Below, in pieces: positions 1 to 64,000 of a stretch of DNA of 64,000 nucleotides. Numbering within the stretch: the first letter of the stretch is position 1; each line of letters starts with the position of its first letter. This DNA comes from Octopus sinensis (lineage: Eukaryota): contig NC_042997.1 of the NCBI RefSeq assembly GCF_006345805.1, positions 92,814,001 to 92,878,000 on the forward strand. Direction: 5' to 3'. Position numbers and translations under genes: made by a program. The notes beneath the pieces are model-generated. The model saw nothing but the letters and a program-made list of their open reading frames with translations, did not search any database and was not told the origin of the DNA.

Positions 1-794
1 CCATAACTGCAATTCTGAAAGAGTTGTTTGAAGTAAAATAGCAGGAACTAAGCACACTTCGGTGCGATAAACAAAGTTTAACCTTATTTTAGAAAGAACT
101 TCCTATTAAAAGACGTTCTGTTTGTACCATATACATTTCTTCTTTTGCAGTTTATTGAGCGAATCTCTTAAGAATTTTTCTATTCTGGTTCTTGAATATC
201 ATGATGATTAATACTAAATCAGTGGATTAGAGTTCAATATTATATATTAATAATTAATTTATTACCATTATTAATGATGTAATTAGAAAGAAAAAAATGT
301 TGCATTGGGAGTAAATAATTAGTGATATTTCAGTGACATTTGTACACACCAACAATCAAAGTTATATCAGGATATATTGATTCTGAGCAAGAGTGAAGTG
401 GTCATATGATTACATGGATGTTTGCATTAGTGATATAGGCCCTATAAATGAACTTAGAAACAAAAGCCCATTGAGTAATTTTCTTCTATTTCTTCCAGGA
501 TGAGCAATGAGAGAAGCAATGCCACCTTCATTACCTTAATGCAAGAGATGAAGGCAGATATCAGAACATCTTTCTTGATGCTTCTAAGTTACAGAGACTG
601 CTGGAACACTCATTGAACTCTGAGACAAGAAATCGATGCCAAAGAATTCATATCCCTTAAATATATTTCAAACTACCTTCATATAATCAAAGAGCTATGT
701 TCAATCTACCTGGGCAAATGAAAGTGATATAAAAGTTGTCAACAAGTAAATCCCATTTTCACACTGTACACCAATGGTAAATTCCATCCAAATT

Positions 795-1405
795 CATGTC
801 ATCATCCTCTTCATCATCATAGTTTTTGAATTTTTGCATTTACTTTTCTATTATTGCAAAGGTCAGATGGAATTCATTGAGGAAGATTTTCTGTAGCTGC
901 ATGCCCATACTTGTTTCTAAACAAGGTAATATTTTCCCATGGCCAGACATGTCTATACAGAAGATTGGAAATGAAGGACACTACTTGCACGACGATGAGT
1001 TACAGATATTGCATCCAACAGTAGAAACCATGGCAAAACAGACAGTGGAACCTGGTGCAGCCCCAGCCTTCCCAGCTCCTGTCAAGCCATCCAACCCATG
1101 CCAGCATAGAAAATGGACATATGACGATGATGATATGTATGTGTACAATAGGCTCTGTGAGTGTGTTACTGTCTCCTTGCTTTAATTTCACACGACAATT
1201 GTAAATGAATGTTACCACCATGCGCTTCATTACAAATTTTCTGTTAAAGCATGTCTGGTTATGGAGAAGTATTACATAACTTGGTAACAGGTGAAGGTTG
1301 GTGACAGGATGGGCACCAGCTATAAGAAATCTGCCTCAACAAATTCCACCCAACCCATGCAATCATGGGAAAGTAAGCATTAAATAATAATGATGATGAT
1401 GATGA
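795..1405. mobile_element. Cluster of three SINE/RTE-tail fragments (minus 795-1005, plus 1011-1135, plus 1140-1405)
   Basis: Shared aaacatgtctgg..atgg.gaa.tatt...gtgagggttgg.gacagga.ggg middle segment and gatgat tails, as at 29175 and 34800. Confidence 0.7.
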
Positions 1406-1821
1406 ATGAAATTAGGACAAATAAGGATCAGCCACATTACAAGTCTAAATACAGCAAAACATTAAAAGCAGCATAAAATAATGAGTTCAAATGTTCTATA
1501 GCTGGATTCTGAAGATAGCTTGAGGGTAAGAAAACTATTAAATACTCAGAAAAGTAAAGTAGAATAGTCACAAGGGAAATGTAGGTAAAATAAGCAAATG
1601 CAGATATGCTGCTGTTGAAGCTGACTGTGTCAAGGTTAAACATGAAAGAAAAGATTTAAGTTCTAGAGTACAGTCAGAGTAGCAAGATAAAAGTGTTTAT
1701 AGTAGTTATGAGATAATGGTTGCTGGCACCAATTCTATTTAGAGAGAATACAAGATTTAAAATACCAGGATGAAAGGAAATATCAACACAAAAAGAAACA
1801 GATACAAAAAGTGAAAAATAT

Positions 1822-1874
<53 letters not shown>

Positions 1875-2987
1875 ACACAAGATGTAAATTAACAAGCAGA
1901 CATTCATTGAGAAGATCTGTGAAAAATGTCTAAAATTTGACACACACACGCACACACACACATCTACAAATAGGTATCTGGGTAAGCATGCAATCATGTT
2001 GCAGGTAGCATTTAGCAGCTTAAAGGAAAGAAGAGCAACAGCTTATACCAACAAATATGGACATGTGAGCTTCAACTGCTAAACTGAAACAGTACACAAC
2101 ACACATATATAAAGATAGGAGGGAAAAAGGCACATTTTTCTAAGGTCATCACCTTCATCGTGTACAATTAGATATTATGATTTCTTTGGCCCATCTACAA
2201 GATTTTTTGCGTAGTTTATCAACGCCACTGTCTAACTGGTACATATTTCATTAAAAGCAAAAGCAATATGCTGCTGGAATACAGTGAATAGAAAGCTATT
2301 GAAGTCATTGTGATGAATAAGGTTAAAGTTCTTGTTCCAGTTTATTTTTCTTAAATTTAGCAATTTCTGTTTTGCTATACAATATGAATGTTATTCAGTT
2401 ATATTTACAATAACAAAAGAACCTTATAAGATCTAGATATATTCTCAATTCTTATACATATACTATTATAAATATGGTCTTAGCAAATACCTTTTCCTCA
2501 CTATTATCATTATTCAACTATTGAAATACAAACAGTACATGGTTTAGTAGGAAACAATAACTACAACTGTCTAATGTAGCACATTTGCTCAAGGTACACA
2601 GCAACCACATGATTGCAAATCAAAGCTCTTAATAGCCATATGTACTCTGAGTTGAAATCCTGGTGAGAGGTGAACCTTGCCTTTCATCCCTTCAGGGTTA
2701 ATTGGGGTCAATTGTTCTCTCACTCTTTATCATTCTATCTCTCTCTCTCTCTCTTGTCACAACCATATGGCCTGAAAATTACCTTAAAGAGTGTACAAGT
2801 CTGTGGAATATTTCAGCTGTTTATACATTAATTTCATGAGTAGGAATTCAGTTAATCAAATAAATGCAGGTTTATCACTAAAACCAATGGAGAATTCACT
2901 AGCACATATAAGTTTCCAGTACTGGGTTTAAAATCTTTCCATAGGTTACTAATAATAATGAGAAAACAGACATCACCAGTGGAATTA

Positions 2988-3130
2988 TTACTCTGTCAAA
3001 TGTAATGCTTATATTATTCATGTTGTTTTGAATTTATCATGCATTATCTAGTAGAGTTTCATTTTTCTTTAGAATGACATTGTGGGGTAGGTGTGAGAGG
3101 CTAGATCTTGCCAGTTTAAATGGTAAAGGG
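2988..3130 (+). mobile_element. piggyBac-type MITE family A, partial
   Basis: Internal homology and right end ...ggtaaaggg|TTAA. Confidence 0.7.
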
Positions 3131-4732
3131 TTAAGCTTGACACATCTACAGTCACTCTGTGGGACAAATCTTCCATTCCACAAGTACAACAAAACTTCAC
3201 AAAAAGTAATTCAGTAATTATTCTTAATTAGTATAAATGGTGTAAATGGTCTAATATTCTCAACTTATTTGACTCTCCCACACAGCATCAACCCTGAAGT
3301 ATGTTAATATGTAAATGTATAATGTATCTGAAAGAACAGTACCCTCTCTAATTAGTTCAATAACAGATCAATAGAGCAATCGTTGGTAATCATGGGAAGA
3401 CTGATATAAGCAAAGTTATTGCTCTAAACAACAGCAAAATATTCTCTAAAGTCTGGCATAAAAAATCTCGAAATAATTAGCAACAACATCTAAACTCAAG
3501 GGCCAACCAGAGATCCTCCATACCAGGGGTTCTGAACCAGGGTCCATATAAGATTTTCTTGTTAAAATTTATCAGCAATAGATTGGTTATACTTCTACAA
3601 TACACAAAATATTAAAATTTTTTAATACAATTCCTAATAATATTTGATTCTAAAAATACAGTGGGATGTTTTTTAGGAACATTGAATGGTTATGGAGGTC
3701 CAGTAGAGTAAAATAGGAACCAAATCACTGCAAATTGGACTTAAAACAGGAGCTAGATTAACCAAAAGACTACTACCCCAGTGTGATTCTGTTGGATGTT
3801 GTAGCTGAGAAGTATTGACCTAAGCAGATGTAGTTGTCAATCTTGATGTAGTTGGATGATCATGTACTCAAACTTGTTCTCCATTTCCTTATTGAGTGTT
3901 TTTTGCTACACCTGGTTTAGCTACATTACTTAACAAAGTCCTAGGCACAATGTGCCAGAATGAAAGCTTGGATGGTCATGATTAGAACGCTTTTTCTATC
4001 ACAGATCTGCTAAGTGAGAGCTGAGCTTGGTTTAAATGACTTCCAAACTCTTCTAAAAGTGAAGAGGAGAAAAAAGACCATTTACTGCACATAAATGCTG
4101 TCTCAAAATTACCACCTCTGGAGCTCATTCTCAAAATAGCAAACACAATTGAAAGCATAAGCTTCCTGCTTTAAATTTTGAGTAATTAATGATCTATGGT
4201 CAAGTTATTAAAAAAATAGCTTGTACATGGTTGCAGTTCCTGATGAAGCAGTTAAAAATCAGGTTATTTTACACGTAATAAATATCATAAAAACAGTTAT
4301 ATGATGAATGTGTAAGCTAGGAAAATTACTATAAAAATATTTTTTAAAAAATTGCTATTATGGGTAGAAACAGAAATCTAATTAATAGAAAAAAAATTAA
4401 TTTACATTTAACCCTAATTGCATTTGGCAGACAGACAACTGGTGAGAAGGGATGATTTTTCTATACATTCAACCACACATGGACTTTAAACTATAGACCA
4501 AAATATGCCTAGAACAGCATATCTGTAAGTTAATACTAGTTAGAGTGTCAGGACTGTAGTATCATGTTCTTATTGGAGTAGCTGGTGTTAATTAATATTG
4601 ACATGTCATACTGCTATCACTTATCAAGTTAATGATACCAATTTCTGGTTTCAAATTTACAATACAGTTTTAGCTCAATCAGCTTTAAAATGTTTTAAGA
4701 TTTTCTTTTTACAATGTTTGATAATTTTCTGC

Positions 4733-4796
4733 TCACAATATAGCAAATATTCCACAAGTGTTTTCCTTGTTTTTTTTATTATCATTAATTTTATCT
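4733..4796 (-). CDS. Candidate terminal exon of NHE-like gene (GDKINDNKKNKENTCGIFAIL*)
   Basis: Good acceptor tacctttgtcattcctttatcag, phase fits the preceding GG. DKINDNKK resembles NHE1 DKLNRFNKK. Short and AT-rich, so it could be chance. Confidence 0.35.
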
Positions 4797-5453
4797 CTGA
4801 TAAAGGAATGACAAAGGTAATTCATCTACTGTAATAAAATTAATGCATCATTGTAGGGAGTCAACAACCTCTTTAATTTGACAGCATGATAAAATACACA
4901 TGGCTCATTCTGTTACATATGTTGGTGCCATGAAGGGCATCTAACTGTAAAAAGAAAAAAGCTTTGCCAAAGATGATAGAGATGATGGTGATAATGATGA
5001 TAAAATGACGAGGACATTGACATCATTGTGACAAGGATAACAGTAATGGTAGAGATAATGATGAAAGTGGATCTGTCATTGAATAGCCTCAAGCAGATCT
5101 ACTGCAGCATAGTGGTGATGACCAACCTAACATTTAAGAATGGCCTATCATTGCAGATAAAATAATGCATCAGTTAGATTGCATAATTTTTTTAACCTAT
5201 GGAGATTCTACAGATATTCTGACATATCTGAACAGTTTAAACTTTCTAAACGTTCTCTCACCAACCCATCTGCAAATCTAGAAAACGTAAATGTTATTTT
5301 ACAGATGATTGCTGTAATGAACTGAAATCCATCAATCAAGACAAAATCTTCAATGATGCCTGAATGGCATATAAGTTATGCAATTTATTATTTTATCTCA
5401 TGAAAGATGTCAAAAAGAAGCAGAATTTACTACACAGTACAGAAATCCATTAA

Positions 5454-5674
5454 CCCTTTAGTATTCACATTATTCCGTCAAAAGTAATGCTTATTTATTC
5501 ACACCGTTTTGAATTATTCATGCTTAATTTTGTAGCTTTGAGATTATGATGAGGTAACTGTTAATTTTTAGAATGATATTGAAGAGTTGGTGTAAGAGGC
5601 CAGATCTGGTCAGTTTCAACATAAAACAAGGTAGAATATTTTGGCTGGATATGGCCTGTTTAAATGCTAAAGGG
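5454..5674 (+). mobile_element. piggyBac-type MITE family A (about 220 bp)
   Basis: TTAA|ccctttagtatt ... aatgctaaaggg|CTAA. Homologous copies elsewhere in the window. Confidence 0.8.
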
Positions 5675-5756
5675 CTAATAGATGAAACTCAGAAGAATTA
5701 CTCCTTGCTTAGTGACGGTATTTTGGCAAACAATAACAACAAAAAATTGTACTTAC

Positions 5757-5827
5757 CCTTCCCTGAGAACATGGTATTCAAAATATTCAACAGCTGCCTT
5801 AATACCAATAAATATGTGTTTCATCAG
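5757..5827 (-). CDS. NHE-like exon (LMKHIFIGIKAAVEYFEYHVLRE), juxtamembrane CHP-binding-like helix
   Basis: Long T-rich acceptor (ttttgctgtattttattag), gtaagt donor, 71 nt. Matches NHE1 [23 protein letters not shown]. Confidence 0.82.
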
Positions 5828-8800
5828 CTAATAAAATACAGCAAAAAAAAAAATGCTCACTTTAGAAAAGGATTAGCAAGACTGGGAATAAAACTTCCCT
5901 ACCAATCTCAATCTGTAATTGTCTCTAGTTCCATAACAGTTGAATGTGAAACTTCTATCAAAACATTTTATGTAAAAGAAATAAATTGCATTTCAAACAG
6001 TAGATTTATGTAATGACTTAGAAGTAGAAAACAAGCATCCATTATTTTTAGGAAGAGCCACTGTAACTGAAGGGAGGGAGGGGAGAGAGAGAAATGGAGG
6101 AAAAGATTTGTGGGTTGTTTGGTTAATATCAGCACTTAACGATTTTTATCCCCCAGACATAAAGTATCCTGATAACATTGTCCTTATTTTAAAGATGATA
6201 TAGTGTAATTCGGGGCAGATAAGGGAGCTACTTCTAGCAGGTTGAGCGACCACAATAAAAAAGGAACACATAAGGAGTTATCTTCAGACAGGAATCCTGG
6301 TCCGAAAGGTGGTGTTGTTAAACTGGGTGACATATTAAATGTAATGATCAATAAGAGTGGGCCATCTGCTGAGTTTTATGCTTAGTTTTTGTTTATTCAG
6401 TTTTACTCAAAAGGATATAGTAGAGGACACTTGCCCAGAATTGTGTGATTGCAAAACCAACTTCTTAATAACATAGCTATGCCTGCCAAAAAAACTTTTC
6501 ATATTTGATCCTCCTATCTATCACATTTCAGGTGACTATTATACTAATTATACAATACAGAACTTGATTATTTTGAAAATTCATCTAAATATATGAGTAG
6601 GAAATAAATAAATGATTAGGAAAAGTGATATAAGAATTATATTAAATGGAGATGTTTGTAGCAGCAATATTTGGCAATTTCAAAACTTAGAAATTGAACC
6701 TGGATCACTATATCTGACATAAAAAAGGAACTAAAGAACAAGATTGCGATTAACTAAAATGCTTCCAATGTCATCAGACCATTTGAGACTTCTTGTGGAA
6801 CCGGATATAATAGCAATTTCATCTTTGGTGCCGTCTCTGACCAAGGGCATCACTATGTATTCAGTATATCTTTAGCCATTACAGAGTGGAGAGCAGTTAG
6901 CAAACAGTAGCAGTGAACCAGCAGCAGACCAAAGCGGTATCACAATATAAAAGCAATGGACTGCGGCAGCTGTAACACACCGTAACCAACTAACTTCAAA
7001 AAACTCTCAATGGTGACTAATACCATACCCAACAACATCTCATATAAACATCATTTCTGTGTCATGCATAGTAACAAAAACACTTTTGCTCACAATAAAA
7101 ATATTTTCACATTTAAAATCACAACTAGATTTTTGTGTTCTCTATACTAACATGTTATTTGTTTTCCAGCAGCTTTTTAGGTCAATTTCTGAGCTTTATT
7201 TACTCCATCTTTATGCAGTACTCTACTGCAGAACAGAAACTCAAGCTCAGTTTCAGTTACCAGTTTTAACCCGTGCACATAATTAATTCTATAACTCCAG
7301 TTATATGGCAGCAACAAGTTTTGGTTTACTTAATTTAATACATTCTTCTTTCTACAAAATAATGATAACTAATCTGAGATAAATCTTATAATTAATTCAA
7401 TGTATGTGTGTGCATGTATGTATGTATCAGGAATGTAATATGAACTTTGCATTGTTAATTTGTTTTTATTATTTTTCCACCTGCATGCCTAATTAAATAT
7501 GCTTTTATTAAAGATGCAAGATTTTCAGCTTCAATAAAGGTGTGTATATATATCATCGTCATCGTCTGCTTTCCATGCTGGCATGGGTTGGACAGTTTGA
7601 CTGAGGGCTGGCAAGCCAGAAGGCTGTACCAGATTTCAATCTGTCTTGTTTCTACAGCTGCATGCTCTCCCTAATGCCAACCACTCCGAGAGTGTAGTGG
7701 GTACTTTTGATGTGCTACCGGCACGAGGGCCAGTCAGCTGGCACTGGCATCGACCATGCTCGAATGGTGCTTTCTGTGCCACCAGTACGGGTGCCAATTA
7801 GGCAGTACTGTCATTGGCCACAATTATGACATCACTTGCCTCAACATGTCTTTGCAAGCGCAGTTTATTGCCCAATGATTGAAAGGTACTCTTAAATGGG
7901 ATGGATATTCTGCACTGGCATAGGCCATGGTTACGGTCTCACTTGGCTTGCTGGATTTTCTCAAGCACAGCATATCTCCAAAGGTCTCGGTCACTTGTCA
8001 TTGCCTTGGTGAGGCCCAATGTTTAAAGGTCATGCTTAACCACCTTATCGCAGGTCTTCCTGGGTTTACCTCTTCCACACACTGTCTTGCAAAATGAAAC
8101 ACTTCAAGTCTTTGGTCCTCATGATGCAGAACATTGGCAAATTTTTTCTTATCTGCTTCCCCTCTAGCTATGTAAATGTGAGAAGGAGAATTATTCATAG
8201 GTATTATAGCCCCAGTCAGCTTGGCTGAAATACATAGCACAGACATAACCAACTGACTAAGAGCAAGTTATTAAAATATTTGCATTTTGAAATATTATTA
8301 CACTTTTTTCTTCTATTATTTCTTTTAGCACGAACAATTAGTGATTTTTTAGTAAATCTTAATGTTTTCTACTGTTTACCTCATTCTAGCTGTCATAGTA
8401 TCTAAGCTTATCAAAATAGAAGCTTGAAATAATATTTATAAAGCAACATTTGATTACAGAGTGAGAGAGATACATACATACACAGACATAATCTATATAT
8501 CAAACAGAGCATGGACAATTTTTGTGTCTTTCATGAAATATTATAGTTGCTTTTCCCCAGACACATAAAGACAAACAAAAAATATCAGTAGTTTTTTTCA
8601 GAAATATGCCCACTGACAAAATTATACAATGACTTGCTACATTTCTATTGTTTTACTTTTTATTTTGGTATAAACAGATAGATTTTATATTCGTGTTGCA
8701 TTTTTCTAAGTATTTAACTGAAACAAATTAATTTTTGTAATTCTCTAGGGAAAATGATGCTGACCATATAAACTTTTGTAGGCAGTGATAAAAAAAATAT

Positions 8801-11800
8801 CATTAAAAGGCAAACAAAAGAAACAAAGAGCAGTTTAATAATTTTGAATATTCATTTAATAAAACAAAATAGACATTGGCCACTCAGCTCACTTGTTATA
8901 TTTTGGAAACAACTAATATTTTATGCCAGCAACTCTCAGCAATACTTTGTACTGAATGGCATTTTACAAGTGCCCACTCCTTATCTCCATAGGTTTTGAA
9001 AGGAAAAAAAAATAATCCAGCAGATTATTTTAACTGAGTGGATATTGTTGATGGAAACTGAAAGAATCTCCTTGTATATACGACACGTTAAAAGCACCAT
9101 CCGAACGTGGTAGATGCCAGCGCCGCCTGACTGGCGTCCGTATCAGTGACACGTAAAAGCACCAACCGATCATGGCAGATGCCAGCGCCGCCTGACTGGC
9201 ATCCGTGTCAGTGACACGTAAAAGCACCAACCGATCGTGGCCGTTTGCCAGCCTCCTCTGGGCCCTGTGCTGGTGGCACGTAAAAGGCACCCACTACACT
9301 CACGGAGTGGTTGGCGTTAGGAAGGGCATCCAGCTGTAGAAACACTGCCAGATCAGACTAGAGCCTGGTGCAACCTCCTGGCTTCCCAGACCCCAGTCAA
9401 ACCGTCAAACCCATGCTGGCATGGAAAACGGATGTTAAACGATGATGATGATGTATGTGTGTGTGTGGTGCCTACTGGCAGGTTTGTTCAAACTTTTAGA
9501 AAAATCAGTCAACTAAATGTAGAGATATTGCTGTCAACAGGTAACAGACTGGTTTGCACCTCTGAGGACATGTGAAATAAGCCATCTTATTACTTGATAA
9601 ACAGGCATGGGTTAGCAACAGGAAGGGCAGCCAGCAGTAAAATAATCCCTGAACAATATATCTGTGTCGGTGGCACATAAAATCACCTACTACACTCTCG
9701 GAGTGGTTGGCGTTAGGAAGGGCATCCAGCTGTAGAAACACTGCCAGATCTGACTGGCCTGGTGCAGCCTTTGGGCTTGTCAGACCCCAGTTGAACCGTC
9801 CAACCCATGCTAGCATGGAAAGCGGACGTTAAACGATGATGATATCTAATCCATGTTAGCATGCAAAAATAGATGTAAAATCAAATGGAGAAGGTAATTT
9901 TGTGCAAAGGGTCATTATCCATATTTTCTTCTACTTTCTCATCCAGTGTGTGGCACTTTTTATATATGCCAATATCTAAAACTACACAGGATAGTATATG
10001 AGTATACTAGTGCCACCTATGTTAAATTTTTATGGAAATTACCAAAGAACGTGAAGAGTTATATACAGTACCTTGTCACATTAGCAGTCATGTTCCGTTT
10101 AATGATAACGTAGTATCTTATTTAGATTCTAATACCAACAAAAACATTTTTGAACATATCATACCTAGTTTAAATATTTCTGAGAAAAACCCTAACCCTT
10201 CTAAACACTTAGTGTCCTTTGTGAGCTCACAATTCCCTTCAAGAGACACCTAAGTTATGAACCACTGGTTTACACTAATTAATAATATTGGTTTATTTTG
10301 GCACAAGGCCAGCAAATTTAGGTAAAGGAATAAGTCAAGTAAATTAACCCCAGTATTCAACTGGTACTTATTTTATCAACCCTGAAAAGATGAAAGGCAA
10401 AGTCGACCACAGTGGAATTTGAACTCAGAACATAAAGACAAACAAAATGTTGCAAAGCATTTTGCCCAGCATGCTAACAATTCTGCCAGCTTGCCATTTT
10501 ACCACTAAGTAATATTAGTTTCAAATTTTGATACAAGGCCAGAAGTTTTGCAGGAGGGGCTAAGTCAATTAAAATGACCCCAGCACTCAACTAGTACTTA
10601 TTTTACTGATCCAAAAAGGATAAAACACAAAATCGACCTTGGTGGTTTTTGAACACAGTATGGAAAGATGGATGAAATGTTGCTAAGCATTTCATCTGGG
10701 ATGCTAATGATTCTACCAGCTCACCTTCTTAACATTGAATAATAATATTGATGCCACTTTGAAAATCTTGTAGTTTTTTCTTTGTTGCAAGTCAGTTAAT
10801 TCATCAAGTATGATGAGCAGTAAATAAGAGATTCATTAACAAAAAATTAAATAGTATAATTAAAAATATAAATAAAAATACTATGTACAGTTTCTTCCAC
10901 GGTAGCACCAAATTATTTACAATAAGAGGAGAAATTTTATACAATGCCAACCATACCCCGTCCTGACTGGCTCCTGTGCTGGTAGTACGTGAAAAACACC
11001 ATCTGAACATGGCTGATGCCAGTGCTGCCCGACTGGCTCTCACGTTACTGGCATGTAAAAACACCCTTATGCTCTTGGAGTGGTTGGTGTTAGGAAGGGC
11101 ATCCAGCTGTAGAAACACTGCCAGATCAAATTGGAGCCTGGTGCAGCCTCCTGGCTTGCCTCCCCAGTCAAACCGTCCAGCTCATGCCAGCATGGGAAAC
11201 AGACGTATGATAATGATGCTCCAGCATGTAAAATTTAGATGTTACATGTTCTAGAACAGTATTACACAAGGTGGACCGAGACAATATTTTGGTGAGGCAT
11301 GAGTTACTTCAGAATGATGAATAAGCAAAAAGTGATTAAATCTTGCAGTAAAGTTTTAACTGAAGTTTCTTTGGTATATTTGCATTTGTTATATATACAA
11401 AATCTGTCCATTTATGGTGGGGCACGTTTTCTCTCTTTTTTGTGGGGGTGGGTGGGATAAATTGAAGTGGAGCTTGGGACAAAAGTGGTTGAGAAACTTT
11501 ACATACAGTCTGCTTGATTATTTGAATAGCAATCATAAGGTTGATTTGTGTAAATAGTGTAAATTAGTGTATCAATTTACACTATTACCAAAGTAATAAA
11601 GAATCAGGTTTAATGATAGCTAGAGAATGAGGTTGGCAGAAGAGCAAAGAGAGATGGACATGTTTAATTTCAACAAAAGATATGAATGATATCTGTGAAT
11701 CTGATGCTGTGTTCTGTTATCTGCTTGAAGACAACACGAAAAAATATCCCAAGAGTATGAAACCATGTGAAAAGTAATATTTAGATCTAGTTACTAGACA

Positions 11801-14800
11801 TGATATAATTGGCTTATAAGATTCCTCGGCATTTTCTCAAAGATTTATATTTGAAAAAATGCTTATTGATATCAACTATGTGGAAAACATGGCAAAACTA
11901 ATTAACAAGTTTTCAAGCAGAGATATTTAATAACTATGATGTTATTAACCCAACATTTATGACTAACAATGCAATTTCATCTCATTATTTAGTACAATGA
12001 TTTCATGTCAGCAGATACCACCATACAAACAAGACACTATTTCCTTCTACTTAATATTTCTAAACATTTAATTAAAAACAATAATGGAATCATAAGCAAA
12101 AAACTGGATAGGCATGCATGTGAAATTGTGCACAAGCACATAAGCAAATACCTCAATATTTGAGAATCAAAATTTAGTTGGATATTCACTCACTCATTCA
12201 TTCATTCCATCTAACCAGACACAAACATCAAGATATAAAACAGAATATATACACCACAACTACACTTCTCAGGTACCATTATAGAACATAGGGTTACAAA
12301 ATAAAATAGGAGTCCATAACACCATTTTTTACCAGTTTATATCCCTTATAAAAAAAAAATCTATAAAAATCCTTCAAATACACATGGTACAGTTATCATG
12401 CAACATAATTTTATCAGATCAGAAGGAATGATAACGATATTTCAATGTGTCAGTCAAATAAAGAAAAGCTGTATTACAACACACTAGCCTGTATTAGTTG
12501 TTTAGAAACCAGAGAATGAATTGAGGGTAGAGTAAAAAAAAAAAAGGCTATCATTCAAATCAATACCATTATGTTCTCATTTCATATGAATTTAGTGAAT
12601 GGCCGTACATTTAACTGAGTCAACAACAATGTACTACTACTTCCTATCTTCAAGTAGCAAGCTGAAATGTTCAAATTATTTTTTTTATGTAACACCCAAA
12701 TCCTACACAAATCTTTTTATCATCTCTAGAAGACCCGAATCTTACGCTAGTGTGCTCATAGAGTTGACCACAGCAACTTAACAAGTACAACTAATTTATT
12801 TTGCTGACACAGAGGAGGATGAATATCAAAGTTAATCTCTTTGGAATTTGAAATGAAAGAATTGTTATGGTAAACTAGTTATATAAAGCATCTATACTTT
12901 TGGGTGCAGTTTAGGATGTTTGTAGCAGTAGCACCATCCCAGATATGGCAACAGTACACCATTGTGGGTCTTGTACTTTGTAGAAGATTAGAGTTAAAGT
13001 ATTTCTGGCTCTAGAAAGGAAAGCTAGCCACTAGGATGTAATTTATTTATGGTTATTAACATAGGGGTCATTAGGAAGGAAAAAGAAAATCGAGGTTTGT
13101 GAAGCTTAGCATTTTTAACAACTTTGATCCGTTTCTTAGTAGAGCATCAAAGTGAAATATACATTAATATGTTAGCAAAGACAATTACTTGGTGCAGTTG
13201 ATTTAACTTATCTTCCTGGAAGGATAGGAATAAAAAACAAAAGGAAGTTGATTCAGCAGAATTTGAACTTACAAAGTAGGGATGAAACAAACTAACTCAT
13301 TACACTAGTATTTTCTTCTTTAATCAGAGTTACCTCTTGAAGGAAAAGATGAAAAGTTATATTACTGCTGTTTATTCCATTAAAGTAGAAGTGATGTGAT
13401 GTAAAATCTAGCGTAAAAGAAGCAAGAATGATAAAACTAAACATTATATTGTCACTAACTCAGTAGTCTGTACAAACCTTGTCATTAATAATGGTTTCTT
13501 ACTTAGATATGTCTCATATACTTATGTGTGTGAGTGTGTCAATGTGTAATATCTATAGCTTTCCTAAATGTATAGGAAAATAAGTGAAGTGATTCTTATT
13601 GAGAATAAAAAAAAAAGTTGGCTAATACAGCATTTACCGATAATTGTGGTATATATATATTTTAGTCAAGGTAATGATATATTCCACCAAGGCTCAACAT
13701 ATTTTCATAAATTAGTAGGTATATAATTTACTGAAGTGACCTAGAGAAGATTAAAAGTTTTTTAAAAAAAATCATATTATCAGGAACAGCAAGACTCTGG
13801 GCTAAATAAATATCTTAAAGAATTGGGTTAACTACTAGCACTGATTTATCAACTTAAAACTGATAATAACAATGACATGTCGACAAAAGAGACTCTGTGG
13901 TAGTGCAATCTGCTAAAGACACCGACCATGTTTCCCTTTGTCATATCTTATTGTCATCCAGTATGCACTGTGTTTGAGAGATAAAAACTGGATGATCACA
14001 GCTAAAAGTCCCATACCACAGATCATTGGTGAGTTGACAAACAACATAATAAAGATGATTTATTTTGACTTAAGTACAAGGTCAATTTCTGGGAATGGAT
14101 TACACAGTTTACCAAACTGACAGCAGTATACTGGAGGTTATAAGACATCATGTTTCTTCCATTATGTACATGGCACAGTTGTAGTTGAAGAGTCAATGTA
14201 CAGATTAAGAGACTTTCAATGTACAGATTAAGAGTCTTTCAAATGAGATGAGGATCCAAGACAACCTAGTCAAGATTGAACTCAAACCCATAGAGAAACA
14301 AATCATTTGGTCTAGTAATTTTGGCTAAAGAGGAATAATGAAGCAACAGGGAAAAAGGGAAGTAAAAGGAGAGAAGACAAGGGAAAGAGAAAAGGAAACG
14401 AGAGAGAGAGAGAAAGAGAGAGAGAGGGAAGCAGGGTGAATGAGGAGAGAAAAGACAGAAGAAAGAAGACAGAAAGGGAAAGACAAAAGAAAAGAGTGTA
14501 GTTGTAGTATCAGCAGCAGAAGTAGTAGTAGACACCAGATTAGCAGCAGCAATAGAAGTAGTAGTAGTCACAATATTAGCAGCAGCTGTAGTAGAAGTAG
14601 AGGTAGTCACCATATCAGCAGCAGCAGCAGCAGACAAAGAATATTAGTAAAGGAAATTAGCTCATGTTACTATCAATAGTCAAGTAGGGGAGATGAACTG
14701 TGTATGTAACCAAGTGTTGGGTGGTATTTGTATGTAAAGAGAAATACACTGCTAATATTTAATGAAGAAGTTACACTGACAATTCACTAAAACAGTACAT

Positions 14801-15157
14801 TTGTTCATCATCATCATCAACAAAAACTACTACTACGTATGACACTATATATAATATCTATTGACTAGGCAGGTTGTAACATGCAGGTGCACATGATGTA
14901 GTAGGCGATAAGACATTACTTTCCATCTAGTATGTATTATATACAGAGTACTAGTTCACTGAAGTGAAAAGCTTGATTGACAAGAGCTTGCCTCAGAAGT
15001 TTAGTGCAATCATTAATGTCAATCAAATCCATGACAAAAAGAAGCAAATCAGAGATAGAATTAAAGACAAAGTAAGTTCAAAAAATGTCTGAACCAGGAT
15101 CAAATTCGTAGCTGAAGACTTTGTTGTAAGATAGATGAGTAACCCAACCAAAATGAA

Positions 15158-15191
<34 letters not shown>

Positions 15192-18100
15192 TTCAGCAAC
15201 ACAGATGACTTTGAGATTCATGAAAATTTTCAACCAGGAAACAAAATTTGGAGCTAAAAAACTTGCAGTAATCCAATATTTGTAAAGCAGTAAAAACAAC
15301 AGACTAATGCATTTAGTTAGCAAGACTGTATCTTAATATTCTGCTGAAATATTTGAAACTTTCTAGAACATTCAACTTAACAATAATAGTCTGATACTGA
15401 CTGGCACATGACCTTTACAATACACATACAATAGAAAATAATTATAGCTGCCCACTTACATTAACATGGAATTAATTCCACAACTGATTAAACAAATAAG
15501 GGGAAAAACAAAATATGAACAATATGTATATATACATAATGTATGTGTGTGTGTGTGTGTGTGTATCTCTCTATCTATCTATCTATATGTATAGGTGCAC
15601 AAGGGGCTTTGTGGTAAGAAGCTTGCTTCCCAACCACATGGTTCGAGGATCAGTCTCACTGTATGGCACCTTGGGCAAGTGTCTTCTACTATAGCCTCAG
15701 GCCGACCAAAGCCTTGTGAGTGGATTTGGTAGATGGAAACTGAAAGAATTCAGGGTACAAGTAGGGGTTCTCCAAGGACTGGTACTCAGCCTCCTTGTTC
15801 ATCATAATCCTTCAAGCAATAACAGAGGAATTTAAGACAGGCTGCCCCTGGGAACTTCTCTATGTTGATGACCTTGCTCTTATAGAGAAGTTCCAGATAT
15901 GAAAGCAAGGTCTAGAATTGAAAGGTCAGAGTTAACCTAGCAAAAACCAAAGTCTTAGGAAGTAGGAAGGCAGTCAAATCACAAATCCCTTCAGGTAGAT
16001 GGCCCTGCTTGATCTGTAGAAAAGGCGTAGGTAGAAACTCCATAAAATGCACCCGATGTAAGCTTTGGACACATAAAAGATGCAGCAATATCAGAGGAAG
16101 GTTAACAGGGCAACTAGCTTTTATATGTGGAAGATGCACAGATATAATAAATGCTGAAAATGTGCAGAAAATAGACAAGGGGGCAAACTAGAGGTAGTAC
16201 ATAGCTTTAGCAGTGGGGGTTGATGCTCTGAGAGTGTAGCTGTGAGAATAAGATTAGGCTGGGCAAAGTTCAGAGAGCTCCTACCTCTGCTAGCAACAAA
16301 GGGTCTCTCTCTCAGAGTGAAAGGCAGATTGTATGATGCCTGTGTGCGAACAGCTATGCTACATGGCAGTGTAACATGGGCTGTGGCATGCGAGGACATG
16401 AAAGAAATGAAGCTAGTATTCTTTGCTGGATGTGCAATGTCAGTGTGTATGTTTGACAGAGTGTAAGCATCTTGAGAGAAAAGTTAGGCATAAGAGATAT
16501 CAGATTTGGCATAAGAGAGACAACAGTGCTGGTATGGTCACATGATGCATATGGACGAGGATAGCTGTGTAAAGAAGTACTAATCTCTGACTGTGGAGGG
16601 AACCTGTGGTAGAAGTAGACCCAGGAAGACATGGGACGAAGTGGTGAAGCATGATCTTTGAACTTTGAGCCTCACAGAGACAATGACTAGTGACCAAGAC
16701 ATTTGGCAATATGTTGTGCTTGAGAAAACACATCAAGCCAAGTTAGATTGCAGTCATGGCCAATGCTGGTGTTACGTAACTGGCACCTGTCGGTGACACG
16801 TAAAGGGCACTTTTCAAGCATTGGGCCTCAAGGAGACAAAGTGGCTGAGTTCCTATCGAGTGTTGGGCCTCACAGAGGTAAAGTGGCTGAGTTGCTTTTG
16901 AGCATTGGGCTTCATAGAAGCGAAGTAGCTGAGTTCCTTTCAAGCATTGGGCCACATAAAGGTAATGACTAAGACCTTTGGCATTATGTCGTGCTTGAGA
17001 TACAGACCCATCAAGCTAAGTTAAATCACAGTTGTGACAGATACTGGTGTTTCACAAATGGCATCCATGCCATTGGCATGTATAAGCACCAATTACACTC
17101 TTGGAATGGTTGGCATTAAGAAGGGCATCCAGCTGTAGAAATCATGCCAAATCATCCTGGGCAGTCCAGGAGACCATATCTCACTCATACCTCGATTCCT
17201 GACATGGATTCCATAGCTGGATGCCCTTCATATCATTAACTACTTACTTGAGGCAAGTAGTTGAGATGACAATGGTAAAATGATGGCTAGCCATACAGTA
17301 AACAGAGGGGTGTAACAGGTACCAATAGACCACAAACAATTCCTTGTTACTCAGGTACATGATGGGAGAGAGAGAAAGAATAAGGTGATAAAGATGGTAG
17401 AAGTTGAAACTGAATATGGATAAATCTAAAGTTCTCTTTCCTTACAGAAATGACATGATGCAAGAATAGAAGAGGGGATGATACAGAATAAGAGGCTACT
17501 GAATAGGCAAGAAGTGCAGCAAATAAAAACCTAGAAACCCCCCCACCCAAAAGGGGGGGGTGGAGAACTAAATTCAAATATTTATGACATATCCCATGCC
17601 AGCATAAAACTCAGATGCTAAAAGATGATGCTGATGATGGTGGTCCCAGCCTCTGTCACTACCAAAATTTTACTGTTTCACCATGCTTGAATGAGTGGTC
17701 TAATTCTTAGCATCATGTATCACTTATCATAATGGCCCTTTACCAGTTCCTTCATATGAGATGCAACATCATAAATCAGTCTTCTTCACTTTGTACCAAA
17801 TATTCCTCTTACACAGGTCCTATTCACTGAGTGCTTGTCACTTCCTTACGCAACAGTCATGGCTTATACTTCTGTTGAATCTTTGTGTGTAGACACTCTT
17901 TCTCACACACTCTCCACTTTCAGCACCTTCTCATAGTATCACTTCCCTGCCTCTTTCTTTTTTACTGTTTTTAAAAGCAAATGTGTCATTATTCTCTAAA
18001 AACTTCTCAATAGTAAACTGTCTAGCTATAGGGAACACTTCTCACTTCTGATCCATACATCACAGAATATGTGCAAACCTCTTTTTCCCAGTATATACCT

Positions 18101-21100
18101 GAAGTATAACTTCTCTTCTAGCTATCTGGTATTTTTCTCTGCTGCCACATTCTTCCAGTCTTTCCAGGCCTGTCTCCCAGCTTTTATAGACTTAATGACT
18201 ATTACACCACCAGCAAGTTGCTATGCATCCAGATGAAGCATTGTAGCAGCCACAAATGTAATCCTCAGCCCTCAGTATGTTTTATTGTACAAAATCCCAA
18301 TTCTCCTGTATGCTGTAAGCCTCTGTTGCCTGACACTGGGTATCATATCATGCTGAAGCAAGCATGCATTACATATATATGAGAAGGCATATGGCTTAGT
18401 GGTTAAGATGTTGCACTCATGATTGCGAGATTGTGGGCTTGATTCCCAGACAGGACATTTCGTTGTGTTCTTGAGTAAAACTCAACTTCATTTCATGTTG
18501 CTCTGCAATCATTTCATCATCTGACATGTGGCACCTCTTGCACCTGTACAGGTAATGTTGATTTGATGGAGTAAGTGAGCTTATGTGTACACAAACATTT
18601 GATCACTATAAACAAATCATATGTTTGGTTGTTTGGCAAGAAATTGCTGAACCTTCTCACATCATCTAACAATGGGAGAGTCCATAATATAAGAACACAA
18701 GTTGCTAACTTTTACCTGTTTTTCAAGTAAGGGATTTCGTCATTTCACAAGTCACTGAAAGTATGATGTGAGCAGCAAATTTGTTGACAGAAGTGACAAC
18801 AACAACACTACTTGTGGTGGGTAACTTACACAGAACACAACAGTAAACACACCCACACACAAGTTCTTTCAGCTTCCATCAACCAAATTCACTAACAAGC
18901 TTTACCAACATATTCAACTAACTAGTTGCATAATCTGTTAAATAATTGTTTTTTTTAACCATCAACTTGAAAGAAAAATATTTCAAGCTCAGAATAAATT
19001 TTAGTAGTTGATAGACTAACCATTAGCTTCTACAATTTTTTGCTAACAAGAAACAAATCTATTTACTTTGGGAGCAAAAAATTCTGGAGTCTCAGAACTG
19101 ATAAATTCTTTGAAGGTATTTGAAGACTTCATTTTGCAGTAAGTTATTTATCATAGATATATAAAGTATAAAGATCTTTCCCAATAGGGCTGGTTTCTCG
19201 GTTTTTGTGGCACATATACACCCTTCTGAATGAGATGCCAGTTCTTTGTGGGATTATTCATTTTTGCCAGCTGAGTGGACTGAAGTTTTTTGCTCAAGGA
19301 CACAACACATCACCTGGTCCAGGAACCGAAACCAAATCTTACGATCATGTGTCTAACACCCTAACCACTAAGTTATTTATCAAGATGCTTGGAAAACAAT
19401 TAAGGTAGAGTTTTGCAGCACAGGTCATAAAAATTTAAGTTAACTGTGAGATATGTGATTCAGGGTTGACAGAGAGAAATTAGTAATTTCTGATTGGACA
19501 ATGCTGGACATAAATGTCGCCGTTATTGGTACATTCTGTCAATTTTTAGGTAACTATTTCCTGCTGTAATGGTTTTGCCAGTATTTAAAAAATAGGAACA
19601 CATGATTCTCCTTACCAACCACAAAACAGTGATTGTAATCTTCTTTTGATGTAGCTTCAGTTCCAAAAACTGCTTAGGTACCTGACCTCAAACCAGCTAG
19701 TACATGGAACATAGTTGGTTATCATATAAAGTTAACGCATAAATACACACACATATATATATATACACACAAACACATATACATATATGTATATATATAT
19801 ATATACACACACATACGCAAAAAAATATACATACACACACATTTTTCAATACACATTACAAAAATAAAAGTTCCTGGATAATGAACAATGCATATACAGT
19901 AAGCAAGTACATCAGAAGCAGAACATGAAATCTACTGAATATTAGGAATGGATGCCAATAAAATTTTGAGTCTTTCAACATATGAAAAAGAAAAAAATTT
20001 CCTACTCACATGGTTTTCAGTTTTTTCTACTGATATGATATCTGATTTAGGTCTCTTAATACTGTTTAACATGGGCTTAAAAGACAAACTCTGCAACAAA
20101 TACATTATAAAGTGTCAGAGAAATTGAAACATGCTGTGAAATATGCTATTTTGAATTAGAAAAATTTAATTACATTTTGAAAATTAAAAGTGTCTTTCTA
20201 AAATAATCCAAGATGCAGAAAAGACATAAGGATATTGACCTTATAGAAGCATTAACTTCTATTTACAAATGGAGGATTAGAATTTTACGGTTAATTTCAT
20301 TATGTTAAATGCAATGGTTCATTTCATAATGTGGAAGTAATAGCAAACGAAATCCAAAGACAAGTAATCATACCAAAACCACAAACTTTAATTATTCACT
20401 TTCATTGTTACATTCATATACTGTATAGAATTTTTAATAATTTTAATTGGCTGTTTTTTATGAAGCTGATTACACTGTCTGTACATTGATAAAATCCTAT
20501 AAGGTGTTTATGCCTAGATCATTTTCTCCTATATTTACACTGATTTCAGAACATGGTTTAGCAGCCTTGTCAGGTAACCATCTCCACAGGTTTTAGACAG
20601 TTATATTGACCCCTGTACTTTTGGCAGGTGCTTATTTTATCTATGTCAAGGAATGAAATGCAAAGTTCAGCTTGGCATAAAAATATAGAGCTAATATAGC
20701 CTGGTTCTTATTCTACCAGGCTCTATTAGTCTAACTGCTAAGTTATGAAGACACAAACAAATCAACATTGGTTGTCAGGTATTGAAGGGGACAAACACAA
20801 AGACACTTGTTCAAGATGCCACACTGAGGGATTGAATCCAAAACAACATGGTCACAAAGTGAGCTTCTTAACCATACTGCCATATAGAGACAAAGAGTAT
20901 TGGCAATGTATATGTACTGAATTTAATAATCTACTCAGTGGACTGGGACTCAATCTACCTCAACAAGAACTCTTAGCACTCAAAATTTTTTTATAAAACA
21001 CAATATAATAAATTCTTTACAGGAATATAAAGAAAAAAATTATAAAAGCCAGAAAGGAAATAATATATATATATATTTACCAATATAAAAGTTACAAAGA

Positions 21101-24100
21101 TTGTAAACGTCAAGATGGAAGGAATCATCATTTGTGATTGAGTTAAGTCAGTTTGGCTAAAAAACAGAACCAGCCCAAAAGTATAGAGGCCTCGGAGTAT
21201 ACTGTAGAACATAATAAACTGTTCAAATTTACTCAGTTTGATGGTAGTGTCTCGAGTTGGCCACCACACAAAATTGATCCCACCTAGAAAAATAAAAAGA
21301 AAACAAAAAAATTAGTAAAATTAATGTATACTACATAAATAATCTAACAGCACAGTCAGTTCAATTTTTTTACCAATGTTCTCCCATCTTCCCATATGTG
21401 TGTGTGTGTGTGTGTTTATATATGATGGACTCCCGGTCTAAGATGATGTGTGAGTGTTCAGCTTTTTTGCTGAATGACCCTGCACAAAAGATTTGTTTAT
21501 AGTGATCAAATTCATGTGCTTTACATTAGCACACTCCTGCCATCAACGATGTCCGAACAGATGCACTATGTGCCACATGTCAGGTGTCAAAGAGATTGCA
21601 ATGCACCACCTGGTCTAGGAATTGAAACCACGATCTCATGATCATATATATGTGTGTATAAACTACTAGCAACACACCACAAGCATATAACTTGGAGCGA
21701 AAACGAAATGTAAATCTTATAACTTTTGAAGCATGTTACATCACTTGATGAGGATCCCTGCACTGTGCATTGCATCTGATGTCATTATATCATCTCAAAC
21801 CCACTAGGGAGTAGTGCAGAAGGAAGCTGAAATGATTGTTATGCTAAATAAAGCATCTAGTTACACTCTGACTTCCATATCAATCATTTAAAATATATAT
21901 ATATATGAGACGCCATGATAGATCGTTAGCCACTACACACATTTTTTTTCTCTCCTTGTTTTTTCTGTGTCCCTTTCTGTAGAAGAGCGTAGGCTCGAAA
22001 CATAAAAGACTTTTTCTATTCCTGAGCGTTATACAAATACATCTGTTTGTTTTGTATACCACCTGTCTTCGTCTTTTGTTTTTTCGTAAACTCTCCCTAG
22101 ATATATATATAGATATAGAAATAGGGGGAGAATTCACAAAAAAACAAAAGACGAAGATAGGTGGTGTAGACAACAAACAAATGTATTAGTTTAACGCTTG
22201 GGAAGTGAAAAAGTCTTTAATGTTTCGAGCCTACGCTCTTCCACAGAAAGAAACAAGGAGAGAAAATAAAGAATGTGTAGTGGCCAGCGATCTATCATGG
22301 CAAATATATAAATATATATATATAAAAGATGAAATATCTTTTTCAAAAATCTAATATTGTTGGTCATTGGGTACAAAATCCTTTATAGGTAAAGAAGGGC
22401 TCAGAACAATTGACTAAGCTCAAATATAGTGTATTTTAACATGTATAAGGAACCCCCTAATTTTGGGGGCTGAAAATATGGAAAAAAGTTTTGTAAGGGA
22501 TTATAATACTATTCATGCATAAGAAACTCCCATATTTTTTAAACTTAATTTTTGACAAAAAAGGGTTCCTTATACATGTTAAAATATGGTATTATTTGGA
22601 CTTATTTTATGCATTTAACAGTGATGAAAACCAAAATAAATCTTAAAAGGATTTGAACTAGGAAATGTGGAATCTAACTAGATAATATAAAGCATTTAAT
22701 CCAGCTCACTTTTCTGTACAAATTGGAAGGTAGCCTTTTTTAGTTTATATCAGAAACTTACTTCAACTAACAGCAACAAAATTGATAAAACAGGCATTAT
22801 TAACCCTTTAGCATTCAGATTATTCTGTCAAATATAATATTTATTCATCCATATTGTTTTAAGCTAATCATGCATTTTTTCGTAGCTTTAAGATTTCGAT
22901 GATGTTATCACCTGTTTTTAGATTGACATTATAGGTTGGTGTGAGATACCAAATCTGGGCAGTTTTAACAGAAAACAGGTAGATTATTTGGGCCGGATAT
23001 GGCCGGTTTAAACACTAAAGGGTTAAGTTATTGCCCCATGTCAGTGATAGCAATGATTTAAACCTACCAAGAGAAGTGTAGTTGATGCAGAGAAACAGAC
23101 AGAAAAACACAATAATGCTGTTCCAACAATGAGCCTGTGTATCAACTGACAGTAGAAATAATAGAACCAGAGCCTCACAAACACAAGACACAGTCTTCAG
23201 TGACAAAGAGACAGCTCCTTTGGATGAGGTAAGTGATCTTCTTGAAAGATGAGCTTGAACATACTGTTTGATGCTGATTCCACAGAAGATTACTCTGAAA
23301 TGGAAAAGAAAATATGTTGTTCAATTTAGAAATTAGTAAAAAGAAATACAAATAACAAAAGATAACAAAAGCTAAGAGACATTCATAGTTAATATTAGGT
23401 TGACACTCAAAGAAGAAAAAAAGTTTAGTGTCATAGACTTTTGTTGTATACAAGTCCAAGAGACCCTGGGAAAAGAAAGAAGGGAAGGAGCTTAAAAAAA
23501 AGAGATCCAGGGAAAAAATGCATAGTTCATGCATTAAGTTTATGCTATATAAAATTATGCATATGTGTATGTGTGTCATAAATATCTCACAGCATATCTG
23601 AGCTCCAATTTTGTATTGGACTTACAATACAACTTATTTATTCTCAGTGAGCTAAGGTGCTATTAACACACTCGAGTTTTGTCTAAAAGCAAGTCAGTAC
23701 GCAGCATGGTTCAGTCAGGTTTCTAAGCTGAAAATAAGTGCTGCTTCCACTCTATAGTTGAATGAGTATTAATAAGTAGAGCATCCATCTGTGAAAATAA
23801 TTGCTTTAATAATTTACATGCAAATTTTACAAAAATATTTTACTTGTGCTGGTAGGGAAAAATTAACTATAATATAAGAAAAAAAAATAACTATAATATA
23901 ATAAAAGAAAGCAAATAAAAAGCAATTATCTTCCAGCCAAGGCTAATTAAAAAGAATTATCATAATTCAGAAAAAGAAACATTGTTTTTCTCCAATTTTT
24001 AATATGAATGTGATTTAATATATGACCATAAAATGAATATTTTAAAATCTATTTATAAATACAAGATATTTCCATAGAAACAAGCTAAAACAAAGGAAGT

Positions 24101-27100
24101 TCATCACAATAAGTTTAATTTTATCATTACTGTTTGTCAATGACATAACTAATCAAATTCTGATTGCATACTATTGTCTTTGAAGATGAGTGATACACTG
24201 GATAATATAGTTCTCAATACACAATGCCCAAAAGGACAAGATAGTCCTGGCCGGAATGGCCATTTCCTTGGACTCAGTATCCATTAGTCTCATCTATATA
24301 CTAACTAAAGATGATTGACATTGATGAATGTCTCTGATCAAGTAATTAATTCACTTATGAGTTAATAATATACGAGTTAAAGTAGAAGCCATCAGTAATA
24401 TTGTTAAATAAGGCAACTTTTGAGTACTAGTTAGATGCGATCAGTGTAGTAACTGAATCTCATTCAAGTTTCTTGACAAACTACAAAATAGGAACCATAA
24501 GAGGTTGGATCTGAATTTCAGGACAGAGTGGGCAAGAATACAAACAAAGCAACAGGGATTTAACAAGAACAATAGAAAGAAAGGCTAACAGTAAGCTAGT
24601 ATAAATAATTGTGTGTGGGTATGCAAGGTATATCCTGTATACATTCAGATTGACAATATTGAAAGAGAAAGAGGATGTGTATATTGCATGACTGTAAATG
24701 CAGAAATGGCAGTGGCTATAATCACTCTGATTGAGATCTCTATTTTGAGTAATGTTGTTTATTTGTGTCCGTGTCACTAGAAATAATTTTGAAAGTGGGA
24801 AGAAAATTGTTGCATGTATATTTGAGTGAAAAGCAAGTGGATAGGTACAAGTAGGAAGGTTGTTGCAATATATTTATGCAGAGTAGATGTTTTAGTCATG
24901 TGAGGACCAATGTTGTACGTGACCTTTGTCTGCATGCCTATCCAGAGTGGCAAGATTGATATGGACAATACCCAGCTTGTCTGTTTCCAGACAATTGGTC
25001 CAAACGTTTGCAAGTGAACTTTGCTAAAAGGCGCTTAAAGACTACCAAATAATACAGCTATTTAAAAATAAAACAATTAAAGCAAAATATTGGGAAATAG
25101 TACTAGGCCTTAAGGTCATATCAGAGAGGGAGAAGAAGTAAAACGTTTATACTAGAAAAATTATGCATGTTTTTTTTTCAAAAATAATTTATAAATGCAA
25201 ACTAAACTGCAGCATACTTCAATAAATGCTTTATATGGAAATAAAAGCTGTTAACTTAATTGCACTTCTATTTTTAAATTAGAATCAACAACAGCTTCAT
25301 CAGTTTTGCATTTTTGCCTAAGTTGTATTGATTACATAAGCTCATAATACACAAGTCTCAACCAGGCATCATGTCTTTCTTGAGGTTCCATGTTCTGATA
25401 TTTATCCTAGTTACTGCATTCCACCTAATACTAATTTTCATCTCTCTCTCTCTCTCTCTCTCATCTTAATATGCATCCCTAATCTATTTTTATTATACCC
25501 AAACCAGTGGTTTTGATTTTCAGTAGCTTGTATCTAATCTGTCTCATTCAAGACATTTCTAATAGAAATCATAAGTTATAAATAATCATTGTAGTCATGT
25601 TAGTTGTTTTACAACTATTTTTCTGAGCTACTAATACTGAAATTTTGCTCAGATTGCTTTTGTATAAGTCAACATTTTGCTAGGAGACAATATTAATCTA
25701 AGTGTTCTCCCTATAACTATCTCTTTAAATGTGAAGTGCAGATGCAAGCTAGTATCAACTATTAGGATATTTTTTTCAAGTGAAGTAGAAGTTTTACAAC
25801 TGGATAAGCTTCTTCCTCTCAACTACTAATCACTCAAGTACAAAGTCAAATGATGCAATGCAATAAACAATCCGGAACTAGATAAATTCATCTAAACAGG
25901 GTTATGCTAATTAAAAATAATAACCTAATAATTGCAGCCAATGAAAATGAATTTATAATGTTTTGGTATTATCAAAGGTTCAAAATATATTGTTTTAACC
26001 ATGTCATATTTTATCAACAAAGCAGCTGCCCTACTGATTAATAATCTCAGTTGGAAATTCTACAAGCCTAATATAGGCACAGATATGGCTGTGTGGTAAG
26101 AAGTTTGCATCCCAACCACATGATTCCAGGTTGAGTCCCACTGCATGGAACCTTGGGCAAGTGTCTTCTACTATAGTCCCAGGCTGACCAAAGCCTTGTG
26201 AGTGGATTTGGTAGCTAGAAACTGTGCCACCCACCCAATACCACTTGGTAACCAGTGCTGGTGTGTTTATGTCCCTGTAACTTATTGGTTCAGCAAAAGG
26301 AACTGGTAGCATAAGTACCAGGCTGATAAAAACTAAGTACTGGGGTCGATACATTCAACCCAAAATTCTTCAATGTGGTGCCCCAACATGGCCACAGTCT
26401 AATGACTTAAGCAAGTAAAAGATACAAGATAGCTTGCATTGGAATGAAAACACGGGGTATTTCCTGAATAGCATTGAATCCTTACAAGAAGCTAATGTTC
26501 TATTCATCATCATCATCATCATCATCATCATTTAACGTCCGCTTTCCATGCTAGCATGGGTTGGACGGTTCAACTGGGGTCTGGGGAGCCCGAAGGCTGC
26601 ACCAGGCCAGTCAGATCTGGCAGTGTTTCTACAGCTGGATGCCCTTCCTAACGCCAACCACTCTGAGAGTGTAGTGGGTGATTTTATGTGCCACCGACAC
26701 AGGTGCCAGACGAGGCTGGAGAACGGCCACGCTCGGATGGTGTTTTTTATGTGCCACTGACACAGGTGCCAGACGAGGCTGGCAGACGGCCACGATCGGA
26801 TGGTGTTTGTTACGTGCCCACAGCACGGAGGCCAGTCGATGCAGTACTGGCTACGGCCACATTCGGATGGTTTTCTTGTGTGCCACCGGCACTGGTACCA
26901 CAAAGATACAAATTCCATTGATGTTCATCTATTTTGATTTGTTTTGATTTTCACTTGCCTCAACAGGTCTTCACAAGTGTCACAAGAAGGAAGGTATGCA
27001 CAGGTGGACTGACTACGTCCCAGGTAGGGGCCACGGGTTTACTAAGAATATACTACCCAATATAAAAAAAAATTTTAAAGTGCCTATTTGACTGATACGA

Positions 27101-30100
27101 CTAAAGAACCTTCCAATCTCTTCTCTAGTGTAAAGTTTGACTCACTATTTCATTGTACTATAAAGGCTTCCAATGCTCATACATCACTCTGTACATTCAC
27201 CATTTATTCACTCAAATATCCATAGTACCTTCTTATATTCCAGATTTTATACTAAATATTTTGCCAAATCTTGCCCAGAACAATACTTTTTTTCCAGGAA
27301 CTCTCTGTGCCTATATATTCTTCCAACCACTATATTACTTCAGACTGAATGTTCACACCCAACCATCCAAGCCATCTCAATGAAGAGGTGAGAAGACAGA
27401 AACCTATCGGTACTATCCCTTCATTTATAAACTAAAAATAAAAATAAAAGCAAAATAAAACTTACTAAGCAGATTGAGTAAAAACAAACTAAGAAATAAC
27501 AAACTGTGCATACGTGCAACGTTTTCATATGCGAATGTGTGTGTTCATATGTGAATGTATAAAAATGCAGCTAACATGTTTAGGCTATTGGGATTATAGC
27601 AAATAAAATAATTTTATGAATTGATTTATGGAACAAAATTAAATGCAGATGAAATATAAAAGTAACCTAGTTAGTAAAAAAAATAATCAATACAGAATAT
27701 GACCAATATAAAATTCAGAATGAAAATACAGATAAAAATGAAATATGTATGTCACTGGAAGATGCGTAGGTTTAGAAAATAGTGTTTTATATAGAGTTTT
27801 GAGATCTGGTGATTATATTATTTTATAAATTTTTCTTTCCTTGAAATTTGTTGACAGTACATGAATATATACTAGATAACAAAAAAAAAAAAAAAATTAG
27901 ACAAATTCAATATGAAAAGCTTACTTGAGAAATAAAAATACAAGGTATTTTGATTGCCATGATGGAAAACAACCATTAGAACCTGAACAATGGTCCCAGA
28001 GCAAAAGAGAACAAACTGACAACGTAGCAAATATATATTAGAAATTTTAATGAAATTTACTGATAAGATAATTTATTTTTTGTTTGTAGTGCAGTAGAAC
28101 TGTATGCGATGGGTCAGACCAAAGTGACAAGATAAAATAATCCAAAAGTGATGTCATAGGGTAAAAATTAGAAAGGATGCCAAGTAACTAGATCAATTCA
28201 TTATGTATTACTAATAACAGCTGTTGAATTTTTTCTAAATTTTTAGCTATGAATCTTATCACCTCATTAAAAAAAACAACAAACGTTTCAAACCAACAAG
28301 AAAGCTTCTATGTAATTCATCTGTGCAGCTCAGTATAAAAACAGTCAAATATGCTGTTGTTTAGGCTTAGGCCAGCATTGATCAAAGTCATTCCAGTTAT
28401 GACTATCCTGAGCTTTGAGACTATATTTACCCAGTATATCTAGGACAACATTATCTAAAGTGTCATATTTTCCATTTTGAATGGAAGGAAGTGATCTGAT
28501 GGTAGTTTAGCTATTATTTCTAGCTGCTGAAATTTTCATGTAGATCAACATGTATCTTTGAAGATTTTTAAGAATACTTAAGTAAAATTATGGTCAATTC
28601 TCAGTTATTAGGGCCTATAAATGAACCACTGTCATTGTGAATGGGATACATGAATGACATCTATGCCACAGGTAATTTGTCCTTGAAATTTGTGAAATAT
28701 GTCTCATGAAGGTGATGACAAATGACCAAGTCTTCTGACAATTTGCTGTGCTTGAGAAGACACATCAAGCTAGGTGAAATTGTGATCATGGTCAGTGCCA
28801 GTGAGACATTAAAGGCACCAGTGCCAGTGACAGGTAAAAGGCCCTCATGCCGGTGACATGTAAAAAACACCCAGTACACTCTGTATACCATGCCAGCATA
28901 GAGAACAGATGTTAAATGATGATGATGATGATAAACAATCCTTTTTAACACAGACACAAGACCAGAAATTTGTGAAATAGGAGAGGTGGTAGTCAATTGA
29001 AATCAACCTAGTACCTGACTGGTACTTTATCAAGCTCTGGAAGAATGAAAGACAAAGTCAGCTTTAGCAGGATTTAAAAGTCAGAACATGACATGAAGTG
29101 GCTTAACTAAATACTGCAAGGAACTTTAGCCAAAGTTGTAACAATTCTGTGAATCCACCACAATAAAAATCATCATCATAATTTAACGCCCACTCATCTA
29201 TGCTTGTAAGAGTTAGACAGAATTTGTTGAGGCAGATCTTCTGCAGCTGGATGCTCTTCCGATTGCCAACCCTCACCTGTGTCCAAGCAAGATAATAATT
29301 TCCCCATGGCTAGACATGTTTTTTATGGAAGACTGGAAACGAATACCCTCACTTGTATGACAATGATATCCACTTACAACCATCACACGGTGTCTAAACA
29401 CGGTTACACATAAACAAATGTATATGCATATACATGTATATATATATATATATGTGTGTGTGTGCGTGTATGATGAGCTTCTTTCAGTGTTTGTCTACCA
29501 AATCCATTCACAAGGCTTTAGATGGCCCAAGGTGCTGCACAGTGGGACTGAACACAAGACCACATGGTTGGTTAATTAAAATTCCATATTCATTAAGCTA
29601 TTAACTTATATCACTTTGACACTGGTATGATTTGAGTGCCTTCCATCAACAGTTTAACTATGAATAGAAGGCACTCAAATGATATCAGTATGATGCTATA
29701 AAATGTAACAAGTGATTGCCAAGAAGATATGACTGCATTGTGTTTTCAAAAATAATACTGTGATAAGATAAATAATTGAATTAATCACAAGAACTGCAAC
29801 AGAATATGTTCTACATATCTTCAACTTCGAAACTGCTGTTAACAATAACAAGTGCTGAGTTTGGGATATCAAATCAAATTCCTTATTTATATTTCTTTAG
29901 CAAGTGAATCTGATTCCAAATTATGTGTAGAAACTCAAAGAATTTATCTTTTATCGTTTACTTGTTTCAATCATTTGACTGCTGCCATGCTGGGGTACTG
30001 CCTCGAAGAGTTTTAGTGAAACAAATTGACCCCGGGACATAAACACACCAACACCAGTTGTCAAGTGACGGTGTTAGACAATCACAAAGACACATGCACA

Positions 30101-33100
30101 CATAGATATATACATGCATATATATATATATATATATATATATAAACACATACACACATATATGATGGGTCTTTCAGTTTCTCTCCATCAAATCCACTCA
30201 CAAGGCTTTGGTTGACCCAAGACTATAGTAAAAAGCACTTGCCCAAGGTATCATACAGTAAGACTGAACCCGAAACCATGTGGTTGGGAACCAAGCTTCT
30301 TGCTACATAGTCATGATGTGTCAATAGTATCACAATAGAATTTATATTAGCTATTTAAAACCTATATTGTTATATTCAGTCTTTATTTGCTAAGAAGTTC
30401 TTAATATGATAAGAGGATTGCTTATTTTTTCTGTGCTTCTTAATCTTTCCTTATTCACACCCTCTCACACTTTCCCAAAAGCTAACAATCTCTTTTCAAC
30501 ATATCATATTTTTAATTATTCATAACAACAGAGAAAAGTACCCATGACTTTTGTGAATATTTCAAGACTAATGCAATTGATGCTTAATTTGAACTGCTAT
30601 TAGCTGATGATTACAAGAAGGAATGAAAAAAGGGAGAAAAAAGTAAATGTATGGGAAGGGAATTCTATTGAGCTGCATTTCTGGGGAAGAATGACTGGGC
30701 ATATTGCTTAGTGTAGAATCTAGGGTGAGAAATAGTAGAAATAGCTTGAGGAGGAGAGACAACTGATCTTGATGTAATCTTAGAAAGTCAAACTGTAGAA
30801 GATTAGAGGACACCATAGTGATGTTAGAAGTAGCAGAGTGAAGAAGCTCTTGAGTCAGTGGTTGTAGAGCACTGGTAAGAGAATTGCTGCCTATTAACCA
30901 AATAGACTTCAATGTGGTGATCTAGAATATTTATTTGTGTAGTAGCAGCACCTTCCTAGATATCTAAACAATATTCCAATGTTTGTCTTACTTAAGTACT
31001 GTAGAGCAGTTGAGCAGGATTGAGGTAGTGTTTGCCTCTAAATAAGAATCCCAGTCTTTTGAATGCAGTTTTAGCAATGACATATATTGGAAGCTGCTTA
31101 TAGAGATCATTTGGGACAAAGCCAATAAGCTGATAATGTTAAGCAAATAAAGAGTTTGGAATCTATTCATTTTTATAACAACAATTAGTTGACAACATTA
31201 TTAGTGATAATAATAAACAGCTTTCATGATATGTATGTGAAATCAGTATGAAAAATCATCAGAGGTCATTACCGTTTGGTTACAATAGTTTCAAGTGTAT
31301 GAGAATGTTAAAAGTAAGGACCTGAGAACTAATATCATAACTATGATTTAATATAATTTCATCCACTCTTATAGATTCTGCTTAAAGCCAAGATCATCCC
31401 CCCCACCCCACGGGCATTCAAACACTGCAAAAATGACAATGAAAACACTTATTTACATACTTACCCTAAAATTGCTGGCAGTTGGAACAGTTGCAGACTG
31501 AAATAGATGAGGCAAACCAGAACGGCAATGACTGCAAATTCTAAGAAGTAAATAGTTGACGGTCTGCAGACATTGCCAACAATGGATGCTAAGCAGCTAA
31601 GTAAAAGACCAGTAGCTGTTCCTTCAACTCCAACAGCTAGCAGACACTCAACAATGTTTCCTAAAGAGCTTGGTCTCAGGACTGTGGTGTATGTATTACC
31701 CATGAAATGGTAAAGAATCTGCAAGAAAAAAAAAACATTGTTTACTATTTTAGCTAATCATATTAGAAAATAAAGCAACACTGCTGGCATATTCTTAATT
31801 AAAGATCTTTCAAAGAAAATATATTATTGAGTAAAAGCCACATACCACTTACATACTTCAATATATATAAAAAAAAAAATGAAAACAATTATAGAACAAT
31901 AATGAAATAATAATATATGCTGAAGTAAAGAAAGTAGTATTCACAATACATCAGACAGCTTATAAGAATTTGGTTAAATGAATTCAAATTGTTATATTTG
32001 GGTCACAAATTAAATTTCCATAGTGATTAGCTATACATTACATGATCGCATTAGTCTTAATCTGGTGCTTAAATTCTACAATTACAGGCGGTTTTTTTTT
32101 TAATATATTGATCTTTTTCTAGTTTTAACCTTTTAAATATTCAGGTAAGTCAATAAATTCAAATTTTTATTCTCATATACAATTCAAAATAACATAAATG
32201 GAATCAAATATTACTAAATTGAAAATCAAAGACATTAATTCTACTCCATTATATTCAATTGCTTGTTATGATTCATGTGATGTAAATAAAATTGAACAGA
32301 TCTCATTATTACACTGATGCATTCATCATCATCATCATAATATTTCTAAATGTATTTCTATATTTTATTTTTATAAGGAAATAATTAATAAGGTATAATA
32401 TATATATATAAGTTGTGTAAGAGTGGATGTCTGATGCGCCATGAGTGTAAAGGTCACAGTTACTCATGAAATGCGATTTCAGAAATAAATAATGGCTGAA
32501 CTTAAGAGTTGTCGACATTAATATAATCTGTAGTGCTTCAAAACATTAAAATATATGGTGAGATGGGCTGACCATTTTGAAATTACTGATGTTAAACAAT
32601 TGACATAGGTAAAATAACTGTTATCAACACAATTGCACTTCAGGAATATGTTGCTATGAGGTTAACAGATATCTGTGCGACTGTTTCTCTGTGTACTTAT
32701 ATCCTCTATTTGAGCACTCAGAAAGCATACCTATTAATTTGAGTCATCCTGATGAAAACTCCTCATATCCTCTCTTTCCCTCTCTCTCTATATATATAAA
32801 TACACACACACACACACACACACAAGAAGAGAGAGAGACAGATATACACAGAGAAACAGTCGCACAGATATCTGTTAACCTCATAGCAACATATTCCTAA
32901 AGTGCAATTGTGTTGATAACAGTTATTTACCTATGTCAATAGTTTAACATCAGTAATTTCAAAATGGTCAGCCCATCTCACCATATATTTTAATGTTTTG
33001 AAGCACTACAGATTATATTAATGTCGACAACTCTTAAGTTCAGCCATTATTTATTTCTGAAATCGCATTTCATGAGTAACTGTGACCTTTACACTCATGG

Positions 33101-35174
33101 CGCATCAGACATCCACTCTTCAACCTTACACAACTTTTACAGTTGTAGTCTACTTCCCCATTCCCTCATCTCCTGCTTTCCATACAATCTTGCAAACAAC
33201 CCACTTACCTGCTTCTGTTCACCATGTGCATTGAGGGGCCACTTGGGCAACACATTGCCACTATTTATCTCTTTACAGCCCTACTTACCATTTCTTTCCT
33301 TCTAGCAAATGCGAGTAGCCATACAACACCTCTACAAGAATCTGTTCTAACTGCTAAACCCCAACCCCCATGGCCACCACTACCTACCAGGAATCTGTAG
33401 ACTTGCGAGCTGCATGATGACATGAAAAAAAAAGCACCAAGTACATGCTGTAAAGTAGTTGGCATTAAGAAGGACATCCAACTATAAAAACCATGCCAAA
33501 GCAGACACTGGAGCACAATGCAGTCCTTGGACCTACTCAGACCCTTTCAAACCATCAAGCCCATGCCAGTATGGAACATGTGCATTAAATAATGATAATG
33601 ATGATGACACAGTGACCATGACAATAATTTGAAAGGTAATCAAGAGTTACTTAAGCTGGTGTCAGAGCAGTAGCGTAGCTAATAGGGGAGTAACCATTCC
33701 CCCACCCTTGTGAGCACATTTTTCAAACTGGCACCTTTTCAACAATTTAAAAAAATATTGTATGTCAGTATAATAGTAACACGCTTGTTACGAAAACAAA
33801 GAGCTATGGATTCGAGATCCACACATACAAGAACCCAACTTTTTTCCATCGAGGGCTAATATGCTCCAATATTTAGACTATTTTCTTTAGTCATTGTATG
33901 GTGATTGCTTATAAGCTTTAAGCCTATAAAATATTATTATTATTATTCACAGAATTATAAAAAATTGATGCTGCTTAAGAAAAACCATCACAGAAAGGCA
34001 CAATTTTTGTTAACTCTTTAGTTAACTATATCAGCTGTTTCATATATAATGACATTGTTACTGAATCATGAAATTAATGAATGTTGAATACAATTACATC
34101 TAATATTACTAGTGAAATTTGTTGTAAAAATTGTTTGGTATGTATCACGGTGCCTTTCTTTTATATGTGCTTGCTCTCACTAACATTAGATCCTGGCTAT
34201 ATCTCTGCGTCAGAGTATCAAGTCTACGCTCTGTAGTAAAAAAGTTATTTTGTTCTAACACTTGGATAAATCTAATATTAAATATAACAACATAAAATAA
34301 AATTTCAACTTTTTTTAATGAAAAAGATGAAGCAATACATAGCATTAATAGTTATCAAAAAATGTTGATATAGGTGCAAGAGGGCTATGTGGTAAGAAGT
34401 CTGCTTCCCAACCACATGATTCCAGGTTCAGTCCGACTGTGTGGCACCTTGGGCATGTATCTTCTACTATAGCCTTGGGCTGTCCAAAGCCTTGTGACTG
34501 GATTTGTAGATGGAAACTGAAAGAAGTCCTATGTATGTATGTATGTATGTATGTATGTATGTACGTATGTATGTATGCATGCATGTATTTTTGTATCTGT
34601 CTCCTCACCATTGCTTGACAACCAATATTGATGTTTTTATGTCCCCATAACTTAGCAGTTCAACAAAAGACACTGATAGTATAAATAATAGGCTTCCACA
34701 GAAAAAGTCCTGGGGTTGATTTGTACGACTAAAGGTGATGCTCCAGCATGGCTGCAGTCAAATGACTGAAACAAGTAAATGAATAAAAATATTGCAAGAA
34801 TTCATCATTATCATTTAACATCCACTTTTCCATCTTTACATGGGTTGGATGGAGTTTAGTTGAGGCAGATTTTTCCATGGTTTGATCCCTTTCCTGTTGC
34901 CAACCCTCACCTATTTCCAAGCAAGGCAATATTTCTCCATGGGTAAGTATGTTTACGTAGAATACTGAAAATGAATGACACTGCTTGTATGACAATGACA
35001 GTCATTTGCAACTATCATGCAATGTCAAGACAAGGAGACACACACACACACACATATCTCAACAAGCCGAAACTGTAATGATGATTGGAAATTTGACTGA
35101 TGACTAGAAAGCCACGAATGTTCTGTTGTGGTTTTCCTGTCCATATGTTTTCATTGTTGTCTGTTACGTTCTTT

Positions 35175-35224
<50 letters not shown>

Positions 35225-35860
35225 GATGGGCTTCTTTCAGATTTTGTCAATCAAATCCATTCACAAGGCTTTGGTTGGCCTGGGGATAACATAGAAGGCA
35301 CTTGTGCAAAGTGCCATGCAGTGGGACTGAACCTGGAACCATGTGGTTGGGGAAGCAGACTCTTTACCACCCAGCCATACCTGTGCCTACATATCATATA
35401 CACACATATGCAAGCATACACATGAAATATTGTATTATACTTACCAAGGAAATTGTATCAATTAAGAGGGATTCTCCAAATACAATGAAGTCAGGAATGG
35501 TGTTGAAATGAATATCTTTGAAGGCAGCAAGTAATGGTAAAGGATCGAGTGGAAAAATAAAACAGTTGAGTAGAAAGCAGTACAAGAGTCTGACTTTGCA
35601 ACGTAAAATATGGTAGAGGCCAACAGAAAGTAGTAATATGCAGATCAGTTTGAACAGATGTATGGGCCCTGGCTTAGCTATCAATGGGACCAAAATCAAA
35701 GTCAAGATAGCAAAAATTGCAGCAAAGTCTGGAGCGAGATTTGCAGATGTCAATGAGGGCCAAGAGATGAAGTAAGGCATATAAGAAAGAAGAGTCAGAG
35801 TTGTAATTGCCAAAAACAGAGGGATTACGGTGGATTTCCTCCATTTTAGTGTGTCCAAAT
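5757..35860 (-). CDS. Divergent SLC9A/NHE-type Na+/H+ exchanger-like gene, 6 confident coding exons (5' and 3' ends uncertain)
   Basis: Exons 35860-35445, 31718-31465, 23294-23068, 21283-21081, 20090-20010 and 5827-5757 all have AG/GT ends and compatible phases (0,2,1,0,0). They join into a stop-free ~417-codon frame with NHE motifs in order: DP..L.AF.DIH, VFGESLLID..LILYH, KQYVQAH, CEALV, HCWN, EQFI..LRG, KP, KHIFIGI. Confidence 0.9.
7553..8170 (-). mobile_element. Internally deleted RTE derivative (linker joined to RT C-terminus and 3' UTR)
   Basis: ARGEADKKKFANVLHHEDQRLEVFHFARQ abuts directly on the GKPRKT..DKVVKHDL region and the 3' UTR with gatgacgatgatga tail. Confidence 0.8.
9081..9452 (+). 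mobile_element. RTE 3' UTR copy with three 62-66 bp tandem units
   Basis: g(a/g)cacgt(t)aaaagc unit starts at 9082, 9148, 9213 and 9275, then acactcacggagtggttggcgttaggaagggcatccagctgtagaa...cccatgctggcatggaaaacggatgttaaacgatgatg. Confidence 0.88.
9660..9843 (+). mobile_element. RTE 3' end copy
   Basis: Same 3' UTR core and gatgat tail as 9081. Confidence 0.85.
10291..10727 (-). mobile_element. Two tandem Meta-domain-like SINE copies
   Basis: ggtacttattttatcaaccctgaaaagatgaaaggcaaagtcgacc-like core twice (about 10291-10497 and 10518-10727). Confidence 0.8.
10950..11220 (+). mobile_element. RTE 3' end copy
   Basis: Same core (ggagtggttggtgttaggaagggcatccagctgtagaaacactgcc). Confidence 0.85.
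14355..14640. repeat. GA-rich and (GCA/GTA)n low-complexity tract
   Basis: (GA)n then agcagcagaagtagtagtag-type trinucleotide runs with a duplicated ~40-45 bp block. Confidence 0.85.
15590..15748 (+). mobile_element. tRNA-derived CORE-like SINE head
   Basis: gtggtaagaagcttgcttcccaaccacatggttcgaggatcagtctcactgtatggcaccttgggcaagtgtcttctactatagcc. Confidence 0.85.
15749..17160 (+). mobile_element. 5'-truncated RTE-type LINE (RT C-terminal half plus 3' UTR)
   Basis: QG.VLS.LLFII...KTGCPWELLYVDDL, IRLGWAKFRELLPLL, KGRLYDACVRTAMLHGS, W.GHMMHMDED, GRSRPRKTW. Ends in the gaagggcatccagctgtagaa 3' UTR. Confidence 0.9.
16812..16980 (+). repeat. 42-bp minisatellite (4 units) in RTE 3' region
   Basis: Units start at 16812, 16854, 16896 and 16938 (ttcaagcattgggcctca...aagtggctgagttcc). 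Confidence 0.85.
17700..18350 (-). mobile_element. Degraded RTE LINE fragment (linker region)
   Basis: Minus frames: YQIARRE, EKRFAHIL..DQ..EVFPIARQF, YEKVLKVE, GP. Many disablements. Confidence 0.7.
18383..18690 (+). mobile_element. tRNA-derived SINE (fourth tail type)
   Basis: ggcatatggcttagtggttaagatgttgcactc head. A related minus copy lies at about 21395-21685. Confidence 0.7.
18990..19700 (-). mobile_element. Old mariner transposase fragment, interrupted by a SINE
   Basis: Minus frames give PKQFLELKLHQKKITITVLW, FLNTGKTITA..IDRMYQ..CPALSN, FSKHL and NTFKEFISSETPEF..QKIVEANG, collinear with the mariner C-terminal half. Confidence 0.75.
19185..19375 (-). mobile_element. tRNA-derived SINE inserted in mariner relic
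   Basis: Reverse complement has A/B-box-like head (ttagtggttagggtgttagacacatgatcgtaagatttggtttcggttcctgg) similar to the copies at 47455 and 61030. Confidence 0.65.
20010..20090 (-). CDS. NHE-like exon (SLSFKPMLNSIKRPKSDIISVEKTENH)
   Basis: tttgttgcag acceptor, gtgagt donor, 81 nt, phase 0-0. Positionally matches GMTIRPLVDLL...EEIHTQ. Confidence 0.8.
21081..21283 (-). CDS. NHE-like exon (KLSKFEQFIMFYSILRG...FVTFIL)
   Basis: ttttattttctag-type acceptor, gtaaat donor, 203 nt (phase 1 to 0). Matches NHE1 KLTPKDQFIIAYGGLRG...FFTVFVQ. Confidence 0.9.
21395..21685 (-). mobile_element. tRNA-derived SINE, same family as 18383
   Basis: Shared gatttgtttatagtgatcaaat and gtgccacatgtcag segments. Confidence 0.65.
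21912..22301. repeat. Inverted pair of Penelope-like terminal repeats with hammerhead-like cores
   Basis: Arms about 21912-22097 and 22123-22301. Each has (t/c)cttt-CTGT(A/G)GA-A-gagc-gtag-gctc-GAAAC-at(a/t)-aaaga. Confidence 0.6.
22429..22589. mobile_element. Tc1/mariner-superfamily (Tc2/pogo-like) MITE
   Basis: Perfect 24-bp TIR tattttaacatgtataaggaaccc (22432-22455 and 22563-22586). Subfamily assignment is an inference. Confidence 0.7.
22804..23022 (+). mobile_element. piggyBac-type MITE family A
   Basis: TTAA|ccctttagcatt ... aacactaaaggg|TTAA, intact TTAA on both sides. Confidence 0.88.
23068..23294 (-). CDS. NHE-like exon (VIFCGISIKQYVQAH...HCWN...TSLG)
   Basis: ttttccatttcag acceptor, gtaggt donor, 227 nt (phase 2 to 1). 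Matches NHE1 LIASGVVMRPYVEANIS...SETLIFIFLG...HHWNWTF...RVLG. Confidence 0.9.
24481..25020 (-). mobile_element. Highly degraded CR1/L2-like RT remnant
   Basis: VWTNCLETDKLGIVHINLATLD and QNYF..RTQINN resemble RT domains 3-4. The alignment is weak. Confidence 0.4.
26075..26420 (+). mobile_element. tRNA-derived CORE-like SINE, tail type A
   Basis: Same head as 15590 plus tail ...ccccaacatggccacagtctaatgac...gcaagtaaaagat. Confidence 0.85.
26505..27030 (-). mobile_element. RTE 3' end copy with tandem units
   Basis: Reverse complement of the 9081-type UTR. (CAT)n tail at 26505-26532. Confidence 0.88.
28665..28932 (+). mobile_element. RTE 3' end copy (degraded)
   Basis: gctgtgcttgagaagacacatcaagc and catgccagcatagagaacagatgttaaatgatgatg. 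Confidence 0.7.
28940..29160 (-). mobile_element. Meta-domain-like SINE (degraded)
   Basis: ggtactttatcaagctctggaagaatgaaagacaaagtcagc core. Confidence 0.65.
29175..29570 (-). mobile_element. tRNA-derived SINE with RTE-like tail (type B)
   Basis: Head remnant at 29490-29570, internal TA/TG microsatellite, RTE-type tail. Confidence 0.75.
29960..30312 (-). mobile_element. tRNA-derived CORE-like SINE, tail type A
   Basis: Reverse complement of the 26075/62585 family with internal (TA)n. Confidence 0.85.
31465..31718 (-). CDS. NHE-like exon (ILYHF...LFQLPAILG)
   Basis: ttttcttgcag acceptor, gtaagt donor, 254 nt (phase 0 to 2). Matches NHE1 VLYHLF...AELFHLSGIMA. Confidence 0.9.
32419..33120. 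repeat. Near-perfect 277-bp inverted repeat with 149-bp spacer
   Basis: 32419-32695 is the reverse complement of 32845-33120 with 2 substitutions and 1 single-base indel. Confidence 0.95.
33420..33606 (+). mobile_element. RTE 3' end copy (degraded)
   Basis: ggcattaagaaggacatccaactat...cccatgccagtatgg...gatgatgac. Confidence 0.7.
34370..34790 (+). mobile_element. tRNA-derived CORE-like SINE, tail type A
   Basis: Head, (TATG)n, tail ending gactgaaacaagtaaatgaataaa. Confidence 0.85.
34800..35390 (-). mobile_element. tRNA-derived SINE with RTE-like tail (type B)
   Basis: Head at 35225-35385, (TA)n/(CA)n, RTE-type tail at 34800-35040. Confidence 0.8.
35445..35860 (-). CDS. NHE-like exon (N-terminal TM region to GESLLxD motif)
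   Basis: tttttctcttctag acceptor, gtaagt donor, 416 nt. Encodes ...FPLDPLPLLAAFKDIHFNTIPDFIVFGESLLIDTISL, matching NHE1 [37 protein letters not shown]. Confidence 0.92.
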
Positions 35861-36537
35861 CTAGAAGAGAAAAAAAAAGAAAAAAGAAAAGAAGTATATA
35901 AATCATAATGAATGAATAATTTTCAGTAAAGCTTAAATTTATAACGAGAAATAAAAAAGATCCAGTCTCATGACTGAAACAAGTAAAAGGAAAATATAAT
36001 TAAAAACTTGTTCCAAAAACACAATACTCTCCAAAAGAAATGATTTAGGGTGCCAAAGAAAAGAAGATAATTATATACAATGAGAGCTATAAACAACAAT
36101 ACTTTAAGAAGAAGAAAAAAAACTTGCACTGAGGTAAAAGGTAGCCAAAATAATAAATAATCATTGGCTCGAAAATACAAATCAAAAACTAACATTATAG
36201 TCAACTATATCAACCCCAGCAAATGCCCAGTACTTACTGTTTCAACCATGGCAGGATTTGAAATCATAAAATAGAGAGACAAAATTAATTACTGTCAGGC
36301 ATTTAGTTTAGGCAAACTATGGCATATCCATAACTCCCACTCCACTATTGTAAGGGAAGATTTTTTTGCAGCTATCTTTAACAGGTGAAAAATTCACTTT
36401 CGTTATAGGTCTATTACTATCAGAAATTTTGAATTGAACAACTGACATGTACTCAAGCATGTGTGCTTACAGATAACTTATTATATGTGAGAATGACAGT
36501 GCTCAAATTGTGTGTGTGCATGTATATGTAACAAAGC

Positions 36538-36592
<55 letters not shown>

Positions 36593-36859
36593 ATGAATAA
36601 ATAATATCAAAATAATACCAATTTCTTTTTCCAATCTCCTGTCTTGATATGTAATTACTATGCAAAAAATACCTTCCAGAATTTTCAACATTTACATATG
36701 ACTTTGGAGTACTGGAATAAGCAGGTATGTTTCAAGATGACATAGCTTGATTTTAACCTTCTCTACATAATTTTATATTATATATATCACAATTGTTTGA
36801 GGAAAGGGAATGTGAAACTGAGTAACAGTTCTGTGATAATTTTGCAGCTTTAATAAAAA

Positions 36860-36908
<49 letters not shown>

Positions 36909-37564
36909 CATACATATATGATCTTTTTCGTTGCTATATTTTTTATTAGTTAAAATTTCTTGGACTCACTACAATAAGTACATAAGCACACACTCTCCTA
37001 TTTATTTTTTTCATTCAGGTAGTACCCCATGGTAGTCTCTCCCTACATCATTCTTCTAAGTTTGTTAAAAGCTACTTTTAAGAACAAAAGAAAAACTGCA
37101 TCAATGAAAGGAACACAATGAGTTGAAATGTATTCCCACTAAAGTATTTTTGTTGTTATTTCTAATTGTTTGATCTGGAGGAGGGAGCTATGCCCATGCT
37201 ACTCTCAAGGGATCTGAAGATGGTGAAAGTGAAACCACACATATTCATTTTGAACAGCTGAAAGTTGACAAATAAAAGACACACAGGGACAGGGAAGAAA
37301 TTTCAGAGGTGTGAAGTTTTACAGAGAAAGGACTGGCAAAATAGCTCGGTTGCACATGATACAGGTGACAAGAGGAGAAAAGAGACGGCACATCTGTGAC
37401 CTAGATTAGAAAGTGCTAGTATGTGTGACTTCATCTTAATCAGTTGGGAAGCATTTTTTAGATACCAACTAAGATGTCTGTATTTTTAACAGCAACATCA
37501 AAGCAAATAAGGGAATGTTCATTGTGGTTCTCATTCCCTTTATGCTCCGCTTAATAAATTTTAA

Positions 37565-37913
37565 TCAACAATAATTGGCACTATCTTCATGTTTTTCATC
37601 TTCCACAGTCAGGTTATCTCATATGTAAGAGGTTTGTATATGCCACCTTTCTTACCTTCCTTCTTAACTATTTGTAGGCCAAATAGGCATACAACTATAT
37701 CATAGTTGTATGCCATTATCAATAATAGAATGCAAGTGGTTTACTCTGTCCACTACCACTAGGCCTGGTTTGTTGTGCTCGGTCTGTTTGAATTGGGAAA
37801 TTCCACAGGATTTTGCAAGTCTCCAATTAAGTAACTCTCTGTGGCTTGTGGTCATACCATGTCTTACCTCTCTCTAACACCTGCTTTTCACATAGTTGCC
37901 AATGCAGAACCTT
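37565..37913 (-). mobile_element. R4/Dong-like non-LTR fragment (restriction-like endonuclease domain)
   Basis: KVLHWQLCEK...WYDHKPQRV...KILWNFPIQTD...(RP)GLVVVDR...IIDMA...KKEGKK..Y..L.YEI..LWKMK.MKIVPII, the RLE C-terminal signature of R4-clade elements. Confidence 0.78.
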
Positions 37914-37959
37914 TGCTACCTTATCATGCTGCCACTACTTATACTGATTTCGGGCAAGT

Positions 37960-38170
37960 CCTGGATAACCTGCTGGCAGAATCTTTAGCATGCTAGGCAA
38001 AATGCTTAACAGCATTTCATCAGTCCATTACATACTGAGTTTAGATGTTGCCAAGGTTAACTTCACCTTTCAGTGTCAATAAAATAAGTACAAGTTGAGC
38101 TGTGGAGTTGATGTAATTGACTTAAACCTTCCCCCACTCTTGCTGGCCTTGTGTCAAAATTTGAAATCAC
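37960..38170 (+). mobile_element. Meta-domain-like SINE (degraded)
   Basis: ctgctggcagaatctttagcatgctagg head, aaataagtacaagttg. Confidence 0.65.
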
Positions 38171-38539
38171 TATTATTATAATACTAGCATAGGTGGAAAA
38201 TGGTTTTAATCTATTTTCTATTTTCATTTATCAATTGCATTTTGCATCTTGATATTAACGATGACTTGACTGAGTAGTACTAGAAAAACTTGTTAGTCAG
38301 GTACATTAAACCAAATAGAGGTGTATGCTTTCTTCTGAAGCACAATATAATGACTACAGAAAGATTTGATATTGTGATCACAAGTTACTAACTATTCTAT
38401 TATCTTAGCTTCACAGATCGTTGTAGTCACTGGACATTAAAACAATACATATCTATCACTAGCTTGGTTGCATAGCTTTTGCTTTCTCATGTCATGTACA
38501 GAAGTGTATGACTGACAATTTAGATGTTTCTTTTTCAGC

Positions 38540-38900
38540 AGGAATAGTTTTGTGGTTAAGAAGTTTACTCTGCAAGATGGTTTTGGGTTCAGTCTACTTT
38601 GCAGCACCTTGGGCAAATCTTCCCTTCCTACAGCTGTGAGCTGCCCAGTGCCTTGTGAGTGAATTCAGTAGAAGGAAATTGTGTGGAAATGCATGTGTAT
38701 GTGTGTGTGTATGCGTATTTGTCCTCTTACTTCCTGAGAACCAATGTTGGTTTGTTTACATCTACATAACAAATAGTTCAGCAAAAAGAGAATGACGGAA
38801 TAAATACCAGACTTAAATAAGTACTGGAGTTAATTTGTTTTGACTAAACCTTTCAAGATGGTACCATGGTGCCTAAGCATGAGTGCAGTCCAGTGAGTGA
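38540..38900 (+). mobile_element. Older tRNA-derived SINE, tail type A
   Basis: gtggttaagaagtttact...gcaccttgggcaaat...gccttgtgagtgaattcagtag. Confidence 0.7.
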
Positions 38901-39200
38901 ATTAAAAGAAAATTTTATTTTCATACAAAATACAGCAAGCTTTTAACTACCATCAAAACATTACGTTAAATCTTTAATAAAGAACAGAATAAATCTATCT
39001 CATCATAACTGTTTATAATTTCTACTAATCAATAATATTGTTCTGAACGACTTTCTTCTGGTAAAATTGCTTATATATTTTGTGATGAGCAATTTCATCT
39101 CTGCTCCTAAGTCCATGAAATGACATGCTCATAATATTACATCTCATGCAAAAAGTTGACATCTGAACTGTGAGACACTTTAAAATATTATTAGACAACA

Positions 39201-39412
39201 AAGCTGTGAGCTGGCAGAAACGTTAGCATGCCAGGCGAAATGCTTAGCGGTATTTTGTTTGTCTTTATGTTCTGAGTTCAAATTCTGCCAAGGCTGACTT
39301 TGCCTTTCATCCTTTTGGGGTTGATAAATTAAGTACCAGTTGTGTACTGGGTTGATCTAATTGACTGGCCACCTCCCCAAAAATTTCAGGCCTTGTGCCT
39401 AGAGTAGAAAAG
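39201..39412 (+). mobile_element. Meta-domain-like SINE, full length with 17-bp TSD
   Basis: gagctggcagaaacgttagcatgccagg head, gactttgcctttcatccttttggggttgataaattaagtacc core. Flanked by direct repeat aatattattagacaaca (39184-39200 and 39413-39429). Confidence 0.9.
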
Positions 39413-39689
39413 AATATTATTAGACAACACTATCTAAAGCAACTATCCTTACCATAGACAGAAAACTATACACTATCTTTAGTAAAACATTATTTCTGTA
39501 GGTTCTGAGTTTTTGTTCACAGGCTCGAAGTAAAATTTATAAGACTGGTGCATGTCATTACTCCATTGCATGCAATTAGTAAAAGGTGTGTTGTAGACAA
39601 AAACAAAACCAATTGAAAATACACTCTCATTATAATTTCTAAACATATTTGAGAAACTGTCCACCAACTGAAAATTTCCATAATATTGA

Positions 39690-39875
39690 TTTAAAATTTT
39701 GGTACAAGGCCAGCAATTTCAGGGGATTACATCAACCCCAGAGTTCAATTGGTACTTATTTTATTGACCCAGAAAAGATGAAAGACAAAGCTGACCTCAG
39801 AATGTAAAGACAGATGAAATGCTGCAAAGCATTTTGTCCAGCATGCTAATGATTCTCCCACCTCACTGCCTTTGA
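39690..39875 (-). mobile_element. Meta-domain-like SINE
   Basis: ggtacttattttattgacccagaaaagatgaaagacaaagctgacc core. Confidence 0.75.
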
Positions 39876-40339
39876 AAATTTTCATAATATTGCTTGTTCC
39901 AGAGCCCAGAAGAAACCCTGATACAGCAGACATGATAAAAGCATTCTAACTTTGACCATCTCCACTTCTTCCTTGGCATAATATATCTATCTAGGAGTAT
40001 AGTATTTAATGTGTCTTTCTTTTTAAGATAATATACTGTTAATTGAAGAAAATTTGGCTACAATCTTTAGCAAGCCAAGTGAAAAGCAATGTTATTTAGA
40101 AATGAGGGAGAGCAATATTTTGGTCATCTACTCATTTGTTCAATGTAAACATATATTAAAATCCATCTCAAATGTACTCAAATGATTACAAAGCCAAATT
40201 TTGATTGGAAAAAGATAAATAATTACTGTTTTAATTTCCTTTTGTTTGACTTAATCTCACACAAGAGGAATGCTGATTGAAAAACATAATTAATTTTTTA
40301 ACTAGATATTTTCTTTTCATCAAATGTATACTTTAGTTG

Positions 40340-40560
40340 TTATTTAACCCTGAGTCAACCCTAACCAAGTTAACCTAAGATCAATGTCATTCTGGCTATG
40401 GCCATCTTATCTTTGTTTGTGAAACAGTATATCTTGGATCAGATTATCTACTGTATTATTCTTTCTTTGCTTTCTTTTTACGATGATAGAGTGTGATATA
40501 AAGGAGATTTGGCAGCTACTTCTAAGAGGTCAAGCAATCACATAAAAGTACCTTTTTTGG
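40340..40560 (+). repeat. Unclassified interspersed repeat (related copies at about 6120-6270 and 28370-28545)
   Basis: Shared cag/ctatatctaggaca...gatttggcagctacttctag(c/a)aggt segment seen three times in the window. Confidence 0.45.
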
Positions 40561-41157
40561 TTCAAATGTATACTTATGAATTTTGTTGTATCGTGTTAGG
40601 GTCATTATGCCAATAATAAACACGTTAACTGATCCACTGCTTTATTATTAGTCAATTGGTTAATCATTTAGCCAATCAATTAATCAATCAGTTGGTTAAA
40701 CACTCAATCAGATACCTGCCAATGTACTTTTGACACCATTCACAAACTCATCAATGACATGTCCTCCAGATCTGCTTTAAATCTGACTAACTGTTTAACC
40801 AAGAAATTAAATCGCTTGTTTGGTTAAATAACTAATCAACTAATAATAAAGAAGCAAAATTGTATGGACATGTGGGTGTGTGTTTATTACTGGTATAACG
40901 AGCCCCCACCCAAGTTACAACAAAATTTGTTTTAACACACAGGTTCACATCAAGAGTCTTACAAAGCAAATACAAAAACAAAAAATACTAACGTAGCTAA
41001 CTAAAATTTGGGTAAAAAAAACAAACAAGAAAAACTATCTGCAACACTAACAGAGAGAGGTTATTAAAGTTTATGGAAATAAATAATATGGTTGAGTGGG
41101 CAAACGAAAAAAAGGGCACAACACATTTATTGGGAGTTATATGTGTTATTCAAAATG

Positions 41158-41300
41158 GTTTGATTCGGATTCCATGCTACTTCAAGTTTCACAAACCCCT
41201 AATGGAGCCAGTCTCCTCAAGCTGGTATCCCACCAACTTGAGGAAACTGGCTCCATTAGGGGTTTGTGAAGCTTGAAGTAGCATGGAATCCAAATCAAAC
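41158..41300. repeat. 64-bp-stem hairpin with 15-nt loop
   Basis: 41158-41221 pairs with 41237-41300, 3 mismatches. Confidence 0.92.
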
Positions 41301-43093
41301 TGCTTAGAAGTAAATAACATCAAGGTATCATTTAGCAAACAAATTTTCTGCCTGAAAGACAATCATTATCTCTTTCACCATGTTATGTCTGTTTTTACTA
41401 TACAGGGTGGGTTGGACAGATCTCGCTATTTCACCAGCCAGTACAGACCATCTTATTTCTTGCCATGGTCTTTTATCCCTACCTACTACAGTCTTTCATC
41501 TCAACATCTGCTGTGATCTTTCGCTTTGGTATTCACTGCAGTCCTTCCTCTCCTCATCCAATGCAATCCTTTGTCTCATATTCCTTTAAGTCATTCATGG
41601 ACACTGTTTTATCACATGACACACAAAACTCTGTTGTAGAGTACATGTTGTAGTATGGGGTGGGTGCATATTATTGGACACCACCTCAAGAAAGGTTGCC
41701 TGCTACTAATCTAAGGAATCTCCTCTATGCTGGTCATTACCTTTTTATGAAATAGTCAAACTGAGGATAAAAAAGACTGACCTAATGTCCGCTTTCTGCT
41801 GCACCAAGGTCATATGATTGTTTTTCTTATAAGGATGAATGTTTGAATTTTAGCATTTTTATTGCATTTTGGATTATGTGAACCCAAATATTATTTTAAA
41901 TGTGTCCATGTGAAATTGAATTATTTATGTACTAAAGATACTTATTAACTATACATTCATAATTTCCTTTTACAATTTCCTACACAACATTTCTGCCAGA
42001 TGGATTGTGCTGAAAGGCTCGCATATTACAAGAAGTTAAAAAAGGACAAAAGAGCAGCTCAAAACATGGCAAATTATCGAAAGAAGAAATATTACAAAAG
42101 CAAAGAGCAAGAATACACAGAGAAAAGGGATGCAGAGAAAGAGGATACCATGAAAAGGAGAGGTAGACTAACAAAGGAAGATATCAAGAATGAAGCAAAG
42201 AAGGCAAAAAGGGAGCAAAATGCTCGATATCAAGCAAAGTGCAAAGAACAACAGGCTTCTCATGAGAAGAAGATGATGATGAACTGATAGAGAGTGGCTA
42301 GGCATAGAGCAAAGTAGAGGGAAGCAAAGGAAACATGTCAGGAAAAAGATGGCCAAGTTATGAACTTATCCCCAGCACACCTAGGATATCAACTTATGTC
42401 AACATAAATCTCAAAATTCATTACTGTATCTATGTTTAGACATGTGAGAATGGAACCAAAGTTGTTTACACTATGTGCACAGATATGAATACATAAGGCC
42501 AAACTGTTAACAGAAATTTTTGATGAAAAATACATATCTTCTAACATATCAGTCCTAATTTCATAAAATGTCTTCATAATGGCCAACATACATATGCTAT
42601 TAATTCTTGAAAGTTTCAACTCTTAACTCTTGCGAAAGCAAAATATTATAGAATATATGAAAGTGCTTTAATATCAATTCAAAGTAATGCCTTCAAAATT
42701 GAGAATCTAATTTGATTAAATAAAATATGAGATTAATTCATATTTCATATGTTATGGTTATGTACTAACAGTGAATGAAAAGGTATTTATCAGGAATATT
42801 TACAAGCAATTTAAGAAGAAAAAAAAATTTCTCCTTTTTTTTATGATTTTTTTTTCAATATATTCAGGAATTTTTATGTAATTTGATACCCCTAATTAGA
42901 ATGCTAATTTATGTGCATTTTGATCAAGAATTTAAAACTTCTTTTACATCAAATGAAAATTTGTATACTCAACTACAATAAACAGCAAAAAAAAAAAAAA
43001 GCATTTTCACCAAGTTTTTTTCATTTTGCTTGTTACGCATTTGGGTACACTGATTGTGTAATTTACATTAATGTAAATGTTATCAGTCGCACA

Positions 43094-43431
43094 TACATGG
43101 AAAAATGTGAGCATGAAAAGTGTTTATTCTCAAGATTATAAACCTGGAAAAGTACAGGACAAGTTATTACACTTGTAGTAAATTAGTAAGGTAGTAAATT
43201 AGCCAAATTCTTCTTAAATAAGTAGTGTTATTTACAAACTATAGTAAAATAAGTTTTAAGATTCAAATTTTAATTTTAGTGGCAACATTTTAAGTAAAAA
43301 GTTTCTTATTCTTTACTTTACTAGAAGTAATAGCTTGTCCTATACTTTTACAGGTGTAATAACTTGTCCTGTACTTTTCCAGGTTTATAATCTTAAGAAT
43401 ATTACTTTTCATGCTTACATTTTTCCATGTA
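43094..43431. mobile_element. MITE with long (~85 bp) TIRs
   Basis: Perfect 36-bp core (43137-43172 and 43354-43389), extending imperfectly outward to tacatgg/ccatgta. Confidence 0.8.
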
Positions 43432-44198
43432 ATCCGTCAATTAATAATCTAAGATTTTACCTTATAAAAATATTGAAAGATATTTCAATTTTTTTTATGT
43501 TTAATTCAAATATATGTTGTGATTGAATTATTTGATATTACCCATCCAAACCAAATTAATGGCAGGGATTTTTACCATGATGTTGGTTGCATCATGGCTC
43601 ACCAAAAGTTACAGACAACATATTCTTTATTCTTATTTACAAACAATATATTCTTTATTCTTATTGCCGAAGCATTAATCCCTTACTTACTGACATAAAA
43701 TTTTGCAACATTTTACCTCATAACTCTTTTTCTACTAATTTTTGTTCAATGAGACTAGCGATTCTGAATTCCTCATGCATTTTTCTACCATTTAAGCCAA
43801 AGAAAAGTATATTTTTAATATAAGATTAAAAAAACTTATGCTAATTGAAGATGAATATCTGCTTTGCTGCCTACCCCCCTTGAAGTCGCAGATATTTTGA
43901 TGTAACTTTTTTTCTACAGAATCAAATCTCAAACTATTTATGCCAAAGTGTAGCTGAAGAGGTGTCCTTTTTAAAACTATTAACAGTTGGCAATTTAGTT
44001 GAGAACTGAATTAGTTGTGAAGCTTAGAAGCTGCTGTGATTGACGAAATGGTGGACTTAAGAATATATCCAACCACTCGTTTCACATTGGCAAAAGTGAT
44101 TCTGATAGTGTTTATTTCGATTGACAAAGTTTTGTTTGAGATGAGATATGTGAATCTGAATTTAAAGGTTAAAAACCGCAAAAACTTTGTTGACAAAC

Positions 44199-44229
<31 letters not shown>

Positions 44230-44235
<6 letters not shown>

Positions 44236-44629
44236 ATAAACGTGAAATTCTGTCTGTCCAGCTGTTGGGGACCCCTGAATCTCAGTCTACATTTGTTCTA
44301 CATAGACATACAATTCCTTTTTGGGATCAGGATGATCCCAGGATTGAGAATCTACCCTTCATTTGGCTCTTGAACATCCAGCACTGGGATCAGGTCTGGA
44401 TGAGGATTTGTTATATGGTAATAGTTGAAGATTCAAATTTTAAAAGAACTCAAAAAAATTGTGAACTTAAAATTTTTTTCATTTAACTGAATTTAAAGCA
44501 ATACCATACTGGTAGAGTACCAATAAATATTTTATTATTACTGCTTTCTTCAGTTTTGGGCCATAGTCCCAATTAGCCCTTTGCAGAAGCTAGCTTAAAA
44601 GTCCGCATGAAGTGCGGCTTTTAAGTTAG
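44230..44629 (+). mobile_element. Probable non-autonomous Helitron
   Basis: 5' (TA)n-taataaacgtgaaattctgtctgtc start, 3' hairpin ccgca-tgaag-tgcgg then TTAG|T (CTAG-like). Confidence 0.5.
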
Positions 44630-45644
44630 TATGTACATATATTACAAATATACACACATATAACTGGAAGTCTTTTAACTAGCCCAGGTTTGCTAAATGA
44701 GGGGTCTGATTCCAGGATGTTAAACCACAAAAAAGAAAGAAAGAAAGAAAAAAAGACCACAATAAGTAATTCATAAAAGCACAAATAATGATGATATACA
44801 TATGTATTTACACCTCAGATGAAGAGATGAATTAATACAACGTAATTCGTATAATCTTATCTTTGTTGGAGATATCAGAAAGAAAATGAGAAATGTAGAC
44901 AGTTAAGAGAGTAATTTCTTATCTAACAACTTCATTTCTCATTATCTTGTAAAAACACATATTTCAAGTCATGTCACCAACTGCTTGCTCTATTTCAGTG
45001 TGAACATGCATTGGATAAATCAATAGAGTGCAGAGTAACTGATCAATCAATAAAAAGATGTCAGTAATAACATCTATGGATTTTGTAGCCACCAGTAGAT
45101 CGATTGTAAATTTAAAAAATTCATTTACTGTTAGAGCAACTATCTTTTTATAGCCAGATGACCTTCTCTTGCTAACTACTCAACCATAAAAAACAAGAAT
45201 AGAGCCTGTAATCACTTATGTAGAATTAAGATATGTATGTATGTATATGTAGACAGAGACGCACAGATGTGAGGTGCAGTTTAGTTTAAAAGAGCTTAAT
45301 CTATTGGGGTAGAGGTAGGAGCAACAAAGAGAAGAAACAGTATATCTTGTCAGCTGGTGGTTGCACCATAAAATTGTACAGATATGCTTTTACTAATAAT
45401 ATGAATTTCTTTTGATATCAGTTAGAGTTTAGCCCAGACGTGAAGGATGTTTTTGTTTCTTTTTTTTTTTAAACTTGAAGGGTGCATTGAATTAAATGTG
45501 ATCAAAGAAAACCTCATAAAAGAAAATGACAATTAAGTATATAGGAAAATAAATCTACATCTATTTAAAAATGTAATTATTTAAGTTAGAAACAGAAATA
45601 TAAGCTGATCTTTTAATGACAAATTTTATGAAGCAAATATATTT

Positions 45645-46010
45645 TATCTTTTACTTATTTCAATCATTGAATTGTGACTAAATTGGTCATGGGTTTAGTC
45701 AAACAAATTGATGCTAAAACTTATTTTTTTATACCTGGTACTTATTCTATCAATCTCATTCACAAATAACTAAATTATGGGGATGTAAACAGACTAACAC
45801 CAGTTGTCAAGTGGTGGTGGGGGGACAAACATGAGTAATAATATATATGATGGGCCTCTTCCAGTTTCTGTCTGCCAAATTCACTTACAAGGCTTTGGTC
45901 AGCATGGGATTATAGTAGATACTTGCTCAAGATGCTATGCAGTGGGACTGAGCCCAAGGCTACGTGGTTGGGAAACAAGCTCCTTATTCAAACAGCTATG
46001 TCTGTGCCTA
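45645..46010 (-). mobile_element. tRNA-derived SINE, tail type A
   Basis: Reverse complement of family head and tail. Confidence 0.75.
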
Positions 46011-46055
46011 AAATAGTGGCCGCTCTAAGTACTCTAATAGTATTTTAATTATATT

Positions 46056-47251
46056 TTAGGTGAATTTCAACATACTTAATAATTGATGTATGCTCTTTAT
46101 TAATTTCCTACTTTTTTCAGACAGAAAACATTCTTGAAGCATAGGCACCCCATAATTATGAACATGACAAAAAAGGACCATTGCTTACTTTTCTTGCATG
46201 AGTTCAAGCTTGGGCACAATGCCTCCCAAACTGCTGCCAATATCAACAGAGCATGGGGAGAGGGGTCCACAAGTGATTGCACAGTATGAAGGTGGTTTCA
46301 GAAATTCCGTGGTGGTGATGAGAGTCTTGAAGATGAAGAAGGTAGAGGATGGTCATGCAGTCTTGACAATGAACAACTGAAAGCAATTGTTGAACAAAAC
46401 CCCGAGTCAAAGTGTCAGAGAAATGTCTCAGGCACTTGGTGTCAGTATTGCAATGGTCTCATGCAATCTACAGAAGATTAGTATGGTGAAAAAGCTCAAT
46501 AAAAGGATACCACATGAGCTCAATGAAAATCAAAAGGTTTGGTGTTTTGAAGTGTGCTCAAAGTTCTTTCTGCAAAATACCAAAGCTCCTTTCCTTGACC
46601 GAATAGTCACTTGTGACGAAAAGTGGATCCTTTATGATAACCATAAACAATCAAGTCAATGGCTTGACTGTGATGAGCCCCCCAAACATTTCCCAAAGCC
46701 AAAGTTGCATCAGCAAAAGATTATGATCTGTCTGGTAGTCTGCAATTGGTGTTGTCCATTACAGCTTTCTGGAAGCCAATCAGAGCATTACAGCCAAGGT
46801 TTGCTGCAATCAACTCACTGAAATGCATGCTCACTTGCAAAAAATGAGACCTACATTGGTGAATTGGCATGACCCAATTCTGCTCCATGATAATGCAAAG
46901 CCACATATTACAAGAATGATGCTGCTGAAACTCACAGATTTGGGATATGAGACTTTACCACATTCTCCATATCTTTCACCCACTGACTACCATTTTTTTA
47001 AGCATTCAAACATGTTTATAAGTGATATAATTTTCAGGTCCAAACCAGAGGTGGAATCAGCTTTCAAAGATTTCTTAGCATCAAAGCCAATAAGTTTTTA
47101 TCAACAAGGCAGAAATAATCTTGTTGATCGATGGCAGAGATGCATAGATGTCCATGGCTCATACATTGACTAATCAAAACATTTTTGTTGTTAATTTTGC
47201 CAGAATACAATTATGTTGCTGAAATTGGCCATTAGTTTTGGAACAACCTAA
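46056..47251 (+). mobile_element. Near full-length defective mariner (Hsmar1/cecropia-like)
   Basis: Transposase relic 46158-47173: LHEFKLG, RWFQKF, VTCDEKW, HDNAKPH, SPTDYHFFK, RWQRCID..GSY. One stop, one frameshift, SPD deletion. Right TIR ...ttttggaacaacctaa followed by TA. Left TIR degraded. Confidence 0.95.
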
Positions 47252-47454
47252 TAGTATGCCAGCAACAAAAATATTTCTAATTCAAAATCTAAAACTTCTT
47301 CCTGAAGGCCCATCAGTTCCTTCTATCCTAAGTCAATAGAATATCTGAGGAAAGGTTAAAGACTACACATGTCACAATAAACAAGGTGATACAACCATAA
47401 CAGATAGGCCATTAATGGACACATTGTCACAATCTAATGCCACTGAAGATAAGC

Positions 47455-47700
47455 ATAAAGGCACATGGCTTAGTGGTTAGGCAGTTGCATTCACAGATAC
47501 CAAATCATGCTCTCTATTCCCAGATAGGGTAGTGCATTGTATTCTTGAGTGAAACACTTCATTTCACATTGCTCCAGTTCACTCAGTTGTAAATGAATAA
47601 CCTTGTGGTAGACTGGTGTTCTGTTCAAGGGGTATGTCATGATGTTGGTCTATTAGATGCCATGGAAGCCAAGTAACCAGCCCTATGTGTCCTAGTACTC
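47455..47700 (+). mobile_element. tRNA-derived SINE
   Basis: gcacatggcttagtggttaggcagttgcattcac head, gtagactggtgttctgttcaaggg segment like the 61030 copy. Confidence 0.65.
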
Positions 47701-49755
47701 GAGACGGTAACATCCAAGAGGACTTATTGACTTACTAAAGCTAAACCATACAACCAAGAACAAAACAAATGATAAAAACTATCATAACACAATCAATGAA
47801 AACAAAGGCTGTTATAAATGTATCAATCAAGTGACCTCAACATAGTATACTTACAGCTGTCAAATTTCTACCTTTGAAATGAACAGTTTTAAATCCTTAG
47901 TCTTAGGACAAGAAACTCTTCAATTAAATCATAATTTAATTGTTTGATCTGTGTACAACAAATATTTTCGAATAGCTACCTGTGACATCAAGTAACACCA
48001 GCAGGTATACTTAGCAATAACAACAATAACAAAAGTCATAATTGGTTAGGAAACAACCCAACCCATTTTAAAAAGGAGATTTCACTTAATTTCTTGATTG
48101 TGAATGTTGTACATACACTTTAGAAGGAACGAGGCACAGGAAAATCATTATGTATTTACAACTGATTAAATATAACTTTATTTATTTAATTGCATCGACA
48201 TCATTATTTTTATTGACAGAAATATTATTACTCTGAAGCTCAGCAGTTTGACAAATAGAGTAAAATGAAAATAAATAATAGATTGAAATAAGTAAGTACT
48301 GGGTGTTGACATGATTAACAAAACCCTTAAAGGCACTACCTCAGCATGTATTGCAGTCTAATGACAAAAACCAATAAAAGAATAAATCAAGTCCCAGTGA
48401 AACACTGGGGTCAATGAAATTGACTTTTCCCCTTCTTCAAAATTGCTGTCCTTGTGGCAAAATTTGAAACCATAATTATTACTATTTTTTAAATTTTTCT
48501 GAACATTTTGTTCCCTAGTTTATTAAATATTAATTAAAACTATGAGAACTTGTTAAGTCACACATCATAAACATTTTGACTCTAAAAAAAAAAAAAAAAT
48601 GGCACAGACATACACACAGAGCACATACCAGAAGAGGAAAATAGTTAAGTTAAACATTGACATTATGGCACTTCAACAAATATTAGACAAAACATATAGC
48701 AAGACAATAACAGCAGACAGACAGGTCAGCAGGTAAATTATATAGTGACCGCTAACTGACATTGGCTACTTCCCAGACACAGGGACATGATGAGCTCTCA
48801 AAAAATAGACATGAACTTCTAGAAATAAATATCAGCATGCTATGGTTATATCAGAGACGTAGACATAAGCTCAAAATAACAAATAAATACATAAAATACT
48901 TGGTGCTATGACCATAGGTTATACACTAAGACAACAATAGAAAGTCACAAGGTTATTTTATTTTCAAGGATCAGGTGAGTTTGATTAGACATATGATAAT
49001 ATTTTCTACCCCTTCAAAACACACACACTCATAGCTGAACATATATAATGATAATACTGGTGTCTCTCTAGACAAAGTATCATTTTAATATAACTATGAA
49101 ATCAGCCATTGAAATTAGCCCAAGATAGGAGAATAAGGCAATCAATTAACACCTAACCCAATATTTAGTCACTGAGGCCTTTAAAGAAACAAATATTTTG
49201 AGTGACTAAAAAAAATATATTGTGAGTTATGCTAAGTCCAATTACATGTCATCTGCACGACAAATCACAATATAAGTATATAAACATGGCTATTATTATA
49301 ACTTGCATATTGAGTGGTCATCTTTGTATGTAAATACATTTTATATACAGTACTGAATCTACTACTTATGTAAACAAACATTAATGCTTTAAGCATGTCA
49401 ACTTGAACTCTGTATTGAGAGTCCTTACTTGCAACTGTATTGTTTCTTCTATTTTTGTATCTACATTCTATTTATGTATGTTAGTATATAAAAATATTTC
49501 CTTTCATTACACAGTATCATCAAGGTTTAGTGTTTATTTCACATCCTACATCAGTTTCCTGGGACCAAAACTGACCTCTTATGAATGTCAAACATATACA
49601 CCTACTCAGTCTGATCTTTACAAGTGATGCTATTTATTCTAAACATAAACAAAAGGTGCATATTGGTATACAGTGAGATGAGGCAGAAACTAACATTTCA
49701 AGTAGGTTTCCATCAACAAAAGAAAGTAGATTCTACTTGTTCTAGCCTTGTCTAA

Positions 49756-49928
49756 TCCTTAAGCATTCAGATTGCTCTGTCAGATGTAATGCTTACTTAT
49801 TCATATTGGTTTCAATTAATGATGCATTATCTTGTAGCTTTGAGATTTCAATGAAGTCAACTATCTTTCGGATGACATTGTAGGGTAGGTGTGAGAGGCT
49901 GGATGCGGCCAGTTTAAATGCTGATGGG
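49756..49928 (+). mobile_element. piggyBac-type MITE family A, degraded
   Basis: agcattcagattgctctgtcagatgtaatgc...ggtgtgagaggctgg...aaatgctgatggg. Confidence 0.7.
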
Positions 49929-49974
49929 CTAGTGATTAATTAATCATTTTAATCAATAAGAGCAGGCAGAATCA

Positions 49975-50130
49975 TTACCATGCCAAGTGAATTGTTTAAT
50001 GGTATTTCATCAATCTTTACATTCTAAGTTCAAATTCCACTGAGGTTGACTTTGCCTTTCATCCTTTCAGAGTTACGATAATGAGTGCCAGTTGAACACT
50101 GGGGTCCCTATAATTGTTTTAACTACTCCT
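49975..50130 (+). mobile_element. Meta-domain-like SINE
   Basis: gttcaaattccactgaggttgactttgcctttcatcctttc. Confidence 0.7.
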
Positions 50131-51769
50131 GAGTATGAGTATAAAAACTGCACTCCTCTGCCAGTTGGGCTGAGGAGGCTTATCAAACCAAAAAGGTCTC
50201 AAGTCATTCTCTAGTGGGGAGGACATGTTGAGGCTTTCATCCTGCAGTGGACTGAACATGGGCAATCCAATCCACTCAATAAGATTCCTTTAACAAGATT
50301 TGATTACTAAATCAAGGTCAACTGGGGCACCAAAACCTTATACATTATTTAATGTACTAGGACAGGGAGTTTTTGCCCTGTAGCAACCTTTATGTATTTT
50401 CCCTGTATTTTTTTAATTGGTTATTTTATTTGACATCTGTTTTGCTAAATTAAAGTTCTGTTGTTAGAAAGAAAATAGACCAATGTTAAATTAGATATAC
50501 TTATGTCTTCCTCAACAAGTACATTCTACTGAACACTACATGGACCTTTTTCACTCAGCACTTAACATTCAATAACATCACATGCCCATATTAGTGAAGC
50601 TGCCTCTTCTTCATATATTTACTAATGCCATTTATGCCCTGCTGTTCTCTCAGCTCACTTAAGCTCCACCTTTCCTGCACTTTACATCCAGTAGATTAGA
50701 ATAATCTCATTTGTTTCTCTGTTATAACAAGTTACAAAAACAATTACCAATTTTGCTGCAGCTCAACAGATTGGGTCACTTCTGACCTATGAAACAGTGT
50801 CAACTGCTGCCTAATTTTAGTAGTTATCCAATCACTTTCAGATTAATAGTCTAAAGTAATGATAGCAGCAGAATTTAGAGTCAAAATTTATGCTACAGGA
50901 TATAGTCATTTTGATTATTAAGCCAAACCATCAAGCCATTTATCTTCCATTAAATTCAACATGCAGTACCATACTGCCTGGTTACATTTTTTTGTTATAT
51001 CCTTCATCTATCTGAACCAAACACCAAAAATAGTAAAAATTTTGTTACAAGGAAAATTTAGGAAGAATATAAAATTCTGTACCTTTCCAAGAAGCTACCT
51101 CATTGGCTTGTTTATATTTAGTGCCTTGTGGTGACATAAATTGTATGGCTCTAAGCTAAAGCATTTCTACTATTGTTTTTTGGCTACATATATACATACA
51201 GGATAAGTCTGTCTAAAAACTTAGCTTCTGGAATAGCATTAACCTTCAATAAACAAAATCCATTTGCAAACTGCTGTACCATCAATTTTCTGTTATGCTA
51301 CATTGAATTCTATAGCCAATTTGCTTCCTTACTTCAGTGGATATTTTCTGTTTTCAAAAATTTCCTTCATTATCTCTATTTTCTAAAATTCTTAAATTCT
51401 TCTCTATTTTCTAAAGTACCTAACTCATTCTCCTCTATTTTCAAAAACTTTGGACATTATTCCCATTTCATTTTTAGATCTAAACTAAAAGAATGTCTTT
51501 TGGATCTGGAAAGAAATTGGAAATGCAATAGTACGTAGCTTTCAGTTTTGGAAGTATGTGTATGCATTTGTTCATATAATCAGCACAATTCTAGTACATG
51601 TTGCACTAAATCATAGTCATATCTATTTTGGGTTTTTCCAAATTCCCTTTTTTATTTTTTTTTTTGGAACATGAAGTTCTAATAAATTTGCATTACTTGT
51701 CACATAGTCTTGCTTATTTATGTCACTCAAGTATATTGGGTATGTATCTATTATTTATGATTGCCACTT

Positions 51770-52545
51770 TCTTGAATCTGGGTGAAACCACAGCAGTGAA
51801 AATGCACAGAGATTGTTTTCTATATGGTGTGCAAGAGAGACGGCTGCACTGGTATGGTCATGTGTTACATATGGATGAGGACAGCTGTGTGAGGAAGGAA
51901 CCTGTGGAAGAGGTAGACCTAGGGAAAACATGGGAATAGGTGGTGAAGCATGATCTTCAAACATTGGATCTCACAGAGGCAATGACAGGAGACTGAGACC
52001 TTTGGAGATATGTTGTGATTGAGAAGACCTGGCAACTAAAGTGAGATCGCACTCATGCATGTCTGGCCCAGTTAAGAGCATCCCTGATATGTGTTGGGTG
52101 ATATGATATGCTTGAGAAAACCTGTTGAGTCAAGTAAAACCAATATCATAACTATGGCCAGTGCTCCCTGACTGGCTCCAACACTGGTGGCACATAAAAA
52201 GTGCCATCTGAATGTGGCCAATACCAGTTCCCATACTGGTGGCAGATAAAAAACACCATCCGAACATGGCTGATGCCAGTACCCACTGACTGGCTCCCAT
52301 GCAGGTGGTACGTAAAAAGCACTATCTGAATATGATTGATGCCAGGCCCGCCTAACTGGCTCCTGTGCAGGTGGCACGTAAAAAACACCCATTACACTCT
52401 CAGAGTGGTTGGTGTTAGGAAGGGCATCCAGCTGTAGAAACATTGCCAGATCAGATTGGAGCCTGGTGCAGCCACTGGCTCTCCAGACCTCAGTCAAACC
52501 ATCCAACTCAAGCCACCATGGAAAACAAACGTTAAATGATATTGA
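51770..52545 (+). mobile_element. RTE C-terminus plus 3' UTR with tandem units
   Basis: VQERRLHWYGHVLHMDED, then UTR units and gaagggcatccagctgtagaa. Confidence 0.85.
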
Positions 52546-52774
52546 TGAACATTTTATCACTTTTCCAATGTTTTTAAGGAGTTTTATTATGTCATGTTGC
52601 TACTCTCTTAATAGAGACAAAAGGTGTTTCATTTGAGCATCTTCAATATCACTACATTAACTTTTTCTATGCACTGGATTTAACATTGTGAATTAATTAA
52701 TCAGCAATGAATCTCAGTATCTATCATCATTTATTGATTTAGCTTGAGAGTTCATGCATTTTATTTAGAAAATA

Positions 52775-52990
52775 TCGGTTTCAAATTTTGGCACAAGGCC
52801 AGCAATTCTGGAGGAAGAAGTAAATTGATTACATTGACCCCAGTGCTTAATTAGTACTTGTTTTACCAACCCTGAAAGGATGAAAGGCAAAGTCAACCTC
52901 AGTGGAATTTGAACTCAGAATGTACAGACAGATGAAATGCTACTAAACATTTTAGCCAGCATGCTAACAATATGGCCAGTTTTCTGCCTT
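52775..52990 (-). mobile_element. Meta-domain-like SINE
   Basis: ccctgaaaggatgaaaggcaaagtcaacctcagtggaatttgaactcagaa. Confidence 0.8.
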
Positions 52991-53654
52991 GTTTGTTATT
53001 TTACTTAGAAAATATTAAAACAAAAAAAAAGAAGCAAAAAAACAAAGTTTATCTGATTCTAACACAAAGTAATATAAATTATGAAAAAAGAAAAATTATA
53101 AAACATTATTTTAACTGTGAATATCAGTGGCTACTGCTATAAATAACAGCATGGATTAAAAAACACAAACTCTAGGATGAAAAAATAGTCAAAGGCTATC
53201 TACACAATATGAACCCATGTCTTCAGTAACCATGACAGAAGTGCTAACCATTATGCTAAAAAAATGTAAGCTTCAGCCTCTCTGCCATTTATTCTTTATT
53301 CTTACACAAAAGAAAGTAAGTCTGTTTACATTATGCAAATGTAGAAGCTTTGAGAAGACATGAAATAAATCATTTTAATGGTGAATCTTAAAGTTGATAT
53401 AGTCATAAATAATAAATAGCACATAATACTTTGGGTTAAAAAGTACTGGATAGAAAAAGGCTGAAAGCTAACTGAGTATGCGCTTAAGAATTAACATTCC
53501 ATTTCTCTGAAAAAAATCTCTCTTAAATATAAATTTCAAAAACTGTACAAACTGAATGTGGAAATGTGAAAAGCACTTTACTTTTATAATGTCAACTAGT
53601 AAAAATTTTAAAATATATATTACCCACCACCTTTTTTTCCTGTAAGTACATGAT

Positions 53655-53810
53655 CATTATTTAACGTTTTCCATGCTGGCATGGTTTGGAAGAATTGACA
53701 GGATCCAGTGAGCCACAGGGCTGCATCAAACTCCATGTGATCTTTAGCACAGTTTCTACAGCTGGATGCCCTTCCTAACACCAATCACTTTACAATTTAT
53801 ACTGAGTGCT
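53655..53810 (-). mobile_element. RTE 3' end copy
   Basis: tttctacagctggatgcccttcctaacacc on the plus strand. Confidence 0.75.
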
Positions 53811-54489
53811 TTTTCTCATACTACCACCAGCAGGAGTGGTATTGTCAAATAAGTTGCAAGACAGAAAAAAAAAAAGGGCTGAAAGGTGGAAAGGAAAAGC
53901 GCTTTTGACTATGAGGGAAGAGTATTTGAGAGGGTGGAGAGACTTTATGCCAGGGACCAGCAAAGGTGTGTTGCTATGGAGAAGATACATGACTAATCCA
54001 TATCTATATGAAGGTGGGTGAAAGTACCTGGGAAAATGTTTTAGATAAGTTGTGATATTCATGCTATTCTGAAAAAAACTGAAGCTGAGTATAAAACATG
54101 ATAAATAAAATATTTCAGACAGAGTATCATTTATTAAAAAGTCCAGTTGTATCCCTGAGCACTGTAGTCTTCATAATCACTTGCTTTACATTCATTCCTG
54201 ACAGTAACATCTTAATTACTCTCCAGGTCACTCACTAATGGTAGTTCAGTCAATTGAGTGAAAATGAAGTGTCTATATTTGTAATTTAAGCTAATTAAAA
54301 ATAATTATGCAGTGAGGAAAAAAAAAAAATTGTCAATGACTAATGTTTTCCTTTTGCCAACAAGTGCAGAAAAAAATCTAGATCTTTCATTTTTATTCTG
54401 ATCTCATCAGCAAAGCATAGTCTTTACTGTATTTGCAAAAGAAGCAAACATAGGAGATTAAAATTTAAAAAATTTTTCTACGTTAATCT

Positions 54490-55080
54490 TATTTTAGAGG
54501 AGAAGCGAAAGGCATTTAACATGCTGCAAAATGTTGCTATGTAAACGAATAGGACAGTGGCTACATATTTCAAGGCTGTAAAAGCAACAGTGCAGCAGAA
54601 GCTACAGATGATGCAGGAAAATTGGTGAAGTGATAGCTGCGATGAAATCCAAGAAGCTTCAAATGCTAACAATTCCAAACTTTTTTACTCTTTCTTGAAA
54701 AAAGTTTATGGACCAGTTTCATCAAAGGTTGTGCCACTCCAGAGTAAAGATGGCACAGAATTATTAACAAATCTTAAAAATATTGTTGGGAGATGGAAAG
54801 AACATTTTGAGGAGTCGCTCAATAGACCCACTGAAGTTGATCTCTCTTTTCTTGATAATATACCTGAGAGACCAAGAAAACATAGTAGAAGTTCCAAACC
54901 TGACTGAAATAAAAGCAGCAATCAGGAAATTGAACAATGGAAAGGTCCCTGGTATGGATGGACTAGGTGCAGAGATATATAAATATGGTAGTGATCATCT
55001 TTGTGCAATGTTGACGGATGTGGTTCAGGGGGTTTGGCAAAGTGAAGAGGTTCCTTCAGATAGGCATGATGCAATTATGA
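54490..55080 (+). mobile_element. RTE-type LINE fragment (EN-RT linker), second lineage
   Basis: LKKVYGP...DGTELLT..I.GRWKEHFEE.LNRP, EIKAAIRKLNNGKVPGMDGLGAEIYKYG, W.SEEVPSD. Confidence 0.88.
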
Positions 55081-55109
55081 GATACTATATAAATCTAAAG
55101 ACACTTATT

Positions 55110-55363
55110 CTATTGGTCTTCTTTTCTGAACCACTAAGTTATAAGGACGTAAATACACTAGCGTCGGTTGTCAAGTGATGGTGGGGGACGAACACGGACA
55201 CACAAACATATATACGATGGGCTTCTTTCAGTTTCCATCTACCAAATCCACTCACAAGTCTTTGGTTGGCCTGAGGCTATAGTAGAAGACACTCACCAAA
55301 GGTCCCATGCAGTAGGACTGAACCCAGAACCATGTGGTTGGTTAGCACAGCCACTCCTGCGCC
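55110..55363 (-). mobile_element. tRNA-derived SINE, tail type A
   Basis: ccatctaccaaatccactcacaag...ctatagtagaagacact...aaccatgtggttgg. Confidence 0.8.
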
Positions 55364-55848
55364 TAATAATTTTTTAAGTAACCAGAAGATGGATTTGGTA
55401 TTAATCTTTAATTTGTACAATGGTTGTATCAACCAATCCTGTTTCTGTCCTTTATGGGTGGGACTCTGATCAACATGTTGTATTGCATCCGTTTTACAGT
55501 CTGGGTCTCATCAGGTCCTTCCATACATAAAGTTGTCTTACTAAAGATTCTGAATGTTGGCTGTTATGTTGTTATACGCCCATCAGGTTAGGGAATGAAA
55601 CATTGCTACAATTTTCAGTTCTCTAACCAGAAGGGCTTATAACAACATGACAGCCAAAACTCAGGATCTTTAGTGAGACACAACTTCATGTATGGATGTA
55701 CCTGATGAGACCCAGACTACAAAATGAATGCAACACATACTGAACAGAGTCCCACCCATAAGGGACAGTAGCAGGATAGGTCGAAAAGACTGTTGTACAA
55801 AATAAAGATCAATACCAAATCCATCTTCTGGTTACTTAAAATATTATT
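55364..55848. repeat. Inverted pair of Penelope-like terminal repeats with type I hammerhead motif
   Basis: Imperfect ~230-bp arms. Right arm: tgtac-CTGATGA-gacc...ggtc-GAAA-agact-GTT-gtaca-a-AATAAA (55697-55806). Confidence 0.7.
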
Positions 55849-57042
55849 ATTATTGTCTCAGCTAACACTGCAGAGCTCTTGTAGTTGATCCAATGAAAAT
55901 ATACCCTGACTGTGGATGACACCAGATAGCCCAAACTGTGCCAGTGCTCTACCAAACACTTCTATATCCTAATTGACATATACCCATTAGTCCAAAATAT
56001 TAAATATACCAGAATACGAAGAACACATGATAAGCAATATCAATTGACAAGAGAAAAGATAAGTTTGAATATTTTTTGCCAAGGATTTATGGAAAATAAA
56101 TTAATCAAGAGGAAAGTGCCTTATAGGCTTTTTCAGACTGATTGATACAGCTGATGTCTAAATTCAATAACTGCAAGTGGACTAAGGAGCCATCAACTAC
56201 ATTACACCTAATTTGCTTCTAGTCAATAGTGATATACAGTTGTTTGTTTAAGCTATTTAAACATTGTAAGAAATAGGGCAAACAACGTGAATTACAGCTT
56301 GAAATCCTACCCATCTCTTCATCAAAACTTCTGTAAATTGCAGATATGGAATTTATTTATACTTAGATATACAGACATGAGAGTAAAACAGATTTTCAGT
56401 TTATTCCGATTTTCAAGGAGAAACAGAACTAGGCTATTTTACAATATACTTCTAAGTTCTCTTGATGCTAACTTAATTCTACAGTAGTGTAGTTTTTGTT
56501 TCTTTCTTTTCTATTTTATAAATTAAACTATTAGCAATTAGTTCTATCATTTGTTTTAGCCATCATTATTAAAGTTATACTAGAGCTCTGCTTTCGGAGT
56601 TGAATGTTCTATGTTTCCATGTAAATTAATCAAGACAATTAATTACAAATGTCATTCTAAATATAATTCTTAAATGCTGACAAGAATAACCTAAATAACT
56701 TCACCAAATCTGTATAAGCTAAATTAAAAACTAAAATGGCAGACTTGAAATATCTGAGACAAAAATTTTGTGGCATTAGATGAAAACAGTTTCTGCATTT
56801 GAACAAAGATAAGATATTAAATCTAAAATAAAATTGTTCTTTTTTCCAGGCAATATTTCAAATGTAAACCAAAAGTGGAACTTCTATATAATTACACAAG
56901 CTGTTCTGTGCAGCAATCAAATCCTCCTCCTAAACATTTTAAAAATAAGGATCAGATTCAAAGACTTAAATCTTATAATGGTACAAATACAAAAGTCCTG
57001 GCTAGAAACCCCCAATCAAATGCTTCAACCAGCAAGACTTAC

Positions 57043-57137
57043 CCAAATGGCAACACCACTTACACCCAAGATACTTTACAACAATAGTTTTGACACAAGC
57101 TAAACTTGAAAAATGTTCTGAGTCAATGGAAAAATAT
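57043..57137 (-). CDS. Candidate upstream exon of NHE-like gene (YFSIDSEHFSSLACVKTIVVKYLGCKWCCHL)
   Basis: G|gtaagt phase-1 donor is exactly what exon 35860 requires. SIDSEHF resembles NHE1 GIDYTHV. The acceptor is weak (aag) and a 21-kb intron is implied. Confidence 0.35.
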
Positions 57138-57619
57138 CTTCAAAAAATATTTTTGGGCAAAGAGAAAAAAAAGTCAAACAGAACAGTATGTTTTGAGAAA
57201 AGAGCTCTTTGGTATTATTTGTTAATTAACTTCAATGTGGCACAAACTATTACAGTTTAATTGGAATAAAATCCAAGTTAATGACTTATACTAGATTTGT
57301 GGATTTATCAAATGAAAAATAAAGTTTGAATTCTTTCATCCTGTTTAGATAACTATGTATCAAGTATTATCCAAGCACCAATGTCTGATAAAGAAACAAC
57401 TTCACTAATTAACAAAAACAATTTCTAGAAACTTTTGTTAAAGGAGACATTTTTAATTTATATGAGTGTTTTTGTTTCAAATATATTCCTTTCATTTTTT
57501 TTTAGTGTAAGGTAATTAATTCTGTGCTTTAAAGTCAGGTCTTTGAAGTCAAAATGGTAAGTTTTTAGAGTAAAACTTATTTTATATTGTCTCATTTAAA
57601 TAAGTTGTTAATCATAAGA

Positions 57620-59417
57620 AATAAAAGAAAACTCTAGTTCAGCATTATGTTTAGACAATTATCCAAATGAACCTTGATATCAGATTTTGGTCAATGCCCT
57701 CCAAATAAACACTTCAAACTCGCAAGAGATAATTGCCCACATAGCTAATTGTTCAATTCTGCCAATGTCTTTACTTTTTGGGTGTACTTCAGTATTTTCT
57801 TTTAGCGAATATAAGACTTTTACAAGAAAATGTTGTGTGCTGATACTTCTAGCATATAAAAAAGAAAATATTATATTACACAAAATTTTATTGAAATAGT
57901 ACAATTATTCATCTCTTGAAATCTTCCAAGTCAATGAATGACATTCAAATGTTTGTTCTGGCTACTCATCAGTTTTGCAAGTGTCATCTTTCATTGTAAC
58001 CATAATGTTTTGGTAGAATGTTTTCTTTTTCAGGGACTGCAATATGCTCAAATTTACCAGATTTTATTGGAAAAAACACTTTATATACCAGGGTAAGGTT
58101 ACAGTTAATGCCAGCTTCAAACACAAAATCATCCTCTCTTCAGCAGTTTAAACAGTGTATGACACTGACCAAATATTGATTCAACATAGCGGAAAGTTAT
58201 CTCTGCAACCAGTGGGTATTTTTCTACAGAGATTGTAAAGCTACCTTGTAATTTTCTATCTTTACAAGTGGAATATCTTCCTCTTCCATGGATTCAGTTA
58301 GAAGTTGTTCAACATAGACTATGTTGAATGGTTGGTATTGGTCTGAGTCTTATTAGCGAAATCTACTCTAATGGGTTTGCCAATTCCTCCTTTGTTCTCT
58401 GTTGCTCTACCCAGCCAAAGGTGCCCTGCTACAGCCCGGCATAGTGTAACTGACAATAATCTGGTCCAGGCTTGTAGTGAGCATGGCATACATAACATAT
58501 AAAACATAAATAAATGGTTGAGACAACATACAGAGCTTTCTGATCTGATGAGGAAGAGATGGGATGTATGATTTTATACATATTACATCATTGGCACTTT
58601 TCCAGTAAAAACCTCAACATATACATTTGTTGCTTTATACAGTTATAGATGCAAAAATTATGTATCCAAAGTTGCCTCTTACAATACTTTTGCTCAACCC
58701 CAGTTAGTGGTAGTGGTCAGGATGTTTGCATGGTCAAATGCCATCACGACTGCTTTAATCATCCATAGCTTCAGCGATCTCAGATAGTTCATGAATCTGC
58801 ATATCAATCTTTCTTATAAGAAGTTCATGGTCAAATCTAATTAGCTGCATATCTACTTCATCATGAACTATACCTGCAGTTCTGATATCTACTTGTATTT
58901 TATTACATTTGCTGTATATGTTACTTATGTGGAAGCCGAAGCTTACATTAAATACATCCATGGTCAAAGATATCTTGGCACAACCTATATTTTATGTTGT
59001 CATAATCTAAATTAGGTTAATTAGCAAAAAAATATCTTATGCATTGCTGAAATGGTTAGAGATGTGTCTAGGTAAATAAACTGTAAATAAACTGGCAGAA
59101 TGCAACAGGAAGTTGTTACTGAATTTTTCTCAAGAAAAATCATGAATCTTCAGAGTTTGGCATGGAGATCCATGATCACCGAAGTCTGTAGGCATGGCAC
59201 ATGAAAAGAGACCGCTAGAAGAGTAACCTTTTATGTTGTTATAGTTTCCATTACAAAGTAATGCAATATGTGTAACTGCTTTGTTGTCCAGCATTCTCTT
59301 AACAAGTGGTGTTCATGAATTTTTGCAGAAGGAAGGATAGCAACACATCCATGAAATTAGATTTTCTATGATTCATAATCTCTTCTTATGTGGTCAAATG
59401 ACTTCATCATCTGTCAT
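57620..59417 (-). pseudogene. Decayed coding-like island, candidate endogenous bunyavirus-like L (RdRp) N-terminal fragment
   Basis: High-complexity sequence not resembling other repeats in the window, with many stops and frameshifts. ATG at 59417, H ~34 (KIHEH), D ~78 (PTDF), D ~93 (LKIHDF), then LPVYLQFIYLD..LTIS..NLDYDN, and YARSISTQHFL....Y...EVFIWR near 57856. Confidence 0.45.
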
Positions 59418-59754
59418 TTTGTAGTAACAACAGCACTGACATAAAGACCGAACTTGTTTAGCAACTTCTTTACTACTGTATATAATGTGTGCTTCTGTAA
59501 CAGACAGAGTATGACAAACTGTCACTTAACAGTCATCATAATGTGACAGAGTAGATGTCAAATACAATCTAAGAGTAAATTTCAAGAGAAAAACTGGGAC
59601 AAGTCAATACCCCAATCTTACTAAAGTATTAACAGGTAATACAACTCATAAACTTAGAACTGCTTTGCTTAATCTTCAGCTTAAATTTGGTGGTTTGACA
59701 TATAGCAAGTTAAGACAGTAGCTCCTGCACTTTAGTATATCTAAATGCAGTGGA

Positions 59755-60560
59755 ACTACACACACAGACACATACCTAGCCAAAAATAAACCTCTGTAAC
59801 TAGCTTTTGTTGACATGGAGAAAGCCTTTCCCTTATCTGGTGGTCAATGCAGAAACTAGGGATAGATGAATGGTTAGTGAGAGCTGTACAGCCATGTACA
59901 GGGATGCTATTAGTAAGGTGAGGGTTGGCAACGAGTACAGTGAAGAATTCCAGGTACGGGTCCACCAAGGATCAGTCCTCAGCCCCTTCTTATTCATCAT
60001 AGTCCTCCAGGTAATAACAGAGGAATTCAAGACAGGATGCCCCTGGGAGCTTCTCTATGGTGATGACCTTGCTCTAATAGCTGAGTCACTATCAGAACTA
60101 GAAGAGAAGTTTTAGGTGTGGAAGCAAGGTCTAGAATCAAAGGGCCTTAGAGTCAATCTAGCAAAAACCAAAAGTCTTAATAAGTAGGAAGGCAGACAAA
60201 CCACAACTCTCTTCAGGTAGATGGCCCTACTCGATCTGTAGAAAAGTTGTAGGTAGAAACTCCATAAGATGTACCCAGCTGACTGGTCCAGTGCCGGGTG
60301 CATGTGAAAAGCACCATCTGAGTGTGGTCAATGCCAGTACTGCTTGACTGGCCCTCACATCAGTGGTACATAAAAAGCACCCGTTACACTCTCGGAGTTG
60401 CTGGCATTAGGAAGGGCATCCAGCTGTAGAAGCTTTGTCAGTTCAGATTGGAGCCTGGTACAGCCTTCTGGCTTGCCAGCCCCCAGTCAAACCTTCCAAC
60501 CATGCGAGGATGGAAAGCGGACATTAAATGACGACAATGATGATGATGATGATGATGAAT
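59755..60560 (+). mobile_element. RTE-type LINE fragment with 3' UTR and (GAT)n tail
   Basis: FVDMEKAF, VHQGSVLSPFLFIIVLQVITEEFKTGCPWELLYGDDL. Same family as 15749. Ends in gatgatgat. Confidence 0.9.
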
Positions 60561-60623
60561 TCTACCTTTACAGTGCTTTATTTTGCTAGAAAATAATACT
60601 ATTGCATTGTTTTAATATTTATA

Positions 60624-60670
<47 letters not shown>

Positions 60671-61029
60671 TAGAAGTTATTCATTTAAGTGCATTACATG
60701 AAATCTGGTATTATGCATCCACTCTATTAGTAGTTATGTTGATCAAGAAAATTTGTACAAACATCATATTCGACATGGACTTCAAGAAGTGAGTATGAAT
60801 AAGATTCTCACATTCTAATAGTTGACTATTCCTGAACTAGTCTAGTTTTAGTTTTCTAATAACAAAAATAAAAATATTTCTGAATGATTCAAGTAGAATA
60901 TGTTTTTGTCCTGGAGTACCTCAATTCAACTTTCTAAAACCCATTAAATAATCCACTGGGAAAACTTTAGATCACATATCAGTAGTAGTAGAGCGGATAA
61001 AGTAATGTATACATTGTATCAATGCTATA

Positions 61030-61280
61030 AAATGATAAACATTGCCCTTTTCAAGCCCAGCCAGGCTCATGGGCCCAGTTTCCGTGGTGTATGTGTTCCC
61101 CCCAGCTGGATGGGACGCCAGTCTACTGCAGCGTTACTCAAAAAGCAGGAAGAGAGAGTGAGAGAAACTTGTGGCGAAAGAGTACAACAGGGGTTGCCAC
61201 CACCCCCTGCCTGGGAATCAAAACCACGATCCTTAGACTGCGAGTCCACTGCCCTAACCACTGGGCCATTGCGCCTCCAC
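61030..61280 (-). mobile_element. tRNA-derived SINE (third type) with 13-bp TSD
   Basis: Reverse complement head ggaggcgcaatggcccagtggttagggcagtggactcgcagtctaaggatcgtggttttgattccc. Direct repeat tatcaatgctata at 61017-61029 and 61281-61293. Confidence 0.88.
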
Positions 61281-61557
61281 TATCAATGCTATACTGGTAG
61301 TAATATGAATAGTTAAAATAACTTGTTGGCTTTGAGTTTGATTCTCAGTATCACTATGTCAATGCTAGGCTCAAGTAAAAAAACTTCTGTAAAGAGGGTT
61401 CTTTGCTTTATTTCATTCTTCTTCCACTTTCATGCAGTTAGCTTCCTCTTAAGGATCTGGATTTAGATTTTGTTAAGCAGTGAGGCTTTGTGCACTTTTG
61501 GCATGGCTGGACATTGCAAAATAATCATGTCACATGATCATTTTACTGCATGCTTAA

Positions 61558-61769
61558 TCCTTTAGCATTTAAACCAGCTACATCTGGCCCAAAATTTCCT
61601 ACCTGCTTTATGTTCAAACTGATCAGATTTGGCCTCTCATGCCTATCTAACAATGTCATTGTAAAAATATACAATCACATTGAAATCTCAAAGCAATGAA
61701 GTAATGTATGATTAATTCAAACTGATGTGAATATGATACATTTGACAGAGTAATCTGAATGCTAAAAGG
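61558..61769 (-). mobile_element. piggyBac-type MITE family A
   Basis: TTAA|tcctttagcatt ... aatgctaaaagg|TTAA, reverse orientation. Confidence 0.85.
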
Positions 61770-62584
61770 TTAACGGTCAATTTTAGACTTGGGTATATTC
61801 TGCACAACATAACTAGATATAAGTCTACACCAGCACTAACACCATCACACATACTTCACAAGTCCATTGGCAATAGGGAAAGAGGCAAAATCGACTGGTA
61901 GAAGAAACTACTGGACATCTTCAGCTTTGACTCTGCACACAGGTAGCTATAGGGTGATGGTCATTTTCTGTCTTGCTGAACTCTTCTTAATCAGTGAAGT
62001 GACAAGAGAGTCCACACTAGATATAAGTAATTTTAGAGCAACCAGAATCCACATTAGATAAACAAATAGCTAGCTTAGTAGCCTTTTTCCTTGATTTAAG
62101 CTTGTGAATGGATTCTGGCGATTTTATTGTAAACTTTGGTATAGCTGTCTCATTATTTTAGAAAATATGACTAAGGTGCATTTAACAGTAGGCTCTTCAA
62201 TTACAGACAATAAATAGCATGCCAAAATTGTACTGTATAAAAAAAAAGCTCTGTAATTTCTATATAATCTTTTTCAGCCAATGAAAATTAGTGTCTTTTT
62301 TTTAATATTTTATTTTAACAGGCAGTTGATTTGCCACATGACTCCATGCTGCATTCTTGAATGAGAGGGAGATGATTCAGGTATAAAGTGGTTCTGTGTG
62401 TAATGAAGATGTGATAAGTAGATGTTGTTATTTTAAGCATTCTGAAGCTGGCAGAATCATTAGAGTATTGGAAAAAATGCCTTTCAGTATTTTTTCTAGT
62501 CAAGTTCTTGGGTTGATGGTATCTACTAACCTCTCCCTTCAATTCTGCTAGCCTTGTACCTAAATCAGAAACACATTACAAGCA

Positions 62585-62960
62585 CAGGTGCGTGGTATGA
62601 AGCTTGCTTCCCAACCACATGGTTCTGGGTTCAATCCCACCGCATGGTACCTTGGGTGTCTTCTACTATAGCCTCGGGTCGATCAAAGCCTTGTGAGTGG
62701 ATTTGGTAGACAGAAATTGAAAGAAGACTGTCATATAATATATATATATATATGTAAGTATGTATATTTTGCGTGTGTGTATTTATCTCCCCACCATCAC
62801 TTGATAACAGATGGTGGTGAGTTTATGTTCCTGTAATTTATTGGTTTGACAAAAGAGACCAATAGAATAAGTACTAGTACCTACAAAGAATACTTTAGGG
62901 TGGTGCTCCAGTATGGCTACAGTCAAATGAATGAAACATGTAAAAGAATAAAAGAATATT
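62585..62960 (+). mobile_element. tRNA-derived CORE-like SINE, tail type A, full length
   Basis: gcacaggtgcgtggtatgaagcttgcttcccaaccacatggttctgggttcaatccc head, (TA)n, tail taaaagaataaaagaat. Confidence 0.88.
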
Positions 62961-63540
62961 ACCTATTCAAGGAAAGGAGGCCTTATAAGCTTATGGCAAC
63001 TTTTATTTACCGGATATCATAAAAGAGTGCTTGAAAGAATATGGAAACAAAACCTGTATTTTTTTCTTGAGTCATAAAAGATGTCAAAATTCAGTTAATT
63101 CATTTGAAGAGAAAATTCTTATCAATACAAAGGATATTCAACTACAAAAGTATTAATAGATTCACTTTAATATTCTCATCATATCTATATACACCCAGCT
63201 GAGTTTTGAATAATCTTAATGTTTGCTTCTTCAATACCAAATGAGATGTTAAATGGAGATTCATTAGCCTAGAAGCTATGACAAAAGCAAAATCTTCAGA
63301 TCTTAAGAAAGCATCATTAGACCACTACCAGAATTGCAGAAACAAACTTGATTAGAAAGATTAAATAAAATCTGAACAAAAGCAGAAGTAGATTCTCCAA
63401 GGCATCTTTTTCATCTCAACAGGTAGCCAAAAGTAAACTATGTGCTCTATATTTCTATGTTCATCAAAATCAAGAGCTTTTATGGTACATCTGAAGAAGG
63501 GATCTCCTTGAAAATGTTGACATTCTTTACTAACCATTAA

Positions 63541-63991
63541 CCCTTTTGTTACCAGATTTCTGTTGAAATACACTACTTTTGCTTCAATTAATGTTTAATC
63601 TTTTAGCATTTAAACTGGCCATATCTGGCCCAAATATGCCTCTTGTTTTTAAGTTCACACTGGCCAGGTCTTAGCCTCTCACACCTACCCTACAATATCA
63701 TCCTAAAAATAGACAATAATATCATTGAAATCTCAAAGTTATGAAACAATACATAACTAAATCAAAACAATATGAATAAATAAGTTTTACACTCGGCAGA
63801 GTAATTTAAACACTAAAGGGTTAAAATAATGAAGAATTTAGTAAAATAATTTAATAATTATTAAGCTGATGTTTGGGACATAAACTGAAATTTTCTTTTG
63901 TTTTGGAGGTGAATGGGTTAGAAACCTCTTTAAAATATAAGTTTGCATTATAGAACTAAGGGCAGAATCAAGGGAGTTGGTATCAAAAGGG
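63541..63991. mobile_element. piggyBac-type MITE family B (outer element)
   Basis: TTAA|cccttttgttacc ... ggtatcaaaaggg|TTAA, TIR 12/13 identical. Confidence 0.82.
63599..63820 (-). mobile_element. piggyBac-type MITE family A, nested in family B
   Basis: TTAA at 63595-63598 and 63821-63824 flank the copy. Confidence 0.85.
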
Positions 63992-64000
63992 TTAAATAGT

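Follow-up and report, generated by a model that had tools for sequence, protein, structure and literature searches.

The window, that is the whole stretch of 64,000 nucleotides analysed here, carries six exons on its minus strand. When spliced they give a stop-free frame of 1252 nt, with 416 full codons and a split codon at either end. A polypyrimidine tract and AG precede every one of the six exons, and each exon is followed by a GT donor. This bears out the first-pass annotation, which had described six exons with canonical splice sites joining into about 417 stop-free codons. With one stop per 16 codons on this strand, 417 open codons would arise by chance with a probability of about 2e-12, a value which ignores the freedom in choosing the exon boundaries; homology and the annotation later set these boundaries independently. 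The features, with residues numbered as in XP_029641618.1 and NHE standing for Na+/H+ exchanger, are as follows.

35861..64000, minus strand: part of a large upstream intron; the exon(s) coding for residues 1-120 lie outside the window
35860-35445, minus strand: exon A, 416 nt, residues 120/121-258, acceptor phase 1, donor phase 0 (GTAAGT); codes for roughly TM2-TM6 of the NHE fold
35457..35480, minus strand: ion-site motif FGESLLID of TM6, within exon A (FGESLLND in canonical NHEs)
31718-31465, minus strand: exon B, 254 nt, residues 259-343, acceptor phase 0, donor phase 2 (GTAAGT)
23294-23068, minus strand: exon C, 227 nt, residues 344-418, acceptor phase 2, donor phase 1 (GTAGGT); the Arg425 equivalent is Thr
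21283-21081, minus strand: exon D, 203 nt, residues 419-486, acceptor phase 1, donor phase 0 (GTAAAT); motif YSILRGLYTF against canonical YGGLRGAIAF, with Arg458 retained
20090-20010, minus strand: exon E, 81 nt, residues 487-513, phase 0 at both ends, donor GTGAGT; codes for the final stretch of the last TM plus the juxtamembrane linker; same junction in scallop and fish
5827-5757, minus strand: exon F, 71 nt, residues 514-537, acceptor phase 0, donor phase 2 (GTAAGT)
1..5756, minus strand: part of the intron that follows exon F; residues 538-1202, which form the cytoplasmic tail, are encoded outside the window

An exhaustive search of representative proteins found the six-exon translation to be 100% identical to residues 121-536 of RefSeq XP_029641618.1, the "uncharacterized protein LOC115216422" of Octopus sinensis with 1202 aa. 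The window holds only the middle part, residues 121-537, of this 1202/1234-aa protein. A tblastn search of the window with residues 1-125 gave a best match of E 1.7, and in O. bimaculoides the gene model for the N-terminal half extends over 287 kb. Rfam and tRNA scans across the window returned no matches. The gene had been called hidden, which it is not: the same six-exon join is already RefSeq LOC115216422 and also stands in the O. vulgaris annotation. In the O. bimaculoides annotation the locus is split into two gene models, and the orthologues are labelled differently by species, as 'uncharacterized protein', 'Na(+)/H(+) exchanger beta' or 'SLC9A3'. In the literature searched we found no paper mentioning LOC115216422, LOC106876021 or XP_029641618. 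LOC115216422 is an annotated but unstudied octopus gene.

Several observations support the derivation of the gene from an NHE. The Pfam family PF00999 (Na_H_Exchanger, cutoff 26.2 bits) recognises a four-exon model with 60.7 bits (E 1.5e-16) and the full-length protein with 55 bits. The single-exon open reading frames gave no Pfam match; only the spliced model is recognisable. Best among solved structures are vertebrate NHE1 and NHE3 (SLC9A1, SLC9A3; PDB 7DSV, 7DSX, 7X2U), and the joined protein aligns colinearly and nearly gap-free to residues 222-544 of human NHE1 (E 2e-30). NHE3 follows with 5e-27, far ahead of NHE9 (2e-7) and NHE6 (1e-3). All seven junctions which bound the region or lie inside it have the same position and phase in the scallop NHE and fish beta-NHE genes. 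The intron match to NHE genes had been proposed by comparison with vertebrate NHE1, and the four junctions named are all correct (between TV and VL in phase 0, after GIM/GIL in phase 2, between G and V in phase 1, and between Q and G in phase 0). Since NHE1 and NHE3 rank above the organellar exchangers and all seven introns lie as in fish beta-NHE, the ancestor was a plasma-membrane Na+/H+ exchanger of the SLC9A1-5-like type, not SLC9A6-9, SLC9B or SLC9C. Ancestry from SLC9B, SLC9C or organellar NHEs is ruled out by the sequence ranking together with the gene structure.

As to the 13-TM fold of NHEs, hydropathy gives a comparable set of hydrophobic segments. The AlphaFold2 model has a mean pLDDT of 52.9 and a pTM of 0.46 and is too poor for the geometry of the ion site. 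Foldseek ranks NHE1 (E 3e-7) and NHE3 (E 1e-5) above NHE9, with SLC9C surfacing only at E>0.05, but the TM-scores of the best matches are only 0.33-0.34 and come from this low-confidence model.

Few parts of animal ion-transport proteins are as conserved as the membrane domains of NHEs. The domain encoded here is extraordinarily fast-evolving and the cytoplasmic tail is better conserved. Compared with the scallop NHE the membrane domain is 25-28% identical, the octopus protein standing at 28%, and octopus and cuttlefish share only 34% with each other, as against 51% between scallop and human and 68% between scallop and gastropod. Out of 111 sites that are invariant from human to scallop to fly, octopus retains 42 and cuttlefish 38; at 19 invariant sites the two have derived changes in common. 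The scallop NHE scores 278 bits with PF00999, and the cuttlefish orthologue gave no match to this family at E<=0.01. Per exon, identity to scallop or human is 20-34%, but only 7-26% in exons E and F. Exon F is nevertheless the window exon with the highest identity between octopus and cuttlefish (54%), and it aligns to the juxtamembrane helix 523-544 of NHE1, presumably the CHP-binding region. Both the low identity to canonical NHE motifs and the fast evolution proposed at first reading hold up. Between the same pair of conserved introns, the scallop and fish genes have 16-18 codons more than exon A. The invariant LPPI(I/V)xDAGY segment (NHE1 166-175) has no recognisable counterpart; in the MAFFT alignment, whose gap placement falls in a poorly alignable stretch of exon A, octopus reads LILVPLIA followed by a gap. 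In a neighbour-joining tree the cephalopod branches are very long, and since long-branch effects dominate, the clade was left unplaced.

Compared with vertebrate NHEs, the cephalopod protein shares the intron positions and phases of fish beta-NHE, an alignable juxtamembrane helix and the residues Glu262, Ser263, Glu391 and Arg458 (NHE1 numbering), whereas overall identity is about 30% and several positions of functional interest have changed. The ND motif (Asn266-Asp267), invariant in the 11 canonical NHEs compared, is Ile-Asp in octopus and Ser-Asn in cuttlefish, and one Sepia esculenta contig has Asn-Asn. Asp238-Pro239 in the unwound part of TM5 is kept as LDP in octopus and reads Asn-Thr in cuttlefish, so that cuttlefish has Asn at both Asp238 and Asp267. 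Arg425 is Thr in octopus as well as cuttlefish, with its intramembrane partner Arg458 kept. Glu346 has become Gln or His, Ser351 and Gly455-Gly456 are altered in both lineages, and Pro168 differs from vertebrate plasma-membrane NHEs. On the other side, octopus retains Asp238, Glu262, Ser263, Asp267, Glu391, Arg458 and Pro167. By mutagenesis and structure work on NHE1, the sites Asn266, Asp267, Asp238, Arg425 and Glu346 belong to the residues with which canonical NHEs bind the cation and the proton.

The tail, which the window does not cover, shows 58-59% identity between octopus and cuttlefish. It is unrelated to the tails of vertebrate NHE1, and the cephalopod protein has no match to the Pfam domain NEXCaM_BD. 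By BLASTP it is homologous to tails of molluscs and Lingula (E 1e-25 to 1e-11) and, at about 1e-4, of flies and crabs; the homologues span bivalve, gastropod, brachiopod, nemertean and arthropod NHEs. With these long-tail exchangers (scallop XP_021372404.1, Gigantopelta XP_041375066.1, Biomphalaria XP_055892057.1, and the Lingula and Drosophila proteins named 'sodium/hydrogen exchanger 3') it shares the motifs LPWKR, (F)PSW..N..Y and GSPY.SP and an acidic C-terminus with a class-I PDZ ligand (S/T-x-hydrophobic). The cephalopod protein ends in ETIV, and the group ends in SSHL, DTHL, DTRL, ETYV and ESII. The seven intron positions are likewise those of the scallop gene. The membrane domain of the long-tail group, in contrast, has remained canonical, its members sharing about 50-70% identity there. 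We suggest that the octopus gene is probably a fast-evolved cephalopod orthologue of this invertebrate group because the tail is homologous and no canonical member of this clade was found in cephalopods. The latter point is only suggestive, since the searches scored 8000 word-sharing candidates: among the best 120 matches to the scallop protein were bivalves, gastropods, a brachiopod, nemerteans, an annelid, amphioxus and arthropods but no cephalopod, and the octopus tail returned the cuttlefish orthologue alone.

Another member of the SLC9A family is known from the same animals. The 'NHE3' of cephalopod gills is a canonical exchanger assigned to an 'invertebrate NHE3 clade' and carries the epitope IYRVRKVGYDEQFIMSY (Hu et al. 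2017, PMC5357659). At the site of this epitope the window gene has TRDTTIKLSKFEQFIMFY, and therefore the two are different genes. An RNA-seq-derived protein, P0133, resembles canonical cephalopod NHE3 and was left out of the comparisons.

Orthologues of the window gene are present in O. vulgaris, O. bimaculoides and the cuttlefish Acanthosepion pharaonis; we found the divergent form only in cephalopods, namely octopus and cuttlefish. The gene is transcribed in cuttlefish, as ten independent RNA-seq contigs contain the complete ORF of 3702 nt, at least two of the runs being from Sepia esculenta juveniles. For octopus, the evidence consists of gene models in three species and of tail-only transcript contigs. 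The octopus dN/dS estimate covers exon B, which we compared with Logan contigs of another octopod (runs SRR118693xx). Here 9 of the 11 substitutions are synonymous and 2 are non-synonymous (omega 0.07, p=1e-4), and the exon is 95.7% identical as against 84-86% for the flanking introns (p=5e-7). Between two cuttlefish, dN/dS is 0.16 overall, 0.18 in the membrane domain (p=2.5e-4) and 0.10 in the tail. The gene is under purifying selection and is no pseudogene. The first reading had proposed a gene kept open by selection and had asked for dN/dS among octopods; the value in exon B is well below 1, and the cuttlefish membrane domain and the full-length S. esculenta mRNAs agree with it.

We suggest, with a probability of roughly 60%, that the window contains the central part of an expressed and constrained cephalopod gene which descends from an NHE and probably lacks canonical exchange as its conserved function. 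Electroneutral Na+/H+ exchange of the canonical type is probably not what the orthogroup conserves because the presumed cation- and proton-binding residues vary within it. The protein would instead be a membrane-embedded module of NHE fold whose transport chemistry is altered or absent and whose conserved tail would act in regulation or scaffolding at the membrane. The outcome would be a 'pseudo-exchanger' or a re-specified transporter. Such a module fits what has been kept: the exon architecture of NHEs, three buried charges (Glu262, Glu391, Arg458), the TM6, TM7 and TM12 motifs, a juxtamembrane helix and a long tail with its PDZ ligand.

Other explanations have to be weighed. That the locus is a decaying pseudogene, or an artefact of gene modelling which is open by luck, is very improbable. 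The low identity to canonical NHEs, the single-exon reading frames without Pfam match and the two O. bimaculoides models would fit this idea. It is contradicted by the length of the open frame at the given stop frequency, by the intact splice sites and seven conserved introns, by omega values of 0.07-0.18 which are both significantly below 1, by full-length mRNAs in ten RNA-seq runs, and by the 19 shared derived residues held in octopus and cuttlefish. More serious, though in our view still rather doubtful, is the idea that the gene, instead of being the orthologue of the pan-invertebrate long-tail NHE, is an extra duplicate specific to cephalopods which was freed from constraint once duplicated. 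Cephalopods do possess at least one further NHE of canonical type, the gill 'NHE3' of squid and octopus identified by its epitope (PMC5357659), and the long branches leave the placement in the tree uninformative. Yet the tail specifically resembles that of the scallop, gastropod, Lingula and fly long-tail clade, including the PDZ-ligand end, and the suggestive outcome of the two candidate searches also speaks for an orthologue. The gene had been put forward as a lineage-specific paralogue; the restriction of the divergent form to cephalopods stands, and its status as a paralogue is disfavoured by the tail homology.

A third explanation concerns function. The protein could still exchange cations for protons through an unusual binding site, perhaps with a preference for other ions such as K+ or NH4+ or with other kinetics, and its divergence would then be adaptation. 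The set of ion-site residues kept in octopus fits this explanation, as do the purifying selection on the membrane domain, the TM6, TM7 and TM12 motifs common to octopus and cuttlefish, and Asn at the Asn266 equivalent in one S. esculenta transcript. On the strength of the retained Asp238, Glu262, Ser263, Asp267, Glu391 and Arg458, an active but unusual exchanger in octopus is quite possible. Moreover, three buried charges that are kept in so fast-evolving a domain argue for an ion-related function over a passive anchor. Against a working exchanger in general speak Asn at both Asp positions in cuttlefish, the changes at Arg425, Glu346, Ser351 and Gly455-Gly456 in both lineages, the unrecognisable LPPIxxDAGY segment in the shortened exon, and a tail more conserved than the membrane domain, which is the opposite of canonical NHEs. 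We consider this explanation unlikely, though far from negligible.

We return to an orthogroup which probably does not conserve canonical exchange. Its more specific form, a cephalopod 'pseudo-exchanger' without canonical ion exchange, with a new role for the membrane domain (sensing, gating or a new substrate) and with a PDZ-binding tail, we put forward tentatively and at somewhat less than even odds. As 19 derived changes at otherwise invariant sites are shared, the remodelling would have begun before octopus and cuttlefish split and would then have continued in both lineages. A more speculative idea is a tuning of the ion-site codons of cuttlefish by A-to-I RNA editing; it arises because the Asn codons at both Asp positions are AAC and AAT and because the codon equivalent to Asn266 shows an A/G difference. 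A known parallel are proteins derived from transporters that no longer transport, the transceptors or pseudo-transporters such as yeast Snf3/Rgt2, in which selection keeps the transporter fold, the substrate-site residues are changed and a long tail carries conserved motifs. The resemblance of the cephalopod protein to them is only an analogy.

In summary, the octopus and cuttlefish membrane domains are further apart than those of scallop and human, yet domain and tail are both under purifying selection. None of the three labels given to the orthologues should be taken as evidence of exchanger function in work on cephalopod acid-base or ammonia physiology. If Na+/H+ exchange has been lost, the gene would be a natural case of a secondary transporter fold recruited elsewhere, and structure-function studies of NHEs would gain natural variants at the ND motif, Arg425 and Glu346.

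The window is AT-rich, with a GC content of about 34%. A tblastn search of it with human NHE1, a query used as a lead only, gave three colinear minus-strand matches (35594-35442, 23308-23036 and 21308-21084; E ~1e-6). We then set the limits of every candidate exon by reading the DNA and obtained six exons:

35860-35445, minus strand, exon A, 416 nt, donor GTAAGT
31718-31465, minus strand, exon B, 254 nt, donor GTAAGT
23294-23068, minus strand, exon C, 227 nt, donor GTAGGT
21283-21081, minus strand, exon D, 203 nt, donor GTAAAT
20090-20010, minus strand, exon E, 81 nt, donor GTGAGT
5827-5757, minus strand, exon F, 71 nt, donor GTAAGT

All six are preceded by a polypyrimidine tract and an AG. 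Spliced, they yield 1252 nt and 416 complete codons without a single stop, as the first-pass annotation had claimed (six spliced exons, about 417 open codons). On the minus strand a stop occurs once per 16 codons, and of 8164 runs without a stop in the window only 6 are 139 codons or longer. From this stop frequency the chance probability of a 417-codon open run is about 2e-12, a value which taken alone is generous, as exon boundaries can be chosen by the reader; the caveat is eased because the boundaries are fixed independently by the annotated protein and by homologous gene structure. The acceptor of exon A is in phase 1 and the donor of exon F in phase 2. Thus, the gene extends beyond these exons on both sides.

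The six-exon translation matches Pfam PF00999 (E = 1.5e-16, 60.7 bits, cutoff 26.2), and the exons taken singly gave no Pfam match. Among solved structures, NHE1 ranks first (E = 2e-30), followed by NHE3 (5e-27), NHE9 (2e-7) and NHE6 (1e-3), and the alignment with NHE1 is almost free of gaps across residues 222-544. An exhaustive HMMER search over 1.8 billion representative proteins revealed that all 416 residues are identical (100%) to residues 121-536 of XP_029641618.1, the 'uncharacterized protein LOC115216422 isoform X2 [Octopus sinensis]' of 1202 aa (1234 aa in isoform X1). Two models from Octopus vulgaris and the locus of O. bimaculoides fall into the 90% cluster of this protein. The gene model is present in RefSeq and UniProt and its existence is already known; the gene is not hidden, as had been supposed. 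When the full protein was mapped to the window, only residues 121-537 were placed; residues 1-120 and 538-1234 were not found in the 64 kb, and the entire window therefore lies inside LOC115216422. The earlier placement of a gene at 5757-35860 was right for the exons but not for the complete gene, only a third of which is in the window. In O. bimaculoides the orthologue is split into two RefSeq models, the N-terminal XP_052824292.1 ('Na(+)/H(+) exchanger beta', 534 aa) and the C-terminal 'uncharacterized protein LOC106876021'. The N-terminal model alone covers 287 kb, and SWEET-like (MtN3_slv) and integrin-beta genes are nested in its introns on the opposite strand. A literature search found no paper naming LOC115216422, and neither the loss of hallmark residues nor the inverted conservation pattern of this gene turned up in the searched literature.

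For comparison of the intron positions we mapped exactly the exons of a canonical scallop NHE gene and a fish beta-NHE gene. Octopus, scallop and fish agree on the residue position of all seven junctions that bound or interrupt the window part, and on their phases (1, 0, 2, 1, 0, 0 and 2). The four NHE1-type junctions named in the first-pass annotation were all correct, and the agreement is in fact complete. The cuttlefish genome has the same exon partition, as inferred from HSP boundaries. Between the same two introns, octopus exon A has 16-18 fewer codons than the corresponding exon of scallop and fish.

The introns carry a variety of repeats. The exon A-B intron contains a nearly perfect inverted repeat (32419-32695 and 32845-33120), whose two arms of some 277 nt have 99% complementarity and flank roughly 149 nt of mixed CT/AT/CA/GA microsatellite; it could be a foldback/MITE-like element, an inverted duplication of recent origin or an artefact of the assembly. 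One interspersed family occurs in both orientations with 60-96% identity (7647-7773, 9070-9411, 9660-9843, 10972-11184, 26521-26702, 52229-52509, 60287-60501). A second family is found at 15590-15742, 26072-26224, 34368-34520, 30148-30287, 35211-35350 and 55202-55341; one of its copies follows the exon A donor at a distance of about 95 nt. The tRNA-like head (GGCTTAGTGGTTAAG...GATTCCC) of two 98-nt copies with 73% identity (18384-18481 and 47458-47555) is what one would expect of tRNA-derived SINEs; neither ARAGORN nor Rfam called anything in the window. A decayed non-LTR retrotransposon is present in two copies (15765-16470 and 59870-60344, both plus strand) antisense to the NHE gene and 88-89% identical to each other; one retains part of a reverse transcriptase, including a YGDDL/YVDDL motif (RVT_1, E = 1e-6, 28.7 bits, slightly below cutoff), the other a PHD-like zinc finger (E = 2e-6). 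Several long spurious open reading frames stem from (TA)n/(CA)n microsatellites and from a Ser/Thr/Leu-rich stretch of low complexity that is open on both strands (19736-19874, 30067-30179, 36831-36939, 14266-14680).

The membrane domain is strongly diverged. For comparison, the cephalopod proteins were aligned to 11 canonical NHEs, five of them from molluscs and the others from human, fish, lamprey, amphioxus, fly and Lingula. Over NHE1 residues 100-544, 111 sites are invariant among these 11. Octopus keeps 42 and cuttlefish 38 of the invariant sites, 23 being kept in both, and at 19 the two share the same derived residue. Identity in the membrane domain is 34% between octopus and cuttlefish and 28% between octopus and scallop; scallop and human share 51%, scallop and a gastropod 68%. 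The Pfam score is 278 bits for the scallop NHE and 55 bits for the full-length octopus protein, and the cuttlefish orthologue gave no Pfam match. In a neighbour-joining tree the branches of the two cephalopod lineages equal the whole rest of the tree in length. The tree confirms the fast rate and with it the extreme divergence suspected at first, but it does not reliably inform the placement.

Residues at conserved NHE positions (NHE1 numbering)
Asn266: octopus Ile, cuttlefish Ser
Asp267: octopus Asp, cuttlefish Asn
Asp238: octopus Asp, cuttlefish Asn
Arg425: octopus Thr, cuttlefish Thr
Glu346: octopus Gln, cuttlefish His
Ser351: octopus Pro, cuttlefish Pro
Gly455-Gly456: octopus Ser-Ile, cuttlefish Ser-Ala
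Pro168: octopus Leu, cuttlefish His

Glu262, Ser263, Glu391, Arg458 and Pro167 are retained in both. NHE1 mutagenesis and the structures of NHE1 and NHE9 indicate that the residues at the positions considered here matter for transport. An AlphaFold2 model built from 43 sequences has low confidence (pLDDT 52.9), and Foldseek with this model ranks NHE1 and NHE3 on top with TM-scores near 0.33; at these values an NHE fold is plausible. In the cuttlefish Sepia esculenta the codon equivalent to Asn266 (CDS nt 761) is AGC (Ser) in nine of ten transcript contigs and AAC (Asn) in one (L017, run SRR5319792). The Acanthosepion pharaonis protein model has Ser here, and its genome presumably encodes Ser. 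Either a SNP or A-to-I editing (Asn to Ser) could account for the A/G difference at this key position of the ion site. At the Asp238 and Asp267 positions, the codons for Asn in cuttlefish (AAC, AAT) would become Asp if the first A were edited.

The cuttlefish orthologue (P0002, A. pharaonis, annotated 'SLC9A3') has 38% identity over the part in the window. A complete intron-free open reading frame of 3702 nt for the orthologue is present in ten RNA-seq assemblies; runs SRR19578107 and SRR20545809 are from S. esculenta juveniles (PMC9538352). The A. pharaonis model has a 25-residue insert (ASFVFIQIPTYKKLGIGFVRSNLLR, residues ~463-488) absent from the S. esculenta mRNAs and an N-terminus also unlike theirs, which looks like intron retention or mis-annotation of the gene model. 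With the Nei-Gojobori method, comparison of S. esculenta mRNA and A. pharaonis genomic sequence gave an overall dN/dS of 0.16 (dS 0.058; 27 non-synonymous and 47 synonymous changes; p = 4e-14), 0.18 for the membrane domain (7 and 12 changes; p = 2.5e-4) and 0.10 for the tail. Within octopods the comparison covers exon B, for which genomic contigs from another species were used. This exon is 95.7% identical as against 84-86% in the indel-rich flanking introns, and 2 non-synonymous versus 9 synonymous changes give an omega of 0.07 (p = 1e-4), well below 1. Over the window part about 11 of 416 residues differ between O. sinensis and O. bimaculoides. The evidence for the octopus gene consists of concordant gene models in three species and transcript contigs covering the tail only. 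The low omega values in octopods and in the cuttlefish membrane domain, with the full-length cuttlefish reading frames, bear out that the gene is kept open by selection and is no pseudogene.

The cytoplasmic tail, encoded outside the window, has 58-59% identity in the octopus-cuttlefish comparison and is thus better conserved than the membrane domain, the reverse of the usual NHE pattern. It is homologous to the tails of canonical NHEs of bivalves, gastropods, Lingula and one nemertean (E = 1e-25 to 1e-6) and matches fly and crab NHEs more weakly (E ~1e-4). With the invertebrate long-tail NHEs the octopus protein shares an acidic stretch and an S/T-x-hydrophobic C-terminus, by its sequence a class-I PDZ ligand (ETIV in octopus; SSHL, DTHL, DTRL, ETYV and ESII in others). 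The best 120 matches to a scallop long-tail NHE came from molluscs, a brachiopod, nemerteans, an annelid, amphioxus and arthropods, and no cephalopod was among them. This, together with the tail homology, favours a fast-evolved cephalopod orthologue of the long-tail NHE over an extra duplicate, the lineage-specific paralogue proposed in the first-pass annotation; as the searches were candidate-limited, we regard the orthologue reading as suggestive. A separate canonical 'NHE3' exists in cephalopod gills (PMC5357659), and its epitope sequence differs from the sequence of LOC115216422.

LOC115216422 derives from an NHE gene and is conserved, transcribed and under constraint; its membrane domain has been remodelled, its tail conserved. 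The initial interpretation as a fast-evolving intact NHE-derived gene was essentially right. In NHEs the cation and proton site is defined by a carboxylate and Asn pair. Since this pair is not conserved across the octopus-cuttlefish orthogroup and several invariant residues are lost in both lineages, the function common to octopus and cuttlefish is probably not canonical Na+/H+ exchange (we put this at roughly 0.55-0.6). That the product is still an exchanger seems less likely. Octopus alone keeps both Asp238 and Asp267, so that residual exchange might be possible there; cuttlefish has Asn at both positions, and Arg425, Glu346 and Ser351 are changed in both lineages. We also do not favour a mere membrane anchor. 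The omega values well below 1, the 19 shared derived residues and the retention of three buried charges argue that the membrane domain is still functionally important. A re-specified transporter would be one option that fits the conserved features. Alternatively, the protein could be a sensing or regulatory module with an NHE fold which holds the PDZ-binding tail in position.

Follow-up and report, generated by a model that had tools for sequence, protein, structure and literature searches.

Almost all electroneutral CPA1 exchangers are taken to carry two signatures, an ND motif and a Glu-Arg pair. To our knowledge, SLC9C1 and SLC9C2, two mammalian sperm proteins that are hard to express, are the sole animal exceptions to these signatures under discussion. 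A 64,000-nucleotide stretch of Octopus sinensis DNA (the window, to which all positions below refer) contains exons of LOC115216422, whose 1202-aa product (XP_029641618.1) is annotated as an "uncharacterized protein". An earlier note on this DNA had read the locus as a non-canonical, possibly non-transporting Na+/H+ exchanger (NHE) in which key residues are replaced. This raises the question of whether the gene still encodes a working exchanger and, if not, what its product might do instead. In a literature search, no paper naming the locus or its accessions was found.

Six exons of LOC115216422, encoding residues 121-537, lie on the minus strand of the window. Their splice sites are canonical, their phases are consistent, and spliced together they match XP_029641618.1 at 100% identity. 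The range initially assigned to the gene, 21081-35560, takes in four of these exons; the same gene is also present in the window at 20090-20010 and 5827-5757. The exons are:

Exon A, 35445..35860, minus strand, 416 nt: residues 121-258, approximately TM2 to TM6 of the NHE fold; contains F222 (NHE1 S235), D225-P226 (D238-P239, unwound TM5), E249-S250 (E262-S263) and I253-D254 (the ND motif position, here ID); bordered by acceptor TTCTAG and donor GTAAGT, with an open spliced frame and a 100% match to XP_029641618.1.
Exon B, 31465..31718, minus strand, 254 nt: residues 259-343, the end of TM6 to TM8; holds Q334 (NHE1 E346); bordered by acceptor CTTGCAG and donor GTAAGT.
Exon C, 23068..23294, minus strand, 227 nt: residues 343-419, TM9 to TM11; holds E383 (E391) and, in INYTSLG, T416 (R425); identified by splice sites and phase, by tblastn (100% to XP_029641618.1) and by an ungapped match to NHE1 around R425.
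Exon D, 21081..21283, minus strand, 203 nt: residues 419-486, TM12 to TM13; holds S446-I447-L-R449-G (GGLRG changed to SILRG) and I485-L486; identified by splice sites and phase, tblastn (100%) and codons.
Exon E, 20010..20090, minus strand, 81 nt: residues 487-513, S487 (NHE1 G496) and the juxtamembrane linker; AG/GT borders, with a translation (SLSFKPMLNSIKRPKSDIISVEKTENH) identical to XP_029641618.1.
Exon F, 5757..5827, minus strand, 71 nt: residues 514-537 (LMKHIFIGIKAAVEYFEYHVLREG), counterpart of the NHE1 CHP-binding helix (residues ~520-544); identified by tblastn (100%), by its borders and by phmmer, which pairs it with NHE1 519-544.

An open reading frame immediately upstream of Exon A, at 36031-35948 (ESIVFLEQVFNYIFLLLVSVMRLD), at first resembled TM3 of an NHE. 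We rejected it as a conserved exon: similarity is poor (E=46), and in the sister species the stretch carries 2-, 3- and 4-nt indels; in the MAFFT alignment, the true TM3 equivalent falls within Exon A.

Residue equivalence with human NHE1 was established by two routes, namely MAFFT alignments with canonical NHEs, and a phmmer comparison with full-length human NHE1 (PDB 23xi_A, native numbering; E=7e-30) that was ungapped over each motif. The two mappings agree, and every peptide and codon quoted in the earlier note was found on the minus strand:

35555-35553, minus strand: TTT, S235 replaced by F222.
35546-35544, minus strand: GAT, D238 kept as D225.
35474-35472, minus strand: GAA, E262 kept as E249.
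35462-35460, minus strand: ATT, N266, the first position of the CPA1 ND motif, replaced by I253.
35459-35457, minus strand: GAT, D267 kept as D254.
31493-31491, minus strand: CAA, E346 replaced by Q334.
23176-23174, minus strand: GAG, E391 kept as E383.
23077-23075, minus strand: ACT, R425, the salt-bridge partner position of E262, replaced by T416.
21203-21198, minus strand: G455/G456 replaced by S446/I447.
21194-21192, minus strand: CGA, R458 kept as R449.
20090-20088, minus strand: S487, the first codon of Exon E and just beyond the range first assigned, completing the replacement of V494/Q495/G496 by I485/L486/S487.

Both alignments uphold the changes that had been proposed (N266I, R425T, E346Q, S235F, GG455/456 to SI, and VQG to ILS) as well as the retention of D238, E262, D267, E391 and R458. 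Neither places an Asn or an Arg back at the canonical N266 and R425 positions, and the mapping stands. In CPA-motif terms, the protein has neither the ND motif on TM6 (positions 6-7) nor the buried Glu(TM6)-Arg(TM11) salt bridge (positions 5 and 8), with E249 kept and T416 in place of the Arg; the dipole-compensating D238 (unwound TM5) and R458 (unwound TM12) are present in Octopus as D225 and R449. A-to-I editing is unable to restore the octopus residues, as had been argued: ATT would become GTT (Val), ACT would become GCT (Ala), and CAA would become CGA (Arg) or CAG (Gln). Altogether, XP_029641618.1 departs from 62 of the 103 columns that are invariant in canonical NHEs, and ~23 residues, LDAGYF among them, are absent from its TM3-TM4 region.

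Such replacements are rare. Across 153 NHE sequences, non-gap changes at D238, N266, D267 and R425 were seen in the octopus protein, in its orthologues from other cephalopods and, as a single R-to-H change, in a truncated fragment, and nowhere else. The remaining representatives (~150) carry N266 (148/148), D267 (149/149) and R425 (144/145). On these sequence counts, the pattern of replacements is far above chance. The claim that ND is conserved in electroneutral CPA1 exchangers holds across the other representatives compared, but it has known exceptions in mammalian SLC9C1 (TS) and SLC9C2 (IC). Virtually all CPA1s carry both the buried Glu (TM6) and the Arg (TM11) (Masrati et al., PMC6181914).

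Orthologues were found in five further species (Octopus vulgaris, O. bimaculoides, Argonauta and two cuttlefish), all without R425. The informative homology search was exhaustive HMMER; word-indexed searches returned very few matches and missed known orthologues, and their silence is no sign of absence. In a residue table of six cephalopod sequences and five canonical NHEs, Thr occupies the R425 position in 6/6 cephalopod sequences, and the Glu of E262 is retained, as are S263, E391 and R458 in each orthologue. The GG of the TM12 break is missing from all of them (SI or SA precedes LRG), and all likewise lack E346, E131, the D172 region, F162 and P168. Other positions vary between lineages: the N266 position is I in octopods (I253-D254 in Octopus and Argonauta), and S(or N)-N replaces ND in cuttlefish; position 346 is Q in octopods versus H in cuttlefish; Argonauta has D238N, and cuttlefish have D238N, P239T and D267N. 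In Sepia esculenta, the codons read AAC/AGC at the N266 equivalent and AAT at the D267 equivalent. Conservation across cephalopods, which the earlier note had put forward as a check, was borne out in that the losses are common to, or extended in, the orthologues of the five other species. We noted that the O. bimaculoides gene model is split in two. On an ENA contig of a third decapodiform species (P0188), tail exons were found in the stretch covered, and membrane-domain exons were not obtained there. We conclude that the gene encodes a coleoid-specific, non-canonical SLC9A protein that occurs in octopods and cuttlefish.

A pseudogene in decay, or an error of alignment or annotation, might produce a membrane domain this divergent, a Pfam profile that fails on the cuttlefish orthologue and a split O. 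bimaculoides model. We give this account almost no weight. Reading frames are intact in six species, the six exons have canonical splice sites, and assembly of ten cuttlefish RNA-seq runs, of which two sampled Sepia esculenta larvae, gave full-length spliced mRNA. In comparison with another Octopus species, Exon A is 93% identical without indels (flanks 83-87%, with indels; dN/dS 0.17) and Exon B is 95.7% identical without indels (introns 83-86%, with indels; dN/dS 0.07). For the two exons combined, dN/dS is 0.14 (synonymous versus non-synonymous differences, Fisher p=6e-9). A dying gene is ruled out because purifying selection is strong, and the concurrence of two independent alignment methods speaks against an artefact. 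The gene is real, expressed, selectively maintained and not decaying.

The distribution of divergence is itself unusual. Octopus and cuttlefish share 33% identity in the membrane domain and 63% in the tail, whereas normal NHEs show the opposite. Across phyla, identity among canonical TM domains is 51-72%, against 24-28% between the cephalopod proteins and these canonical sequences. Between Octopus and Argonauta, TM6, TM7, TM9 and TM10 are 100% identical and TM8 and TM12 96%, within a TM6-TM12 range of 88-100%. Octopus-cuttlefish identity is 42% in the core versus 31% in the dimerisation domain, a comparison that uses approximate TM boundaries and does not separate a scaffold from a transporter.

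Family membership is recognizable. PF00999 (Na_H_Exchanger) matches XP_029641618.1 significantly, at 55.1 bits against a cut-off of 26.2 and over profile positions 83-374 only; canonical relatives score 278-297 bits, and the profile gave no match to the cuttlefish orthologue (P0165) at E<=0.01. An AlphaFold2 (AF2) model built from a 141-sequence alignment, mostly of canonical NHEs, which drove the prediction, reached pLDDT 78.4 and pTM 0.76; with only 13 sequences, the model (pLDDT 44) was not usable. In the larger model, helices break at F-P-L-D (TM5 equivalent) and R-G-L-Y (TM12 equivalent), and the best Foldseek matches are NHE1-CHP1 and NHE3-CHP1 (E ~1e-12, TM-score 0.71). The NHE fold, with 13 TM helices and two discontinuous helices crossing in the core, is thus predicted to be retained. 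A juxtamembrane helix (HLMKHIFIGIKAAVEYFEYH) aligned by phmmer to NHE1 with its hydrophobic pattern preserved is a putative CHP-binding helix. The octopus tail is long and largely hydrophilic, ends in the PDZ-ligand-like ETIV, and is closest to those of canonical NHE3-like proteins of Gigantopelta, Mizuhopecten and Biomphalaria. By these sequence relationships, the protein descends from a molluscan 'NHE3-like' plasma-membrane type SLC9A exchanger.

An SLC9C-type sperm exchanger had been suspected from the ~1200-aa length and the loss of ND. This assignment was rejected: there is neither a VSD nor a CNBD, Pfam finds PF00999 alone, and the tail shares homology with those of NHE3-like proteins. 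Sequence matches in the PDB also favour NHE1 and NHE3 over an SLC9C-type assignment.

Published mutagenesis bears on whether such a protein could exchange ions. In NHE1, D267 has been named as the key residue in binding Na+ and H+, and D267N abolishes transport; the E262-R425 salt bridge is buried, and E346 and F162 form part of the lining of the outward site (PMC8190280). AtNHX1 R353L, at the R425 equivalent, is inactive, and R353K fails growth (complementation) assays with an intermediate vacuolar pH; MjNhaP1 N160A is inactive, and AtNHX1 N184D is active (PMC10421325). In sea-urchin SpSLC9C1, R399A (the R425 equivalent) abolishes exchange (PMC10620092). By analogy, these equivalent single changes in other CPA1 proteins would predict a loss of exchange in the octopus protein. 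It might be argued that the protein is still an ordinary Na+/H+ exchanger in which the substitutions are tolerated via compensating changes elsewhere, given that Octopus retains D267, S263 and D238, that the ND Asn is not strictly essential in AtNHX1, and that the gene is under strong purifying selection. We consider this improbable. Loss of the R425 equivalent abolishes activity in two tested CPA1 proteins, as does N-to-Ala in MjNhaP1; the cuttlefish D267N is the very change that kills NHE1; 62 of the 103 invariant columns are altered in octopus; and among the ~150 other NHE representatives, not one tolerates replacements of this sort. Because several ion-exchange residues are lost, yet the gene is expressed and strongly conserved in octopuses and cuttlefish, the octopus protein probably has a role other than ordinary Na+/H+ exchange. 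The core reading of the earlier note is therefore supported by the mapping, the orthologues, the CPA1 mutagenesis, and the canonical molluscan relatives that have the same tail and keep all of these residues.

What this other role might be is a more tentative matter; the earlier note had named altered specificity, a leak or sensor role, and a scaffold. We rank highest, while putting it at somewhat less than an even chance, a non-exchanging 'pseudo-exchanger', that is, a scaffold or regulator whose ion-translocation site has been dismantled. We infer that such a protein would no longer perform canonical amiloride-type 1:1 Na+/H+ exchange. Its membrane domain might instead target the protein to the membrane, dimerise with itself or with active NHEs, and bind CHP, and its conserved tail might assemble or regulate partner proteins. 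Two observations run against a pseudo-exchanger. The centre of the octopod membrane domain is more conserved than a mere anchor seems to need, which fits a specific residual role, and Octopus still has D267, S263, D238, E262, E391 and R458, such that a cation or proton site could persist.

The main rival, which we hold to be a real but lesser possibility, is a neofunctionalised transporter, channel-like leak or ion/pH sensor in which E262, left unpaired, would build a different site (together with D267 in octopods), altering substrate, stoichiometry or coupling. R425T is common to all cephalopod orthologues, alongside their invariant E262, S263, E391 and R458; a burst of change between lineages was followed by very strong constraint (dN/dS 0.07-0.17, and the Octopus-Argonauta identities above); the broken-helix crossover is predicted to remain; and there is a debated precedent in SLC9C1/SLC9C2, which lack ND (PMC10049371). 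However, the would-be site differs between octopods and cuttlefish (ID versus S/N-N, D versus N at 238, Q versus H at 346), so that no single new site exists clade-wide; the acidic funnel is mostly lost (E131, D172, E346); and an R-to-K change at the R425 equivalent already fails AtNHX1 growth assays, though vacuolar pH is intermediate. A specific evolutionary path, conceivable but doubtful in our view, is that the coleoid ancestor acquired R425T, which released the buried E262 to form a new ion or proton site, aided by D267 in octopods and acting alone in cuttlefish, and thereby turned an electroneutral Na+/H+ exchanger into a transporter with another substrate or stoichiometry, or into a proton-gated leak or sensor.

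Whether pseudo-exchanger or altered transporter, an SLC9A-type (NHE3-like) protein that lacks the CPA1 signatures and yet is under strong purifying selection in octopods and cuttlefish offers a tractable natural case for asking what an NHE fold unable to exchange might do, with scaffolding, control of active NHEs and sensing as examples, and which core residues are indispensable. Should the E262-centred site be true, it would be a natural experiment in CPA1 core rewiring. There is also an annotation warning for cephalopod acid-base physiology: the Sepia orthologue is labelled 'SLC9A3', and 'Na(+)/H(+) exchanger beta' is the name given to a portion of the O. bimaculoides gene; studies in this field could therefore count the protein as a working exchanger.

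Finally, we compared the protein with known systems. The cephalopod 'NHE3' studied in the gills of squid and octopus and in their ionocytes (Hu et al. 2013, PMC3844404; PMC5357659) belongs to the NHE family but is a separate, canonical gene. The epitope of the published antibody (IYRVRKVGYDEQFIMSY) matches the crab-type NHE subfamily at 14/17 positions (P0096, P0111) and does not match TRDTTIKLSKFEQFIMFY of the octopus protein, and on this comparison we rejected the identity of LOC115216422 with the published 'NHE3'. Mammalian sperm SLC9C1 (NHE10) and SLC9C2 (NHE11) are the known NHE members with ND replaced, by TS and IC, respectively; their Na+/H+ exchange is debated and 'alternative transport activities' are suspected (PMC10049371). 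They differ from the octopus protein in having a voltage-sensor and a cyclic-nucleotide-binding domain after the exchanger domain, neither of which is found in the octopus tail, and NHE11 retains the equivalents of both E262 and R425, whereas the cephalopod proteins lack the Arg. Among solved structures, human NHE1 (SLC9A1) and NHE3 (SLC9A3) with CHP1 (PDB 7DSV, 7DSW, 7DSX, 7X2U) are the best sequence matches (E 2e-30 and 2e-26). The predicted structure resembles them in its broken TM5/TM12 crossover and CHP-helix-like segment (TM-score ~0.7), but the membrane domain is only ~23-27% identical, and other residues occupy the ion site and much of the acidic funnel. By descent, the subfamily of the octopus protein is that of the invertebrate NHE3-like exchangers (Drosophila Nhe2 type), such as Gigantopelta aegis XP_041375066.1, Mizuhopecten yessoensis XP_021372404.1, Biomphalaria glabrata XP_055892057.1 and insect NHE3 isoforms; the molluscan members are the best matches of the cephalopod tail (E 1e-13 to 1e-22). 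The motifs IHH[IL], LPWK and [FA]P[SA]W are common to the NHE3-like and cephalopod proteins, and the predicted 13-TM fold is alike. C-termini are PDZ-ligand-like in the molluscan NHE3-like (-T/S-x-L) and cephalopod (-T-I-V) proteins, unlike in the insect isoforms. The NHE3-like relatives retain E131, F162, PP167/168, D172, D238, N266, D267, E346, R425 and GG455/456, whereas the octopus protein lacks, among others, E346, the Asn of ND and the Arg at R425.

The window is AT-rich (GC about 34%), contains many microsatellites and is clearly eukaryotic, and the exchanger peptides quoted in the earlier note were found on its minus strand. When spliced, exons A-D give an open frame of 366 codons with no interruption. 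In an exhaustive HMMER search, a 1202-aa Octopus sinensis protein, P0002 (XP_029641618.1, "uncharacterized protein LOC115216422 isoform X2"), matched all 366 residues at 100%. Mapping XP_029641618.1 back onto the window added exons E and F. Residues 121-537 of the protein are encoded here; the stretches outside the window comprise some 120 residues at the N-terminus and about 665 at the C-terminus. We found no mention of the LOC115216422 locus in the literature.

Exons of LOC115216422 and repeats in the window.
35860-35445, minus strand: exon A, canonical AG/GT boundaries, phase compatible
31718-31465, minus strand: exon B, canonical AG/GT boundaries, phase compatible
23294-23068, minus strand: exon C, canonical AG/GT boundaries, phase compatible
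21283-21081, minus strand: exon D, canonical AG/GT boundaries, phase compatible
20090-20010, minus strand: exon E, added by mapping
5827-5757, minus strand: exon F, added by mapping
46387-47173, plus strand: two adjoining ORFs with a stop between them, a mariner-type transposase remnant
54783-55178, plus strand: ORF recalling the N-terminal region of a LINE reverse transcriptase
35251-35396, 34398-34506, 30188-30290, 26074-26210, 15523-15728, 55243-55339 and 62578-62705, both orientations: copies of a dispersed repeat
9082-9241, 26677-26839 and 52229-52389: short tandem arrays, 63-66-bp units, 2.2-2.6 copies

The mariner remnant (Pfam Transposase_1 PF01359, E=1.5e-9; HDNAKPH motif in the second ORF) lies in the large intron upstream of exon A. 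The LINE-like ORF contains ...NGKVPGMDGLGAEIYKY... and had no Pfam match at E<=0.01. The dispersed repeat (about 100-200 bp, at least seven copies, 69-74% identity) yields recurring ORF fragments such as ...HSQGFGQPG.IVEDTCPR.HAVGLNLE.CGW; one copy directly follows exon A, also in a sister species. The three tandem arrays, which may be one repeat family, are relatively GC-rich and produce spurious ORFs of >120 aa on both strands. No tRNA genes were found in the window by ARAGORN. An ORF upstream of exon A (36031-35948, minus strand, ESIVFLEQVFNYIFLLLVSVMRLD), weakly similar to NHE TM3 (FLQSDVFFLFLLPPIILD), was rejected: the sister species carries 2-, 3- and 4-nt indels and the frame is not conserved. 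The resemblance is due to chance or the ORF is a relic.

To measure selection, genomic contigs from a second Octopus species (SRR118693xx) were compared with the window. Exon A (93% nucleotide identity, synonymous/non-synonymous 17/10, dN/dS 0.17) and exon B (95.7%, 9/2, dN/dS 0.07) are free of indels, whereas the flanking introns are 83-87% identical with many indels. For both exons combined, dN/dS was 0.14 (synonymous versus non-synonymous, Fisher p=6e-9). Between the two Sepia species there are 7 differences in 409 membrane-domain positions and 10 in 732 tail positions. The gene is not dying, and we consider a pseudogene or an artefact very unlikely.

Residue equivalence was taken from MAFFT alignments with canonical NHEs and from an independent phmmer alignment to full-length human NHE1 (PDB 23xi_A, native numbering, E=7e-30), which had no gaps through each motif; the two agreed. 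The numbering of the NHE1 reference used for MAFFT fits the literature positions and the PDB chain alignment.

Residues of human NHE1 and their octopus equivalents.
S235: F222
D238: D225, kept
E262: E249, kept
N266: I253
D267: D254, kept
E346: Q334
E391: E383, kept
R425: T416
G455/G456: S446/I447
R458: R449, kept
V494/Q495/G496: I485/L486/S487

Both methods bore out the replacements and the retentions claimed in the earlier note, and neither restored the canonical Asn and Arg, with I253 and T416 aligning at these positions. The codons for I253 (ATT), T416 (ACT) and Q334 (CAA) are not convertible to Asn, Arg or Glu by A-to-I editing, as had been claimed. Losses beyond those listed earlier are E131 to L, F162 to T, P168 to L and E247 to K (NHE1 numbering), and the octopus protein is without about 23 residues spanning LDAGYF (D172). 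We aligned 153 NHEs, made up of 50%-identity representatives and named relatives. Gaps aside, D238, N266, D267 and R425 were replaced only in the octopus protein and its cephalopod orthologues, bar one R-to-H in a truncated fragment. Of 103 membrane-domain columns invariant across human NHE1, amphioxus, a midge, two gastropods and a scallop, octopus retains 41 and cuttlefish 33.

Orthologues were found in O. vulgaris, O. bimaculoides, Argonauta hians (84% identical) and Acanthosepion (Sepia) pharaonis (P0004); ten RNA-seq runs, including two of Sepia esculenta larvae, also yielded transcript contigs of about 4 kb. Public names are inconsistent: "uncharacterized protein" in O. sinensis, a split model in O. 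bimaculoides (P0158/P0153: one part of 534 aa called "Na(+)/H(+) exchanger beta", the other comprising only the tail and called "uncharacterized protein") and "SLC9A3" in S. pharaonis. The names "SLC9A3" and "Na(+)/H(+) exchanger beta" suggest an activity for which the sequence offers no support.

R425T and the losses of GG455/456, of E346 (Q in octopods, H in cuttlefish) and in TM2-TM3 are common to all orthologues. Other changes are lineage-specific: the ND position (N266-D267) reads I-D in octopods and S(or N)-N in cuttlefish, where D267 itself is gone alongside D238N and P239T. Argonauta adds D238N to the octopod changes. The simplest history would have two steps: the coleoid ancestor lost the Arg together with the outer-site residues, and what was left of the ion site later decayed independently along each lineage.

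The ten cuttlefish transcripts (L003-L012) are near-identical apart from a single A/G difference at CDS position 761 of L012, in the N266-equivalent codon. This codon is AAC (Asn) in SRR5319792 and AGC (Ser) in the other nine, among them the adjacent run SRR5319791; the difference reflects either polymorphism or A-to-I recoding. Next to it, the D267-position codon is AAT (Asn) in 10/10 cuttlefish assemblies, and editing could in principle convert it to GAT (Asp).

The cytoplasmic tail is normally the fast-evolving part of NHEs. Here it is 63% identical between octopus and cuttlefish, versus 33% for the membrane domain. Canonical membrane domains share 51-72% identity across phyla; the cephalopod ones share 24-28% with any canonical one. 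Pfam scores reflect this erosion: PF00999 gave 55 bits for octopus, 278-297 bits for canonical relatives and no match for the cuttlefish orthologue. Among octopods, constraint on the central helices is extreme, with TM6, TM7, TM9 and TM10 100% identical between Octopus and Argonauta. A tail block of roughly 110 residues (about 1085-1202 of P0002, outside the window; EPLTSPHATNTNIGDKVCSTESMHRL.PPTHHIIIPLTPGNTNESISDLESAAA...RDRRHSTSLTEEQ.YEEDCLQRVQNWLDNVEPG) is near-invariant between octopus and cuttlefish and had no Pfam domain match. The cephalopod proteins end in ...LEETIV and molluscan relatives in T/S-x-L. The tail motifs IHH[IL], LPWK and [FA]P[SA]W recur in insect "NHE3" and molluscan NHE3-like proteins, and the closest tail matches among all sequences collected were NHE3-like proteins of Gigantopelta, Biomphalaria and Mizuhopecten. 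Unlike the cephalopod protein, these are fully canonical at the ion site, so that the erosion is cephalopod-specific.

AF2 with a 13-sequence alignment gave an unusable model (pLDDT 44). With 141 sequences, an alignment dominated by canonical NHEs, it reached pLDDT 78 and pTM 0.76, and helices were predicted to break exactly at FPLD (TM5) and RGLY (TM12). Foldseek ranked NHE1-CHP1 and NHE3-CHP1 as the nearest folds (E about 1e-12, TM-score 0.71). The exon F segment is a predicted counterpart of the CHP-binding helix of NHE1, with which it aligns with its hydrophobic pattern intact.

According to the human NHE1-CHP1 structure paper, the cation is bound by D267, S263 and the V237 carbonyl, D267N abolishes transport, E262 lies buried in a salt bridge with R425, and E346 and F162 touch cariporide, with Na+ contact proposed in the outward state (PMC8190280). 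Glu at motif position 5 and Arg at position 8 are shared by virtually every CPA1 protein (PMC6181914). In AtNHX1, R353L leaves the protein inactive and R353K gave no complementation in growth assays; in MjNhaP1, activity is lost with N160A, although N-to-D is tolerated (PMC10421325). R399A abolished exchange by sea-urchin SLC9C1 (PMC10620092). Every cephalopod orthologue therefore has at least two changes of which each is disabling on its own in the relatives tested. That ordinary exchange is retained seems unlikely to us. A coleoid-specific non-canonical SLC9A without ordinary Na+/H+ exchange is the best-supported description of the LOC115216422 protein, and the residue losses, the orthologues and the disabling changes in tested relatives all favour the original suggestion of a non-canonical, possibly non-transporting NHE.

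As to function, we lean, tentatively, towards a non-exchanging scaffold or regulatory role as the likeliest, in which the membrane domain would target and dimerise the protein and bind CHP, while the output would come from the conserved tail and its PDZ-type end. The main rival, somewhat less probable, is a rewired transporter or sensor that would use E262, left without its partner, either alone or together with D267; in its favour, TM6-TM12 are almost perfectly conserved within octopods, but its candidate site residues differ between octopods and cuttlefish. The protein is distinct from the "NHE3" described in work on cephalopod physiology, which comes from a separate canonical gene of the crab-NHE type. 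The known precedent for an NHE lacking the ND motif is provided by mammalian SLC9C1 (TS) and SLC9C2 (IC), whose activity is debated (PMC10049371).
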